Part shown: positions 1 to 64,000 of the stretch, piece by piece
How the letters are laid out: each line of letters begins with the position of its first letter
Numbering within the stretch: position 1 is the stretch's first letter
From: Pelagomonas calceolata
Lineage: Eukaryota
Reading direction: 5' to 3'
Length of the DNA stretch: 64,000 nt
Assembly (NCBI GenBank): GCA_918797485.1
Contig: CAKKNE010000003.1
Coordinates: forward strand, 2,418,001-2,482,000
Position numbers and translations under genes: made by a program
Notes under the pieces: generated by a model
Told to the model about the DNA's origin: nothing
Database searches by the model: none
The model's input: the letters and a program-made list of their open reading frames with translations, nothing else

Positions 1-328
1 CCAAGTAGCTTCTACAGAGCCGCACAGCCGCCAAGCTCAGTTCCGAACACCCCACACAAAAACACGAGGAATTCCATCACAGCCAGGTGGACGACGGCAG
101 GTCGAGACGGTCGACGGGCGCTACAGGTGCTTGCTAGCGTCCTGTCAGACACTAGCAATCACGCGGGAGCGGGAGGGGTACGGGGAACCCTGCGACGTAA
201 CTAGCCTCAGCCTCACGCGTCTCTTCAGTTGCTTTGCTTAGAGCTAGGCCGCCTAGCTACCCGGCCGCCGCGGGGCTGCTTCCGTCGAGAGCTCTTCACA
301 ATCATCAAACAACATAGCTTTACACTAC

Positions 329-1009
329 TCAGTAGTAGGCCGCGTGGAGCCAGAACTCAAGGACTTTCCGGACGAGTTCCGGCGGGAGAAGAGGCGTTTC
401 GAGGATCGACGCGATCCGCACGACGTGGGCTTGAGCGTATCTCTGGAATCCGCCGGCGTTTCTGACTCGTACGATGTACGGGTCCGTGTTATCTGTGGGT
501 ATCTCAGCGCCCGCGCGGAGAAATAAAGGCCACGTACGGCGAGGCCCTTCTTTGAGTGCAACGCGGAAAGGCGTATACCCGCTCCAGTCTCTTACATGAG
601 GAGAAGCGCCTGCGGCCAGGAGCACTTCGACGCAATTTGCACGGCTGTCCCTGCCAGCCGCAACGTGCAGTGCTGTGGTATAACCGTTTTTTGACGCAGC
701 ATCGAGATTAACGCCGCTTTGAACTAGCCACGACACCAATTCGACACTTCCACTTATAGCCGCATAGTGAAGTGGCGTGAGCCCAACAATATCGGTCGCT
801 TCCAAATTTGCCCCGGCGTCGCGAAGCAGCATGATGCAGGCCTCATGGTCGCGCGTAGCGCATTCAACATTTCGGCACAAGACATGCAGAGGTGTTCTTT
901 CCCAATCCTCATCGATATTATCGACTGTATCTGGCGGCACATCTTCCGCAAGCAACCGCCGGAGCGTCTCGACGTCAGCGTCGCGTGCGGCATCGTGTAT
1001 GGGTGCCAT
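329..1009 (-). CDS. Ankyrin-repeat protein
   Basis: Ankyrin repeats RTPLHVLC, GLTPLHYAA, TTALHVAA, GYTPFRVAL. Likely start MAPIHDAARD (ATG 1009); the ORF extends to 1204 through a short-repeat region. Confidence 0.85.
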   Translation of the reverse strand: MAPIHDAARDADVETLRRLLAEDVPPDTVDNIDEDWERTPLHVLCRNVECATRDHEACIMLLRDAGANLEATDIVGLTPLHYAAISGSVELVSWLVQSGVNLDAASKNGYTTALHVAAGRDSRANCVEVLLAAGASPHVRDWSGYTPFRVALKEGPRRTWPLFLRAGAEIPTDNTDPYIVRVRNAGGFQRYAQAHVVRIASILETPLLPPELVRKVLEFWLHAAYY

Positions 1010-1010
1010 A

Positions 1011-1142
1011 GGGTCAGACCAAGAGAGCAGCTCCCGGAGGAGGGCAGAATCGGCTCGCCCGGGGGGCTGAGGGTACCCTCGGCTGCGAGGCGCGAGCGGG
1101 TCAGACCACAGAGAGCAGCTCTTGAGGGTCAGCCAAGAGAGC
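1011..1142. repeat. Three short direct repeats gggtcag(a)cca(c)agagagc
   Basis: Copies at 1011-1033, 1098-1121 and 1126-1142, just upstream of the ankyrin ATG. Confidence 0.7.
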
Positions 1143-2156
1143 GGCCGTTGAGAGGCGCTATTTATGGACAGCGCAGCGAAGACGAGCAGCCAGAGACCAT
1201 GCAATTGCGGTGCGCCGCCGTAGCTGCCTATGCGGCGTTCTATTAGTTTGTATTAATAGCCCAGCCCCCATTGTCTGTCCGTGAAGTTAGTGTAACTAGG
1301 GTATCTCAGCGATCTCTCTGGCAACGGACGGCGACAGCCACAGGTACCTCCTCACGGATCTCTACAAAAAAATTCCCAAAAAGCCGAGTATGAATGCATA
1401 GGGGCGTAAATTCCTTATTAAATTTTGGGACAAGACACTGGCCCGGCCAGAAATGACCGCAGAAACGGCCCCAGCAGCCCCAACCAGCCTGTGCGCTGGC
1501 ACGATGGTCCCTCCGCATCCACTCTTGGGTCAGGCAGCGTTTTTATGCTCGAGTTCGTCGCACAAGGCATGCCACCAAAAACCGGTCTGTGTGCGGCGGT
1601 CGCCGCGGCCGGCGTAAAGCGTCCTCACGGATGGAAGTGAACGTCGGAAGGGCCTTGCCCCCTGCCCGCGGCGACCTCGACGACTTGGTTACGTCGCTGG
1701 TGCATGAGGGCGCGCGGTGGGCGGCTCCACGCACGGCTCGGCGCGCGGTCTTCGGACTTGGAGTAGCTAGACGCGCTACTTGGTTTCGTCACGCTGCTCC
1801 TATTGTGACGCGGGGACGCCATGCGTTTACGGAAGCCCGGAAGAGTACACGGATCGTGGCGGGCGCCGCGGCGACGATTCGCGGCCGCGATCACCCCGTC
1901 GCTCGTGAGTGGGACGCCACCCTCGTCGATTCCGTGCGGCGTCTCGTCCGACCTCACGGGCCCGTCGTATCCCGGCGCTGCGCCTCATTCGCGTCCCGGC
2001 GCGTCCGCGTCGGGCCCCTTGCAGCTGTCCGCCAGTGTGTGTGTTAATATGCCTAATTTAAGTTACATTCCACCATTACACTACACCAAGCCCAAACTAA
2101 TAGACCCGCCGTACCGGCCAGTGACACTGCCGTCCGCGGGGGCTAGCGGCGTGTAA

Positions 2157-2570
2157 GACACTAGCAAATGGAGCAAGCTTACCCGCTCCATCTGGGCGGG
2201 AGGATTTTGGTTCCTCGTGTGTTTGATAGGCGCGATCTGCGGCTTCATCGGCGCGCACATCTACAACTCGTGCCTCGTGCTGGTCTACGTCGTCTTCGCG
2301 TGGGTCTGGGTCGCGGGACTGATCCTCAACATCATCGTGGTCACGATCTTCTTCTTCGCGAACCGGCACGAGTTCTCGTGGGTCGAGGGCAGCTTCACCG
2401 CGTGGTACATCGCGTTCATGGTGTGGTCGCTGATACTGCTCGTGGTGAGAGTATACATCGCGGGCTTCGTGCACAAGTTCTTCAACGCGCTGCAGTCCGT
2501 CGGCGACGACCGCGCGAAGGAGCTCGGGGAGCACTCGAACTACGACCAGAAGTGCGTCGTGGTCCCGTAG
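2157..2570 (+). pseudogene. Multi-pass membrane protein, apparently lacking its 5' end
   Basis: Three to four hydrophobic segments with GC3-rich codons. The frame is open from a TAA at 2154 with no in-frame ATG ahead of the hydrophobic segments; an upstream exon cannot be excluded. Confidence 0.5.
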
Positions 2571-2642
2571 CAAAGTCACGTCGTCGACGGCGTAAGTACT
2601 TCAGAGACTGTACTAGATATGTCAAGAGATACAACAAAGAAG

Positions 2643-3101
2643 TTACAAATCCGGCAAGCCCACGCATCCCGCGCGCAGGTAGTCGCGCACGAGCAGCCCC
2701 GTGACGTCGTGGCCGTCGTCGACGTGCTTCCACGCCTCCGCGCGCGCGTCCCACCGGTAGGTCTGCGCGCCGCTTACGGGCGAGAGGAGGCTCACTGTCC
2801 GGGCGTCGTCGTTGGGCGCGAGCGTGAACGCGCCGCGGCTCGCACCGAGGTCGACGACGACGACGCCGCCCTCGCGCGACGTCGCCACGCCGTCGAGGCC
2901 CGCGAAGGCGGCGGCGACGCGGTCGGCGAGGCGCGCCGCGCGCTCCAAGAATCGCGCGGGGTCGTCGTCGTCAACAACTGCGGCTCGCTTCGGCGCCGCC
3001 GTCGGCCGCCGCCGCCGGCGCTCGCGCTTCCGCTTCGGATCTGCAATGGCGGGCATGGCGGCCGGCGGCCCGCGGGCGGCCGTCGCAAGGGTCCGGCGCA
3101 T
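2643..3101 (-). CDS. Frataxin/CyaY-like protein with organellar presequence
   Basis: EGGVVVVDLG...VSLLSPVSGAQTYRWD...W...DGHDVTGLL matches the frataxin SPxSG...Y...W pattern; Arg-rich N-terminus. Confidence 0.7.
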   Translation of the reverse strand: MRRTLATAARGPPAAMPAIADPKRKRERRRRRPTAAPKRAAVVDDDDPARFLERAARLADRVAAAFAGLDGVATSREGGVVVVDLGASRGAFTLAPNDDARTVSLLSPVSGAQTYRWDARAEAWKHVDDGHDVTGLLVRDYLRAGCVGLPDL

Positions 3102-3580
3102 CGATGCGCCGCCAGAGCGCGCCGCCACGCACCGCACAAATCGGGCTGTGGCGTGCATCCTCGCGCGAAGCGATGCACAGGAGATGCAGAACGCTGCTGA
3201 AGCGATGCCAGGCGACCAGCTACGTGTGTGCTCTCGCGATAGTTGGCCAACCGACGGCTGTCTTACGCAAAGAGGCCTCTTACACTAGTGTGTGTGTTGT
3301 TATGCCCCTGCGAAAACGAGGCTTGCTGCCCCTCACAGCCTCAGGAGGACGCCAACGGGAAGCTTGCGCGATCTTGGTCGGAGGGCGGTTCTTCCGTTCC
3401 CCCGTCGGCCGCGTGCCTACGCTTGCTCGACGGCGTGGCGGTGTCGATTCCTCACCCCGATGCCGGCGCCGAGCTCCTGAGTGCGGGCATGTCACAAGTA
3501 CGACCGCGCGACCGAACGGGCAATTGTAACTCACGTTGTTCTTAAGCCTACGAACGAGCTTTATCGAAGCAGTAACTTGC

Positions 3581-4303
3581 TCAGGCTCTACGGTAACGGA
3601 GATCAAAATGCCGCGCCACCCATAAAGCCTCCTGCTCCGCTTCGAACGCGACCGCCGCCGCAACCTGTGCCGCCGTCGGGGCAACGGGCAACGGGAATCG
3701 CGACGCTGGCTCGATGCGGACGCTGTCGCCCTCGTCGCCCAGCGAGACCGCCCAGCAGTACTCCTCTTCTAGGCCCGTCGCCATCACGCCCAGCCGCTCG
3801 CCGTTCTTGAAGACGGTTAGGGTGCCGGTGTCGAGGTCGAGCAGCAGGCCGATGGCGTCGCCCCGCCTCGCGTCCTGGCTCCCGGGCCAGCCCTGCCCTG
3901 GCAGGGGATTCCCTGGCCAGGGATGGCCGCCGTAGTAGTCTCTCCGCTCAACGAAGTCAGGACAGGTCTCCGGCGCTTTGGCGCCGGGGTAGCGCAGCCC
4001 ATCGCGCGCGGAGTAGAAGCAGTGGCCGTCGACATCGTACGAGTACCCTCGGTTCTCGACATCGTAGCCTGGCCGGATCAAGCCGAAGTGCACACGTACA
4101 CGGTGACGTAAGATCGTGAAGGCCGCGTAGTGCCGTCCGCTACGCATCGGGACGGCGCTCGCAGCGGTGAGGGGGACCCCACGGGCATGAAATGAGTCAT
4201 TTTCAATTCTCGTCGCCACCCCGCCGCGCTGCGACAGATCGATGAACGGGTGCGAGCGCGAGAAGATCGCCGCCGGCCTCTGCACCTCGTGCATGCGCCG
4301 CAA
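3581..4303 (-). CDS. SPRY/B30.2-domain protein, possibly 5'-degraded
   Basis: SGRHYAAFTI...GDAIGLLLDLDTGTLTVFKNGERLGV...YCWAVSL is a typical SPRY motif set. Confidence 0.7.
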   Translation of the reverse strand: MRRMHEVQRPAAIFSRSHPFIDLSQRGGVATRIENDSFHARGVPLTAASAVPMRSGRHYAAFTILRHRVRVHFGLIRPGYDVENRGYSYDVDGHCFYSARDGLRYPGAKAPETCPDFVERRDYYGGHPWPGNPLPGQGWPGSQDARRGDAIGLLLDLDTGTLTVFKNGERLGVMATGLEEEYCWAVSLGDEGDSVRIEPASRFPLPVAPTAAQVAAAVAFEAEQEALWVARHFDLRYRRA

Positions 4304-4687
4304 CCACTACTTGATAGTAGCAGCCTAGCCTAGCCACGATTCTGGCGTTGTGCGCGCGCGCCGCCCCTAGCCACCCCGCGCACCCCGGGCTGCTCGCAAC
4401 GTGCAGCGCCGCCCCTGTTGGCCCGGAAATGAGAGTTGCCCGCGTGAAAAATAGCCCAGAACACGCTGAGCACGGCCTTCAGCCTGGGGCTGCCCTGAAC
4501 GCTGCCGCGGCGCGCCGCCGGCCGGTTTTCCACGCAGGAGCTCGGTGCGCCGAGGGCCACAACGGCATGCTGGGCGAGTAGGCGATGCGTCCTGGGCGTC
4601 CTCGCACTTCAACGGGTCGAGCGCCGCGGAGCCTGGACGCTGGCTAGTGTCTTACTGCATGCTAGCTCGAATTTTTACGGTCGAAAA

Positions 4688-4883
4688 AAGAGGCCGTCGC
4701 GCATCTAATCGCACCACATAACACCGTACTTTGCTCGCAATTCCTAAGAGGCCGCGACGAGTTCTAATCGCACCACATCGAGCCAAGAGCACTTCACGAG
4801 CTCGCAATTCCTAAGAGGCCGACAACTTGGCATCGTACCACAGCCATTCAGCCAGCTGTACACAGGACAGCTGTACACAGGAC
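4688..4883. repeat. Tandem duplications upstream of the DEAD-box gene
   Basis: tctaatcgcaccacat at 4704 and 4763; gctcgcaattcctaagaggccg at 4733 and 4800; cagctgtacacagga twice at 4853-4882. Confidence 0.8.
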
Positions 4884-4886
4884 GCC

Positions 4887-7016
4887 ATGCGCCAATCGCG
4901 AGACAGCCGCAAGGCCTACCGTAGGAACAAGCAACAACAAGCCGTCGACGCCAAGGCCGCGGACGAGGCCAAATACTTCTGGCAGTGCGTGGACAGGGGC
5001 GGCGCCGCGCCGCCGCTCGCCGGCGCGCGCGAGTTGTTTGGGCAGCAGTCGACGGGCATCAATTTTGCGCAGTACGAGAAGATCCCCGTGACGCGCGGCA
5101 AGGGCACGCCGTCGAACAAAGAGATCGCGCCTTTACAATCTTTTAGGGACGTGAACGGCGTGCCGCCGTGGCTCAAGGCGACGCTTACGGGTAAAGACCG
5201 GTTGAACTACGAGACGCCGACGCCCATCCAGAAGCACACGATCCCGCTGGCCCTCGCGGGCCACGACGTCGTCGCGACGGCGCAGACGGGCAGCGGCAAG
5301 ACCGTCGCGTTTTTGCTGCCTTGTTTAACCGCGGCGAGCGCCGCGGCGAAAGAAAGAAGGAAGGCCAATCAGAAGGGCCCGGCGACGCCCTCGACCTTAG
5401 TCCTGGCACCTACGAGGGAACTCGCGACGCAGATCGCCGAGGAGTGCGCGAAGTTGTGCTTCGACGCCCCAAGACAGCAAAAGAACTGGTGCGTCTGCTG
5501 CTACGGCGGGGCCAACGCGCGGCCGCAATTGTCATTTCTGGCGAGAGGTGTCGAGGTCCTCGTGGCGACGCCGGGTCGACTCGTTGATTTCCTCGAGAGG
5601 TCGACGCAGCGCGGGCCCCTCGTCGACCTATCGAACGTGCGCTTCGCGGTGCTAGACGAGGCCGACCGCATGCTCGACATGGGCTTCGAACCGCAACTGA
5701 AAAGGATCGTGGCCTACCTGCCGTCGTCGCTCCAGCGGCAGACGCTCATGTTCTCGGCGACCTTTTCGCAAGCGGTGAAGGGTGTGGCGCAGACGTACTT
5801 GGACGGGAGTCGACTGGCGGAAGTCACGGTGGGGCGGGTCGGGTCGTCCGTGGCGAGCATCTCGCAGTTCCTGGTCGAGGCGCCGCGGAGCGGCCGGAAG
5901 CAGGACAAGTTCCCTTTGTTAAGGGACGTGTTGGTGCCCAATGAAAAAACGATAGTGTTCGTGCAACGAAAGCGGGACACGGCCTGGGTCTGTAGAGAGT
6001 TAAGAAAGAAGCTGAACGTGCGGGCCGAGGACATTCACGGGGACCGGAACCAGTCGCAGCGCGAAGCGGCGCTCGCGGCCTTCAAGGCCGGGCGCTGCGA
6101 CGTGCTTTGTGCTACGGACGTCGCCGCACGAGGGTTAGATGTGACGGACGTGCAACACGTCGTACAGTTCGACCTGCCACAAGATGAATTTGATACCTAC
6201 GTCCATAGGATCGGCCGGACGGGCCGGGCGGGGAAGACGGGGCGGGCGACGGCGTTTTTCGTGCCTGGCTACGAGACGAACCGCGGGAACCAGGATCTAC
6301 ACCGCGATTTGGTGCGGTTGTTCAAGGAGAACAAGCAGCCTTTACCATCGTGGTTCCTCGACACGCAGAACCCGCGCTCGGCGAAGAATAATGGTCATGT
6401 GGATGCGAAGCGGGCGGGCTCGTACGGCGACCGCGGCGGTGACCGCGGCGGCAACGGCTACGCGGACCGCGGCGGAAAGGGCGGCGGGCGCGGCGGCGGT
6501 CGCGGCAAGGGTTCTGATGGCGGGCGCGGCGGCCGCGGCGGCTTCGACGGCGGCCGGGGCGGCGGCCGGGGCAAGGGCAAGGGCGGCAAAGGCGGCAAAG
6601 GGCGCGAGCGCCGCTACGACGACGAGGCGCCGCTGCCTGGCACGCGCGCCGAGGCCATCCAGCGCGAGCGCGCGGCCAAGGCCAAGGCCAAGGCGCAGGA
6701 GCCCGAGCAGCCGGCCTTCCGCAACCACCGTGAGTACATCGCCTGGCTCACGAAGCAGAAGGAGGCGCAGGAGAAGCGCGACGCGGCGCCGCCGCCGGCA
6801 CCGCGCCAGAAGAAAAACGGCGCGCCGCCGCCGCCGCCGCCGTCCTTCGTCGAGAACGGCAAGGGGCGCGGCGGGCGCGGCGGCGGCCGCGGGCGCGGCG
6901 GGCGGGGCCGCGGCGGGAAGGGTGGCCGCGGCGACGCGAAGAAGAAGGTCGAGGTCATCGACGTGACGGCGCCGGCGAAGTCCCGGCGGCGCGGCAGCAG
7001 GAAGGGTGCCGAGTGA
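4887..7016 (+). CDS. DEAD-box RNA helicase (DDX3/Ded1-like) with RGG-rich tail
   Basis: Q motif TPTPIQ, AQTGSGKT, PTRELA, TPGRL, DEAD, SAT, ARGLD, HRIGRTGR; Gly/Arg-rich C-terminus. Confidence 0.95.
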   Translation: MRQSRDSRKAYRRNKQQQAVDAKAADEAKYFWQCVDRGGAAPPLAGARELFGQQSTGINFAQYEKIPVTRGKGTPSNKEIAPLQSFRDVNGVPPWLKATLTGKDRLNYETPTPIQKHTIPLALAGHDVVATAQTGSGKTVAFLLPCLTAASAAAKERRKANQKGPATPSTLVLAPTRELATQIAEECAKLCFDAPRQQKNWCVCCYGGANARPQLSFLARGVEVLVATPGRLVDFLERSTQRGPLVDLSNVRFAVLDEADRMLDMGFEPQLKRIVAYLPSSLQRQTLMFSATFSQAVKGVAQTYLDGSRLAEVTVGRVGSSVASISQFLVEAPRSGRKQDKFPLLRDVLVPNEKTIVFVQRKRDTAWVCRELRKKLNVRAEDIHGDRNQSQREAALAAFKAGRCDVLCATDVAARGLDVTDVQHVVQFDLPQDEFDTYVHRIGRTGRAGKTGRATAFFVPGYETNRGNQDLHRDLVRLFKENKQPLPSWFLDTQNPRSAKNNGHVDAKRAGSYGDRGGDRGGNGYADRGGKGGGRGGGRGKGSDGGRGGRGGFDGGRGGGRGKGKGGKGGKGRERRYDDEAPLPGTRAEAIQRERAAKAKAKAQEPEQPAFRNHREYIAWLTKQKEAQEKRDAAPPPAPRQKKNGAPPPPPPSFVENGKGRGGRGGGRGRGGRGRGGKGGRGDAKKKVEVIDVTAPAKSRRRGSRKGAE

Positions 7017-7060
7017 AGTGGTCATAAGTTCGTTTCGTTTTTAGACAGATAGATACAGGT

Positions 7061-8266
7061 TCAATAAACCTCCACGTGGTACCGCTTCTCCTTGCGGAGC
7101 GCCTTGATCCACGTCTTGAAGTCGAGGCCCCGCGCGACCGCCGCTTGTTCAAGAGCCGCCTCGATGCCCGGCTGCATGCCCTTGAGGCCGCACAAGTAGA
7201 GGTGGGCGCCGCCCGCGAGGCGCTCGAAGAGCTCGTCCGCGCGCTCCGTGAGCCGCTCCTGGACGTACATCTTCCCTCCAGTGGAAGTGGTCTGCTCCCT
7301 TGAAATCGCGAGTGTGAGCTCGAACTGGCCCGGCTTGTTCGCCGCGGCCTGCTCCCAGAGCTCCGGGTACAACACCGAGTCCGACGTCGGCCCGCCGAAC
7401 AATAACCAGGCCCGGCCCTCGAACGCCGCCGCCGCGGGCGTCCTTTCAATAAAGAGACGCTGAATGAACCCCCGGAAGGGCGCGACGCCCGTGCCCGTCG
7501 CGACCATGATGATGTCGGCCTCGTCGTCGTCGGGCAGGAGCATGCCTTTCCCGACGGCGCCCGTGATTTTCACGGAGGCGCCGGGCTTGGAGTCGCACAG
7601 AAAGTTCGAGCAGACGCCCTTCTTCGCTGGGTCCTCCGCACCGGTCTCGGGGTCCACATAAACGGCTCTACGGACGCAGAGCGACACGGACGTGCCGCCG
7701 CCGTCGTCCCCGTACCGCGACGACGCGATGGAGTAGAGCCGCTGCTGGTGGGGCTTGCCCGTCTTCGCATCAATGCCGGGCGGCAGCACGCCTATTGATT
7801 GGCCCTCGACGTAGGGCAGCCGCCCGCCCGTCTGCAGGGCCACGTGGCAGATCTCGCCCGGCGCGTCCGGGCCGATGGCGCGCTTCACGCTCATGACCGT
7901 GCTCTCGAGCGGCTGCGTCGGCTTGAACTTCGAGGCCGGCGTCTGCGGGTACTCGAGGAACGTGAGCTCGGGGCCCGGCGCGGCCGCGGCCGGTGCTGGT
8001 ACCGCCGCCGCATTTGAGGAGTAGATGGGCACGTCCGTGCGCTGGGCGAGCTCCTGCTCGAGCGCCGCGATCTTCTCGGCGTAGGACGCGTAGACCTCCT
8101 CCTTGGCCTTGCGCACGCTCTCGAGCTTGAGCGCGTGCTGCGCGGCGATCATGTCGGCCATCGCGTCGGCGGCGTCGAACTTCAGGGAGGTGCCGCCTTT
8201 GGAGAGGGACGGCGGCGGCTGCAACGCGCTGGCGAGCCCCGCAAGCGCGACGAGGAGACGCATCAT
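7061..8266 (-). CDS. petH: Ferredoxin-NADP+ reductase, plastid-type
   Basis: RLYSIASS, GVCSNFLC, MVATGTGVAPF, YLCGLKGM, C-terminal HVEVY; N-terminal signal peptide. Confidence 0.95.
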   Translation of the reverse strand: MMRLLVALAGLASALQPPPSLSKGGTSLKFDAADAMADMIAAQHALKLESVRKAKEEVYASYAEKIAALEQELAQRTDVPIYSSNAAAVPAPAAAAPGPELTFLEYPQTPASKFKPTQPLESTVMSVKRAIGPDAPGEICHVALQTGGRLPYVEGQSIGVLPPGIDAKTGKPHQQRLYSIASSRYGDDGGGTSVSLCVRRAVYVDPETGAEDPAKKGVCSNFLCDSKPGASVKITGAVGKGMLLPDDDEADIIMVATGTGVAPFRGFIQRLFIERTPAAAAFEGRAWLLFGGPTSDSVLYPELWEQAAANKPGQFELTLAISREQTTSTGGKMYVQERLTERADELFERLAGGAHLYLCGLKGMQPGIEAALEQAAVARGLDFKTWIKALRKEKRYHVEVY

Positions 8267-8474
8267 AGCTGAGAGCGTCCTAATGTGCCGCGCCACGGCT
8301 TACAAGCAGCAAATATCAAGGCGTTCTCTCGCTGTGTTTTGAAAGCTGATGGTATGGTATAGGTATAGGTAAGGGGTAAGGTATAGATAGGGACGCTTGG
8401 AGTTCAACGAATGACTTTAGCCTAGACATAGGGAGGGAGAGGGGTGCGACAGGGAGAAGACAGACAGGACGAGC

Positions 8475-9075
8475 TCAGGACCACGGGCACGACGCGCAGA
8501 CGGCCGGCCGGAAGATCCAGAGGATGATCGCCGCGATGACGGCAGACGTCGGGATGGTCAGGATCCAGGACACGAGGATCTTCCCGAGCATGGACCACTG
8601 GACGTGCTTGCAGCCGAGCGAGGCCAGCGCGACGGCCGTCACGGCGCCGATCTGGCAGTGAGTGGTAGAAACGGGCTGCTCCTGGATGGTGGCGATGACG
8701 ACGGACAGCGTCGAGCCGAACTCGATGCACCAGGCCGTGTGGAAGTCGACCGTCGCGATCTTGGACCCGACGGTGCGGATCACGCGCCAGCCGAGCGACC
8801 AGACGCCGAGCAGCACGAAGAAGCCGCCCACGGCCATGATCCAGACCTGTGTGGAAATCGGCCAGTGAGTTAGGTTATCTGAGCAGACGCAGCTACGGAG
8901 ACAACATCGCGTCGATGGCGTGGGGCGCCCGAAATTTGATTTCCACACAGATCCAGACGGGCGTCTCCGGCTGGTCGCACGAGTCGAGGCCGTTCTGGTA
9001 CGTGCCGAGCGTCGCCGAGAAGGCCGCCGTCGCGTTCGCCGTGTCGTTCGCGCCGTGGGCGAAGGACTGGACCCA
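8475..9075 (-). pseudogene. C-terminal part of a PiT/SLC20 phosphate transporter (intron 8847-8958)
   Basis: After splicing: QSFAHGANDTANA...ETPVWIMAVGG...GWRVIRTVG...PVSTTHCQIGAV...SWILTIP. An in-frame TAG lies about 10 codons upstream and no N-terminal PiT half is visible before CFAP52. Confidence 0.8.
8847..8950. mobile_element. Introner (non-autonomous TIR DNA element forming intron 8847-8958)
   Basis: TIRs ctgtgtggaaatc (8847-8859) and gatttccacacag (8938-8950); TSD atccagac at 8839-8846 and 8951-8958. On the gene strand the GT comes from the TSD and the AG from the TIR end. Confidence 0.92.
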
Positions 9076-9709
9076 CAGTCGAGCTCGAATCGGCCGGGTT
9101 TTCTAGGCCTCCCAGATATCGATGATATTGATACCTGGTGGGAACTCCCGACGACCTTCGGAGCCGTGGCATCGGCAGCTGGCGAGCCCATCACCCGCGG
9201 GCGCGCGACGACCGCGAACAGCGCAATGTGCTCAGTTAGACCCAGCCACAGGTAACGCACCTCCCATCGGCTAGAAAAGCCCACGTGAAGACCTGAGACC
9301 AAGCGGATTACTTAAACTCTAGGATAAATCGGAAAGGAAAGCAACCAGGACACAGAGCTGCCCAGGCAACGCTGGGAGATGGATCCCCCGCCGCGGACCG
9401 CCGGGCGACCCTGTACGCGGATGAACGCAGAAATAGTGTAGCTACGCTACAGGGGCAACGCCGCGGACGTCACGGTCGACCAGGTCGTCTGGCCCCACGG
9501 TAAGCGTAGAGCACGAGCTCGTGCGCCGCTTGAGGCGAGCCTGCTACGGTGCGAGGACTACTGAGACTGCTGCGGCTTGTCGGGTTTTTACTACAAGCTA
9601 CGCTACATTATGCCATAGCGCGACCGGCGGGGCAGCTAACGAAAAGCGCCGGCCCCAGCGCGTCCAAGGGAGCAGCAGTGCGAAGGGGGCAGCGACCGGG
9701 GCACCGACC

Positions 9710-11758
9710 ATGGCGCTCGCCGACGACGCCGTCACCCTGAAACTCGACGGGCTCATCGGCTTCTCGGGAGACGTGCCCGGCGGCCTCAAAGTTGTCAGGA
9801 GCCCGAACCTGCCGGGCGACCGCGAGTGGCTCGTCTACCCGCTGGGCTCGCAAGTCGTCGTGCGGCAGTCGGGGACGTCGCGGGGCAAGTCGAATCTCAC
9901 GTTCCTCACGGGCCACAACGACGACGTGAGCTGCGTCTGCGTTTCTCGAGATGGGAGGACGCTCGTGACGGGCCAGACGGCGGTCCAGGGGGTGATGTCG
10001 GATGTCTTAGTCTGGGATTTGGCCGAGGCCTGCGAGTGTGCTTTGAGTGGTGATTCGCAGGGCGGCGAACGCGCTCTCAAACATCGCCTGAGGCAGCACA
10101 AGTCCGGCGTCCAGGCCGTGGCCATCAACTGCAACGACACCTTTTTAGCGACGTTGGGCGGTAGAGATGACAACGCTCTGGTGATTTGGGATTTAGATTC
10201 GGGAGAAGCGATCTGCGGCCAACCGGCGGCCGCCGAAAGTGGCTTGGCCATGGCTTGGTTGAGAGAAAACCCCGATCGAGTCGTGACCTGCGGCGCGCGC
10301 CACCTACGGGTCTGGGTCGTCGACGTGTCTTTACCCAAGCTCCATCCGATGGACGCGATAACTGGTGCCCTGAAGAGAATCATGATCTCCGTCACGATCG
10401 GGAGTGGCGACGAGTTCGCTTACGTGGGGACGACGACGGGAGAAGTCCTGAAGTTCTCCATCGATAGAGATGGGATCCAGGGCCCGAACGACCCCGACCG
10501 CACGAGACCGCGCTACCGCGAGATTTCTAGAGCTAAATGTAGTCAAGGCGTGACCGCTATTATGCTCCTGATTAATCCGGACAACGGCCGAGACACGATT
10601 GTCGTCGGTGGTGGTGATGGTTCCATCGCTTTATTCTCCGAGAATTTGAAACCGATCGGGGGCAAAAAAGAAACTTTAATGGGTGGCGTGACGTCCATTG
10701 CGGCGTCGGAAGATGATGCGGACGTGTTCACGGCGTCTACGGTCGAAGGTAATAGATACCGCATTGCCGTGAAGCCCTGGCAGGCGGACCTGATGACTAC
10801 TGCTCATGTGGGCGTCGTGAAGGATTGTTGCTTCGCGCCGAATTTCAGCGGTATTTTCGTCACTTGTTCGGCGGGCGGCGACATCAGAGTCTGGAACACG
10901 CAGAAACGCGTCGAGTTGTTGAGAATCAGAGTGCCCAACCTCGAATGTAACGCTATATTAGTTAGCAGTGGAGGCGATTCCATCATTTCAGGATGGTCCG
11001 ACGGTCGTGTTAGAGCTTTTCTGCCAGAAACAGGTAAGTTAAAGTTCGTCATCAACGACGCGCACACGAAGTTACCCAATGATAAGGACAACAACGGCTG
11101 CACCGCGCTCGCCATCGTGCCCAACGAACGACCTTCGGGTAGCTACGTGCTCATGACGGGCGGTGGCGACGGGAGAGTGCGAGCCTGGCGCGTCACCTCA
11201 TCCCACCAGGCCATGCTCTTCTCGATCAAGGACCATAGGAAGAGTGTGACTGCCATCAAAGTCGCTCCCGATGGGCAGACGGCCATCTCCGCTTCCGCCG
11301 ATGGTTCCTGCCTCTGCTTCGAGCTCGATCCCGCGCCGGGCGCGCCTCCACTCAAGAGATTTTCGTTGTTGGAGTCGAACATCTTTTGTGATGTGGCGTG
11401 GCACCCCGACGGGACCGGGTGCTTGACGGCCGGTAGCAACTTCAAGCTGACGTACTGGGACGGGTTGGATGGGGAGAACGTCCGATGTGTGGACGGGTCG
11501 CACACGGCGTGGATGACGACGCTGGACGTCGACCCCGAGCACGGCGCGTACTACGTGACGGGAAGTGGCGACTCCACGGTGAAGGTCTGGTCCTACGACG
11601 AGGGCGTGGCGACGGCCGAGGGCGTGGCCCACTCGAAAGCCGTGAACGCCGTGCGCATCTCGCCGGACCAGAAATGCGCCGTCAGTGTTGGAGACGAGGG
11701 CGCCGTCGCGGTCTGGTCGTTAGTCGGGGCGAAGCCCGGCGACATGGCCCAGGACTGA
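9710..11758 (+). CDS. CFAP52: Cilia- and flagella-associated WD40 protein 52 (WDR16)
   Basis: LKLDGLIGFSGDVPGGL, YPLGSQVV, FLTGHNDDVSC, LGGRDDNALVIWD, ELLRIRVPNLEC, GWSDGRVRAFLPETGK, VKVWSYDEG. Confidence 0.9.
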   Translation: MALADDAVTLKLDGLIGFSGDVPGGLKVVRSPNLPGDREWLVYPLGSQVVVRQSGTSRGKSNLTFLTGHNDDVSCVCVSRDGRTLVTGQTAVQGVMSDVLVWDLAEACECALSGDSQGGERALKHRLRQHKSGVQAVAINCNDTFLATLGGRDDNALVIWDLDSGEAICGQPAAAESGLAMAWLRENPDRVVTCGARHLRVWVVDVSLPKLHPMDAITGALKRIMISVTIGSGDEFAYVGTTTGEVLKFSIDRDGIQGPNDPDRTRPRYREISRAKCSQGVTAIMLLINPDNGRDTIVVGGGDGSIALFSENLKPIGGKKETLMGGVTSIAASEDDADVFTASTVEGNRYRIAVKPWQADLMTTAHVGVVKDCCFAPNFSGIFVTCSAGGDIRVWNTQKRVELLRIRVPNLECNAILVSSGGDSIISGWSDGRVRAFLPETGKLKFVINDAHTKLPNDKDNNGCTALAIVPNERPSGSYVLMTGGGDGRVRAWRVTSSHQAMLFSIKDHRKSVTAIKVAPDGQTAISASADGSCLCFELDPAPGAPPLKRFSLLESNIFCDVAWHPDGTGCLTAGSNFKLTYWDGLDGENVRCVDGSHTAWMTTLDVDPEHGAYYVTGSGDSTVKVWSYDEGVATAEGVAHSKAVNAVRISPDQKCAVSVGDEGAVAVWSLVGAKPGDMAQD

Positions 11759-12160
11759 AGAAGAATTGCCCTTCTCCCCCGGGGGTAAGCATGACCATTT
11801 CAAGTTCGGTACCTATCGCCTCTAGTACGCCACCGGCACGCCGTCGCAGCGCGTCGCCGGGGCGTCTTCGGCAGGGTACTTCGGTGCGATTGATCCCGCC
11901 CGTCGCAGAACCGCTGAAGGACCGTGCCAGGAGCCCCCGGAAGTCTGCGCTGGGGCGGCCACCCCGCACGAACTCAGAGGGCTTGCAAGCTTGGCGGCGC
12001 GGCGCCTGCGCGCGGCTCATTTATCGTCGCGGCGCGTCACGAAACCGCCTCGTTACTGCTGTAAGCGCTGCGAGCAGAAAATTCCATCAATAGGGCTGCC
12101 CATTTTTTGCACTGCGAGCGGCAGCAGCGGCGCAACTCCGGCGCGCAGACCACCAATACT

Positions 12161-13528
12161 ATGGGCAGGACCCGAAGCAGGGGCCGCAAGCACCCGCGCC
12201 GGCGCAACTGCTCGGCGGCCTGCTGCCTGCTGCCCTTCACGCCTTTGTTGGGTTACTGGTACTGGTACTACCGCGGCCCGCACCGCCACCACATCCACCA
12301 ACAAAGACTCAGGGGCATCACCGCGCACTCCCACCGCAACACGTCCGTGCTCTTCGAGCAGGACCATACTTACCGTAGAAAGCCCTTCGCCGTCGCTACA
12401 CTACTAACAACAGCACCTTCCGCAAAAAACGACGGCTGGACGCCTCGCAGCGTCGGCAAGAAAGAACAAGGAGACATGTGTCCTAGATCGAAGGCGGTCT
12501 GTGCGGTGTTGGTGCTGGCGGACTCGGTACGACGCTTGGGTGGGTTGGGTGACACCTATGATTTCGTCGCTCTTGTCGATAGGGAGACGCCCCTACCATT
12601 GTATGAATCACTGGTCAAACATAACATTGTCATAGAGCAGATGCTGTTCGGGCCGCATAGACATGTCTTCGACTCGTATTTATTGTTGCGGAAGTTATAT
12701 ATCTTCAAGATGGATCAGTACCTTCGCGTGTTATTGCTGGACATCGATGGTGTGGTAACTGGAAGTTTACGATTTCTCTTCGAGGCACCTCTCCAATGCG
12801 ACAAGAAGCTCATCGCCCCATCCACCGACAGGTACGGCGCCTGTAACGTGGTAGACCACCATATCACGTGCCAGCAGGGCAACCATGCGGAATTAATTGC
12901 GCAGCAGACGTCGGGCACTCCCGTATTAACGGCTTATTTGCTGGCCGTGCCCTCGAAAGATACGTTCTACGACATCGGCCAGGAACTAGACAAGCTGTGT
13001 GGTGGGCATAGAGTTTGTGATCGGAAACGGATCCATAGGGTGGGGTGGGGCGACCGAAGTCAACCGCATAATTGGGCCACACGAAATAGTGAAGAGGAGC
13101 CGTCCTGGGCGTCGATGGGCGCCGGTTTTAGTGATCAGGGCTTCGTCGAGTACTTTTTTGGCCTGGAACGGCGGACCGCGAAGCTCGTGTCGAAGTGGAG
13201 CTGTCCTCGAAGACTACATTATTTACACTTCAACGTGCCCCCGAAGCCCTGGCAGTGCCCCGACTCGCCGAAATGCGATTCTGGTATTGCCATGTCCTGG
13301 GACGCGCCGAAGGAAACTAGAAGTTTTGGCGGCCACCACTGCGCCAAGGACTGGTGGTGGCAGTTTGCTGCGGCCCGCCCCCGGTTGAAACCATTTGGAT
13401 GTGCGGCGCACTGCCTGCGGGCGTTGGATGCGTCCTCGGAAAAGCTGAACATGAACTGGCACGGCTACGCGTCCATGCCGCGCTGCGACCACCTCTGGGA
13501 GGACCCCTATTCCGCGGGAGGCGATTAA
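12161..13528 (+). CDS. Type II membrane glycosyltransferase, GT8-like
   Basis: N-terminal hydrophobic segment, VLVLADSVRR, KLYIFKMDQYLRVLLLDID (DxD), SDQGF, HFNVPPKPW. Confidence 0.7.
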   Translation: MGRTRSRGRKHPRRRNCSAACCLLPFTPLLGYWYWYYRGPHRHHIHQQRLRGITAHSHRNTSVLFEQDHTYRRKPFAVATLLTTAPSAKNDGWTPRSVGKKEQGDMCPRSKAVCAVLVLADSVRRLGGLGDTYDFVALVDRETPLPLYESLVKHNIVIEQMLFGPHRHVFDSYLLLRKLYIFKMDQYLRVLLLDIDGVVTGSLRFLFEAPLQCDKKLIAPSTDRYGACNVVDHHITCQQGNHAELIAQQTSGTPVLTAYLLAVPSKDTFYDIGQELDKLCGGHRVCDRKRIHRVGWGDRSQPHNWATRNSEEEPSWASMGAGFSDQGFVEYFFGLERRTAKLVSKWSCPRRLHYLHFNVPPKPWQCPDSPKCDSGIAMSWDAPKETRSFGGHHCAKDWWWQFAAARPRLKPFGCAAHCLRALDASSEKLNMNWHGYASMPRCDHLWEDPYSAGGD

Positions 13529-13586
13529 TGTAATACTAACACGCACGGGGACAGGGGGTAGGCGCTGCTCTCACGCGGGGCGCGCT

Positions 13587-15537
13587 CTAGGCAATGGTGC
13601 AGAACGAAGAGGACTTCTTGGGCGCCGCCTTCTCCTGGTACTGCAATAACCACACAACCTCCTCCTGGTACTTCGTTTCGCTGACGTACAACCAGGACGC
13701 CTCCGGGAACATGCCTGGATCCACCACAATATCCGGTAAATCGGGGAACGTCCCAATTTCATCAGGATCTTCCACATTCAGCGAGTTGCCCGGGGCGAAG
13801 GGCGGCGCTTCTTGTGAGCCCTCGATCGTGTCGGGGTCCGGGTCGTTGCGTAGGACCGACCAGTTGAGTGAGGAGAAGAACGCGTGCGCCGCGACGTTCT
13901 TACAGAGTCGTTGCTCGGGATCTTTCTGCAGCAACTTTGATAGTAAGTCCTTCAACTCACCAGAAAAGTAGGGAGGGTACTCCACACTCATCTCGAGCGT
14001 CGCTTGATTGGCCGACGCGACCGCGTCGCCCTCGTACGTCTTCCGCGCTTCCGCCGTGCGAAAGGGCGACGTCCCACTTACAAGCTCATAGAGCAGGCAC
14101 CCGAAGGACCACCAGTCGACCTCCGTCCCGTACTTGTGACCCTGGAGCATCTCGGGCGCGAGGTATCCCGGAGTACCAGCTACACCCTTTTGAGGTATCA
14201 AAGCCGCCAAGCCCAGGTCCGACAAACGACAACGACCGTCGCCATCGACCAGAATGTTCTCGGGCTTCAGGTCGCGATAGACAAACCCCGCGTCATGTAA
14301 TGCCTCGAGGCCGAGCAACGTCCGTGCCGCGTAGTACCGCGCCGCTTCCTCCGGGAATCTTCTGGAAGGTGCTCTGTCTAGATGAAATGATAAATCCCCA
14401 CCAGTCATCAGATCCAGCACCAGACACAACGCTGACGAACTTTGAAAGGCGTAAATCAACGACACGATGAACGGCGAGTCCGCAACCACAGGATGCGTCA
14501 GACACGCATGCTCGGCGTCACACAAAACTTTAGCCTTCTTCTTCGTGACGTGCTTCAGGTCCATCTCCTTGAGGGCGTACATCTTGCCCGTCCGCAGCGT
14601 CTTGCAGCCCTTCACCAAACCAAAGCCGCCCTTGCCCATGACTCGGATGGTCTCAAAGTCCTCTTCACAAGGTTTGGCTTCGACCTGGGTCTTGAGGTAC
14701 CCTAGGTAGGCGTAGAGGTCCGGGTTCGCGTCTCTACACAAAAAGCAGGGTAAAGCTACTTTCTCGCAGAACGCGAGCATGAGGTCCTCGATTATGTTGA
14801 ATTGGTCTTGGAACGGCGCGTCCTTGGCGATCAACGAGGCGCCGTGGACGAGGGGCAGCTTGTCCCTGCGTGGTTTTATGTTTGCCGCGTCGCGTCGACG
14901 GCGTGCGGTGGGAGCGTCTCGAAGCGCGGCCCGAGACGCCATCGACGCGGCACGCGCGACGACGCGCGACGCCATCGACGCGGGACGCAAATGAGTGTTG
15001 TACTGTCGAGACGCCGCGCCGGTACCGCGAAATAATCGACGTCTCCCGCCGGAAGGACGGCGCCTTCGACGGCCGCGCCAAGCGCCCTTCGAGGCCCAAT
15101 AAGGCGGCATCCTGCACGTGCGTCTTGTACAGCGTCGCGTCCGCCGTAGAAGGCCGCGGCGCCCTCCTCAGATCGCAGGGCAGGTCCCGTTCAACACGCG
15201 CGTCGTTGCCGAAGTAGGTACCCATGATGGACTCATAAAGCGCCGCGTCGTTCTTCGTTTTGAGGAGAGCGACATCAACTAAGAAGTGCGCCGCCGCCCG
15301 CACCGCGCCGCCGCCCTGAACAAACGTCGAGGCCCACCGCGAGAACATGCGCAGGCCCAACGGCCCCTTCAGGATCGCCTCCATGGTCAATAGACCGGCG
15401 TCGTCGGCGCGGCCCAGGAAGGCGTCGAGCTCCTCACATGAGTGCTGGGGGAAGGCGCACTGCGGGCTCGGCTCGGCGCAGCCGCTCAGCGCGTCGGCGA
15501 GGTTCACCGTCGTCGCGAAGTCGTCGATGCCCATCAT
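13587..15537 (-). CDS. GRK-like AGC Ser/Thr kinase with N-terminal RGS-homology region; exons 15537-15026 and 14865-13587
   Basis: GKGGFG, YALK, YRDLKPEN, the GRK-typical SDLGLA (DLG), GTPGYLAPE. N-terminal EAILKGPLGLRMFSRW resembles RGS helices. GT-AG intron 14866-15025 joins the two frames (IISR/DKLP). Confidence 0.85.
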
Positions 15538-15948
15538 GGTGCCTTGTGACGGCAGCCCGCGGGCCGCTGTTTCGGCTTATGTACCTTGTGGGCAGCCTCG
15601 TTGTCGAGGCTAGTGGCGCTATCGTTGCATGGCGATGATTCTTGTGTGGGGTTTCGGGATTGCTGTGTCGGGCGAGGACTCTGTCCGGGCACGGTTTCTA
15701 GTGTCTTGCATGCCGCTAGCCCTCGATTCTGAATCGCGCTGCGCGCTTGCTATCTCTGGCGCGAGCTGCTGATTCGCTTGCTGATTCGCTGTTCTAATCA
15801 CCGCACCAGCACGCCGCTTGAGTTTCACGCGCTGGCGTAGCCTACCTGGCAAGACAGCGAGCCAGCCACCCCTTTGCCGCACCGCGCGTACCCGCAGCGG
15901 TGCGCGCCGGCAGCTAGAACTGCGTTCAACAACACCTAAACACGTAAA

Positions 15949-17403
15949 ATGAGCGAGCGCACGCATTTGAAAGTGGACACGAGCCAAGTGCCCGACGCGG
16001 GCAGCACCGAGTCGCTCCGCAATTTAGGCGGCCAGGACACGCCGTCGACGCGCGAGAAGAAGCGTCGGTGGAGGAAGAAGTTACTGTATCTCGTAGCAGC
16101 AAAGCAGTTCCTCGAGCAGAAGAAGCTCCAGCCTCTAGGTTGGAAGGCCGGGTCGATGGCATTGATCAAGAGCACGTGGCTGAATTGGTTATTTCTGTTT
16201 GTAGTCGTGCTACCCTTCGTCCAAGGGAGAGAAGGCGCGCGCTTCGCGTTTGGTTCGATCGCGCTGCTACCTTTGGCTACTTTACTAGGTGATGTGACGG
16301 AAAAAGTAGCTTATCACACGACAGACACCATCGGAGGCTTGTTGAATGCGACCTTCGGCAACGCCACGGAGGTCATCGTGTCTATATTTGCGATGCGGCT
16401 CGGGTTGATCGACGTGGTCCAGTCGTCATTACTAGGCTCGGTACTCTCAAATATGCTCCTGGTGTTAGGAACGGCCTTCGTCGCGGCGGGCATGAAGAAA
16501 AAAGTAGCCAAATTCAACCGATTGGCGGCGTCGGCGAACACTTCATTACTGCTAGTGGTTGTTCTGGCTATCGCGGTACCCGCCGTCCTCAGCGCGTCCC
16601 AAGAGATCGAAAAACCCGAACTCAAGGCCTTCTCCCACGGCGTCGCCGTCATCATGTTGCTACTATATGGCCTCTACCTCTTCTTCCAGCTGTCGTCGCA
16701 CGCGTACATCTTTGAGGACGACGAGGACGCAAGCCCGAAGTCTCCCAGCCGAAGGGCGCGCGGCGAGGCCGGCTTCCAGCAGGTCGTGCTGGCGGCGGCG
16801 CACGCCAATAGGTTACCGCCCTTCGACGGGTCCTATCCCGAGTTGGAAGAAGATGACGACGACGAGTTCGTGTTGGCGCCGAACGTGGCCATTGCGTGGT
16901 TAGCTTTGTTGACTCTATTGATATCGTTACTCTCGAAGGTCATTTGCGACGCGATCGAGGGGGCAGCGTTAGCTTGGAATCTGCCGAGGGCCTTTGTGGG
17001 ATTTGTGCTCCTACCGATCGTGGGCAACGCCGCCGAGCACGCCACGGCCATCGGCATGGCCTACCGCGAGAAGCTCGACCTAGCCATCGCCGTCGCTCTC
17101 GGTTCGTCGACGCAGATCGCCTTATTCGTCATACCACTCATGGTCGTCATCGGCTGGCTCCTACCAGGCTTGGATAACGACATGACCTTGGACTTTCCTC
17201 CGTTCGAGACGACGGTGACGATGCTGTCGGTTATTATCGTCGCGTTTCAAGTCCAAGTGGGGGAGGTCACGTACTTGTCGGGCTTCGTGCTGGTGGTCGC
17301 CTACGTGATCATCGCGCTGAGCTTCGTGTATTTACATAGGAAAGTGGAGATGATCCCGGTGCCGGGCGACCCCGTGCGGCGCGCCCTCCGCGGGTCTTAT
17401 TGA
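15949..17403 (+). CDS. Ca2+/H+ antiporter (CAX family)
   Basis: Alpha repeats GGLLNATFGNATE and LPIVGNAAEH, LGSSTQIAL, acidic central loop. Confidence 0.93.
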   Translation: MSERTHLKVDTSQVPDAGSTESLRNLGGQDTPSTREKKRRWRKKLLYLVAAKQFLEQKKLQPLGWKAGSMALIKSTWLNWLFLFVVVLPFVQGREGARFAFGSIALLPLATLLGDVTEKVAYHTTDTIGGLLNATFGNATEVIVSIFAMRLGLIDVVQSSLLGSVLSNMLLVLGTAFVAAGMKKKVAKFNRLAASANTSLLLVVVLAIAVPAVLSASQEIEKPELKAFSHGVAVIMLLLYGLYLFFQLSSHAYIFEDDEDASPKSPSRRARGEAGFQQVVLAAAHANRLPPFDGSYPELEEDDDDEFVLAPNVAIAWLALLTLLISLLSKVICDAIEGAALAWNLPRAFVGFVLLPIVGNAAEHATAIGMAYREKLDLAIAVALGSSTQIALFVIPLMVVIGWLLPGLDNDMTLDFPPFETTVTMLSVIIVAFQVQVGEVTYLSGFVLVVAYVIIALSFVYLHRKVEMIPVPGDPVRRALRGSY

Positions 17404-17830
17404 GCCGGGCCCGGCTCCCAAGTATAACTATGATGTTGAACCAACTTAGTGTTTCTGTTGCGGTGCTAGGACTCGTGGGCGGAGCGACGGCGCGCCGGTC
17501 GCGGTTTTCTCGGGAACGGCCGATCCTGCGTGTGATCCGGCTCCGAGCCGTCGGGCGGCGCCGGGAGACTTCCCAGGGGGCCCGGACACGTCGCGGGCCG
17601 AGCGTGCGGGGCGCGAACCTTGTCATTCTCATCAGCTTTTGGATCCAAAAGCATTCGCGAGCGGCGCACAAATCGACGCGAGCCGCTGCCTCTGCCACCC
17701 GGCCGAAGCCATGCGGCCACAGGGCGAAGCAATTGCCACCGGGATTCTCGGTACGCGTGATGGGCTGGCTCAGCCAGGTGAGTTTGCAGCAAGTGCCACA
17801 GGGCTGCCCCGGTAGACCGCAGCGCCCGTG

Positions 17831-18916
17831 ATGGCCGCCGAAGCGCCTGCCGCCGCCGACGCGACCCGCGAAGAAGTGAAGGCCGCCGAACCGCCTGCCG
17901 CCGCCGACGCGACCCGCGATGCCGAGCAGCCGCCTGCAACCGGGTCGAGCGGGACCGCGGCCCTCGAGGCGTTGAAGGACCTGCCGCCCGGTATCAATGG
18001 CGTGGCCCTCGGCTGCGCGGCCTTCGCCAACTTACTGCATGTGCTCTACCCGAACCCTGTAGTGGTCGTCGCCGCCTCAATGTCAGCAACGTTATGGCTC
18101 CTCTTCCTCGCGTCGAGACTGGCCGCGCCGCACCGTATCCTCGAGGAGGCCGCGAAACCGCGCGCGTTTTTCACGTATGGCGCCTGGGAGATGGCCTTCG
18201 CGTTCTCCTGGGCGCGGCTGCTACTACCCTGCGAGTTTGGAGCCTACGCCGCCGGCTTGCTCCAGCTCATTGTGATGATTGTCTTCCTAAAAACCTGCTG
18301 GAAGGAGGGCGCGGCGCCGGAGCCGTACTGGAACCCCGTGTGCATGTCGTGTGCCGCCACTACCATCGTCGCGGCGCCGTGCCTGGGCGCCCGCCACTGG
18401 CTGCCCATGGGGTCGTTCGCGCTTGCTCTTCTGATCTGCGTCATAATAGCGCCGCCGGAGGCGTATGCCGTTTTACGGGATGTAAAAGTGAGCCCCCACG
18501 CGGACGTGGCTTTACTTGCGGCGCCGTGCAGCATCTCGGCGGCAGCCTTTGCGGCGATGAAGGCGTCACGGGAGATTGTCTTGTGGACCCCGGCCTGGGA
18601 CGCCTGGGTCGGCGGCGTCCTCGCGGGCCTTGCGACGCTCTACGCGTTTTTTACCGTCTGCGCGGTCGGGCGGCGCCGCGCCACCATCAAGCCCTTCTCG
18701 CTCGTCTGGGCCACGATGACCTTTCCCTCGGCCATCACCTGCGTCGTCTGGCTCCAGTACGCCCCCAACGTGTACTTGCTCTGGGCGGCGCGCGCCGTCG
18801 CGGTGGTCGATCTTGTATTTATCTTCGCGGTCGTGGCCGGGTGCGGGCGCCTCGCCGTCGACGAGTGGCGGAAGCGGCGGGCTGCTCCAGAATTATCGTT
18901 GAGTCGTGTTGTGTAA
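17831..18916 (+). CDS. TDT/SLAC1 (TehA-like) membrane transporter
   Basis: About 10 hydrophobic segments with FSLVWATMTFPSA resembling the WAxTFP motif; duplicated N-terminal AAE(A/P)PAAADATR. Confidence 0.7.
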   Translation: MAAEAPAAADATREEVKAAEPPAAADATRDAEQPPATGSSGTAALEALKDLPPGINGVALGCAAFANLLHVLYPNPVVVVAASMSATLWLLFLASRLAAPHRILEEAAKPRAFFTYGAWEMAFAFSWARLLLPCEFGAYAAGLLQLIVMIVFLKTCWKEGAAPEPYWNPVCMSCAATTIVAAPCLGARHWLPMGSFALALLICVIIAPPEAYAVLRDVKVSPHADVALLAAPCSISAAAFAAMKASREIVLWTPAWDAWVGGVLAGLATLYAFFTVCAVGRRRATIKPFSLVWATMTFPSAITCVVWLQYAPNVYLLWAARAVAVVDLVFIFAVVAGCGRLAVDEWRKRRAAPELSLSRVV

Positions 18917-19238
18917 TCGCGTTCGTTTGTCTCTTTTTTTTTCCCGTGTTTTTGGGTTTTGCTGGCTGCGAGGCGTCTTAGTACGTGCATATGGGGTGAG
19001 AGGAGTCCCTCGAGAGGTGCTTGGGCAGGGTGGCTCGATTCTTGTCGGAGTGGTAGGCCAGTGCCATCCTCGGATCGAGCCTCCGCCGCGGCCGCGGTGC
19101 GGTCCGAAGACAAGAAGAGCTGTGATTCGGGCCCTCTGTGACCTGTTATCAAAAGCCAGCCGAAACGCGGCGATCGCGCGAGCTCCAGAGCTCAGGATTC
19201 ACAAAACCGTCCAGCAGACAATTTGTTAATACGCGCGC

Positions 19239-19622
19239 ATGGCCGTACCTACGCTTTTCGCGAGCCGCCTCGCAACAATCATGGGCCGCCGCGGCGCCAA
19301 GAAACTCGTCGCTGGGACGCGCGCCGTCCGCGGCGCGTCGGCGGCGGTCCTTGGCGCCCGCGCGCTCTCGAAGGGCGCGTCGTCCCGCGCGCACTCGACG
19401 GCCGCGTCGCACGAGGCGCCGTTCTGCCTGGCCAGCCCGCCACCGGCCGACCCGGAGGCGCTCCGCAGCCGCTGGCGCGAGGAAGCGCTGAGCCTCCTCG
19501 CGACGCCGTCGACGTCTCCGGACGACGACCGGAGCCGCTGGCGCGAACAGTGCCTCGCCATCGCGGGCGGCGCGGAGGCGCCGCCGCGCGACTCGCACGA
19601 GCTCGGCGGCTACTTCTCCTGA
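19239..19622 (+). CDS. Hypothetical small protein
   Basis: ATG-initiated 127-aa ORF with GC3-rich codons and a repeated RSRWRE motif; no family recognised. Confidence 0.45.
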   Translation: MAVPTLFASRLATIMGRRGAKKLVAGTRAVRGASAAVLGARALSKGASSRAHSTAASHEAPFCLASPPPADPEALRSRWREEALSLLATPSTSPDDDRSRWREQCLAIAGGAEAPPRDSHELGGYFS

Positions 19623-19998
19623 GTCGCCGCGTTGTCCCTCCCGCTTTTCTGTGTCCGACGGCTCTAAGCATAGCTACTGTTCTTTTTTGATGATCAACGC
19701 GACGAGTGCCACCTGCGATTGAGGCGACGTCGTCATCAGCCCGCGGTCTGCTCGTTTGCTAGTGTCTTACATGCCGCTAGCCCTAGCGTTCAAGCTTTCG
19801 CAGGCCAGCCTGCTCCACTATCCAGCTTCCAGCCGGAAGCGCAAGCGGAGAGGCTCTTATTTGTGCCTGTCCTCGCTGCGAGACATCGAAGAAGCGGCGC
19901 GAACGCGTCCTATAGCCAAAACCCAGGAGGCCCTCTGCCAGCGGATACGAAGTCCCTGCGCGCGCACGCCGTCAGAGACCACAAAAAGGCGTCTGACC

Positions 19999-20688
19999 AT
20001 GCGCCTGCTCTACCACCTAGCGCTGCTGCTCGGCGCCGCCGCCGGCGACCACTACCACACGCTCGGCCTGCGGCGGCGCGCGTCGCAAAAACAAATTAAG
20101 AAGGCGTACCGCGACCTCGCGAAGCAGCATCACCCGGACAAGGGCGGCGACCCCGAGAAGTTCGCCGCCGTGGCCGCGGCGTACGAGGTCCTGGGCGATG
20201 AAGTGAAACGAAGACGCTACGACAATGAGAGAATAGGCGCGCAGCACGGCTTTGGGGGAGGCGGCGGCTTCCACGCGGACCCGCCGGGCTTCCACAGCTA
20301 CCGGCCGCAGCAGCGGTTTGTGTTTGTACGAAGAAATGGGAGGATGTACCGCGTGCCGCTCGACGACTACGATAATTTCGAGCGAAGTTATCAAGCGCAA
20401 GGATTGGATTCGAGCGTCTCGCTGCAGATGGTCGCGCTTGGATTATTAGCGGCGTTCTTCTACTTCTCGTCGGCGGTCGCGGCGGACGTGAACGGGACGG
20501 GCGTGCCCCAGCGGCGGCGCGGCGGCTACGAGGCGGACGAGGACGAGGACGACGACGCGCCGCCACCATTGCTGAACGCGGGGTCGTCCATCCGCCTGCT
20601 CAAGGCCGAGTGCGCGCGCCGCGGCCTGTCCACCGAAGGGTGCGCGGAGAAAGGCGATCTCCTGCGGCTGCTCGGGATACCTGTCTAA
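19999..20688 (+). CDS. DnaJ-domain protein with signal peptide, TM segment and SAP-like C-terminus
   Basis: DHYHTLGL...[19 protein letters not shown]...AYEVLGD; C-terminal [22 protein letters not shown]. Confidence 0.88.
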
Positions 20689-20708
20689 GTGAATTGTTGT
20701 TGCATTGC

Positions 20709-21017
20709 TTATGCCCCCGGGCTGCTCGGCGGCGTCTCGCGGGCGCGGAGCGCGGCTTGCGCGCATCGCAGGCATCGCTCAATGTAAGTTGTCAGCGGAT
20801 GGGCGCCGCCGAGCACGCGCCGCGCAGTCCGTTCAATTTCCTCGAGCGTCGTTACAGCCTTTCGGAGATCGTCGAGCGTGGCGGCCGGGTCCTCGTAGAG
20901 CGACCTCGCGTAAATTGCCCGCGTCTTGAGCGTGATCTCATTATTCTCTCCGAGGACACGTCGCGCCACGGGCAACATTATGCGCAACAATGCCTTGGCT
21001 TCTTCGAAGCGCTGTAG
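20709..21017 (-). pseudogene. C-terminal helical-repeat fragment of the MYND-RING family
   Basis: RFEEAKALL...VARRVLGENNEITL...ARRVLGGAHPLT...AALRARETP. Nucleotides 20733-20754 are identical to 32614-32635 in another family fragment. Confidence 0.7.
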
Positions 21018-21266
21018 ATGAAGAAGAGACGACGCGTAAGACGCCGAGCGCCTGGAGCGGGAGCAGGCGCCCTTCCGGCCGTTCCCGCCGCTGTGGATTC
21101 GCTTTTTACGGGTGGTCGCGGCGGCTTTATTCGTGGTGATGATCCAGGCGGACTGGACGCAACGAAAACTGCGCGACTACTTCCTGCGGCCGCTCGCACG
21201 CATCACGAACCGCATGTCACCACGCGGCTACCAGACTTACGACTGGGAGGAGTAATACACAACAAC

Positions 21267-23693
21267 TTACTGAGGCGGGCCGGGCGGCCGCCCCTTCCCC
21301 CAGCAGTCCCAGCCCTGGAACGACTTGGCCGCGAAGCGGTCGAGGTCGATGGTCTGCCCACACCACCGCAGCTTTCTGTAGAGCTGGACGAGCTCCCATG
21401 GCACGCCGCGGCGCTCACATTCCTTCTCGTTTCTGCAGTTTGTGAGCTCCGACACAAATCGTCCATCCGCAAAGGCCAGATCGACCAATAAAAGCTCCGC
21501 GTCGCCGTGCGGTTTCAAAGCAGAGGCCAGGACGTCGGCCATCTCGCCAGGACGCCGCGGCGAGGTCGATTCAAAAGCCGCCCACCGCGGTCCAGAAGAG
21601 GTCATCGTCCCCACGGAGTGCTTCTGCAGCGACACGCGCGCCGTCGACCCGAACGCGTGCGTGCCGTTCTTCCAGCTCCGCGGGTTCGAGGGGAAGTTCG
21701 TCTCGCGCCACTCGACGCCGTAGCCCACACTCTCCAAATCGAGGAACGTCCATAGTAAATATTGATGGTAGTCCACGACGATGCGCGGTAGTAACAAAAC
21801 GCGGCCCGTGTACGCCGCCAACGCTAATAATACAGCCACTCTAGCTTTCGCTATCCTACCGTTGTGGTAGCCGTCCCGCTCGCAGAGCGAGATGCCGTTC
21901 AGGGGAGAACCATCTAAAGCCAGGTACTTCGTGCGGCCGTCGTGCGCCGAGGGGCCGTAATAACTAGGCGTCCCCGGGGGAGTACCGAGCCCGTGCCAGC
22001 CGCCCAGCTCCTTGGCGTGGATCTTCTTGCCCTCCTGCGAATCCAGGGGCATATTCCCCAACGTGTGGACGAAGGCCGTGTCCTGTGTTATTATAGGGTG
22101 CGTCGACGCGACGCCCATGTGATTATCAATAAACGCCCAGGCCGCCGGGTTCTGTGGCTTCGGTATTTTGGGAGCGTCGCGCCACTCCTTGGCGACGGGC
22201 TGCGTCGGCTTCATGCGGTGCCACGTCAACAAATTGTGGAACAACAGCTGGTCGTGCTTGTGGGGCTTGAGGCGCATTTCTTCCAGTAACCCAGAAAAGA
22301 ACTCCCTAGAAGCGTCCGTCGCGCGCGCGGCGTAAACCCCAATATTCGTGGAGGTGGGGTTGTTCTGGTGCGCCGCCACGTACAGATCTAAGTCCTCGAG
22401 CGGCGCCCGGCGCGACTCCTGATAAGTGACGACGTCGCGGTGCGCGGCGCTCCACAATACATCAATGGATTTCGTGAACCACACGTCGGCCTCGAAGAAC
22501 ACAAAGTCGTAGTTGTGCTGCACGAACCAGAGCGAGGCCTTGAACTTGGCCCCCTGCACAACCTCGACGAGCGCGTTCGACACGCCCTTCATCTTGCCGG
22601 CCGCCTGGACGCCGCTCGTTTGTGCCGCGCCGGCGAACGCCGCGCTGATGCTGCCCGCGGCGCAGGCGCGCGTCGTCTTTTGATCAAGCGCGACGACGAC
22701 GAGCTTCTCGAAGCCGGCGACGTGCCGCGCCATGTGCGCGACGTCGAAGAGCATGTCGTGCGCGTACTTTTTGTCCATCATCGTCCAGGCCAGGCGCCTG
22801 CTGAGCGGCGCCGCGAGGACCGTGGCGCCCGGCACGGCGCCCTCCGAGGAAACGGCGGCCTGCAGGCGGTCGTCGAGCGACGTCAAGCGCGACGCCTCCA
22901 GCGCCCGCCGCGTCTTTTCGGGGTCCTTGGAGATTTGCACGGCGCCGTCGTCGGAGGCCGTCGCCGCGAGCCACCACCGTCGCGACGGCGCCGCGGCCGG
23001 CGCGGCCGGCGCGACGAGCCGCTCGAGAACGCGCTTGCGGAACGCGGCGCCGCCGTCCGAATCTAGTGAAAGCGTGTCCGAGATCTCGCCCGGCGGCCGA
23101 TGCAGCGGGTAGGCCTCGTAGGCGCCGCGCATGCGCGACGACGCGCAGGAGTAGTCGTAGGCCGAGCAGTCGACCTGCGTCATCCACGACGGGCGCTGGC
23201 CCGGGGGATAGGTGACTGGCGCGCCCGGTGCTTTTTGAACGTTCACGTGCCTGAACGGGCCCGTCCTTTTAACCAATGGCCTCGTGGCGCTCGCCCGGAG
23301 CGCCGCCTCGGCTTGCGCCGCCCGGCGCTCGGCCGCCTTCGCGCGCGCATCGCTCGCCTGCTCCCGCGCTTCGGCCGCCGCCGCCGCGGCGTCGGCGGCC
23401 TGGGCCCGCGCCCGCAGCGCCTGGTTCAGCTCGTTGCGCGTCGAGGCCGTGTGCCGCACCTCGTGCAGCGCGTGGTCGGCGTCCGCGGCCTTCGCCTCGG
23501 CGTCGCGAGCCCTTGCGTCGGCGGCGCGCAGCGCGCGCAGCGCCTCCGCGGATGTGCTCTCGGCGGATTCCCACTCGTTGTGCGTCTGCTGGCGCACCGC
23601 TACCACCAGAGCGCCCACCAGGAGGACGGCGGCCAGGGCCTTGAGCGGCGCTTTGTTGTGCCATGGCTGCGGCTTGCCGCGGTGTCGTCGCAT
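21267..23693 (-). CDS. Type II membrane nucleotide-diphospho-sugar transferase (GT77-like) with coiled-coil stem
   Basis: N-terminal TM, coiled coil, VVVALD, FVFFEADVWF, NIGVYAAR, HDQLLF. Confidence 0.65.
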   Translation of the reverse strand: MRRHRGKPQPWHNKAPLKALAAVLLVGALVVAVRQQTHNEWESAESTSAEALRALRAADARARDAEAKAADADHALHEVRHTASTRNELNQALRARAQAADAAAAAAEAREQASDARAKAAERRAAQAEAALRASATRPLVKRTGPFRHVNVQKAPGAPVTYPPGQRPSWMTQVDCSAYDYSCASSRMRGAYEAYPLHRPPGEISDTLSLDSDGGAAFRKRVLERLVAPAAPAAAPSRRWWLAATASDDGAVQISKDPEKTRRALEASRLTSLDDRLQAAVSSEGAVPGATVLAAPLSRRLAWTMMDKKYAHDMLFDVAHMARHVAGFEKLVVVALDQKTTRACAAGSISAAFAGAAQTSGVQAAGKMKGVSNALVEVVQGAKFKASLWFVQHNYDFVFFEADVWFTKSIDVLWSAAHRDVVTYQESRRAPLEDLDLYVAAHQNNPTSTNIGVYAARATDASREFFSGLLEEMRLKPHKHDQLLFHNLLTWHRMKPTQPVAKEWRDAPKIPKPQNPAAWAFIDNHMGVASTHPIITQDTAFVHTLGNMPLDSQEGKKIHAKELGGWHGLGTPPGTPSYYGPSAHDGRTKYLALDGSPLNGISLCERDGYHNGRIAKARVAVLLALAAYTGRVLLLPRIVVDYHQYLLWTFLDLESVGYGVEWRETNFPSNPRSWKNGTHAFGSTARVSLQKHSVGTMTSSGPRWAAFESTSPRRPGEMADVLASALKPHGDAELLLVDLAFADGRFVSELTNCRNEKECERRGVPWELVQLYRKLRWCGQTIDLDRFAAKSFQGWDCWGKGRPPGPPQ

Positions 23694-24039
23694 TTTTTTT
23701 TAATTGCTGCTTGGACTAGCTTTGCATCAAATGCTGCCCCTTGCTATTTTGTTTGTTTCTCCTTGCAACTACGCCGTCGCAAGGGTTAGTCTAGCGTCCG
23801 TGATCGCTTAAATAAACAAAAATAGCTGCCCTTGCGGCTGCCCTTGATTTTTCGGCCGGTTTGTAGCTAGCTAGTGTGTTACAGCAGCTAGGTCTCGCGG
23901 ATTAAAGGGACGTCGTGTCCTGGAGTTAGCACGGCGCAGCCGCCACAGGGTTTACTTTACTGGAGATTCATCGTATCAATCACGAGGAAGAGCTGCGCCG
24001 CCGACGAGCATCGCTGCGGTAGCAACCACTGACTGCAGC

Positions 24040-25278
24040 ATGCTCGCCGCCACCACGCGCGTCGCCGCGCGCTCGACAGCGATCGCGGTCCGCCGCGCGT
24101 CCACGTCCTCGAGCGTCTGCCTGACCTGGGGCGAGGGCACGCACGGCGAACTAGGCCACTACCCCTTCGTCACGTCCGGGCTCATGAAGCAGTATTTGGA
24201 GCTGACTCCAAGACAACTCGAGGGTGTCGACTTTCGCGACATCGCCTGCGGCACGAACCACACGTTAGCGGTGGACGGTTCTGGAAAGGTCTGGTCCTGG
24301 GGCAAGGGTGAGAACGGCAAGCTGGGCCACGGCGACGACGCCGACCGACACAAGCCTGAGATGCTACAGGGCTTCGCGGGCGTCGAGATCGTGAAGGTCG
24401 CCTGCGGCGAAAGTCATTCATTAGCATTGGACAAGGACGGCCGGTGCTACGCGTGGGGCTGGGGCGGGTCCTGGGTCTCGGGCGGCGGCCACCTGGGGCA
24501 AGGTTCGCGGGACCACGTCTTCGAACCTACTCTGATCGAAGGCGCGTTGGAGGAAGCTCCAGTCACCTCGATCTCCGCGGGCGAGGCCCACTCGGTCTTC
24601 CTCACGTCCGATGGGGAAGTGTGGACCTGCGGCGCGGGCGAGCACGGTAGGAATGGCAACGGTGGGAGTTCTGACGTCCTGAAGCCGGAACCGGTCACGG
24701 CGCTCGACGACGTGGAGATTGTCGAAGCCCAAGCCGGTTCGGCCTTCACGGTCACGAGGTGTTCGGAAGGCTTAGTCCGAGTCTGGGGCCGCAACGACCA
24801 GGGCCAGCTCGGTTTAGGTGGGGGCCTGGCGATGGACGTCTACGCGCTCGAGGACTTACCTATAATAGTGGAACGGGACGACGTGCCGTTGCAGGCGACA
24901 GCGGTGGCTGCTGGTCATTCTCATGTGGCCGTCGTGTCTACCGATGCCGAACTGCTACAGTGGGGCGCGAAGCTCGCGCTGGGCCCCGCGCCGCACTTGT
25001 TCGAGGAGGAGGGCGGCAGGGTCCCTTTGCCAAAGCGCGTCTGGTGCGGCGGCGGCTACACTTTGGTCGAGTCGACCGACGGCGTGCTGTACTCCTTCGG
25101 CCAGGGCGGCTCGAAATGTTTGGGTCATGGCGACAAGGCGCGCGAGCCGCACCCGAAGAAGGTCGAGGCTTTGTCAGGCTTTTCGGCTTCGACGGTCGCG
25201 TGCGGCTTCCGGCACGCGGCGGCGCTCGGGTCGTGGGACCCGTGGGCGTCGCCGCCTCCCGCAACAGATGCGAAGTAA
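24040..25278 (+). CDS. RCC1-repeat protein with mitochondrial-like presequence
   Basis: Repeats such as IACGTNHTLAV..GKVWSWGKGENGKLGHG, VACGESHSLAL, WGRNDQGQLG. Confidence 0.9.
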   Translation: MLAATTRVAARSTAIAVRRASTSSSVCLTWGEGTHGELGHYPFVTSGLMKQYLELTPRQLEGVDFRDIACGTNHTLAVDGSGKVWSWGKGENGKLGHGDDADRHKPEMLQGFAGVEIVKVACGESHSLALDKDGRCYAWGWGGSWVSGGGHLGQGSRDHVFEPTLIEGALEEAPVTSISAGEAHSVFLTSDGEVWTCGAGEHGRNGNGGSSDVLKPEPVTALDDVEIVEAQAGSAFTVTRCSEGLVRVWGRNDQGQLGLGGGLAMDVYALEDLPIIVERDDVPLQATAVAAGHSHVAVVSTDAELLQWGAKLALGPAPHLFEEEGGRVPLPKRVWCGGGYTLVESTDGVLYSFGQGGSKCLGHGDKAREPHPKKVEALSGFSASTVACGFRHAAALGSWDPWASPPPATDAK

Positions 25279-25514
25279 TAGTTTCTCTTAGTTCTACCAC
25301 TGCGGGAACACCAGTGAGACACGGGTTTTCCAGAGAGCTCTTGTGCGAGGCCCTCAATAACAGACCAGTTTCTTGCTTTAAGAGCTTTTTAGAGCTCCCT
25401 CTTGAGCGTCGCAAAGCGAGCCTGTCGTGAAACTGCATCCGGGACCCCCAAATAGACACAATCCCCAAAGTTGAGCAATTTTACCCGGCGTTCGAGACCG
25501 ACCTGTTCTTCGTC

Positions 25515-26216
25515 GTGACGGAGGACGGCGAAGAGACGCGCATTCCGGCGTGCGCGGCCGTCCTGAAAATCAACTGCACGATGATCCAGGACCTGCCCGA
25601 GGCGGGCGACGTCCCGGTGCTCGGCGACCACTCGGCGCGGACGGTCGTGCAATTTTTGGCGCTCTGTTATCCCTTCCTTGGTCCACGGACAAAAACGCCG
25701 GCCGATTTCGCGTTCGACGACATCTCCGGGATCGCCCGATTTGCCCACTGGTGCGGCGCTCAGAACATCATTGATCAACTCGGTCACGAGCTCGGGGCGA
25801 GGGCTGTTGGGTTGGAACTAGCGGCCCGGCAAGGATATAAAGCCCCAAAGTCCGTCAAGAAGGAGCTGTTTATGACCGCATTTATTCTGGGGGACTTGGG
25901 CCGGCCCGTGCTATTTCTAGATTATGCACTCGAGTGGCCGGAATTCTTCTTTAGCTTGAACACGGCCGAGCGCGCGCCGTTCATTAAGTACGCGGGCCCC
26001 GTTTTCGAGCAATTCATCAGGCGGGCCGCGGACAAATTGCGCGAAGGGAGTTGTTCTCCGGCGCTTCTGGGCCTCTTTGAAAGGGTCGCCCTCTACCTGC
26101 TCCACCAGAGAGAGCTCCACCCTGACGCGGGCCTGGTCGTTCCGCGATCGGACGACGGGCTCGACGCCGAATTTGAAAACGTGCTCGCGTCGCAATCGGA
26201 CGACGACGGCGCATAA
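25515..26216 (+). CDS. Hypothetical protein, weakly BTB/Skp1-like N-terminus; start uncertain
   Basis: Open frame with plausible amino-acid composition; first in-frame ATG at 25581. Confidence 0.45.
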   Translation: MTEDGEETRIPACAAVLKINCTMIQDLPEAGDVPVLGDHSARTVVQFLALCYPFLGPRTKTPADFAFDDISGIARFAHWCGAQNIIDQLGHELGARAVGLELAARQGYKAPKSVKKELFMTAFILGDLGRPVLFLDYALEWPEFFFSLNTAERAPFIKYAGPVFEQFIRRAADKLREGSCSPALLGLFERVALYLLHQRELHPDAGLVVPRSDDGLDAEFENVLASQSDDDGA

Positions 26217-26332
26217 GTCTACTGTGTAAGATCTTGGATTTCACTAATGTGCCGCATGCGGTACCTTAGTCGAGTCCGCGAGAGAAATGGCACACGAAGC
26301 TTACAGGGTCGGGGACATGGGGAGGACGCCTA

Positions 26333-28180
26333 TTAGTCCGCGCGGAGCACGCCCGGGCACGACGCTGCCACGTAGCCCGCCGCGACGAGCGTCAAAAGCT
26401 CGGCTTGCCCCACGGATTTGCTAGAGACGATGGACCGGAAGGCGGACTCCATGGCCTTGGCGAACTCGGGCGGTTCGTCTTCGAAGGGCGCCTTCTTCAG
26501 CAACGACAGCAACAGCTTCTTCGCGGCGTCCGCGCGGATGTGGCCGACCAAGGCTTTGTTGCCGGGCCTCTCCATGCACGCCGTGAGGGAGTAGGTCGCG
26601 TCGTCTTCCGAGATGAGTTCGGCGGACGCCGCTAAGGTATCTAAGACGTACTGCTCCGCGGCTGGTGGTAAGGCGGGCAAGCGCGAGCTTCGGGAATGAA
26701 ATCCAGCCAATTGCGCAAACAACAACAACCAGGCGAAGATGGCCGGGTCCTCGGGCGGCGCCTCGACGACTTGTAGAATACGCTGCACGAAGCCGCTGAG
26801 TTGCTTGCGGTAGTTGCCCGGGCCGAACCGCTCCTTGATGTGCGAGAGCACGAAGCGCCCGAGCGTCTGGCCCCAGACCTTGGGCTTGCCCCTACCTTCC
26901 AGCTTCAGGCGGTACATCTCGGCCGCGAACTCGCAGGTCCGGTTCAGGTCCCACGGTTTGTTGGCCTTGCCTTTTAAGTGTGTAAGCCAACTGTCGGGCG
27001 GCTTGATCGCGTCCGCGTCGACGAGCTCTCTATAAACAACATCGTAGGCCCGCTCCAGAAACTCGGCGTACTGCGCCGCGTCGATGTTTTCGACCCACTG
27101 GTCCGCCACCTGGAAGACGGCGTGCAGGAACTTCTCTTCATCCACGACTTTCGCGCCGCCACTATCTAAAGCAAAATCCTCCTCGAGAATACGGTTCTTC
27201 TCGGCGTCCGTGAGCGGATCATCGTCTAATCCTAAAGCAGCATACAACGCTAACAAACGAGAGTGCCAGGCCGCGTACTCGCTCCGATTCAAACCCTCGT
27301 CGCGGTCTTTGTCGTCATAGCGTAACGACGCGGCCCACCACTTCCCCAGGATATTCTCGACGCGCGGGTCCTCGCGGATCTTCTCCCTTTTGACCAAATT
27401 CTCGGGCGTATACAAGGCGAGGATGCCCTGGTTGCGCACGCGGCGCTTTTCAACTTCGGGCAGCTCCTCGAGCGACGCGAGGGCCTGCTCGGCCTGAACC
27501 CTTAAAGCTTCTAATCGTTTCTGCCGCCGTTCCTTGGCCGTGGCCCGGTCGAGCTCCATGCGGATGCGCGTCTCGGCGCCGAGCGCCCTTATGGATTCCC
27601 TCAATCTCTTCTCCGACTCCGACTCCCGCGGGGCGCCGCCGAGGTACATGGACGGCGTCCGGCGCCGTTGCGGCGGCGCCACCGTCGCACCGTCGGGCAA
27701 ATCCGCTGGCGCGTCCTTCTCCTTGGGCAGCGTGCCGCGGCGCGCGCGGCCCTCGCCCACGGCGTCGAGCGACGCCTTGTCCATCGTGCCGTTTGATAAT
27801 CTACTGGAGCCCTTGGCGAGGAGCGTGTCAATCGAGCCGTCTGATAGTCGGCTCGAGCCCTTGTCGCTGCCCTTCGACAAGCGGCTCGCGCCCTTGGCGA
27901 GGAGCGTGCGGCGCACGACCTCGCGGGCCGTCTTGCGCGCGGCCTTGGGCGTCTTCGGCGGCGCCGCGGCGGCGCCGCAGGTGCCGTGCGCGAGCGCGTC
28001 GAGCTGGCAGAAGCGCACGACCGCGGCCTTGGCCACCGTCCCATTCCCCGCCCCCAGGACGTCGAAGAGCGAGTCCTTGACGGCGACGCCGTGGCGCGCG
28101 GCCAGCTCGTCGCAGGCCGCGCGCGAGAGCTGGTCCGGCGCGGCCGCGAGGGCGCGCTCGACCGATGCCGCTGCTCCCAT
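26333..28180 (-). CDS. Hypothetical protein with N-myristoylation-like start and EF-hand-like loops
   Basis: MGAAAS start, DKDRDEGLNRSEY loop, internal repeated LLAKG(A/S)SRLS. Confidence 0.7.
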   Translation of the reverse strand: MGAAASVERALAAAPDQLSRAACDELAARHGVAVKDSLFDVLGAGNGTVAKAAVVRFCQLDALAHGTCGAAAAPPKTPKAARKTAREVVRRTLLAKGASRLSKGSDKGSSRLSDGSIDTLLAKGSSRLSNGTMDKASLDAVGEGRARRGTLPKEKDAPADLPDGATVAPPQRRRTPSMYLGGAPRESESEKRLRESIRALGAETRIRMELDRATAKERRQKRLEALRVQAEQALASLEELPEVEKRRVRNQGILALYTPENLVKREKIREDPRVENILGKWWAASLRYDDKDRDEGLNRSEYAAWHSRLLALYAALGLDDDPLTDAEKNRILEEDFALDSGGAKVVDEEKFLHAVFQVADQWVENIDAAQYAEFLERAYDVVYRELVDADAIKPPDSWLTHLKGKANKPWDLNRTCEFAAEMYRLKLEGRGKPKVWGQTLGRFVLSHIKERFGPGNYRKQLSGFVQRILQVVEAPPEDPAIFAWLLLFAQLAGFHSRSSRLPALPPAAEQYVLDTLAASAELISEDDATYSLTACMERPGNKALVGHIRADAAKKLLLSLLKKAPFEDEPPEFAKAMESAFRSIVSSKSVGQAELLTLVAAGYVAASCPGVLRAD

Positions 28181-28581
28181 TGTGTCTTATGTACGTCCGT
28201 CGCCGCGGCGATGGCGCGTGCCGGCCGGGGCGGTTGCGGGCGCCCTACTGCGCTGTGTCTCGCGTCGTGGCGGCACGGATGCGCCGCGCGGCAGCTAGGG
28301 GCAGCCTCGCATGCGCAGAGGAGGCTCATCGGTGCTAGTGCGTTTTCCGCGAGGCCGACGTGTCTCCGAGCCGTCCGGAGCCGTGGGTGCCACTCCTGAA
28401 CGTGCTGGGAATCGGCCTGGCACTTGCGACGCTAGCTAGGAGTTACCGATACTGGCTGCCCCAAGTCCAGCGCCCGAGGCAAAAGGGCTGCCCATACCCA
28501 GCCCTCGTGCGAGACAGCTCAAAACTTTCACGTGCTCCATCACTCCTGGCCGCACGGCCCACTGCTGCAAACACAAGCGCA

Positions 28582-31500
28582 ATGGAAGTCCGAAGGGCCA
28601 CCCCGGACGACAGCCCCGGCGTCGCGTCGCTCGTGACGCTGACGGGCGGCGCGGCGAAATATCGCAAGCGCTACGGGAACTATAATGTGGCTCAATTACT
28701 AGAGACGGGCTACCTCTGTATTTCAGCTGTTGAGGATGGCAAAATGAAGGCGTTTTTAGTGATTGGGGACGCGCCGCCGCGCTGCAAAGCGGCCGATGCC
28801 GAAAGTTGGGCTTCTACGTTTTGTGCGAATTATACGGAGGGTGGCGCGATTGGCACGTGTGCGTGGATTGATTTCTCTGCGGCACTTGATGCAGACACCG
28901 CTGCTACGCGAGCGTGTCTGACCTTCGCCGTCTCTACTCTAAAAGGTGTGGACCACTTGATTCTGGCGCGGCAGCCGGACAAGCGGTCGCCGGAAGCGCC
29001 TCCCGAGCTAGCCGAGCTGTTTGATGTGCTCGAGCCGTCGCCCGAGCCGCTCCTAGCAAACTCGGACTTAGCGTACTGTCCTCGGACGAAACTCGCCCCG
29101 ACGCTGTCAGTGAGGGGCGCCTGCGTCGAGGACTCCGATGATTTGCTGCCGATCTTCCAGTCGCAATCTGAAGTCCTCGCGGAGCACTTCGGGGACTTCT
29201 TCCTCGCGGAAATTATTGAAAATGCGGATGAAAACAACAAGCAGCTCGTCGCCGTCGCCGACGACCACGCGGTCGGATTACTAAGTGCCTCCACAGACAT
29301 TGACGTCGCGACGCTCGGCGCGTGCTTCGAGCTCCAGCCCTTCGGGAACCTCGTCAAGGGCTCCTCGACGGAGGGTCAAGTACCGTCCGAGCAACCGGCC
29401 GATGCGCCGGCGGCCGCGCCCGCGCCGGCCGCCTTCGCCGCCGAGGAGGAGGTGGCCGTCGAGTCAAACTGCATGGCCGTGACGCTCTTCTGCCTGGACG
29501 CGCAGCACGAGTCGCGAGCGGCGGACTTCTTCGCGGCCATGTTCCAGTTGTGGCCGGACAAAAAGTACTGCGTCGTCACGGCGCCGCCGACGGTACAAAG
29601 AGCTGCATTTCTGGACGCCTTCGTGTCCATCCCGCCGAGGGCGGGCTCGACCTTTGCCCATACACTCTATTTATTGCATCGCGACGCGTTGCTCGCACCT
29701 TCTTCTTTAAGTGTGAGGCGCTACGACCCGTCACTACATGCCGAGGGCGCCGCCGCGTTAATTGGAGACGTCTCGTCGTTCGCGATTGATGCAGACACGA
29801 AGATGGAGGACAACCCGCCGACGGCGGCCTTTGTTGCGCTCATGAACGAGCAAGTCGTCGCCGTTGTTGATCTCTCGCGTAAAGGCGCCTCGACGGATGC
29901 TATCGACTGGTACAAGGCGAACTATGATATTGAGGCCTACGTGCCCTTTGAGCGCCACCGCGCGCGGGCCCAGGCCGTGCTAACAGATATGGTCGTGAAC
30001 CCGATATTTGCCACGTTCGGGCGCTACGTGCTGAAGGAGGCGATGCGTTTGTACGAGAAGACTTTATTATATCACGAGGCTCCTTCATCAGACGTGGTGC
30101 CTCTGCACGTCCTCGAGACGCTGGTGCCCGTGCCGGCGCGGTGGCGCGCGACGCCCAATCCCGGGGATGAGCTGCTCGGACGGAAGCGCGGCGACGAGGT
30201 ACCGGGCGGCACTTTATTGCACTACTTCGCGCGGCGCCTCGCGTCGGACCCGCGGCTTGTTCTTTCCCGGCGTCCCTTTTGACGCGCCATCGACCCCCAC
30301 GCCATCGAACCACGCCACCCCAACGCCATCGACGCGACGCGGTACCAACGGTCGATATACACAGGAGGTAAACGCGCGGATTGTTGTGATAGGGCTGAGC
30401 ACCTGCGCCGTCGGCATGCTCAAGGCCCTATTGCTCTCGTCGACGGCGAACGTCAAGCGCGTCACGCTGATCAGCGAGCCTGGTATCTCTCGCGCTTCGG
30501 GTGTGGTTGTCGACGAGGACTACCCCGAGCCTTTTGAGTTCGAGGCGCTCGGTCTGGGGCAGCGGCTGCGCGTCATCAAAGCTAGAGCAGTGGCCGTCGA
30601 CGCCGAGGCCAAGGTTGTACAATTGCCCGACGGCGCGTTAGTGCCGTACGACATTCTGGTGCTGGCCCACGGCCTCCAGGAAAGCGCGCAGCGGGACCTC
30701 GTTACGAAAGCGGGCAAGGAGCTCCTGCCCGACGCGAGCGACCTTGCCGATTGGAACTCGCCCGAGGTCGATATTGTGGCGGAGCTCACCAAGGTCCCGT
30801 CAGATATGGAGGAGGAGGCCACGGATTTATCTGGCTTCGTGTCGCTGTCCTCGGACAACGCCTCGGACGAGCTGGCCGACGCGGTGTCGAAACTCGGGGA
30901 GGGCTCCGTGGTTATTGTGGGCGGCGGCTTAGATGCCCTAGCCGCGGCCCGGCGCCTCCTGGATTTGGGGGTGGCCGCGTCCAACATCAAAATAGCCTGC
31001 GAGAATGATCAATTGGAGCCGCTCGGCGATCAAGTCATCGACCGCGTCGTTCAGCAGTCTATGGAAGTGGCCGTCGAGTACGGGCTGAAATTCGCCGAGC
31101 TGGTACGAGACAATGGCGCTCTCAGCGCGGCGCGGTTCGCGCGGCCGGTGCAACAGGACGACGCGCCGGCGCCGGCGCCTCCACAAGAGGACGACGTCGA
31201 GGCGTGGGTCGAGCGGCCCGCGACGCCCCCGCCGGAAATCGTGGATTTGAAGTGTGGCCTTGTCGTCGGCGCGTCGACGCCCGCTGTCGCGGCGAACGCG
31301 GCGGCGCTGACGGACTACCCGCTGACGGTCGATTCAACGTTCAAGACCTGCGACGACAGCATCTACGCCGCGGGCCGCCACGTCGCGGGCCAGGAGCGGT
31401 TCAACTCCCTCGAGCTCGGCGCGTGCCTGGCCCAGAGCCTGCTGGCGCGGCTCACGGATTCCAGCGTCGAGGCGCCGGACTTTCGCAAGGCACGGGCCGT

Positions 31501-32275
31501 GTCGGCGACGCTGCCGGGCGGGCTGTTCTACTGCCGCGCGGCGCTTCCCACCGTGCCGGTCGACGCGACCGCGCTGCCGACGGGGATGCTGGGCAACGAC
31601 GAGGTGCGCGGTCCGCGTCCTTTTTTTTGCCTTCCCGGTAGTCGCTACGCCGAGTATGCTGCTCTTCCGCCTGCGAGAGAGAGAGAGCCGACCGCTTACT
31701 GACCGTCACGCTTGACGCCATCGACGCAGGCCCAGGCTCTGCTCGAGAAGAGCTCCGGCGTGCACGCGCTGCGCGACCTCGCCGCGGCGCGGGACAAGTA
31801 CTCCATCCTCAAAGTCGACGGTTCGGGACTGCTCTGCGAGATCATTTATCTCGGGAAAGCGCCCGTCGAGCCGCGGAACCTCGCGGCGGTCGTCGGCCGG
31901 CAAGAGGCCCATTTAAACGGCGCGTGGGCGGCCTACGAGCGCGGCGTCGTCGACGACTGGGTCGCCTTCCTGCGGGAGGACTGGTGCTCGGCCGTGCGGC
32001 ACGACCGCTTCCAGGGCCTGCACGACGCTCTGAGCAAGATGATCCGCGAGGACGAGTTCGGCCGGGATTTGATACAGCAATTGGTCGGCGAGGCGGACGC
32101 GGGCCGCGACGCGGAGGCGATCCGGCAGCTGCGGGAAAAGGCCGTCGGCGTCGGCGGCGGCAACCTGCCGGAGAAGACGCGGAAATTGCTGGAGGGGGCC
32201 GTGCTGGGGTATCTGCGGAAGAACCGGGGGTTGTTGCCGCGGTTCTCGCTGGTGGAGCGGGAGGCGGCGGCCTAG
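28582..32275 (+). CDS. CFAP61: Cilia- and flagella-associated protein 61; exons 28582-30258, 30365-31603, 31730-32275
   Basis: VRGACVEDSDDLLPIF...FGDFFLAEII, FELQPFGNL, spliced DPRL/EVNARIVVIG, VPYDILVLAHG, DWVAFLREDWCSAVRHDRF. Both introns are GT-AG and restore the frame. Confidence 0.88.
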
Positions 32276-32507
32276 TTTTTCTTGTTGGGGGAGTAAGTTG
32301 AGCGCTCGGGCGATTCCTCTACGTCCTGCCCGGTTGAGCTGTGCCGTGGCGCCAGGACGCGCTCTAGAAGAAATGCAAACCATAGTCGTTTTTATTACTT
32401 TTGTGCATCTTGCGATGGCCTCGCAGACGCGTCGGCGAGCGTCTTGGCGAGCTCCGCCCGCTCTTGGGCGAGTTTCGCGCGCGCCGTCCGAAACGCGTCC
32501 TGGACGC

Positions 32508-32735
32508 TTACGGCCCCGCGCCCCGATTAATATCCGTCGAGTTCCTCCACCGTGCAGCCCAAGGCCTTGGCGAGTTCCTCGCATGAAATCTCGTCGTCGT
32601 CGTCGGAAGCCATCGTCTCGCGGGCGCGGAGCGCGTCTCGCGCGTCTTGCAATATCTGGTCTTGCACCTACTACACCTTTTCTTGTGGTCGTGGGCCAGT
32701 GGAGCGGCGCAGGCGGCGCAATTTGTGAGGATCAT
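32508..32735 (-). pseudogene. Internally deleted MYND-RING family copy (N-terminus joined to the extreme C-terminus)
   Basis: MILTNCAACAAPLAH...RCSRCKTRYC is followed directly by DNA matching the family 3' end (ALRARET, in another frame). Confidence 0.75.
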
Positions 32736-32891
32736 TTTGCGTTGGCGGGGTCTGTGAGGGGTCGCGGCGGCGGCGTGTGTGGGCGCGAGAAACCCGTTTT
32801 GCTGCTTTTACTTTTCACGCGCGACGCGACCTAGAGCTGTTTGAACGTCGTTCGGTTCGCTATTCGTCCAAAGAGATTGATGGGACACTTA

Positions 32892-33305
32892 CTGGGGGCC
32901 GAAAAAATTAATTTCTTGATGTCGCGATTTTGACGACGCCGCCATGACGGCCGCGTCGGTGGAATCCAGTCGATTCGTGGTCCTGAGGTCTCCCTGGGGT
33001 CGCTTTTGGTCGGTACTATTCACGTGCAATCGCCTACGCCGCATGCGTGAGCGCTTCCATCGGTGGATTCCTATGAGGACAGGTGCTCAGCTCCCTACAT
33101 GTCTCCACCATGATCCTCCAAAGTTTTGGATCAAGAGCTCTCTCAAGAGCCCCAAGAACCAGCGCATGCGGCCTAGGCGACTACCCGACCCCAGACCTCT
33201 CTCGGAGGGAGTCCGAGAGCCGATCTGCATCCGAAAAAAGTAAATAATTTGGGCCCGATGGCGCCCCGTTCCCGTCAAAAACGTCAATTACCCGAGGGCC
33301 CCCAG
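32892..33305. mobile_element. Candidate MITE (TA-flanked, short TIRs)
   Basis: TA-ctgggggcc ... ggcccccag-TA, with imperfect subterminal inverted matches (ttttgacg/cgtcaaaa, cgccat/atggcg); no coding capacity. Confidence 0.5.
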
Positions 33306-34346
33306 TAGCCGCCGTAGCGGTCTCGTTGGACCCCATACTACCCCAGCGATAGTCAATTACAAGTATATGACATCTACATTATAAGAAGGGTACTTTTGGC
33401 TGCCCACGCTTGGGGCGTGAACATCTTTATCTGGACCTCGCGCAAGTCAGTCGATCGTGAAACAAACGATCTCTCCAAGGTCCATGGTGATGGTACACGG
33501 GCTGATGGTCGCAGGTCCAAATAATTCGGCCCAATTAGCCAGATCGTGGGCTCGCGAGACCAACGAGCCGCGCCGAGCATCTTTGGGTCTCGGAGCAATG
33601 TAGTACACAGTCAAGCTGGTTAGCTGGCCCGTCCCACAACCAAAGCGCCTGAAACGCAAATTTATTTCACAACTCACGGGTCTGGGGCCAATTCAGTGCC
33701 CCGCGTACGCACCGTCGTCCGCGGAGAACGGGCAGGTCGGTCGATCGTGAATAGAACAACGGCGTTATGGTCCATCTGGAAGGTATCGTCGCCGATACTC
33801 GCGGGTGCAGGTTCTGAATCCATCTTCGCAAAAACTTGGGGGCGCCGAGTCGACGAATCGGGAGGCTCTAACGGAGCACCTATCATAGCTCATAGTCGCT
33901 GAGGCGGCTATGATGGAATCTACCACCAACAAACGGAAGGAAACGAACATAAACGCGAGAGTTGTCTAGTAGAATTCTTCTCCCGCCTTCCGAGCGCGGG
34001 CCGTCGGCTCCGGTTCCGTCGAGTGTGTATGAAAACTGGGCTGGAGTTGATATAATGTACTATCTGGACGATAGATGGCGGCGTCAATCGTTGGTGTAAT
34101 TTGGCAAGCCGTAAGACTTATCCGTGAATGTCGCGGGCGGTGCCTTCCGGGAGGCGCGAGGGTATGTTCCCGCGCCCCTACGCTGAAATCTTTGGTCGCG
34201 GCGAACGACTAGGATGTGTTCTGAATTTGGGTCATTCTTTTGACGCTATCGGAGCGTATCTTTGAATTTGCTAGTAAGTCGCTACGCTAGCTAACTCTAC
34301 CAGAGCAATTCCCGCCGCCGCGACCCTCAGACCCCGCCAAAGCAAG

Positions 34347-34730
34347 ATGATCCTCACAACTTGCGCCGCCTGCGCCGCCCCACTGGCCCACACCGCGCCG
34401 CGATGTATTAGATGCCACACGAGATACTGTAACAAAACTTGCCAGCATGACCACTGGCGCCGCGGTCACAAGCAGATGTGTAAAAAAATACACCGCGGCG
34501 GCAACGCCGAGCAATACCACGCCAACAAAAAATATAAGGAGGCCGTCGCGGTCGCGGTCGAGAAATGCGCGGACGACACGAAGGGCCAGACGTGCTACAT
34601 TTGTACGCAGGCGCTCCATTGGAAAACGAAGGAGGGCCTCGTGCGCGGGTGTGCGTGCCGCGGGACGGCGGGCTTCGCGCATGTTTCTTGTCTGGCGGAG
34701 CAGGCGAAGATTTTGATGGACGAGGCCGAA
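34347..34730 (+). pseudogene. 3'-truncated MYND zinc finger + RING-variant gene
   Basis: CAAC...CIRC...YCNKTCQHDHW..GHKQMC (MYND) and CYIC...GCACRGTAGFAHVSCL (RINGv start); then the sequence switches abruptly to U2-like DNA. Confidence 0.8.
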
Positions 34731-34844
34731 TGCCTTGGAATACTTATCACTCGCATTTTTGGGATTAGGGGGTGACGCGTCGCTTGCGTACCGTCCTCCC
34801 ACCGATGTCCACGGCCTTGCACCACCGCCGTGTGACGTCAACCC
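34731..34844 (+). ncRNA. 3' half of a divergent U2 snRNA (fragment)
   Basis: Aligns with 38704-38817: Sm-site-like atttttg, stem III with cttg loop, stem IV with ttgcac loop. No 5' half or branch-point recognition region. Confidence 0.8.
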
Positions 34845-35218
34845 AAGGTACTACCCTTGTAAAACATTTTTTTTTGGCTTTAATTATTTTGACTCTGGAG
34901 CTAGCGGCGCGAGGCACTAGCAGACAAGCCGCTGGAGAGCAGCACCATTGCACGGCTGTACTCCTAACGCAAACGAGCAATTCCTCGTGAGCGATCGTCT
35001 GCGCGTCGCACCGACGTCGTTGGAGCACGCTACGATACCGCCGTGCGTCTCCGGCCGCGCACAGCCGCACCCCACCCGAGACAGCGATCCCACTCACGCC
35101 GCAAAGCGTGCGGTTGAGCAGCGAAATTCGGACCGGGTCGCGTCGATAGCGTACAAGCCACCTCCATACCGCGCGCAAGTCTAACCAACCGCAGCCTCCG
35201 CGGGGCCGAGAGACCGTC

Positions 35219-36537
35219 ATGGCGTCATACGACGAAGCCCTCCAAAAGATGTACAGCGACCGCCTCACGCGCTTCTACCGGAACTACGACGAGGCCAAGG
35301 TCGCGAGCGTCCCAAGCCGTGCGGAAATCAAAATGAACCAGTGGCCCGCGCGAGCGCCGAGTGACGACTCGCGTCGATGGCGTGTCAGCTCTACCATCAC
35401 GGGAAAGAGCTCCCGACGCGGCGCGGCGATGGCGTGAAGCGGGGCCCGCGTCGCGTCGATGGCGTTCGGGGTGGCCCGCGTCGACGCCTAGACGTCGTCG
35501 GCGTGAGGATGACAGAGAGATGGAGAGAGAGAAACCAGAACAGGATGTTTCGAGAGACGTGGATGACAGAGAGAAGGAGAGAGAGGGAGATCAGAACAGC
35601 CATAGAACTCCACGCCACACTCAGGTCCCGACGCTCCTCCAAAAGTACAAAGGCAAAGAAGAGCAGCTCCTCGCGGCCATGGTCAAGAAGTACGGCCCCG
35701 AGCCCGAGCCCGAGGACGACGCCGCCGACGCGGCGGCGACGGACGAGGAGGACGACGAGCACCCGCGCGTCGCGCCGGGCAAGAACGCCGACGGCGCCGA
35801 CGACGACGAGGAGCTGGCGCAGCCGGCGCCCGAGGAGCCGTTTGTGCGCGGCGTCCGTTGTTTCTTCGACGCGGCGCGGCGATGGCGTGAAGCAGCCCGC
35901 GTCGACGCCTAGATGTCGTCGCGGCGCGGCGATGGCGTGAAGCCGGGCCCGCCTCGCGTCGACGGCGTCCGGGATGGCTCGGGTAGGGTGAAGAGAGATG
36001 GGAGGAGAGAGAGAGAGAGCGATAAAAACGCGCAGGGAATCCGACGGCGAGGACAAGGTCCCGATCTACTGCCCCTTGAACGGCCTTCCGCCGGAGTACT
36101 GCGAGTACTACCCCGACTACGACAAGACGCGGCCCTGGATCGCCGAGCACTGCCCCCATTTACTAAAGGGCGAGGACGAGGCCGGCGACGTCGGCAAGAA
36201 GGGCAAGCGCGGCGGCGGCGTCATCAAGAAGAAGACCATCAGCGCCGACAAGCAGAAGGTCATCATCTCGAAGGAGGTGCGGAACAAGAAGAAGGCCGTG
36301 ACGAGCGTCGAGGGCCTCGAGACCTTCTCCGTCAAGCTCAAGGACGCGGCCAAGGTCTTCGGGAAGAAGTTCGCGGCCTCGTCGTCGGTCAAGGAGAAGG
36401 ACAGCGGCGGCCAGGAGATCGTCATCCAGGGCGACGTCATCTGGGACCTGCCCGCGCTGCTCGAGAAGGAGTACAAGATCCCGAAGTCCAAGATCTTCGA
36501 GCGCGAGAAGGGCGGCAAGCTGTCGAAGGTGCGGTAA
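35219..36537 (+). CDS. DENR: DENR/Tma22 (SUI1-domain) protein with extra N-terminal helical domain; exons 35219-35308, 35625-35839, 36036-36537
   Basis: YCPLNGLPPEYCEY, RNKKKAVTSVEGLETF, KVFGKKFAASSSV, EIVIQGDV. Two GT-AG introns restore the frame. Confidence 0.85.
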
Positions 36538-36598
36538 GGTTCTTTGAGTTATCACGGTCGCGGCGATGGCGTGGGGGTTCGGAAAAACACAAATCCTC

Positions 36599-37405
36599 TT
36601 ACTCGATGACGACCACGTCGTCGTCGTCGTCCGGCAGCGGCCGCTTCCGGTACTTGTCCGCCTCCTGCCTCAGGCGCCGCTCGTAGGCCGGCCGGTTCCG
36701 CTCGTAGAGCGTCTGGACCTCGGGCCGCGCGCCGGCGGGGAACGGGTTGTCCAGCAGCTCCTGGATCGCGCACAGAATTTGCTTGATCGTGATCGACGGC
36801 GACCACTGGCCGTGCCACGTCCCGTCGGGCTCGTTCAGCAGATTGAGGCAGATGCGCCCGCTGCTCCAGACGTTCAGGTGCCAGAAGACCTGTGCGTAAA
36901 ACAAAATTTCACGGCGCATTCGTGCTGAGTCGTCGCGTCGACCTCCACGCCAGACGCGCCGGCTCACTGGTTGATTTGTGCACGGTTCTTCGACCTCGCC
37001 CGGCCGCGACACGAACTTGACGACCGGCGCCGTCGCGGGGTAGTCGCTGGAGAACTCCATCGTGAGGTTGAACTCGCAGCCCTCCCACCTGCACGCGCGT
37101 GGCGTCGTCATCAGGGTGCGTCGCGGCGATGGCGTGACGGTGGGTAGCACGTCTCGCGTGCGCCGTGCGGGGACGCCGTCGTGCCGACAAGACGTCGAGA
37201 CACGACCCGATACGAGTATGAGAAGGCACCGCGGACGCGGAAACGCGTACATCGTGTCCTTCTTGCCCGGGATGACGACGTCCCAGTTCAGGAGGTCCGT
37301 CGACCCGTCGGCCTTGCTCCGAGGCCGCGCGACGAAGCCGATGGGGTGGTCCTTGCGCCAGCTGCGCCGTTCCTCGCGGAGGCGTCCTTCGGCTATGCCG
37401 GCCAT
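36599..37405 (-). CDS. UBC9: SUMO-conjugating enzyme Ubc9; exons 37405-37251, 37088-36995, 36889-36599
   Basis: MAGIAEGRLREERRSWRKDHPIGFVARP, IPGKKDTM/WEG, HLNVWSSGRICLNLL, WSPSITIKQIL. Confidence 0.92.
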   Translation of the reverse strand: MAGIAEGRLREERRSWRKDHPIGFVARPRSKADGSTDLLNWDVVIPGKKDTMYAFPRPRCLLILVSGRVSTSCRHDGVPARRTRDVLPTVTPSPRRTLMTTPRACRWEGCEFNLTMEFSSDYPATAPVVKFVSRPGEVEEPCTNQPVSRRVWRGGRRDDSARMRREILFYAQVFWHLNVWSSGRICLNLLNEPDGTWHGQWSPSITIKQILCAIQELLDNPFPAGARPEVQTLYERNRPAYERRLRQEADKYRKRPLPDDDDDVVVIE

Positions 37406-38628
37406 TTTTTCGCGGCTCTCGCTCTGGTTCGCCGCGGTCTTCGCGGCGCTGCTGGTGGTTCGCGCCGCGTCGGGCGGGCTGGGTCTTAGCGCGCGAGCGC
37501 TGCGGTCGTTGCAACTGTGCCTGTTGCTGTTCTGCCGGCTACAGCGGCCGCCCGGCTTTTGAGTCTCGCCAGAGGGCGCGCGCAGTACTGGGCGCAGCGA
37601 TGGCACTTCACTTCGCCTCGCGCGCACCTCGACGGGTCGGCGTGGGCGGTTTTTTGGTCGGCGGTCGTGGGCCAAACCAGCGCGATACGTACTAGCTCTA
37701 GGCTCGCGCTGATGTTTCAAGATTGTTTTGCTTTGCTTAGAGCTAGGAACCGACTCCGGGGAAAACCCTCCGGCTCTCATACGCCGTCGCCCCGAGTGTT
37801 CTCAGCTCGGAGGCGACGACGGTGACGACGGCGAGGGGGAAGCAGGCCGGAAGACGCCGGAAGGAGGATGCGGAGGATACCGCGGCGGAGGAACCTTCCG
37901 GATACTGCCATACGAGGCCGAAGAAGACGACGAGGATGAACGAATTGCGTCAGACGCGGGGCGCCGCCGCGGCGGGCGCCTCGACGTCTTCGTCGCGCGG
38001 CGGGGTCGCCCAGGGGATCGCAGAGTAGCAGCACCCGGCGACAGCCAGTATCAAGAACAAAAGCAAGACGATGAGGTGGGCCGGGAGGGTCATGTCGTGT
38101 GCGCCGCAGCCGTCGCCGGCTGGACTCTTTTGTCTTTTGTCGTAACGGCGTCTCGCTGAAGCAAGCGCGGCGGCGGCGCAGGGCTGTCCGGTGCTAACAG
38201 CTTCTCCGTGCTGACAATCCTTTCGGCTGCTGGCGCGCGGCGGCGGCGCGGCGGTTAGACTTCGCGACGTAAACGCAGCGGACCGCAAAGCAAAAAGCAA
38301 GCTCGCGGCCGAGCGGAAACAGCCAAGCGCGAAGGGGCAGCCAAGCGCGTGGCGCGGCGCAGACCAGCGCGTGCTGGGGGCAGCCCTTGGGCTCCTCCCG
38401 ACTCCGGGCGCGGCAGGCTGCCGCGCACGAGCACAAGGCCGCCGGGGCAGCCCCACGGCGGTATGCAGGGCCGAAAAATGGGACGCGGCGGCCTCGGGGA
38501 GCCCAAGCTCGCGCCAGCTGCCGCCTTTTTGCCGCTCCCTCGCCCGGATCGTAAAATTGACGCGAAAGTGTCATGGCCTGGGGGGCGCTAAACCGCGATT
38601 CGTCGGCCGAGCGACTAAGCGCTCTCTC

Positions 38629-38818
38629 ACCTTTCTCGGCCTTTTGGCTAAGATCAAGTGTAGTATCTGTTCTTATCAGTGTGATAACTGATATCCTTAG
38701 CACTGCTTTGGAATTCTTATCACTCGTATTTTTATGATCCGATGGTGATGCTCTGCTTGCAGACGTCCTGTCACAGATGTCCTAGTGCCTTGCACAACCG
38801 CCTAGTGACGTCGACCCC
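38629..38818 (+). ncRNA. U2: U2 spliceosomal snRNA
   Basis: ttctcggccttttggctaagatcaagtgtagtatctgttcttatcag is the conserved U2 5' region with the GUAGUA branch-site sequence; Sm site and 3' stems follow. Ends approximate. Confidence 0.95.
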
Positions 38819-39154
38819 TCCCCTCTCTCCTCTCTCTCTCATCCACCACGTACGCCTCGACGCGTCGTCGATCACGGCGGCTCCGGAGCTTGCTTGTCGC
38901 GCGAACCGCGGCCGTCGCGCGAAAAACGCTGGCGTGGCCACTGGCCGGGCCGCGGCGGCGGCATACCGGTGGAGGAAAATCGCGTCGATCGCGGAGGCTC
39001 CGGCGCTCGCGGCGACGGCGTACTGGCCCCGGTCGCGCGCGGACCGCCGTCGCGCGAAAAACGAACCTACCCCACCGATACGCCGTCGCCGCACGGAAGT
39101 ACTGCTTTGTTTCATTGAATTAACCCACAGAAGACCCCCCCGGAGAGAGAGACA

Positions 39155-40477
39155 CTAGCGCAGCTGCGCCCGGTCCACGGTCTTCACGCGCACCGTCTCG
39201 AGCTTCGACGCGTCCGCGCCCCGCATCACCCGCAAGACCACATCAGAGCCGATCTCCGTCTCCTCGACGAGCGCTAGTAAATCCTCGACCGTCCTGACAG
39301 CGACACCGTTCACCTCCGTGATCAGGTCCCCTAAAAATAATTGGCCGGCCTTGCGCATGCAGCCCGTGAGGCCGGCCTCGCCGCCCGGTGTATTGGGAGG
39401 CGCCTCCATGACCAGCACACCCTCCAGCGGCGTGCCCAACCTTTGGGCTAATCCGCGCGTCATCTGATCGTCAGCCACCGTGATGCCCATGCTCGGTCTC
39501 AACATCCTGCCATACCGGATGAGCTGGTTCACGATTCTCCTAACCGTGTCTACGGGAATCGCAAACCCAATTCCGGCCGACGCGCCGCTCGGACTGTATA
39601 TAGCGGTATTGACACCGACCAGCCTTCCTTTCGCATCTAGCAGCGGACCGCCCGAGTTACCAGGGTTAATGGAAGCGTCGGTCTGGACGCAGCCCTTGAT
39701 CGGCCGACCCGCGACGCCTTGGACTTCCCTTCCGACCGCCGAGACAATACCCTGCGTTAAGGTCGAGTCCAGCCCAAAGGGGTTGCCGATCGCGAACACG
39801 CTCTGCCCTACAAGTAACTCGGACGAACTGCCGACGGTGATGGGCCTCAGGACCGACTTCGGCGCGCGCACCTTGAGGACCGCAATATCTTTTTCGGGCT
39901 CCGCGCCGACTAGCGTCGCCTCGTAGGCGTTCATACTACCATCACCTAAGCCAATACCAGTCACGGTCGCCTTCTGGGCCTGCTGGATGACGTGGTAGTT
40001 CGTGACGATGTGGCCTTGGTCGTCCCACACAAATCCCGAGCCGGACCCCTGGGGCACGACCTCGCCGCGCATCGTTAACGGGCCCGCACTCCGCACGACA
40101 GACGTCTGGATGAAGGCTACGGACGGCGAGACTCGTTCGAAGAGCTTGACGGTGTTCCGTTCTCCGGCACTCAATCCAGCGAGCGCGGTGTTGCCCTCCT
40201 CCGTGTAGTCGCCGCGCAACGCGGCTTGCAACCTAGCTACTAATTCACTCTTCTCCAAGCAATCCCGGAAGTCGACGCCTCGTTCTGTTAACAATCTCTT
40301 GAGCTCTGAAGTCGTGAAGTCCGAGACACTTCTAGCTCCACCTCTCGTCGAGTGGAGGCGGTGGACCGGCTTCGACTTGTTGAGGAGCCGCCCGAAGCCA
40401 GGAACAACAAATCCGAGCGGCCGCTGCGCCAGCGACGCCGTGAGGACTGTCCTGAGAGGGGTAGCGAGCCTCATCAT
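39155..40477 (-). CDS. Deg/HtrA serine protease (Deg1-like) with PDZ domain
   Basis: GSGSGFVWD, VTNYHVI, DIAVL, AIGNPFGLD, QTDASINPGNSGGPLL; N-terminal targeting sequence. Confidence 0.93.
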   Translation of the reverse strand: MMRLATPLRTVLTASLAQRPLGFVVPGFGRLLNKSKPVHRLHSTRGGARSVSDFTTSELKRLLTERGVDFRDCLEKSELVARLQAALRGDYTEEGNTALAGLSAGERNTVKLFERVSPSVAFIQTSVVRSAGPLTMRGEVVPQGSGSGFVWDDQGHIVTNYHVIQQAQKATVTGIGLGDGSMNAYEATLVGAEPEKDIAVLKVRAPKSVLRPITVGSSSELLVGQSVFAIGNPFGLDSTLTQGIVSAVGREVQGVAGRPIKGCVQTDASINPGNSGGPLLDAKGRLVGVNTAIYSPSGASAGIGFAIPVDTVRRIVNQLIRYGRMLRPSMGITVADDQMTRGLAQRLGTPLEGVLVMEAPPNTPGGEAGLTGCMRKAGQLFLGDLITEVNGVAVRTVEDLLALVEETEIGSDVVLRVMRGADASKLETVRVKTVDRAQLR

Positions 40478-41107
40478 CGACTGGCGGTTTCTCTGGTGCT
40501 GCGCGTCGGCACCGCTTCTCGGCGTCGATTTATGCGGCTTTCTGGAGTGTGTTTTTGGCCTGGCCGCGTCTGACTGCGGCCTGAGGTTGTGTGGCTGGAA
40601 TGAGCTCTGTGCTTTTGGCTAGTGTCTCACGGCTAGCTAGTTCTTTGGAGCTCCATCGAAGTCGACCCACGGAGCAATCAGATCACACGCCCAGAACCCC
40701 GGCCTCGAAGCATCGCTGGTCTGCCACACCCAAAGAGCTACTAGGAATCGTTTGGTGGTGCCACCGTCCGGCAAAAGGACCGTCGTGAGGCTGCCCAATC
40801 ATCGTACCGCGAGCGTAGCACGCCGTTTCGCGGTACCGGGTTGCTGCGGCACGCGTTACCGCTCTGGCTGCCCGGCGACGTAAGGGTAGGCCGCCGCACT
40901 GTGGTACTGGGGGCTGCACTGCTACGCCGTCGCCGCAGCTAAGCCATCGTTGACAGCCACCGTCCTGTGGCAAAAGCGCACGGCAAGGACCATCGCACGT
41001 CAGGCTGCCAACCTAGGTTGCCGTACCGCGGTACCGGATTGCCGCGGCGAAACGCGGTGCTCTAGGTCAGCCCTACACCACAACACAAAAACAACAAGCA
41101 AAAAAGG

Positions 41108-42586
41108 ATGGCCGCCATCATCCGAGGAAGAAGAGACGCCCTCGCGAAACTCGAACTCGAGTTCACCGTGGGTCGAGATACACCCTTCGCGCCGCACCCT
41201 GATATTGAAAGTAGATGGGCCGATTTGATGGCCCACATGTGGCTCTCGGAAGAGGAACGGTTGTCGTATATTCGCGAGCTGCGCGAGCGCAAGGCGGCGC
41301 GTAAGTTGGAGCATAAAGCTAAAAGAGGCGATAGCGCGGCGTCGGCTCAGGTCGAGGCAAAAAAGGAGAAGGAACGGGCCGCGCTGGAGGCGGCGCAGGC
41401 GAAGGCCCAGGCTTCTATTGACGAGTCCCTGCGGAATTTACGAAGAAGGTTGTACGCTTACGACGTGAAGGGCGAGGGGTATGTGGAATGTGCGCCGGCT
41501 CGCAACGCATGTAGGGGAGAGGGCCTGAGTATTGCTATAGACGGCGACGCGCGCGACCGCTGTCTTATTAAAGACGTCATCAAGACGGCTGAAAGAGCGG
41601 CCAGACGACGGGAGCAGCCGCGCGACGTCGAGTGTGTCAAAAGTACGACGGAGCCGCTGCCGTCGGTCGCGGACCTGCGGAAGGCCTTCTACGACGCGGA
41701 CGTCGACGGCCACGGCTGTTTACCGGCGGATCGAGTGCAAAGGAGGTGGCGGGACCTCTGCGGGAGCGCGGCGGACCCCGCGGTCATCGCGAAGGCCTCC
41801 AACGCGCGCGGCCAGATCACTCTGATAACTCTAGAGGACGCCATCGCATCAACAGGGCGCCGGCCCAAGGCGTCGGCGGCGTCGCGCTCCGTCACGTCGG
41901 CTCTGGTAAACTCGGCGCGCCGGCCTACTTCCAAACCGGACTCGTCCGAGGCGTCCTCCTCGGCGCCGGAACAGGCGCCTGAGGCTCCGCCGCCGTTACC
42001 ACGGCGCCGCGAGATCATCGTCGTGCGGGATGAAGAAAGGGACGCCGAGGCGGCGCGATTGCGCTTGCTGGGCGACGACGCGCCGGCCGAGCCGCCGGCG
42101 ATGCCGGACGCCCCTGCTTTTTGCACCTTGCGCGGCGCCGAGCGCGACTGCCGCTTCTTCACGACGGGCGTCATCTCTAACACGTCTTCTGGCTTCGTCG
42201 ACCTCACGTCTGAGAGGAGGGATGACGAGGACGCTTTTTTCGACCTGCGCCTGGGCGTCGCGTTTGGAGATAACGAGCCTGCAGACCCTTCACTAACTTG
42301 CACGCTCCGCTACCGCGGCGCGGCCCGCGATTTGTGTGTGCCGGTCCTCGGCGGCGACGGCGGACCGTGCAGAGCGCCGGTGATCCGCATCGCGCGGGCC
42401 GCGGCGCCCCTGAAGATCGCCGTTTTTGGGAGAGACGGAGCGCCGCTCGCGACGGCGGCGCTCGATTTGAACGCACTGACGGGCGAGAAGCTCCAGCGCG
42501 TGGTCCTGCGCGCGGCGCCTGCTTTTAGTGGGGCGCGCGCGCTCGGGGTCGTTTTTGAGGCGGAGGCGATTCATAATACACAGTGA
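41108..42586 (+). CDS. Hypothetical protein with coiled coil and EF-hand-like motifs
   Basis: LYAYDVKGEGYV and AFYDADVDGHGCL resemble EF-hand loops; beta-rich C-terminus. Confidence 0.6.
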   Translation: MAAIIRGRRDALAKLELEFTVGRDTPFAPHPDIESRWADLMAHMWLSEEERLSYIRELRERKAARKLEHKAKRGDSAASAQVEAKKEKERAALEAAQAKAQASIDESLRNLRRRLYAYDVKGEGYVECAPARNACRGEGLSIAIDGDARDRCLIKDVIKTAERAARRREQPRDVECVKSTTEPLPSVADLRKAFYDADVDGHGCLPADRVQRRWRDLCGSAADPAVIAKASNARGQITLITLEDAIASTGRRPKASAASRSVTSALVNSARRPTSKPDSSEASSSAPEQAPEAPPPLPRRREIIVVRDEERDAEAARLRLLGDDAPAEPPAMPDAPAFCTLRGAERDCRFFTTGVISNTSSGFVDLTSERRDDEDAFFDLRLGVAFGDNEPADPSLTCTLRYRGAARDLCVPVLGGDGGPCRAPVIRIARAAAPLKIAVFGRDGAPLATAALDLNALTGEKLQRVVLRAAPAFSGARALGVVFEAEAIHNTQ

Positions 42587-42598
42587 TTCACTTACTAT

Positions 42599-43927
42599 CT
42601 ATTTCCTCGCCTTCTTCTTCGGGCGCTCGTGGCAGCCCGGGAATTCCTGGCGCATGTGCTTGCAGGTGCCGTTAATGGTACCGGACTTGCGCACGAAGGA
42701 CATGCAGTTGCACGACGTCGGGGTGACCCGGTACACCGAGCCCACCGTGCTGCCCTGGACGAGCCGGCACTGCTCGTCGCCGCCATCGATCGGCGGCCGA
42801 TCGCGGCGGAACGTGATCGAAACGCGCGTGCAGGTGCGCGGCTTGAGCTTGTGCCGCCACCACTCGTTCGTCGGCGGCATGAGCGCGTAGAGCGAGCCGT
42901 CGGCGAGCTCGATGTCCTCGATCTCGACCGGGCCGCCCGCGCCCCGGTAGTGCTTGCTCGGCTTCATGGTGAGCGGCCGGGAGTGCTGCGGGTTGGCGTA
43001 GAGCGAGAGGCAGACGATCGGCGACGACGGGTCCTGCTCCTCGTCGGTGTGCGCGCCGATGCCCTTCCGATAGGACCTGCCGCGCTCCGGGGGCGCCCGG
43101 CCTTCTCGCGTGGCCGCGGCCACCTTCGCCTCGTAGTCGTCGCGGAGGATCCGGTCGAGCTCATCGTCAACCTTATAAATCTGCACGACGGCGTAGTCAA
43201 AGGGCTTGGGGAGCCCGAGGAGCCGCACGATGCGCTCGCCTATCAGCCAGATCTGCTGGTTCGTGGCCGTGCCGCGCTCGTCCCCCGGCCGTACGTCCCA
43301 CTCACCTCGCCGCTCGTCCACGCTATACCGTAGCCTATACGACCTGCCCAGGCATCGACCCGCGCACCACTGCTTGGTCGTCCCCCACTTCACGCCGAGC
43401 CCCTCGCCGCCCTCGGACTTGGGCCGCGTCAGCCAGCCGAAGAGCTGCCGGCACCCGGCCTCGTCCAGAATTCGCTCGTCAGCCGCGTAGTAATGAACGA
43501 GCAGCTCGCGCTTTTGGCCTCCGGGGCCCTTCTTGTCGAGCACGCTCTCCTCTCGCGTCAAGGTCGGCCGGAGTAGCGTCGACTCGGCGGGCGGCGGCGA
43601 CGGTGGTGGCGGCGGCGGTGGCGGCGGCGATGGCGCCGGCCCGCGGCGGCTGCTGAAGAACGCCAGGAAGTCCTCGTCGTCGTCGTCCGCCGGGCGCGGT
43701 GCCACTGGCGACTCAGTGATGCGCGGCGCGGGCGCCAGGGGTGCCACCCACGCCATGGCAGCGCTCGAAGGCGTTGCCGCGACGCCGCGAACCGTGGCGC
43801 CAGTCAGATCGATGCCGCCGCCGCTGACGCGTGGCTCCGGGCGTCGCTCGCCGTCCGAATCGCCGGTCATATCAATAAATGACTGCTCGTCGTCGGAGGA
43901 GTCGCGCAGGTCCGTGATGTGCTGCAT
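42599..43927 (-). CDS. AlkB-like 2OG-Fe(II) dioxygenase with C-terminal SWIM zinc finger
   Basis: GIGAHTD (HxD), GSLYALM...WRH, RVSITFR; then YRVTPTSCNC...GTCKH (CxC...CxH). Confidence 0.8.
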   Translation of the reverse strand: MQHITDLRDSSDDEQSFIDMTGDSDGERRPEPRVSGGGIDLTGATVRGVAATPSSAAMAWVAPLAPAPRITESPVAPRPADDDDEDFLAFFSSRRGPAPSPPPPPPPPPSPPPAESTLLRPTLTREESVLDKKGPGGQKRELLVHYYAADERILDEAGCRQLFGWLTRPKSEGGEGLGVKWGTTKQWCAGRCLGRSYRLRYSVDERRGEWDVRPGDERGTATNQQIWLIGERIVRLLGLPKPFDYAVVQIYKVDDELDRILRDDYEAKVAAATREGRAPPERGRSYRKGIGAHTDEEQDPSSPIVCLSLYANPQHSRPLTMKPSKHYRGAGGPVEIEDIELADGSLYALMPPTNEWWRHKLKPRTCTRVSITFRRDRPPIDGGDEQCRLVQGSTVGSVYRVTPTSCNCMSFVRKSGTINGTCKHMRQEFPGCHERPKKKARK

Positions 43928-44260
43928 GGTCGCGACTGCAGATGTCGTGCGCAGCGCGGTTTCTTGCACGCGTTCGAAAAATTCACAAATACGGCCAGCG
44001 TAGATATACTCAGAATGCAAATTTGTGCGCACTACACTGTGTTTATCAATGAATTCCAAAAAATCACAGCTAGCGGCATGTAAGACACTAGAAAACGCTT
44101 GGTCTTGCCTTTGCGTGCGACGTGTTGCGTGGCAAGCTTGCTAAAGTCACCCGTTTAACAGCTCATCGAAGCATCAAAGCGAGACCGCCACGCATTGCAG
44201 CCTGCGAGCGACCAGCACCAGCGCCACACCAGAGAGCTGCAACCTCAGCCGTGCACAAGC

Positions 44261-44667
44261 ATGCGACGAACACTCATCGCACTGCTCGCGTGCGGCGCAA
44301 CCGCCCTGCAGCCCAGCACACAACCTCACCGACGAAACCGCGTCGCGCGGCCGTCGAGCGCCGACGGCGACATTGGAGTATCGCTCGAGGACATGAATAG
44401 TCCCGGCGCCAAAATAGCACAGCTCAAGAAGGAGATGGACGAAGCGCAGAAGGCCCGAACCGGTGCGGACGAGATTCATCGTTGTTTAGTGCTTCGTCGC
44501 GCCGTCGCGACCTCGCGTCGTCGCACGCGAAGCAATTATCGATTTCCGCGCAGGCGGGCGACATCGACACGGTCGTCGAACTGATGGGCACGCTGCTCAG
44601 CCTGGAGGGCGCCTACGAGAGCGAGGCGGGCGAGGACGAGTCTCCGCCGGGGCCGTGCGCGGACTAA
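44261..44667 (+). CDS. Small signal-peptide protein; probable intron 44453-44553
   Basis: MRRTLIALLACGATAL signal peptide. Removing a GC-AG intron gives the continuous helix KKEMDEAQK/AGDIDTVVELM. Confidence 0.6.
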
Positions 44668-44987
44668 GTTTTAGGCTTCTATGCGTATCTTCACTTCGTA
44701 GCCGCGGAAACCCGTCCACGACCATGCCCTACGCACCCCGGGAGCGGCTCCGAGGGCTCCGCATTGCTAGCGGCGTGTAAGACACTAGGCATCCGCCGCA
44801 AGCGCGCGGCACCGCTCCATCTGAGGACGCTGCGCGCAACGGGGCTTCTAGGGATCGATTCCTGCGAGCGCTAAAGATCAGGCAGCCGTCCCAGCGCAAC
44901 TGCAACCGCTGCGACGCCGCAACGCCATAACACAGCCGGAGAGCGCATTCCTGATTTAAACTCAGACGGCAGACGCGCGGCACAAGG

Positions 44988-47900
44988 ATGGCAACAACCC
45001 TCGCCCCGCGCGCGCCCTTCGACGCAAAAAAAGCCGCAGCAGCCATGGACGCGAAGCTCCTCCCCTTCCAGAAGGAAGGCGTCGCGTTCGGCCGGCAAGT
45101 CAAAGGACGGGTCCTGATAGCGGACGAGATGGGCTGCGGCAAGTCGGCCCAGGCCATCCGATTATGTTTAGAATACGCGGACGAGGCGCCCGTATTAATC
45201 GTGTGTCCCGCGTCGTTACGCTACACGTGGGCGCACGAAATTGAAAAATGGCTCCCGACACTAGCGCCCTCCGAAGTCTCCATCGCGAAGGGTCGAGCGG
45301 ATCGCGAGGCCGTCGCGCGAAAAGGCGTCCGCTTCGTGATCGTGACCTATTCATTGTTCACGGAGAGCTCGCAAGTTGCAAGTGCTGTGAGACAACGAAA
45401 ATTCAGAGTTGTGGTGGTGGACGAGTCCCATTCGTTGCGGACGCGGGACTCGCAGCGCACGAAACTATTACTGCCGATCATGAAAAATGCTTCTCGGTTG
45501 CTACTGCTGTCGGGCACGCCGGCACTCGCAAGACCAGTAGAGCTCTACGCCCAGGTCCACGCCTTGGATGAGAAGGAGTTCGGCACCTACTCCGCGTATA
45601 CGAAGCGCTACTGTAATGCGAGACGGGGCCGCTTCGGCTGGGACGTGACTGGTTGTAGCAACGCGCAAGAATTGCACTCAAAACTGGCCAAGGTCATGGT
45701 GCGGCGCCTGAAGCGCGACGTGTTGTCGCAGTTACCGCTTGTGTCAGTGTGGAAACCAACCAGGGAGTGTGGGGCGCGTCGATGGCGTCAAGGCGAGAGA
45801 CTCAGTCGACGCGGTCGAGACGCGCGTGGCCTGGCCAAGCGCCTCGACGGTGTAGTGGCGCGTCGATGGCGTGAAGCAGGGCGCACGTCGCGTCGATGGC
45901 GTCTGGGTCGGCCCGCAGCGATGGCTGGACGCCGTCGACACGCCGCCACCGCGAGAGAAAAGGCCATCGACGCGACACAACACAAAAACGAAACGCAGGC
46001 GCAAGCGCCGCCAGCTCGTCGCCGTCGAGGCCGTTGATAAGAAAGCTCTCGACGAATCGAAGAAGGCCTGTTCGTCACTCGGAGACGCCTCTCGAGCCAT
46101 CGCAAATGCCTCGAACGAGGACGCGTGGGAAAAGCGAGGTGAGAAGCAAGTGGCATTGGGCGACGCGTGGCAGAAGTCGGGCCTCGCGAAAGCCTCAGCG
46201 GTGGCCGCCTACGCTCTAGATTTGCTACAAAACCAGGGAACGAAAATACTGGTCTTTGCCCACCACAAGGCCGTGATGGACGCGCTCGAACAAAACTTGG
46301 TGCGAGGTCTGAAGGGCGCCAAGGCCATGATGCGCATCGATGGGACGACGCCGCCGCGGGAACGCCAACGATTGGTGGAGGCCTTCCAGAACAATCCTGG
46401 AACTAGATTAGCTTTGCTCAGCGTGACGGCCGCCGGGACTGGTTTAACATTAACGGCGGCCTCGGCCGTATTATTCGCGGAGCTCCACTGGACGCCTGGT
46501 GTACTAGTGCAGGCCGAGGACCGAGCGCATCGCATCGGCCAGCACGCCTCGGTGAACGTGCATTACTTAGTATTGAAAGACGAAAGTCAGTCGGTGGACA
46601 TGGCGCTCTGGCGGGCCATCGGCAACAAGGTTAAAGTCGTCGGCAAGACCATCGATGGGATGGAGAAGGCGTCGCTAGGCGCGACGGCGGCGACGGCGCC
46701 GCGTTCGGAACAGGACGCGCTCGTGTCGTTCTTTGATCAGGAAGGGGCCCGGGCGCAACAAGTCGCCAAGGCGGATATTCGGTCGTTCTTCGCTCCGAAA
46801 AAGAAGAAGGCCCCTCCACCAGAATTAGATGATGCTGCGCTGATCCGCGCGACCGAGGCGGCCGAGCGCGCCGCGGCGGCGCCAAAACCGAAGCGCTACG
46901 ACCCGCGCACGCTCCTCGCGGCGCCGGCGCCCGCGCCCCCGAAGAAGCGGCGCTCCTCCGAGGGCTCGGGCTCCGCTGCCGACCCGCTCGACCTCTGCCT
47001 CTCGTCGGACGACGAGAAGGAGGATCAGCGCTGGCCCTGCTCGGCCTGCACGTTCGCCAATGACTCGAAGCGCACGACGTGCGAGATCTGCGCGACGCCG
47101 CGGGTGCGGGCGAGCTCGTCCTCGACGGCGGCGGTGCCACGGCGGTCCTCCGCCTCGTCAACATCCTCATCACCGTTGACGACGCGCTACGCGTTCAGCG
47201 TGTCGGCCAACACGGGCCGCGTGTCGGCCTTTTCTTCGCGTGAGGGCGCTCCTTTCGCGCGGCTCATGGACGCCTTTGATCCCGCGGTTCTAGTTGATGG
47301 CGAGGGCCGGCTATTACCTTTATCGGCCGACGACCTCGGGTTGGACGATGATGATGATGCGAGGGCGGTCAAGAAGTTCGTGGCGGCGTGGCGCTCTTTG
47401 AGAGCCGTGGACCGCCAGACTTTATCAGGAGACGAATTGCTGGAGGAGGCGCTCGACGTCGAACTTAGGAAAAGGCGCGCCTCGTCTTCGGACAAGTGCT
47501 TCGACCGCGGCGTCGCGCGGCCGCGGAAGCGGGCCCGCGCCGACGGTGATGAGGACGACGATAAGAGAGCGTGCCCCTGGTGCGAGAAGCCGCTGCCATC
47601 GGACGCGCCGGACGGTTCTTTTTGTGATTGGGCGTGCGCGTCCGAGCATAAATTACGAAAGCCGAACAACTCCCAGGCGTCACGGTCGCAGTTATTTGCT
47701 TTAGAACACGGCGTCTGCACGGCTTGTGGTTTGGACGCGCACGCTTTGTACAGACGCGTCAAAGCATTAACGCCGCCGGAGCGCTTCCAGGTGCTCATGG
47801 CGACGCCGGGCTTTGCCCCTCGCGGCAAGAAGGACCGCCGGTTAGATACTTGTCTGGAATGCGACTACTGGCAGGCCGACCACATCATACCCGTCGCGGA

Positions 47901-48063
47901 GGGCGGCGGCTGCTGTAGTCTGGACAACTTTCGGACATTGTGCACGCCGTGCCACCAGAAGGAGACGAATGCCCTGCGCCAGCGCCTCGTCGCGCGGAAG
48001 AACGCGGCGGCGGCGGCGGGGACGCGGGACCTGCGGTCGTTCTTCGCTGTTACGGGGAAGTGA
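44988..48063 (+). CDS. ZRANB3: ZRANB3-like SNF2 annealing helicase/HNH endonuclease; intron about 45737-45998
   Basis: [42 protein letters not shown]-like DIRSFF, RanBP2 finger [10 protein letters not shown]...[21 protein letters not shown]...RTLCTPCH. Confidence 0.9.
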
Positions 48064-48496
48064 GTGTTTGTGTAATGTTCCTGGTTTAACTTTCTGTGGT
48101 ACCTGTCGCGTCGATAACCGTAGCCGTCAGTGGAGCCGGACCTGCGGCCCGCGGGTCCTGTTTTTTTTTTTGGCCCTCCTTTCGAGGCCTCGGGAGTCGT
48201 ATCAGACGGGCTCTTAGCCCTCGCGGCGGCCTCGAGAGGTATCTTGTCATCTTGCCAGCTCGTGTTCTGCCTCGCCACACACTAGACAGCGGCCGGCCGG
48301 CTCTCCCGCATCCACCCGAGGTGCAGCCCGATTGCGCTCCTTTGACCCCATCCCTGGGACCGCACAGCCTCCAGCGGCTCCACAAAGGCCCCAGCTCCCG
48401 ACCTCCCAGAAGATTGGGGCTGCGCGACCTCAAAAAGCTCCTCCGTGAAACAGTCTCCCAGAGACGGGACTTGCCGCGCCGACACAGCCAACCAGC

Positions 48497-49165
48497 ATGT
48501 CCGAGCTCTCCGTCTCCCCGCCCCGCTCGCCGCGGTCGCCGCGGAGCGTCGGCTCGCGCAGCGTGACCATTTCATTGGACAGCCCGAAGGCGTCGCACAC
48601 GGTCAAGCTCTCGCTGCCGGCGTCCATGGACGCCGAGCCCGTGGCGCGCGTCGCCGAGCACTTCGCCAAAAGTTATAATGAAGCCCACCCCGGCGAGCCG
48701 CCCATCAAGCCCAACCGTCTCCGATTGTCGTCCGACGCCGACCGTCGATTAGTAGATTTGAAGTCTCCGGTTGGCGCCGCGGTGAAGGATGGCAGCGCCT
48801 ACACGTTCTCGGAGCAGGAAATCGAGCAGCAGGCGTCGCCTCAAGAGCAAACACCCCCGCCGCTGCCGCCGCGGGAACTACCATTCCCGCGGCGCTGCCG
48901 CGTCGTCGGCCGCGGGCTGGTGCTGCGGGCCTCGCCGGAGACGATCGCCGATAGGTTGGCCGAGTTCCCCTTCGGCGCGGAGGTGGTCGTAAGGGAAGCG
49001 CGCGCGCTCGCGGACGGCTCCGTGCGCGTGCGCTGCGCGCCCGAGGCGCTCCTGCCGGGCGGCGCGGCGCCGGTGGTGTACGACGAGACGGGCCGCTGGC
49101 CCTGCGACGGCTGGGCGCCGGGCCGCGTACTCGCAGAGCTCTCGGGCGAGCCGTTCCGGTTGTAG
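48497..49165 (+). CDS. Hypothetical protein
   Basis: ATG-initiated 222-aa ORF with coding-like codon use; possible ubiquitin-like and SH3b-like regions are unverified. Confidence 0.55.
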   Translation: MSELSVSPPRSPRSPRSVGSRSVTISLDSPKASHTVKLSLPASMDAEPVARVAEHFAKSYNEAHPGEPPIKPNRLRLSSDADRRLVDLKSPVGAAVKDGSAYTFSEQEIEQQASPQEQTPPPLPPRELPFPRRCRVVGRGLVLRASPETIADRLAEFPFGAEVVVREARALADGSVRVRCAPEALLPGGAAPVVYDETGRWPCDGWAPGRVLAELSGEPFRL

Positions 49166-49401
49166 CCTCCCGCCATGCGTCTATAGAAGGTTTGCATTTT
49201 AACTTCTCCTCGTTGCGGTCTAGGACTAGCGACGCGTGCACACAGCTGCGTGCACCGCTAGCGCCAGTAAGACACTAGAAACAAAGGCACCGAGCTACAT
49301 CGCCCGCAGCGGTGCAAAAATCGGCGCTGCGTGGCACGTTACAAAGGCAAACAGTCTCCACGCATCAGTGCGTGCGTGCTGCCGAGGAAGCTGGCCTGCG
49401 G

Positions 49402-50682
49402 ATGCTGCTCGCCATGCTGCTGCTGCGGCAGGCCGCGGCGCTGCAGCGCTGCACGCCGTCGCTGCGGCGCACCGTTACGCGCATGGCCGCATCGAAGAGC
49501 GTGACAATCAAGCGCGGCAAGGCGCGATTATTCAGGGACGGCAACCCTCTCGTCTACGGTGGCGCGGTCGAGCGGACGAGCGGGGACGTGAGTAGGGGAG
49601 ACGCCGTCGAGGTCGTGGATGGCGCCGGGAACAACATCGGCTGGGGCTTCTACAACCCGGACTCGATGTATAGAGTAAGACTGCTGCCCGGTCCGATGCA
49701 GGACGATCCAATGCAAGCTGTCCGATCATTGATCGAGACCGCTTGTGAACGGCGGAGCGCACTGAACCTACCCAGTGAAGCCACGTCCGCCTTCCGCCTC
49801 ATTAATTCCGAGGGCGACGGGTTGAGTGGCCTGACGGTCGACGCGTACGGCGCTCATTTAGTCTGTAGTATAAGTGCCGCCTGGGCCGAGGCGCGACGTG
49901 TTGAGATCACGGCGGCGCTGGAGGAAAGCTACTCCACATTAATCGGTGAAAAGCCGCAAATCATCTGGCGCCCCGCCGTCGCTCGGTTAAGGAGCGAGGG
50001 CCTAGAGATAGAAGCGGACGACGACGCTGACAATGACGCCGTCGAGGCTACAGAATCAAGTCTCGTCTACGAGGTGGATGTGTGGGGCCAGAAGACGGGC
50101 TTTTACTGCGACCAGAGAGATAATCGAAATTTCCTCGCGCCGCTCTGTGCCGGGAAGCGCGTCTTGGATTTGTACTGCTACTCCGGGGGCTTCGCTTTGT
50201 CCGCGGCGAAACATGGCGCATCACAATGCCTCGGCGTCGACTCGAGTCGGAGAGCCGTCGAGCTCGCCCAACGCAATGCCGAGAGGAACGCGCTTGATGG
50301 AATCTGTAGCTTTGTTTCGAGCGACGTGTCTGCGTTTCTGAATGCCAACACTGATGAATACGATGTGGTGGTCTGCGACCCCCCGAAGCTCGCGCCGTCG
50401 GTACGAGATTTACCTCGCGCAAAACGGAAGTACCAGAAGATCAACGCTCTGGCACTAAACGCGGTCAAGCCCGGCGGCCTTTTGCTGACGTGTTCTTGTT
50501 CTTCTGCCATGACGACCTCCGAGGGCGCGTTTCTCGCCATGTTGAGGGAGGCCTCCAAAGACGCGGGCAAGCGCCTGACGGTCCTGCGGACGGCCGGCGC
50601 GGCGGCGGACCACGTCCTGCACCCGGCGTTTCCCGAGGGGGCGTACCTCACGGCGGCGCTCGTGCAGGTCGTGGACCGGTAG
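49402..50682 (+). CDS. RlmI-like SAM-dependent RNA methyltransferase (PUA + MTase), organelle-targeted
   Basis: GNPLVYGGAV, RLINSEGDGLSGLTVD, GQKTGFYCDQRDNR, VLDLYCYSGGF, VVCDPPKL, TCSCS. Confidence 0.9.
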   Translation: MLLAMLLLRQAAALQRCTPSLRRTVTRMAASKSVTIKRGKARLFRDGNPLVYGGAVERTSGDVSRGDAVEVVDGAGNNIGWGFYNPDSMYRVRLLPGPMQDDPMQAVRSLIETACERRSALNLPSEATSAFRLINSEGDGLSGLTVDAYGAHLVCSISAAWAEARRVEITAALEESYSTLIGEKPQIIWRPAVARLRSEGLEIEADDDADNDAVEATESSLVYEVDVWGQKTGFYCDQRDNRNFLAPLCAGKRVLDLYCYSGGFALSAAKHGASQCLGVDSSRRAVELAQRNAERNALDGICSFVSSDVSAFLNANTDEYDVVVCDPPKLAPSVRDLPRAKRKYQKINALALNAVKPGGLLLTCSCSSAMTTSEGAFLAMLREASKDAGKRLTVLRTAGAAADHVLHPAFPEGAYLTAALVQVVDR

Positions 50683-50919
50683 CGTGTGTAATAGGTCCCT
50701 GGGTTTTCTGTACCGGTGCTGGACGACTGATTGAGTGGATTCCAGAAGCTCTCTATTTCTAGTAAGTCACGGGTTTTTCAATTTAAGTTCGGCCGCGGTT
50801 TACGCCACGCCGCTATTCTCGGACACAACACGCCGCGAGCGCGGTCTCTCTGACCCCAAGTCAACCGCGCCTGCGCGAAACTCGGACGGGAGCGGCACTG
50901 GGTTTATAGTAACTTTAAA

Positions 50920-51543
50920 ATGGCTAGCCTACCGGTCGGCACCGCGGTGAAACTGCAGGGCCTTAGCAACGCGGATTACAACGGGAAGAAAGGAATCATA
51001 GCGGTAACGGCGAAGGAACTCGCAGACAGGGGCCGCGTCGCGGTCATCGTCGACGGCACGACGCTGTCGTTTAAGCGGGTCAACGTCCGGCGCCATTTTC
51101 CGTCTGACGACTCGGACGAGTCGGACGAAGCTCCTGGGTCCGACGACGAGGCGCCGCCGCCGCCGAAGCGGGCCAAGTCGGCGGCGGGCGGCGTCTTCGC
51201 GCTCTCGATCCTGACGGGCTGGAGCAGCATCGAGACGTCGACGATCGTGGGCGTGTACGCGACGTGGGCCGAGGTGATAGCCAAGGCGAAGCAAATTCTC
51301 GAGAAGGGGAACGGCTACGGAGAGAATTTCTGGTGTACGGAAGAGAACGGGGGCTACCGCGAGGTGTACTCCGACGAGGAATACGAAGGCGAAGGCTTCG
51401 AGGACAAGACCGACACCGCCAAGGAGCCGAGCGGCGAGCGGTACGACGTCACGGTCGAGCTCGCGACGGCTCAGCACTGCGAGGGCGCCAAGGGCAACAT
51501 GATCCTCGTGGCCCAGCGGCTGAGCGGTGTCGCGCTGGCGTGA
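50920..51543 (+). CDS. Hypothetical protein
   Basis: Small N-terminal beta domain (VGTAVKLQGLSNADYNGKKGII), acidic linker, GC3-rich codons. Confidence 0.6.
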   Translation: MASLPVGTAVKLQGLSNADYNGKKGIIAVTAKELADRGRVAVIVDGTTLSFKRVNVRRHFPSDDSDESDEAPGSDDEAPPPPKRAKSAAGGVFALSILTGWSSIETSTIVGVYATWAEVIAKAKQILEKGNGYGENFWCTEENGGYREVYSDEEYEGEGFEDKTDTAKEPSGERYDVTVELATAQHCEGAKGNMILVAQRLSGVALA

Positions 51544-51695
51544 GCTGGTCGCGACGACGTGACGACGACGGAGAGACTTCGCGATAGTAATTGATTCAGT
51601 CCTGCTAGTGTCCATACCTAGCGCCCCGATCCTGGCTTGGCTGCTCTTGCACGAGCTGTGCAGAGTGCGATACGCACCAGCAGTGCTCGACAAGC

Positions 51696-52280
51696 ATGCG
51701 TGGCCTCCTCTGCCTCGCGCTGGCAACCACAACCGCATTCGTGCCGCCGACCACAAGGCAGCAGCTCCAATTGCATGCGACCACCCCCTCGGGCATCGTC
51801 TACGAGGACATCGAGGTCGGCGAGGGCAAGACGGCCAACGCCGGCGATTACGTGTCCGTCATCTACGAAACTAGATTAAATGGCAAGGTCATCGACGCGA
51901 CGGGCGGCGGCGAGGCGAAGGTCATGAGCACGGGCGTCCAGGGCGCGGGCGACCGCCCCTGGGCCCAGTTCGCGGTGGGCAAGGGGAAGGTCATCAAGGG
52001 CTGGGACGAGACGGTCCAGACGATGCGCGTCGGGGGGAAGCGGAAGCTGACGCTGCCGGCGGAGCTCGCGTACGGCGACGAGGGCTCGCCCGACGGCGTC
52101 ATCCCGCCGGGCGCGTCCGTGGATTTTACCATTGAGCTGACGTCCGTCGACTCGGACTCGGGCATCATCGGGGCCGTGGGCGGCACCTTCGCGTTGTTGG
52201 CCGCTTTGATCGCGGCGAACGGCGTCGCGCTCCAGCTCACGGGCCACGAGCTGAGGGAGTACCTGGCTGGTACTGTTTAA
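51696..52280 (+). CDS. FKBP-type peptidyl-prolyl isomerase, plastid-targeted
   Basis: Signal peptide ending TA-F, TPSGIVYEDIEVGEG, VIKGWDE, MRVGGKRKL, LAYG, IPPGA. Confidence 0.92.
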   Translation: MRGLLCLALATTTAFVPPTTRQQLQLHATTPSGIVYEDIEVGEGKTANAGDYVSVIYETRLNGKVIDATGGGEAKVMSTGVQGAGDRPWAQFAVGKGKVIKGWDETVQTMRVGGKRKLTLPAELAYGDEGSPDGVIPPGASVDFTIELTSVDSDSGIIGAVGGTFALLAALIAANGVALQLTGHELREYLAGTV

Positions 52281-52286
52281 GTCTAT

Positions 52287-53177
52287 TTACCCTAACCAGC
52301 CGTGGTCCGTGCAGTACTGCGTGAGGACGTCGTAGAGCGCCAGCGTCACGCCGAACTGCGGCGCGCTTCTCAAAACGCGCTCGAAGCCGCCCGAGAAGAG
52401 CACGTCGGGCCCTTCCTCATTATACACACTGTGCGCGACGTCGCCGACGGACGGTAAGCCGCCGTCGGCGAAGGCGCGCTCGAGCTGCCGCGTCTTGATG
52501 ACGTCAAGAGGGGTGGTCAAGAACGCCGCCGGCGCGGCGCTCAACAAGCCGGCAAGAAACAACGATGGCGCGCCCTGCAGATGGAGCACTTCCGGCAAGA
52601 ATACCTTGGCGTGCGCGTAGGTCGGGAACAGGATCGCGGAGAACGACGCGTCGCGCATGGCACATGCTAAAGCGCCCGTCGATAAACCGGAAACGCCGAG
52701 CGCGCGTATTACTTCAAAGCAATTGCCCGCGTTCGTGGTTTGCAACCGAACTTTCACGCATTCCAGCGGGTTGGTCACGATTACTTGACAAGCACCAGCA
52801 CAAACGCCCGCGGCAAGCTCGCCCGCGAAAGATAATGAGCCAAACGACGCCCTTAATGCAGAGCGCGCGGCGTCGTTCACCGTCAGCTTGATGGCCTTTT
52901 CCGGTGCCACTCCCGCGACCTGGACGCCCAAGCCTCGAAAGACGCTCAGCGGGCCGTCCCGCTGAATGTAGTGCACCAAAGTTGCTGGAAGGCTCAGCCC
53001 GGCGAACGCCTTCTTCCCTTCGGCAGTCTGGCGCTGCGTCTTCACGAAGTCGACGGGGTAGACAGCGGCGGCGCCGGACGCGCCCGCCGTAAAACCAATA
53101 GCCGTGTGCGTCGCCCAGAGCGGCGCGACGAGTCCCACGGCGGACGGCACGAGCAGCGCGGCGAGTGCGCGACGCAT
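52287..53177 (-). CDS. Mitochondrial carrier family protein (aspartate/glutamate-carrier-like)
   Basis: Three Px(D/E)xxK motifs (PVDFVKTQ, PLECVKVR, PLDVIKTR), GVAPEKAIKLTVND, RSAPQFGVTL. Confidence 0.88.
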   Translation of the reverse strand: MRRALAALLVPSAVGLVAPLWATHTAIGFTAGASGAAAVYPVDFVKTQRQTAEGKKAFAGLSLPATLVHYIQRDGPLSVFRGLGVQVAGVAPEKAIKLTVNDAARSALRASFGSLSFAGELAAGVCAGACQVIVTNPLECVKVRLQTTNAGNCFEVIRALGVSGLSTGALACAMRDASFSAILFPTYAHAKVFLPEVLHLQGAPSLFLAGLLSAAPAAFLTTPLDVIKTRQLERAFADGGLPSVGDVAHSVYNEEGPDVLFSGGFERVLRSAPQFGVTLALYDVLTQYCTDHGWLG

Positions 53178-53667
53178 TATGGACACGTCACGCGACGAGC
53201 GCTCGAATTCGTGGTGTGCGGCACGGCGACGGCGTGCGGGAACGCAGGTGACGCTGTTACGGCTGCACGACTTGGCGGGCTCTCTGCTGCAGGTGCTGCA
53301 CAGTGAGTTTGGTGGGCTTTGAAGTTGTCGTAAGCTGGTCGAACTTTCTCCACAGGGTTCGTGCGTCGGGCACAACTTGTTTTTGCAGCGTAAACGAAAT
53401 TATGTTGTGGTTTTGATTCGTTCTTAGTGAGAGCGCGGGACTCCGTGGCATCAGAGGCTAGTGCGAAGCTAGTGGACGTCAACATCAGAGAAACGCGCGA
53501 CAATCAAGCGGAAGGAGCATAAGAGGCGTCTTCATCCGGCGGTGCAACCGGAACGTCCACGACGGGGGCTGATTCTGGACCTCGGGCCGCGGCAGACGCG
53601 TTGACCACAGAACTTGTCAAAAAGGACTCTAAGAAGGACCACAGAAGAAGGCCGACATGAGAGCAAA

Positions 53668-55230
53668 TTAGATCCTTAGCGTGAACCCCCGCTCGAGCGC
53701 CTCGATGTCGCGCGCCCGCCGCCGCGGGGGCTTCCGCAGCTTCAGCATGACGCCGTTCATGAGGTGGCCTGGCGGCATGGGCGCCGGCCGCCGTTCCGGC
53801 GACCGCCGCTTCGCGGGCGCGGGCGCCGGCGCGCCCGCGATCAGTGGCGGCGGCGGTCGCGCCTCGAGGATTCGTGGAGGCGACTTGTAGATCGCGTCTG
53901 TGGCGTGCCGTACGGCATCAGCGTTCGACGTCCGCGGCCGCGCGCCGGCGGTCCGCGGCCGCCGCCGACGCTTCGGGGGCGACGGCGGCGGCGGCGCCGC
54001 GTCCTCGGCTATCCTCCTCGCGGCTTGCTCCGCCTCGCGTTCGTCGATCCACCTTCTGACACCATCCCACAATCTCGACCCATACCCCAGCTGCGACGGC
54101 GTCGACGCGACGATGCCCTCTATATAACTTGCGTCCGAGGCGCGGTTCCGCATCGCGGCCGCTGACCGCGGCCGCCGCTTCTTCCGCTTCCCTTTTTTGG
54201 TGGGCGACTTGTTCTCGCGGACCGCGCCCGCCGAGAACGGCCGCGGCCGCGGTTTCCGTTTTTCAGCTTGTTGCTTCCGGAGCGGCTTCTCGCCCGCTCC
54301 TTCATTCGCGTTCATGTCCAGGCGCCGCGGCGCGGGCAGCTCCTTGCGCTCGTGTATCGCCGTCAGGTTGAAGACGCCGTCGGTGGCGTCCTCTTCCGTT
54401 GCTGGCTCCGGCTCCGGCTCTGGTTCGGCCGGTTCCGAAGGCGGGGAGGCCGTCGCGCCGCCGTCCACTCCAGGTTCGTCAGGAGCGTCGGGAGCGACGG
54501 CCCGGACGAGCGCCGGTTGTACATTCTCCTCGCGGTCGCCGTCGTCGTAGGCGATAGCATAAGAACCGTCCTCGTTCACACCATCAACCTTGCCGGGGAA
54601 CCACTCGTCGTCGCCGCCGAAGCGCGCCTCTACAACATCACCGACCGCCAACAAAGGCTTCCCTTTCCGCGCCGAGCGGCCCCGCACCGCCGCCTGTAAG
54701 ACTGAAGCGGCCTTGTCGTTGGTAGAGAAGGCGTCTACCACATCTTCGGCTTCGACGTCCTTCTCGAGGTGGAAGTCCTCGCGGTACGCGTCGGCGATGG
54801 CCGCCGCGACCTCGCCGGGGGCCGCGACCACCGGCTCCGGCGCGGCAGCCGGCTCCTCCGGCGCGGCGGCCGGCTCCTCCGGCACGGCGGCCGGCTCCTC
54901 CTCCTCGTCGTCGATGATGCCGTCCAGGAGGTCGCCTAGACCATCATCTAATTCAGCATCGAGGTGCGCCATCTCGTTGGACACTTCAATCCCCGGCTCC
55001 GGTTCCGGGTCCGGCGCGTCGAGGATGCCGTCCAGCAGGTCGGCCATGCTGCTCTCTTCCTCAGCCGGCTCTTTCACTCTTATCTCCGCTTCTGTTGCAT
55101 CGGCTCGGAAATCTCCATCTTCGTAATCGAGCTCGATGCCCTTATTTGTTACTGCTCTTACAACAGCGTTGTACCACTCGCCGTCTTCCGGCCAGAGGGC
55201 CTCGACCTGCTGGCCTGGGACGAGCGGCAT
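53668..55230 (-). CDS. Protein with two Tudor/Agenet-like domains and an IQ-like motif
   Basis: GQQVEALWPEDGEWYNAVV...YEDGD and GDVVEARFGGDDEWFPGKV...YDDGDRE; LQAAVRGRSAR. Confidence 0.75.
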   Translation of the reverse strand: MPLVPGQQVEALWPEDGEWYNAVVRAVTNKGIELDYEDGDFRADATEAEIRVKEPAEEESSMADLLDGILDAPDPEPEPGIEVSNEMAHLDAELDDGLGDLLDGIIDDEEEEPAAVPEEPAAAPEEPAAAPEPVVAAPGEVAAAIADAYREDFHLEKDVEAEDVVDAFSTNDKAASVLQAAVRGRSARKGKPLLAVGDVVEARFGGDDEWFPGKVDGVNEDGSYAIAYDDGDREENVQPALVRAVAPDAPDEPGVDGGATASPPSEPAEPEPEPEPATEEDATDGVFNLTAIHERKELPAPRRLDMNANEGAGEKPLRKQQAEKRKPRPRPFSAGAVRENKSPTKKGKRKKRRPRSAAAMRNRASDASYIEGIVASTPSQLGYGSRLWDGVRRWIDEREAEQAARRIAEDAAPPPPSPPKRRRRPRTAGARPRTSNADAVRHATDAIYKSPPRILEARPPPPLIAGAPAPAPAKRRSPERRPAPMPPGHLMNGVMLKLRKPPRRRARDIEALERGFTLRI

Positions 55231-55564
55231 CCTTGCAGTGTCGCGGCGGCGGCGTCCGGTCCCGAACGGCTGCCCCGCGGGCGCGCGGCGCGTCGACAGA
55301 TGCTGTGGTTATGTGGTGCTGCCTCGGGCAGCGTTTTCGGCGGTGCACGCGGCGGCAGCGCGACGTATGGTGTCGTTCACCGCCGTCCCGTCGACGGGTC
55401 GCGTGTTTGTGCCGAGTTTGGGACGCCCAAAGTGCGATGTGCGCTCGGCAAACCGGCTGAAGCCTAGTGGCCCGCCTACTAGCCCGGGGCCGGCGGCCAT
55501 TGACCTAGGTGATACGATAGAAATTAGGAAGAAGACAGAGCGAAAAGTCCTGGAATGAAAGATT

Positions 55565-56734
55565 CTAACTTGACCGGCACAGTTGCTCGCTTCCGCAGCA
55601 TTTCTCGGTGGTCGGCTCGGGATACTCGCTCCCGACGTCCCTCCACGCGCCTTGTACACGCGTCCCGTAGTGCACCTTGTACACGTCGAGCGGCGCATCT
55701 TTGAATTTATCGAGGGCTTCCCGAACCGCCTCCGTAATCCAGGCGTCCCGGTTCCCGAAGGCGCCGCCGCCGAGACTTGTTAGATAGACGGCCTGGCGGC
55801 GCCCCGCGTCGCGGGCCTTCAACGCACCAACAGCAAGCGTCGCTTCGTACGCCGCTCGCAACACCAGTCGCGCGAAGGGCTCCCACTCGGCCGACCGCGC
55901 CGCGCGCCCGTAGGCCACGGGCAGCGCCGACGCGTAGACCTGGCAGACGCGGTGCGTGTGCGGCGGCCGCGCCTGCGTGTTCCAGTGGACGCCGACCCGC
56001 AGCGCGGCCTCCGCCTCTTCAATAAGTTGCGGCGACGCATTTAGTGTGAGCGCGAGGTCCTTGATGGAAGACGACGACGACGGCATCGCGTAGCCGTTCT
56101 GCATCGTCCAGTAGCACTCGTCCGTATTCCCCAGCACGCGGCCGACGTCCGCCAGCAAATCGATCTGCGTGTCGCCCTGCCCCGTTTCATTGACGAGGTG
56201 GTTCCGGAAGACCGTGCCCCCCGGGCACGCCAGGGCGCACTTGGGGCCTTGCGTCGGATCGTTGCAGTAGAAGGCGATGCCCTCCCGTGGACTGACGCCC
56301 GGGCCGACCATCTCCAGCGCATTGAATTGCGAGGCGGCCTGGAAGACGGCGCCGGCGTTCCGCTCGTCGAGGATCAATGGCTCGACGCCGGTCGGCGTGG
56401 GCAGATGCTTAAAGCGCAAGCCCCCAGTTTCGCCATCGCCGAGCTCCGTGCGCAGCTCCGCTAACGAGGGCGTGGACCAGCGGCCCACGAAATGTCGTTT
56501 AAACTTCGGCGCGCCGTCGACGCACAGGACCTCGCCCTCCATGCGAAACTTTGCCCGATTCTCGCGGTAGGAGCTGCCCTCCCGGAAGCCGAAGAGCTCC
56601 TCGAACCATAATATGCTCGATGCTCCCGCCGGCATGTCGCTCCAGAACTGGCGCTGCCCCCTGTAGCGCGGCGCACGCAGCGTTTTGGCTCGGCGCAGCG
56701 TGTGTACGACTTGTGCGCGGATGGCGCAGGACAT
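55565..56734 (-). CDS. Uncharacterised protein, possibly macrodomain/PARG-like
   Basis: FQAASQFNALEM, DPTQGP, AAYEATL, VYLTSLGGGAFGN; the last resembles the macrodomain diphosphate-binding loop. Start 56734 or 56635. Confidence 0.6.
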   Translation of the reverse strand: MSCAIRAQVVHTLRRAKTLRAPRYRGQRQFWSDMPAGASSILWFEELFGFREGSSYRENRAKFRMEGEVLCVDGAPKFKRHFVGRWSTPSLAELRTELGDGETGGLRFKHLPTPTGVEPLILDERNAGAVFQAASQFNALEMVGPGVSPREGIAFYCNDPTQGPKCALACPGGTVFRNHLVNETGQGDTQIDLLADVGRVLGNTDECYWTMQNGYAMPSSSSSIKDLALTLNASPQLIEEAEAALRVGVHWNTQARPPHTHRVCQVYASALPVAYGRAARSAEWEPFARLVLRAAYEATLAVGALKARDAGRRQAVYLTSLGGGAFGNRDAWITEAVREALDKFKDAPLDVYKVHYGTRVQGAWRDVGSEYPEPTTEKCCGSEQLCRSS

Positions 56735-56880
56735 GTACCGGGCGCCTTCCAATGGTGCGGCGCTCTGGGCAGCGGTGTGGCGCCAAGATTGTGCAAATCG
56801 CACTGGAAGACTGGAACTCTCCTCACGCCCGCATACGCGCGCGAGCAAGGCGTCGTGAATAGTAGGAATAACATATACAC

Positions 56881-58611
56881 TCACTTACTCTTGTACGGCC
56901 GCAATCTACCGGCGAGGTCCCAGGGCACCGCCGCGACCAAGTCGGTGGCCGCGTCGCCATGAGCCTCGGAAAACACCCGACCGCGATTTAGAATTTCGTC
57001 CCGCACGCCGCCATACGACGCATCATCATAAGGTAGGGTCACGCGCACGTCCAGCAACGCGTCCGCGAGAATGCCCGCAAGCTGCTCTCTCAAATAACCT
57101 AAATCTCCAGCCGCAGCAGACCCGACGGCCACGTTCTTCGAGACGGCCGCCTTCTCTCTTAAGGAAGAGGAATCATGCATGGCGTCCAACTTGTTGTAGA
57201 AGACGAGCTTCGGGGTCCCTCGACATCCGAGCGCGTCCAGCTCTTCGTCGACGACCTGGCACCTCGCGCGGATGATATGGCGAGGCGCCGACGCGTCGAC
57301 GACGTGCACGATGACGGCCGCATTGCTGACCTCTTCTAACGTGGCTCGGAACGCGGCGACGACTTGCGCCGGGAGCTTGGACACAAACCCGACCGTGTCC
57401 GTGACGAGGGCCGTCTGGTCCGCGACTTGGACTCTACGAGTCAACGGATCTAGCGTCGCGAAGACCTTGTCGTCCACACTAAAGCGATTGTCCTCGTCGT
57501 CCGCGTCCAAGGATTCGACTTCTTCATTTACGAGTGCCGCTAGGAGTGACGACTTGCCCGCGTTCGTGTAGCCAACTAGCGCCACCGTCGGCGCGCCCTG
57601 CCTCGCTCGTCGCCTCCTCTGTAAATCGCGATGCGTCTCGAGCGCCCGTATTTTTCTGTTCAAGCGAGCCGCTCGGTCGCGCATCGTCTTCTGGTCCACG
57701 TCCATCGTTCTACGTCGCTCCTGTTTGTTCGTGCCCAGGGAACCGCCCGTTTCGCGCTCGTCGTCGATGCCGCGGAACAGACCGCCCTGCCGCGGCGTCT
57801 GATACAGTGTTAACGCAAGAGCTACTTGCAAACGTCCCGACCTAGTAGTAGCTCGCTTCGCGAAGATATCTAACACGACAGCGGTCCGATCCAACACTCG
57901 GACAGCCACAACAGGAGACTCCCCTCTCCTCCGCAGCTTCCTATCCTCCTGGTTGATCTTCGCCCGAGCCGCCGCCTGCGATAGATAGGGCGACTCCTGG
58001 CGCAACTCAAAAACCCGAGCCTGCTTCTCCAAAGCTTTCTTTTTTTTGTCAATTTTTTTCGACCGCGGTTGGAGCTCGTCCCTGGAGGCCACTTGCAGCC
58101 GTTTCTCGAGGTTCTTCTGCTGGTCCGGCGTGAGCTCGTCGTCGAAGACGACCGCTACTTCTTCGGCGCCCTCTTCTACTAATTCTTCAATCGCTTCTCG
58201 GATTCTATCTACGCCTTGCGCATCGGTGTACGTCTGCGGGTCGGGCTGCCGCAGTCGTCGTCGTAGTGGTTGACCTACAATGTGTAGACCGGCGCCTTTG
58301 GCGAGCTCGGCGAGTTCGCTGACGGAGGCGTCAAAATCTAAAGCGGCGCCGGGCAGGTCGACGCCGACGAGGAGCGTGGCGGCGCCCTCGACGTTGGGTA
58401 TGTCGGCGTAGCTCGCCGCGAGGTCCGCGTCGGCGACGAAGGCGTACGGGTCGTCGTCGGCTTTTTTTGGGCTGCTTTGTAATTCAAATGAATCTCCTTT
58501 GGAGCTGGCGCGGCGCAGGGGCGTACTCAATGCGAATTTTTGAGTTGCGGGCGGCAAGAGGGCGTTACATAGATGTACTAGACCGAGTACTGCAACGAAT
58601 AGACGCCACAT
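56881..58611 (-). CDS. hflX: HflX GTPase, plastid-targeted
   Basis: FDDELTPDQQKNLE, LDRTAVVLDIFAKRA, VGYTNAGKSSL, FATLDPLTR, DTVGF, FRATLEE, NKLD; signal peptide. Confidence 0.92.
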   Translation of the reverse strand: MWRLFVAVLGLVHLCNALLPPATQKFALSTPLRRASSKGDSFELQSSPKKADDDPYAFVADADLAASYADIPNVEGAATLLVGVDLPGAALDFDASVSELAELAKGAGLHIVGQPLRRRLRQPDPQTYTDAQGVDRIREAIEELVEEGAEEVAVVFDDELTPDQQKNLEKRLQVASRDELQPRSKKIDKKKKALEKQARVFELRQESPYLSQAAARAKINQEDRKLRRRGESPVVAVRVLDRTAVVLDIFAKRATTRSGRLQVALALTLYQTPRQGGLFRGIDDERETGGSLGTNKQERRRTMDVDQKTMRDRAARLNRKIRALETHRDLQRRRRARQGAPTVALVGYTNAGKSSLLAALVNEEVESLDADDEDNRFSVDDKVFATLDPLTRRVQVADQTALVTDTVGFVSKLPAQVVAAFRATLEEVSNAAVIVHVVDASAPRHIIRARCQVVDEELDALGCRGTPKLVFYNKLDAMHDSSSLREKAAVSKNVAVGSAAAGDLGYLREQLAGILADALLDVRVTLPYDDASYGGVRDEILNRGRVFSEAHGDAATDLVAAVPWDLAGRLRPYKSK

Positions 58612-58716
58612 CGTGTCGGAGAACACGAGCCAGTGCTTGCGTCGGCATGCGCCACTATCTAGCGGTCGTAAGACACTAGGAATCACAATAGAGGTATGCG
58701 CCCGCCGCCGATGAAT

Positions 58717-58894
58717 CGGCGACGCGCGGTGACTCCCCCCAGGGGCTCCGCCCACTAGTTCTAGCACCGTAACATCAAGCGAGAGGTATGTAAGAGGTAT
58801 GCTGTTATGAAAGACGCGGCACGCGCCGGCGACGCGCGGTGTCTCCTCCCCAGCCCTGGGCTGGGGCGCCGCCCACGAGTCCCAGCACCGTAAC
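58717..58894. repeat. Degenerate direct duplication
   Basis: cggcgacgcgcggtg...ccgcccac...agcaccgtaac at about 58717-58773 and 58827-58894. Confidence 0.6.
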
Positions 58895-58952
58895 GACAAA
58901 AACGAGCGGCACGCCGCCGACGCGAGTGCACGAGAGACTACTTAGCGAAACC

Positions 58953-59660
58953 CTACTCGTCCGCGTCGCGGTCCAGGTCGAACTCCTGGAAGTCGTCGTC
59001 GTCCCACTCGTCCGAGTCCTCGTCCCAGGACTCCTCCTCGACGGACCCCTCCTCCTCGTCCGTCTCCTCGTCCTCGCCGTCGTCCTCGTCCTCCGCCTCC
59101 TGTTGCGCCTGCCGCATCCGCGCCTCGGCTTCCGATTTCAGCGCCGTCAGCCGCGACAGCTGATCCTCAACGAGGCGCATCTTCTGCGCGAGCAGCTCCT
59201 TCTGCTTCGCGACGGTAGCGGCGATCTCGCGCACCTGCGCCTGCCGCGCCTCCTCCTCGTCCCGCTCCGCGGTACTATCGGCTTGCTCGTCGCGCACCGC
59301 GTCCTCGTCCGGCATCATCATGTCGTCGTCGTCTTCGCTCTCATAATCGTCCTCGTACTCGCCGTCCGACGACTCTTGGGCCCCTTTGCAGAGGTCCCAC
59401 ATCTCTTTGAGGAGGTCGCGCCGTTTCGCGAGGTGCACTTGGTCGTCCTCCGGTGATCCCGAGCGGGGATCGTTGTCGAGGATCGCCATCCTAATCCCAA
59501 TCCGCAACAATTCCGGCCTTAATGGTTCGTCGACGACCATGTCTTTTAGTACTGCGCGGTCCGGTTCCTCCAGCACGCCCTTCATGCGGCTCACGGCGCG
59601 CAGCAACGCAATTAGCACGAGCTTCGTCGACTGGGCGTCGAGGGGCTGGGGCTCGCCCAT
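58953..59660 (-). CDS. Hypothetical acidic coiled-coil protein
   Basis: 235-aa ATG ORF with Asp/Glu tracts and GC3-rich codons. Confidence 0.65.
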   Translation of the reverse strand: MGEPQPLDAQSTKLVLIALLRAVSRMKGVLEEPDRAVLKDMVVDEPLRPELLRIGIRMAILDNDPRSGSPEDDQVHLAKRRDLLKEMWDLCKGAQESSDGEYEDDYESEDDDDMMMPDEDAVRDEQADSTAERDEEEARQAQVREIAATVAKQKELLAQKMRLVEDQLSRLTALKSEAEARMRQAQQEAEDEDDGEDEETDEEEGSVEEESWDEDSDEWDDDDFQEFDLDRDADE

Positions 59661-60030
59661 GGTGGCGTGGTGCTGGGGCAGCGCTGCCCTCGATTAATTG
59701 GCGCGCGCGAGGCCCAAACATCTCAAAACTCGAAATTTCGGGGCCGCCATGGCCGCGAGCGAGCCAACTGCCTTTCGATCGGTCTTGAGTGTCCGCTGAG
59801 CCCTCCGCGCGCGCTAATCGCCGCGTTCCTTTTGCCTGAAAAACCCGAGGCCTAGCTTGTCGACAGCTTGCTTGGGCGACAAAACGGCGCATATTTGAGG
59901 CCACACGGGCGGTGCCGAGCCCTCCTGACACTCATTGCTCGGCTGCGACTACTGCCGCGACTCGTGACGCGCAGCTGAGGCACACTCTCCCACACTTGTG
60001 AGAGCACACTGAGGCACGCGGAGCGAAACC

Positions 60031-61629
60031 ATGCGCTGCCACTACGAGGTCCTAGGAGTAGAGAAAGACGCCGACGACGCGCAGCTCAAGAAGGCCTACC
60101 GGAAGCTCGCCCTGAAATTGCATCCGGACAAAAACGTGGGAGACGCGTCGGCCGCGGAAAAGTTTAAGGAACTCAATGCTTCGTATGAAACGCTGACGGA
60201 CGCGACGGAGCGACGATGGTACGACGACCATCGAGATGATATATTAGCTGGTAGGGACTTGAATGATTCCTCATCCGACGACGACTTCAGAGAGAGAAAA
60301 GGGACGAGACTCAAAAAGCGGGAGGTCAATTTGTGGCCCTACTTCAATTCGAACGCCTTCGATGGGTTTGAGGGTCCTCAAGGCTTCTACGCGGTTTATG
60401 GAGATGCCTTCCGGCAAGTCGAGGAGTCGGAAGAACGAAGTGCGGACGAGCCTGAGATGAGATGTGACTTCGGCGACGCTTCGTCGGAGTGGGAGGCCGT
60501 CAAGGCCTTCTACGACAAATTTGTCGACTTTCAAAGTCAAAGATCATTCTCGGCTTACGACAAGTATCGAGCGTCGACGGACGAGGGCCGAAGGATGCGC
60601 CGCGCGGTCGACCAGGAGAATGCCAGACATAGGAGACAAGCGAAGAGTACTTATCAAGACATGGTGCGGCAATTAGCATTATTTGTAAGGAAGCGGGACC
60701 CGCGCGTCAAAAAACGTATGGAGGACGTGGCGAGGGAACGGGAGGCGAAAAGAGCCGCAGCAGAGGCGCTGAAGTTGAAAAAACGCCAGGAGAACCTCGA
60801 AGCGCGGCGGAAGTGGCGCGAGCAGGGCCCCGTGGACGACGGCTACGAGGCGCGCCAGGGCGTCACGCTCGCGGATCTGGACGATAAAAAGGAGAAGGCT
60901 ACTACTACTATATACTCATGTGCCGCGTGCAAGAAGACCTTCAAATCGGAAAAGCAGTACGCGAACCACTGCCTTTCGAAAGCTCATAAAAAGAAGGCTG
61001 GTAGCTCTGCGCCGCCGCCTCCGCCGCCGCAGAAGCCGCGTGTCGACTCGTTCGATGTGGGATTCTTTTCCGCTACAAGTAACGACGCGGCGATCGCCGC
61101 GGCGCTCGAGTCTGATGATGACGAGGAGGACGTCGACGCCGTCTTTGATGGTGGCGACCCCGACGCCATCGCCGCCATGAAGGACCGCCTCGAGGCCGCG
61201 GCGGCGGCGGCGGAGGCCGATGCCGCCAGCCTGTGGACCGCCGACGCCGCCGAAGACGACGACGCGACGTCCTCGGACTCAGACGGCGCGTTCGTGAACC
61301 CCTTCGCGGCCGCGGCGGCCGACACGTCGGACGAGGACGACACGTCGGCGACGTCGAGCGACTCGGAGGTCGAGGCGCCGGCGCCGGCGCCGCCGCCGGC
61401 GCGGAAGCCGCGCCGGCGCAAGGACAAGGACAAGGCGGCGACGGCGCCGCCGCCGCCGCCGCCGCCCCAGCAGAAGAAGAAGAAGGGCAAGAAGGGCCGG
61501 CGGGGCGCGGCCTCGGACGACGACGTCCCGGCGATGGCGTGCACGGGCTGCGGCGCGACGTTTCCCTCGCGGTCGAAGCTGTTCGCGCACCTCAAGGCGA
61601 ATCCTGGGCATGCGAAGCTGAAGAAGTAA
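60031..61629 (+). CDS. DNAJC21: DnaJ + C2H2 zinc-finger co-chaperone (DNAJC21/Jjj1)
   Basis: [10 protein letters not shown]...[23 protein letters not shown], fingers [17 protein letters not shown] and [18 protein letters not shown]. Confidence 0.92.
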
Positions 61630-62006
61630 GATGTCTGTTGTGTAGTCATCGAGCTGGTGTCGCGTCGGTGGCGTTGAGGCAATCTGGAAGTTCGAGCGGA
61701 GCTATTGTTACGGTGCTAGGACTACTCTGGAAGCTGAGAGAGCTAGCGTATAGCCTCTAGCACATCGAGCCGACAGCCAAAAAAGTCGAGCTGTACGCTC
61801 GTAGCTGCATTAGCAGTCATTGTCACACAATCGAGTAGCGCCCACGAAGCCTTGCAACACGCGAAACGAGCAACCGCTGCGAAACGTGCTGTTCCACCGA
61901 TTCACCAAAAATAGCCAAATATAACCTGAGCTGCCCGTGCGCGGCGCAGCGATACTAATCGGCCAGCCGGCACGCCATCGCGGCGCCGCGCAGCGCTGCG
62001 GACACG

Positions 62007-63936
62007 ATGGATTGCTCGAAGGTGCTCCTGCCCTGCGTCGCGCTCTTAGCCATTGGAGGGTTCCTCACGTCGCAGCAAAAAATCCGCGAGGCCGCCGCGA
62101 CCGATATAGAATACGTGCGCCACGAGATTAGGGAGGAGGTCCACGGCCTCGAGTCGTGGTTAAGGCACCCGCACTCGAAGCACCACCCCGCGGCTGTGGA
62201 TGACGCGGGGCCCGCGGCCTGGCGCGACCTGGGGCGAGATGTCGACCTGTTCCTGAAGCGCGTCGAACGGTTGGAGGCTTCCAACCTGGAGACGCTCAAA
62301 ACTCAAATCAAGCAAGACGAGAAAAAGCTGCGAGTAGCAGAACACCGGGACCAGACGACCCATAAGACGCACACCCGCCACAACGCCAAGCCCGGCAAAC
62401 TTATTTGTGATGGCAAATCGATCCAGCACGAGATCATCTACTGGAAGGACGTCCCGGGGGACATGACGTATGAATCTCCGATCACGCCGCACCACGCAAA
62501 TCACGATCAAAAATACTTGACGTTCGAGTATGACGCGGGCGGCTGGAATAATGTTAGGATGGGCGTCGAATGCGTCGTCGTGTTTGCCCATGCGACGGGA
62601 CGGACTCTTGTAGCCCCCCCGGCCCAGAACTTGTACTTGCTCGGGGCGCCGAACCCGCACTCGCAGAAGCGCAAGTTGGGATTCAACGACTTCTTCGTCA
62701 CGGACCGTCAGTGCTCAGAGTCGTCGACGGCGCCTTCACGGGACCGCGGCGCCTCGACGGCGTGGTCGCGTCGATGGCGTCGACGCGATGCCACGCCGCC
62801 TCGACGCCGTCGACGCGGCCGCATGAGAGTCTACGCGTCTCGCGAGAGAGTCGCCATCGACGCGGCCGCATGCGAGTGTCGCGACGGTATCAAACACAGG
62901 CCTCGAAGCCCAAGAAGGCATGCACATGATTTCCATGGAGGAGTTTCTGAAAAGACAGCAGTCGGAAGTGGAGATCTGGCGAAGGCCCAACGCGACGGAC
63001 TTCTGGGGCCAGAAGCTCTGGAGATATCTCAAAAAAAGTGCGGACGTCAAGCCGGAGTACTCCGGGCAAGTCGTGGCCATGGGCCGCTTAAATCCGACAG
63101 CCGAGACGAAGGCCAAGGACGCGGAAGCGCTCAAGAAGCAAGCCGCGGGTCGGAAAGTGGCCGCATATGATTCGAAAGCCCAAAACGCGCGGCACGTTCA
63201 CTTTCCCGCTGGTGGGAAGCATCGCCTGCTGAACCACTTTTATGCGTTCGGTTTTTTTGGAGATCCGCAGCAGCGCAGCTTCTATCGGCGACTCATACGA
63301 GACAGCATGAGATACAGGGACGAGATCCAGTGCGCCGGGGCGCGAGTCGTGGATGCTGTGAGAGCACACTCTAGAAGATTAGGCAATGATGGCACGTTCT
63401 ACGCCCTACATATAAGAAGGGGCGACTTCCAGTTCAAGGCTGTCAAAATTTCTGCGGGCGAGATCGTCGAGAACCTGCGCGGGAATAGTATCATCCCGAG
63501 AGGCGCCTTGGTGTATCTGGCTACCGACGACCCCGACGGCGTCTGCAAGGGCTGCTGGGCGAACAAGAAACCTTGTAAAGATCAACTCGGAGTCGAGGGC
63601 TGTCCCAAGGACGCGTCGTGGGACGCCTTTGTGAGGAACGGGTGGCACGTTACGGTACTCAGAAACTACACGGAAGCTACCCACGGCACGAATCCGAACT
63701 ACTTCGGCATGGTCGATAGCATCGTGTGTGCCCGGGCCGCCGTCTTCGCCGGGACTTGGTTTAGCACCTTTACGGGCTATATTCACCGCTTGAGAGGGTA
63801 TCATGGGTTGGGCGAGGAGACATATTATCATTCTACCGGCAAGGTCGACCTGGCGCGGTCGCCCAAAAGTATAGGGTCGGGCTACTCGCGCGAGTGGCGG
63901 ATCGGCTGGACGGACGACGGCGGGGCGAATATCTAA
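62007..63936 (+). CDS. GDP-fucose O-fucosyltransferase-like protein; intron 62707-62899
   Basis: N-terminal TM, YLTFEYDAGGWNNVRM, ALHIRRGDF, VYLATD, DSIVCARA..FAGTWFSTFTGYI. The GTCAGT...CAG intron restores the frame. Confidence 0.82.
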
Positions 63937-64000
63937 GGTTACTAGGTGTGGTTTTGTTTGGCGCGGCGATAGCGCCTGGCATCAGGCTTACTGGAGGGGT

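What the first reader, a model, noticed from the sequence alone, without database searches (positions are those of the whole stretch)
134..58679. CTAG-bounded 20-22 bp motif repeated 12 times, mostly near gene starts
Seen: consensus CTAGCGGCRTGTAAGACACTAG at 134-155(+), 2143-2164(+), 4644-4665(-), 15698-15719(-), 19759-19780(-), 23871-23891(-), 34901-34920(+, degenerate), 40619-40640(-), 44070-44091(+), 44767-44788(+), 49258-49278(+) and 58659-58679(+). None lies in a confidently called exon. Most are about 50-300 bp from a start codon, several between divergent genes (GRK/CAX, GT77/RCC1, AlkB/small gene), and orientation does not track the neighbouring gene. The GTAAGACACTAG half is best conserved, and the best copies hold a mini-hairpin (gtgt-aag-acac). 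Inference: a general bidirectional promoter or nucleosome-positioning element bound by a dimeric factor, or the footprint or site of a tiny mobile element or recombinase. I do not recognise it as a described motif.
Basis: partly seen in the sequence, partly recalled or inferred. Interest (0 to 1): 0.85.

Follow-up and report, generated by a model that had tools for sequence, protein, structure and literature searches.

The report
Two-way promoter signal of Pelagomonas alga
A 22-base DNA motif recurs between genes of the abundant ocean alga Pelagomonas (an estimated 4,000-6,000 copies per genome), lies 6-34 bases outside the RNA 5' ends mapped on either side of it, and is likely the landing site of an unknown protein that opens promoters and sets where transcription starts in both directions.

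Summary
The motif is real. All 12 copies are at the stated coordinates, and a matrix built from independent metagenome copies finds exactly these 12 (shuffles: 0.1). The organism is Pelagomonas calceolata. The motif is widespread in pelagophyte DNA (about 8,500 metagenome stretches estimated), ends sharply at about 29 bp, and has unrelated flanks. None of 150 sites lies in predicted coding DNA. Seven RNA 5' ends next to six copies lie 6-34 nt from the motif edge, on both sides and whatever the motif's orientation. Upstream ATGs are depleted outward on both sides, and a CpG trough sits 138-158 nt away on both sides. The motif persists at homologous promoters of diverged lineages, once apparently flipped. 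No sign of a mobile element was found (no body, no target duplication); the hairpin is not conserved. Best reading: the binding site of a general promoter-opening factor, working like yeast Reb1/Abf1/Rap1 or vertebrate BANP/NRF1, at perhaps a third to a half of gene starts. The protein is unidentified and no chromatin or CAGE data were available. I found no description in print.

The parts
134..155 (+). Motif copy (41.5 bits); 173 nt past the 3' end of an ankyrin gene, left neighbour outside the window
   Evidence: no RNA laid here
2143..2164 (+). Motif copy (42.7 bits); 22-28 nt before the point where a 5'-truncated membrane-protein gene piece begins
   Evidence: no RNA laid here
4644..4665 (-). 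Motif copy between divergent SPRY-domain (-) and DEAD-box helicase (+) genes; helicase RNA contig begins at 4675, 9 nt away
15698..15719 (-). Motif copy between divergent protein kinase (-) and Na/Ca-exchanger (+) genes; exchanger RNA contig begins at 15734, 14 nt away
19759..19780 (-). Motif copy between tandem + genes; DnaJ RNA contig begins at 19787, 6 nt away
23871..23891 (-). Motif copy (21 nt) between divergent sugar-transferase (-) and RCC1-repeat (+) genes
   Evidence: inside the stretch laid but no 5' end was listed
34901..34920 (+). Weak motif copy (20 nt, 17.3 bits), 298 nt upstream of a DENR/SUI1 gene
40619..40640 (-). Motif copy (21.6 bits) between divergent trypsin-like protease (-) and unknown (+) genes
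44070..44091 (+). Motif copy at the centre of a two-way promoter: 2OG-Fe(II) oxygenase RNA (-) ends 5' at 44051 (18 nt away), small-gene RNA (+) piles at 44116 (24 nt away)
44767..44788 (+). Motif copy in the untranscribed gap between tandem genes; SNF2-family RNA begins at 44813/44820 (24/31 nt), upstream RNA ends at 44663-44669 (about 98 nt away)
49258..49278 (+). Motif copy (21 nt) in the gap between tandem genes; PUA-methyltransferase RNA begins at 49304/49313 (25/34 nt), upstream RNA ends at 49177/49189 (68-80 nt away)
58659..58679 (+). Motif copy (21 nt) upstream of an HflX-type GTPase gene (-), between tandem - genes

Best explanation
The motif is a roughly 29-bp, two-part DNA element that lies directly upstream of RNA 5' ends on both of its sides, and it is likely the binding site of an abundant sequence-specific protein that would keep the promoter open and fix where RNA polymerase II starts in either direction. 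Shown: sequence, sharp limits, exclusion from predicted coding DNA, orientation independence, closeness to seven RNA 5' ends, persistence at homologous promoters. Inferred: that a protein binds it; that a strong right module (GTAAGACACTAGCAAG) and a weaker left module (AGCTAGCG) on a 3-5 nt variable linker are read by two DNA-binding modules; that binding excludes nucleosomes and sets the register seen as a CpG trough about one nucleosome length away.
For: 0 of 150 sites inside predicted coding segments, which cover 67% of the DNA. Of 191 gene ends facing a metagenome site, 141 are 5' ends, 72 on the left and 69 on the right; median 176 nt to the ATG, n=133. RNA 5' ends at 9, 14, 6 and 18 nt on the motif's left and 24, 24-31 and 25-34 nt on its right, although ATG distances run from 123 to 229 nt. 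In the two tandem gaps with both ends mapped, the motif is near the 5' end (24-34 nt), not the 3' end (68-98 nt). Without any annotation, outward-pointing ATG is half as common as inward at 20-130 nt (216 vs 441; ten control trinucleotides 0.69-1.22), on each side separately; 55 vs 183 on 140 arms facing gene starts, 39 vs 52 on 52 arms facing gene ends. CpG trough at 138-158 nt on both sides, 0 of 1000 rotations as deep, absent when anchored on the ATG or on another promoter word. Motif 19/22, 21/22 and 21/22 identical at three homologous promoter pairs whose 90-nt flanks are 47-74% identical. Neighbouring genes are functionally mixed.
Against: No binding protein, chromatin map or CAGE data. 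Six of the seven 5' ends are ends of assembled RNA contigs (outermost coverage, not mapped start sites); only one is a raw-read pile (12 molecules at depth 43), and for that gene two contigs reach into the motif (44080, 44070). Only 6 of 12 copies have RNA evidence, and the tool listed only part of its rows. Untranscribed gaps are short: if the motif merely avoided transcripts, the chance of lying within 35 nt of the 5' end is 0.29 and 0.38 in the two fully mapped gaps. The motif holds stop codons in 3 of 6 frames, which explains part of its absence from coding DNA. Per base, divergent and tandem spacers hold equal densities (40 in 26.4 kb, 31 in 20.4 kb), and 4 sites lie in predicted convergent spacers. 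Six genes with mapped 5' ends have no full motif within 70 nt, so it is not needed by all promoters. No periodic CpG signal in coding DNA. The homologous pairs were both picked by the search pattern, which inflates their identity.
Confidence: 0.72

Rival explanations
1. Boundary or roadblock element: a bound protein separates neighbouring transcription units (stops read-through, insulates), and closeness to start sites is a by-product of the compact genome.
For: It sits in untranscribed gaps; equal density in tandem and divergent spacers and 4 sites in predicted convergent ones; yeast general regulatory factors also act as roadblocks (PMC5052057, abstract); long asymmetric sites with a variable spacer recall CTCF (recalled).
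Against: In tandem gaps it is nearer the 5' end than the 3' end; convergent spacers, where a barrier is most needed, hold the fewest (4 in 7.5 kb; 0 of 11 in the window); RNA starts close to it on both sides at 44070.
Confidence: 0.12
2. Footprint or relic of a tiny mobile element with a CTAG target duplication, or a site-specific recombinase site, perhaps later used as a promoter.
For: CTAG at both ends; thousands of copies; one apparently inverted copy at a homologous position (L037/L075); one gene breakpoint 22-28 nt from copy 2143; paralogous MYND-family genes sit at 66-275 nt from a copy with unrelated flanks.
Against: No shared sequence beyond -2/+5; flank duplications of 4 nt or more in 48 of 146 sites vs 43.1 +/- 5.3 expected, outward inverted repeats 8 vs 7.3; GCTAGC 36 vs 48.5 and CTAGCAA 12 vs 12.9 in non-coding DNA; conservation is uneven by position, not a uniform decay; length varies 20-23 nt and the centre is conserved, unlike recombinase sites (recalled); the flanks are orientation-linked, so the core does not flip freely between its CTAGs.
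Confidence: 0.06
3. Replication-origin or recombination-hot-spot signal that happens to sit in open promoter DNA.
For: Abundance, orientation independence, and anecdotal breakpoints beside copies.
Against: One site per 5-8 kb is dense for origins (recalled); the outward ATG depletion and RNA ends are transcription-linked. Not tested directly.
Confidence: 0.05
4. RNA-level signal: a splice acceptor or micro-intron (GTAAG...CTAG), or a copy of the U2 snRNA stem-loop IV acting as a hairpin.
For: It contains GTAAG and ends in TAG; its reverse complement resembles U2 stem-loop IV at 38782-38805.
Against: It lies mostly outside transcripts and no listed joint uses it; no strand preference (20 vs 16, p=0.62); the U2 likeness is reached 0-4 times per shuffled window; folding is weak, -0.3 to -3.5 kcal/mol in 15 of 16 folds.
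Confidence: 0.02

Closest known systems
Yeast general regulatory factor sites (Reb1, Rap1, Abf1)
   Same: Abundant intergenic sites at functionally mixed genes, orientation-independent; Abf1's site is bipartite (recalled). Roadblock role read in the abstract of PMC5052057.
   Different: No sequence likeness (yeast motifs recalled); longer site with tolerated indels; RNA 5' ends 6-34 nt away, closer than I recall for yeast; binding and nucleosome depletion untested.
Vertebrate chromatin-opening factors (BANP, NRF1) that specify start sites
   Same: [quoted passage not shown]
   Different: Other lineage and motifs; shown there by depletion and CAGE, inferred here from sequence and RNA-seq only.
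Oomycete core promoter elements INR (YCAYTYY), FPR (MWTTTNC), DPEP (SAASMMS)
   Same: Stramenopile, TATA-less promoters with lineage-specific elements near the start site (PMC3599244, abstract, section 12 and passages).
   Different: Those are 7-16 nt, biased to the forward strand (ratios 1.8-5.9) and at or after the start site; this one is 22-29 nt, unbiased and upstream on both sides.
Toxoplasma AP2XI-5 element GCTAGC
   Same: GCTAGC is the left half-site here; in Toxoplasma it peaks 84 bp upstream in 12.3% of promoters (PMC13734140, passages).
   Different: There a stand-alone 6-mer with a late cell-cycle programme; here GCTAGC alone is not enriched (36 vs 48.5) and works only within the long motif.

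Membership tests
General-regulatory-factor / chromatin-opener site | Abundant, intergenic, at functionally mixed genes | tested here: met
General-regulatory-factor / chromatin-opener site | Orientation-independent, upstream of RNA 5' ends | tested here: met
   seven RNA ends, six from contig ends
General-regulatory-factor / chromatin-opener site | Conserved at homologous promoters | tested here: met
   3 pairs plus one inverted; pairs were chosen by the pattern
General-regulatory-factor / chromatin-opener site | Bound by a sequence-specific protein | not testable with these tools
   no binding data available
General-regulatory-factor / chromatin-opener site | Nucleosome-depleted region with phased flanking nucleosomes | tested here: inconclusive
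   CpG trough at 138-158 nt; no long-range period in coding DNA; no MNase/ATAC data
Classical directional core element (TATA, oomycete INR/FPR/DPEP) | Forward-strand bias and sequence match | tested here: not met
   72 vs 69 and 20 vs 16; consensus differs from those
MITE / non-autonomous DNA transposon | Shared body with terminal inverted repeats | tested here: not met
MITE / non-autonomous DNA transposon | Target-site duplication outside the element | tested here: not met
   48 of 146 vs 43.1 +/- 5.3; CTAG itself as the duplication would leave a 14-nt element
MITE / non-autonomous DNA transposon | Empty alleles in other strains | tested here: inconclusive
   the one DNA run laid (X10) had no differences in its listed pieces and spans copy 44767 intact; no diverged strain was laid
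Helitron 3' end | Hairpin, then CTRR, then T of the AT target | tested here: not met
   base after the right CTAG is T in 0 of 124; rule recalled
Tyrosine-recombinase site (loxP/FRT/dif type) | Fixed-length spacer between two inverted arms | tested here: not met
   lengths 20, 21, 22, 23 nt in 2, 41, 95, 3 sites; rule recalled
U2 snRNA stem-loop IV derivative | Likeness above chance | tested here: not met
   score reached 0-4 times per shuffled window, 15 shuffles
ApiAP2 (AP2XI-5) GCTAGC element | Stand-alone GCTAGC enriched in promoters | tested here: not met
   36 vs 48.5 +/- 5.4

The most novel reading that the evidence does not exclude
The element is a TATA-replacing two-way core promoter: one asymmetric factor overlaps the zone where the pre-initiation complex normally sits, launches polymerase 10-35 nt away on both sides regardless of its own orientation, sets the first nucleosome at a fixed distance, and can be flipped in evolution without loss of function, serving up to half the genes of one of the most numerous eukaryotes.
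Probability: 0.2. Interest if true: 0.8.

Novelty: new variant of a known kind. Interest (0 to 1): 0.57.

Why it matters
I found no promoter element described for pelagophytes. This gives a concrete, abundant one in a globally dominant picoalga, with a direct route to its factor (pull-down with a 29-bp bait) and to short two-way promoters for genetic tools. It is also a handy marker of pelagophyte DNA in metagenomes. If the site is as close to both start sites as the RNA ends suggest, it tests how very compact eukaryotic genomes start transcription without TATA boxes.

Tried and rejected
No whole genome was held, so genome-wide counts are extrapolated. Viral contigs: 0 matches to the strict pattern; 25 to a relaxed one, all in contigs of 32-46% GC and lacking the left-half consensus at the right spacing. 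Prokaryote genomes: 11 matches; the five genomes searched hold one match each; of three contigs fetched, two look chimeric and one looks like eukaryote DNA. Rfam finds only U2 in the window. U2 stem-loop likeness is at chance. Helitron end, MITE, recombinase site, splice acceptor and mini-hairpin were rejected as listed. No 10-bp AA/TT periodicity next to the motif; no nucleosome-scale CpG period in synonymous sites (P=0.31); a broad whole-arm CpG period was marginal (4 of 200). No functional enrichment evident among 146 scanned proteins, judged by eye. RFX X-box and Drosophila M1BP motif likenesses were recalled and not tested with a library. Literature: 0 papers hold GTAAGACACTAG; of 147 papers holding any of three sub-words, the 30 listed were unrelated and held only the 9-mer; one search gave one irrelevant listing; 'motif' and 'promoter' occur 0 times in the main texts of PMC9481584, 10.1101/2024.10.30.620910 and PMC13284251. 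In five supplements of PMC9481584 'CTAG' occurs 0 times; one was cut, one scanned PDF was unreadable; bioRxiv supplements and subscription papers were not visible. Earlier scan findings: nothing on this genome or sequence.
Full report
Observation. The consensus finds 6 sites at up to 3 mismatches against 0.01 by chance. A matrix trained on 124 metagenome matches, independent of the window, scores exactly the 12 at 17-46 bits; the next is 9.8 and shuffles give 0.1 sites at 12 bits or more. A window protein piece is 100% identical to a public protein named Pelagomonas calceolata on a 5.39-Mb contig, the contig length also given for three other window proteins. The published genome has 32.4 Mb, 16,667 genes and 63.6% GC (PMC9481584, passages).

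Extent. One locus was checked by protein search: its nearest named relatives are pelagophytes. Among 126 distinct matches, conservation stops 2 nt left and 5 nt right of the core: AG-CTAGCG-KCMT-GTAAGACACTAG-CAAGC. In 26 sites (the 12 window copies plus 14 metagenome sites that miss the search pattern) the two CTAGs are kept in 23-26 of 26 per position, the rest of the right half in 20-26, the flanks in 8-21 (the matrix itself favours the CTAGs). Length varies from 20 to 23 nt. The site is a pseudo-palindrome: CTAG-CG(G/T)C(C/A)T on the left faces CTAG-TGTCTT on the other strand. Density is 0.19 per kb in the window and 0.12 per kb in long loci (16 extra sites in 134 kb), which extrapolates to about 4,000-6,000 sites. 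At about 1.5 gene starts per site that would be a third to a half of genes. Viral and prokaryote collections hold only chance-like or contaminant matches.

Position. With a codon model trained on 26 window ORFs that I chose, 0 of 150 sites fall in coding segments, which cover 67% of the DNA; stop codons in three of six frames explain part of this. Of 138 metagenome sites, 40 lie between divergent genes, 31 between tandem, 4 between convergent, 41 have a gene on one side only and 22 on neither. Facing ends are 5' in 141 of 191, split 72 left and 69 right. In the window 5 of 11 divergent, 5 of 26 tandem (introns included) and 0 of 11 convergent intervals hold a copy; copies 134 and 2143 fell outside these intervals. 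Convergent spacers are short (median 58-69 nt), so class alone proves little. Neighbouring genes are a functional mixture.

RNA. Two stretches were laid (43501-49700; 4301-24300), covering 7 of 12 copies; 5' ends were listed for six copies and seven transcripts. Gaps from the motif edge are 9, 14, 6 and 18 nt on its left and 24, 24-31 and 25-34 nt on its right. At 44070 both directions are seen: 44051 on the minus strand and a pile of 12 molecules at 44116 (depth 43) on the plus strand, about half the gene's depth. Against: six ends are contig ends, two contigs of that small gene reach into the motif, and the tables were cut. If the motif were placed at random in its non-coding interval, all six copies within 35 nt has probability about 1e-6; if it were merely kept out of transcripts, the chance is 0.29 and 0.38 in the two fully mapped gaps. 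Six genes without the motif also have mapped 5' ends; one has the half-site ACACTAG just upstream. An annotation-free test agrees with the RNA: ATG pointing away from the motif is depleted at 20-130 nt (216 vs 441), significantly on each side at 40-100 nt, more than ten control trinucleotides, and only on arms facing gene starts. So 5' leaders begin close to the motif in both directions.

Spatial register. On 74 non-coding arms CpG falls to 5.5 per 100 nt at 138-158 nt from the motif edge, on both sides (6.0 and 4.6 against about 11-12), with a rise of CA; 0 of 1000 rotations reach this depth, and it vanishes when anchored on the ATG or on GGCTGCCC. I noticed it first and then tested it on the same data; the test corrects for position but not for choosing CpG. 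The distance is about one nucleosome, and periodic linker methylation by DNMT5 is known in algae (PMC9246332, passages), but I found no period further into coding DNA (P=0.31). It could also be a downstream element tied to the start site, or a second start zone.

History. Three homologous promoter pairs keep the motif (19/22, 21/22, 21/22) while 90-nt flanks are 47-74% identical; coding identity is 82-89% where measured. Both members were picked by the pattern, so this shows age rather than measuring selection; old sites that still match the consensus this well imply selection (inference). In L037/L075 the motif lies about 90 nt beyond the same gene's conserved 5' block but in opposite orientation; the far flank is only marginally homologous (score 35 vs shuffle maximum 34). 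No transposon hallmark was met.

Mechanism. The simplest reading is a site for an abundant factor with two DNA-reading modules on a flexible linker, or a pseudo-symmetric dimer. It would hold the short intergenic gap open and let polymerase II start 10-35 nt away on whichever side a gene lies. It works like yeast general regulatory factors and like vertebrate chromatin-opening factors that bind closest to the start site, but membership needs binding and chromatin data that I could not obtain. It fails the tests for oomycete core elements and for the stand-alone AP2XI-5 word. Confidence 0.72; boundary element 0.12; mobile or recombinase relic 0.06; origin or hot spot 0.05; RNA signal 0.02.

Novelty. 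No paper in the library holds the core 12-mer, and three pelagophyte papers do not mention promoters or motifs in their main text. Subscription papers and some supplements were not visible. I rate it a new variant of a known kind, interest 0.57: a known class of element, but long, two-part, unusually close to both start sites, and apparently undescribed for this lineage.

Noticed in passing
window 38627-38820 (+) and about 34730-34845 (+): A U2 snRNA gene and a second, 3'-half U2-like fragment whose stem-loop IV has a different but still pairing stem.
   Followed up: partly
window 2187-2570 (+): Only the C-terminal 127 residues of a 227-aa protein (P0167) are present; its N-terminal part was not found in the window or loci. 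Homology starts 22-28 nt after motif copy 2143, where a start site is predicted.
   Followed up: partly
window 58698-58894; L039:3117-3209, L063:837-926, L067:2169-2293, L115:187-273: An 80-100 nt non-coding repeat family that lies 20-130 nt downstream of a motif copy in five places, possibly a small element or RNA.
   Followed up: no
non-coding DNA of the window and loci, e.g. window 23735, 23826-23845, 28455: A second promoter word, GGCTGCCC/GGGCAGCC, is nine-fold enriched (67 vs 7.4 in shuffles) with no fixed distance from the motif.
   Followed up: partly
window 44789-44794; L057, L059, L061, L098, L103, L105: A sub-class of copies continues with GCATCC or its reverse complement GGATGC directly after the right CTAG, sometimes followed by a third CTAG.
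   Followed up: no
window 44738-44766; L016, L040, L051, L071, L097: A companion upstream element (GGGCTCC, often followed by CGCG-TTTAG/AAAAT-CGCG) precedes some copies.
   Followed up: no
window 32691-32770 and 34312-34775; L010, L056, L082, L119: Copies of an expanded MYND-finger gene family share homology only to about 40 nt upstream of the ATG and sit 66-275 nt from a motif copy with unrelated flanks, as if inserted at existing promoters.
   Followed up: partly
L029:1250-1299: Two motif copies face each other 8 nt apart.
   Followed up: no
L138:1850-4100, L143:1-170, L142: Pelagophyte-like DNA carrying the motif inside contigs of prokaryote genome bins: two apparent chimeras and one apparent contaminant contig.
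   Followed up: partly
L146, L147, L150-L153, L161-L163, L165: Ten AT-rich viral contigs share one conserved CTAG-bounded word in nearly the same context; unrelated to the algal motif as far as seen.
   Followed up: no
window 8880-8950, 14885-15000, 30290-30365, 35320-35625, 45737-45998: Introns built from repeated GTCGATGGCG words, resembling introner elements; splicing of 45737-45998 is shown by RNA joints.
   Followed up: no

Follow-up and report, generated by a model that had tools for sequence, protein, structure and literature searches.

Gene context and structure of the element

The window analysed here is a stretch of 64,000 nucleotides from Pelagomonas calceolata. The named records P0070 and P0114 agree with this origin, and a helicase encoded nearby groups with a record of that species. 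Its minus strand carries two coding segments of a PiT gene, both assigned to PHO4 (Pfam): a final segment of 123 codons plus the stop at 8475–8846 (PF01384, E = 2e-28) and a remnant, SFAHGAND...PETP, at 8959–9066, whose homology ends at ca. 9072 in an alignment with homologues. A tblastn search with 30 PiT proteins matched only 8448–9072, corresponding to residues 411–571 of the 572-aa best match (P0002), and found nothing convincing for the rest of the gene upstream within the window. Because the RNA of the adjoining gene begins at ca. 9630, the ca. 410 missing codons cannot fit between the two genes. The host of the element described below is the last ca. 160 of ca. 570 PiT codons, with the first ca. 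410 absent at the locus. The upstream sequences joined to this PiT tail differ among related records, of which the P0108 cluster retains more of the gene; such varied joins would be as expected of a decaying locus. The remnant of 159 codons contains zero stops or frameshifts and has a GC3 of 0.97–1.0, and it may therefore still be under selection or have been truncated only lately. In the reading frame of the final exon, a 238-aa ORF (8475–9191, minus strand) continues across the element without a stop, and gene prediction could mistake it for a gene with one exon. A ferredoxin-NADP reductase-like gene lies at 7061–8266 on the minus strand; many RNA reads there come from a paralogue whose flanks differ, with loose ends at 7588–7742.

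The two coding segments are separated by a 104-bp non-autonomous element bounded by terminal inverted repeats (TIRs) at 8847–8950 (no strand assigned), recognised as a short-form introner family member by its TIR and target site duplication (TSD) structure and by the recurrence of the family ends at 8950. The 8-bp TSD, ATCCAGAC, is exact at 8839–8846 and 8951–8958, as a previous sequence-only reading had stated. The same reading described perfect 13-bp TIRs, and the 13-bp sequence CTGTGTGGAAATC at 8847–8859 indeed has its exact reverse complement at 8938–8950; however, the family TIR is 15 bp long, and this copy differs at positions 14–15, with GG instead of the family AA (8860–8861, plus strand). 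The predicted intron's 5′-side TIR (8936–8950, minus strand) agrees with the 15-bp family consensus.

On the minus strand, the 112 nt from 8958 to 8847 start with the GT of a TSD copy and end with the CAG of a TIR, and are predicted to form a phase-0 GT-AG intron. The TSD copy at 8951–8958 would leave with this intron, its first two bases being the predicted GT donor according to the sequence and the family rule described below (37/37), whereas the TSD copy at 8839–8846 would remain in the exon as the codons V-W-I. The TIR at 8847–8859 would close this intron at its 3′ end, and its final three gene-strand bases are the CAG acceptor, which is also used by the public gene model P0114. The motif CTAAC (8869–8873, minus strand), 27 nt before the acceptor end, is a candidate branch point by the branch-point consensus; in a family-wide branch-point comparison, the TIR itself fits the pattern. 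Just within one TIR, GTGAGT at 8863–8869 (plus strand) is a strong donor-like site by the donor consensus, and it could compete as a donor when the element sits in the opposite orientation.

The arrangement at 8839–8958 is not due to chance, because 1 of the 83 exact inverted pairs of at least 13 bp in the whole window was flanked by an exact 8-bp duplication, a combination that none of 20 Markov-resampled windows contained. The exact 13-bp TIR occurs in the window only at the two ends of the element, and allowing up to 3 mismatches yielded 13 matches (9.6 expected). The RNA fold of the element had a z-score of −2.56, which was owed to the TIR stem. DNA contigs from X4 (7993–8910 and 8923–9496) and X1 (8300–8903 and 8934–9700) cross both element ends with zero differences, and none covers the entire element; X1 may be the source of the window assembly.

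Predicted scar-free removal and expression at the locus

In silico removal of 8847–8958 yields PETPVWIMAVGG, in register with PiT homologues, and the resulting junction, ...QPETPVWIMAVGG..., is gapless at the join in alignments with most of 14 PiT homologues. Leaving the 112 nt in place produces a stop, and taking out only the 104 bp of the element produces a frameshift. The earlier claim that removal restores the coding sequence exactly was thus correct, and splicing of 8847–8958 would be scar-free.

The RNA examined comprised ca. 6,250 million letters in four raw runs (X21–X24, one sample) and one contig run (X8, another study). At 98% likeness, the 8847/8958 junction was not among the four joints listed for X22–X24, in which the depth on both PiT exons was 0. 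At 90% likeness, it was likewise not among the joints listed for X21 and X8, where exon coverage was almost zero: in bins free of element reads, the depth was 0–1.6 in X21 and 0 in X8, compared with 31–342 for two neighbouring genes in X21. As a further hint, nine contig runs that are probably RNA contain 0.56–0.61 of the words, approximately what the two neighbours alone would contribute. These runs thus contain almost no RNA from the host PiT fragment, and this near-silence of a 5′-truncated host explains why the 8847/8958 splice was not observed. PiT genes are commonly repressed by phosphate, a possible reason for the low RNA level.

The public model P0114 (CAH0371426.1, Pelagomonas calceolata) matches the locus residue for residue and combines the acceptor of the element with a donor at 9134. 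Its first exon (9134–9191, minus strand) runs from an ATG at 9191 to this GT donor and is joined to the element's acceptor with the omission of 8959–9066, and hence of the HGAND segment; this 9134/8847 junction was unsupported by RNA in the five runs. A short gene that functions under unsampled conditions, using either this splice (142 aa) or read-through of the 238-aa ORF from the ATG at 9191, would account for the existence of the public model, for an ORF open through the element from 9191 to 8475 and for intact coding segments with high GC3. However, RNA coverage at 9055–9522 was zero in the five RNA runs, both forms lack the conserved HGAND segment, the PiT tails in related records are joined to many upstream sequences in a deletion-like manner, and the 238-aa sequence was absent from the protein collection searched. 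A functional short gene is accordingly very improbable. Because the first ca. 410 codons are missing at the locus, the host is most likely a gene in decay, with the window's element as its passenger.

Copies, target sites and splice rule of the family

Family copies were collected by a paired-TIR pattern search of metagenomes, which returned at least 120 loci; excluding two without flanks and three duplicates left 115 copies, and demanding 30-nt flanks left 105. These metagenomic copies were picked for perfect 13-bp ends and a length of 86–116 bp, belong to several taxa and may include some assembly chimeras. In addition, 67 contigs in X3 and 54 in X4 depart from the window sequence exactly at 8950 into unrelated flanks (flank agreement, 0.43 and 0.42), a contig depth that is not a copy number. 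The family is large. None of the at least 120 loci was a window-orthologous insertion site. A viral carrier of the element was dismissed, as two TIR patterns gave 0 matches in viral contigs.

Among the matches listed, an 8-bp TSD was exact in 36 and had at most one mismatch in 61 of the 115 unique copies (shuffled pairing: mean 0.4, maximum 3), and every other length from 3 to 11 was exact in at most 7; after flank filtering, 32 of 105 retained an exact 8-bp TSD. The TIR was exactly 15 bp in 76 of these 105 listed matches, and positions 14–15 were AA in 94 at the end where the window has GG and in 98 at the other end. The nearest neighbours at different sites shared at most 95% identity (median 86%; 105 copies among the matches listed). 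Reads of the family jump back from 8923 to 8881, and other copies therefore have longer, modular interiors. A fixed-length, site-specific TSD, TIRs shared by the family and many copies at unrelated sites are all features of the DNA-transposon type of introner, and the recurrence of the TIR/TSD structure in the 67 and 54 contigs and at least 120 loci confirmed the earlier assignment to this type.

The splice rule was evaluated with a codon model trained on four window ORFs, with each flank scored alone. Among the matches listed, 62 copies had long flanks and a TSD with at most 2 mismatches; 25 that were not clearly coding were set aside, leaving 37. On the coding strand, the TSD supplied GT or GC in all 37 of these listed copies; excising one TSD together with the element left the codon phase intact in all 37, and 36 contained no stop after removal. 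Both orientations occurred (22 and 15 of the 37 listed), with orientation assigned by end type and the internal motif being near-palindromic. As in the window copy, one splice site is carried by the element, the other is co-opted from the TSD, and removal is frame-neutral. The earlier proposal that the TSD provides the donor and the TIR the acceptor thus holds at the sequence level across the family (37/37). In 21 of 55 copies among the matches listed, both strands of the TSD begin with GY, compared with ca. 9% expected from splicing selection alone, so the transposase itself is likely to prefer a palindromic GYnnnnRC target.

The sequence-only reading also suggested a possibly active transposase and took the 8-bp TSD as typical of hAT elements. 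The first suggestion gained no support, as a search of the 40 window ORFs of at least 250 aa returned no transposase domain. As to the second, the family does have the 8-bp TSD of hAT elements, but this feature is not specific, being common to P elements too: the accessible part of one source describes 8-bp TSDs with GT...AC-type motifs for both hobo (GTNCGNAC) and the P element (GTCCGGAC) (PMC3276498). For Hermes, a target preference of nTnnnnAn is given in the portion available of another (PMC10368747). The window TSD fits this pattern; across the family, T occupies position 2 in 31 and A position 7 in 16 of 45 copies among the matches listed. Elements of the hAT group terminate in the consensus (C/T)A(A/G)NG. 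Thus, the introner family shares the 8-bp TSD and palindromic GT...AC-type targets with hAT (Hermes, hobo) and P elements, whereas its CTGTG termini do not match that hAT consensus.

Age of the insertion and allelic variation

The description of the element as pristine was not upheld. In the predicted-protein read-through, six further records of this insertion have WLISTQ at the place where the window has WPISTQ; therefore, both TIR substitutions (GG for AA) are derived. The interior is also shortened relative to the family, and the closest of the 105 copies among the matches listed shared an identity of 0.888 with the window copy. Neither a match to the family consensus nor near-identical sisters, as would mark a recently active member, were found in the comparison with these 105 metagenomic copies. 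A single-copy contig in X1 extends 57 bp into the element, and the 5′ part is unique in X1. Perfect ends had further been taken to mark a recent insertion, but 50 of the 105 perfect-ended copies among the matches listed, some of which may be chimeras, have at least 2 TSD mismatches. Perfect 13-bp ends are not a clock for introner age, and as a caution, they give no date for an introner.

The evidence on alleles comes from predicted proteins in records of unnamed contigs rather than from DNA. At the insertion site, 7 records are filled, 5 are empty and five have another sequence. The five empty records have an unbroken QPETPVWIMAVGG and are identical to the window exons at 87–88 of 88 residues. 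Three of them start with sequence resembling intron read-through, which suggests that they represent genomic DNA. The site appears to be polymorphic among alleles identical in protein, and the insertion appears either to be young as measured by protein divergence or to have been lost precisely from some alleles. Recency is thus upheld in part: the empty-site alleles are nearly identical in protein, and two substitutions have been gained since the insertion. A second target site of the family in the same gene, GCCACCAT (8686–8693, minus strand), is empty in the window; judging from protein-level read-through, other alleles apparently carry elements of the family there.

A pristine, very recent insertion belonging to a family still mobilised by an active hAT transposase would agree with the exact TSD and 13-bp TIR, with the empty-site alleles identical in protein and with the fit of the window TSD to the Hermes pattern nTnnnnAn (in the available part of PMC10368747). 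We regard it as quite unlikely, given that the two TIR substitutions are missing from the six further records of this insertion, that among the matches listed no sister exceeds 89% and different-site neighbours reach at most 95% (median 86%), that the 40 window ORFs of at least 250 aa contain 0 transposase domains, and that P elements likewise make 8-bp TSDs (PMC3276498, in part). Alternatively, the insertion could be old, with the empty alleles arising by precise intron loss through recombination with spliced cDNA, which is also scarless; this would alter the age of the element and not its identity. The divergence of the family copies, the decayed relatives at 35317, 36890–36985 and 45745 in the window, and the several insert variants at the second site of the same gene are consistent with such an origin, but the TSD copy in the exon has not diverged from the one in the intron, and only 3 of 34 residues differ between the element read-through and allele P0106. 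An old insertion with later losses is therefore a doubtful, though not negligible, alternative.

Taken together, it is highly probable that the window holds a short member, mutated since its insertion, of a large family of non-autonomous pelagophyte DNA-transposon introners; it would be removed without a scar, and its host is a 5′-truncated, nearly silent PiT fragment. A transposase presumably encoded elsewhere would cut an 8-bp target with a loose palindromic GYnnnnRC preference, and insertion would duplicate this target, a duplication seen across copies. Either TIR would present its CAG end on the transcribed strand as an acceptor in both orientations, and the upstream TSD copy would offer a GT or GC donor, both of which are apparent in the copies. 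The spliceosome could then take out one TSD copy with the element and bring back the original codons, in line with the frame kept in 37/37 copies among the matches listed. The insertion would be young enough for the apparent polymorphism and old enough for two TIR substitutions in the window lineage.

In protein-level records of the second site, for which chimeric assembly is possible, one end of the element comes first in P0091 and P0092 and the other end in P0105, P0106, P0129, P0134, P0139 and P0150. Further decayed inserts at this site occur in P0107, P0135, P0137 and P0138. A possible third polymorphic intron lies upstream in PiT, between MMCG and GTDLD in a region absent from the window (P0152 and P0154 versus P0108, P0153 and P0155).

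We tentatively propose, at odds short of even, that newly gained introns still segregate in wild populations of Pelagomonas calceolata, where at least two sites of one PiT gene would be filled or empty among protein-identical alleles, one of them filled in both orientations, and where the palindromic GYnnnnRC preference of the transposase would pre-adapt most insertions to scar-free splicing. If so, the apparent presence/absence polymorphism in one gene would provide a within-species test, and existing metagenomes would allow the gain and loss of introns, and selection on new ones, to be quantified in a single abundant ocean species.

Comparison with known introners

Huff, Zilberman and Roy reportedly found in 2016 an 8-bp TSD in the introner elements of Aureococcus anophagefferens. 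In Pelagomonas calceolata, the accessible part of an earlier study records 956 putative introners, which have conserved TIRs and use GT/GC donors and AG acceptors (10.1101/2021.10.25.465678, PMC9481584). The window element, matched by description and not by sequence, probably belongs to this published family, although the published introns peak at ca. 210 bp in the same portion of that study and the element measures 104 bp (10.1101/2021.10.25.465678, PMC9481584). The text and five supplements of PMC9481584, in the parts searched, contained 0 mentions of a TSD.

For Aureococcus, short elements with TIRs are described that insert in both orientations and co-opt a splice site (PMC10228655, available portion), and family 4 of an Aureococcus assembly is scored in part of a supplement as having a TSD and TIRs, with GT in 96% and GC in 3% (PMC9860276). 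Aureococcus anophagefferens belongs to a different genus, and its families average ca. 200 bp compared with 104 bp here, in a comparison by architecture and size (PMC9860276, in part). On the features tested, the likeness to Aureococcus DNA-transposon introners asserted by the sequence-only reading is real, and introners had already been reported in Pelagomonas calceolata; the window element works like pelagophyte DNA-transposon introners and belongs with them on these features. A family in Aureococcus sp. (Gozashti et al., Fig. 2F) also combines an 8-bp TSD with a pelagophyte host in the accessible part of that work (10.1101/2022.06.06.494994). Removal of the window element is scar-free by sequence, whereas members of that family bring both splice sites with them and leave the mRNA 12 nt longer (10.1101/2022.06.06.494994, same part).

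Outside the pelagophytes, Micromonas introners in wild populations are present or absent at one site among near-identical coding alleles, according to the available portion of PMC4540971, and the PiT site appears to behave likewise. Micromonas is, however, a green alga with a 3-bp TSD (PMC11282704, in part), and its introners co-opt the acceptor rather than the donor.

Literature searches found no record with both the TIR string and the word "introner", the string was absent from the searched part of the PMC9860276 supplement, and no account was found of this TIR or of introner polymorphism in Pelagomonas, although figures and supplements may contain one. As the mechanism is published and introners are already known in Pelagomonas calceolata, a single copy carries little weight; the 8-bp TSD, 15-bp TIR and scar-free rule of the family have now been quantified.

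Other repeats in the window

Two pairs of dispersed repeats of ca. 120 bp, 77–81% identical, occur at 32647–32773 and 34312–34432 and at 34731–34844 and 38704–38817; blastn showed no relation between them and the element. Older relatives of the family, with decayed TIRs and TSDs, are located at 35309–35625, 36890–36994 and 45737–45999. Their hosts are an unassigned ORF, a ubiquitin-conjugating enzyme gene and an SNF2 helicase gene, and all three relatives are likely to be introns. The internal motif CGCGTCGATGGCGT is also found in many probable introns without recognisable TIRs (14890–14982, 30295–30337, 35369–35984, 45775–45975 and 62750–62864), which suggests that the family also left a layer older than these relatives.
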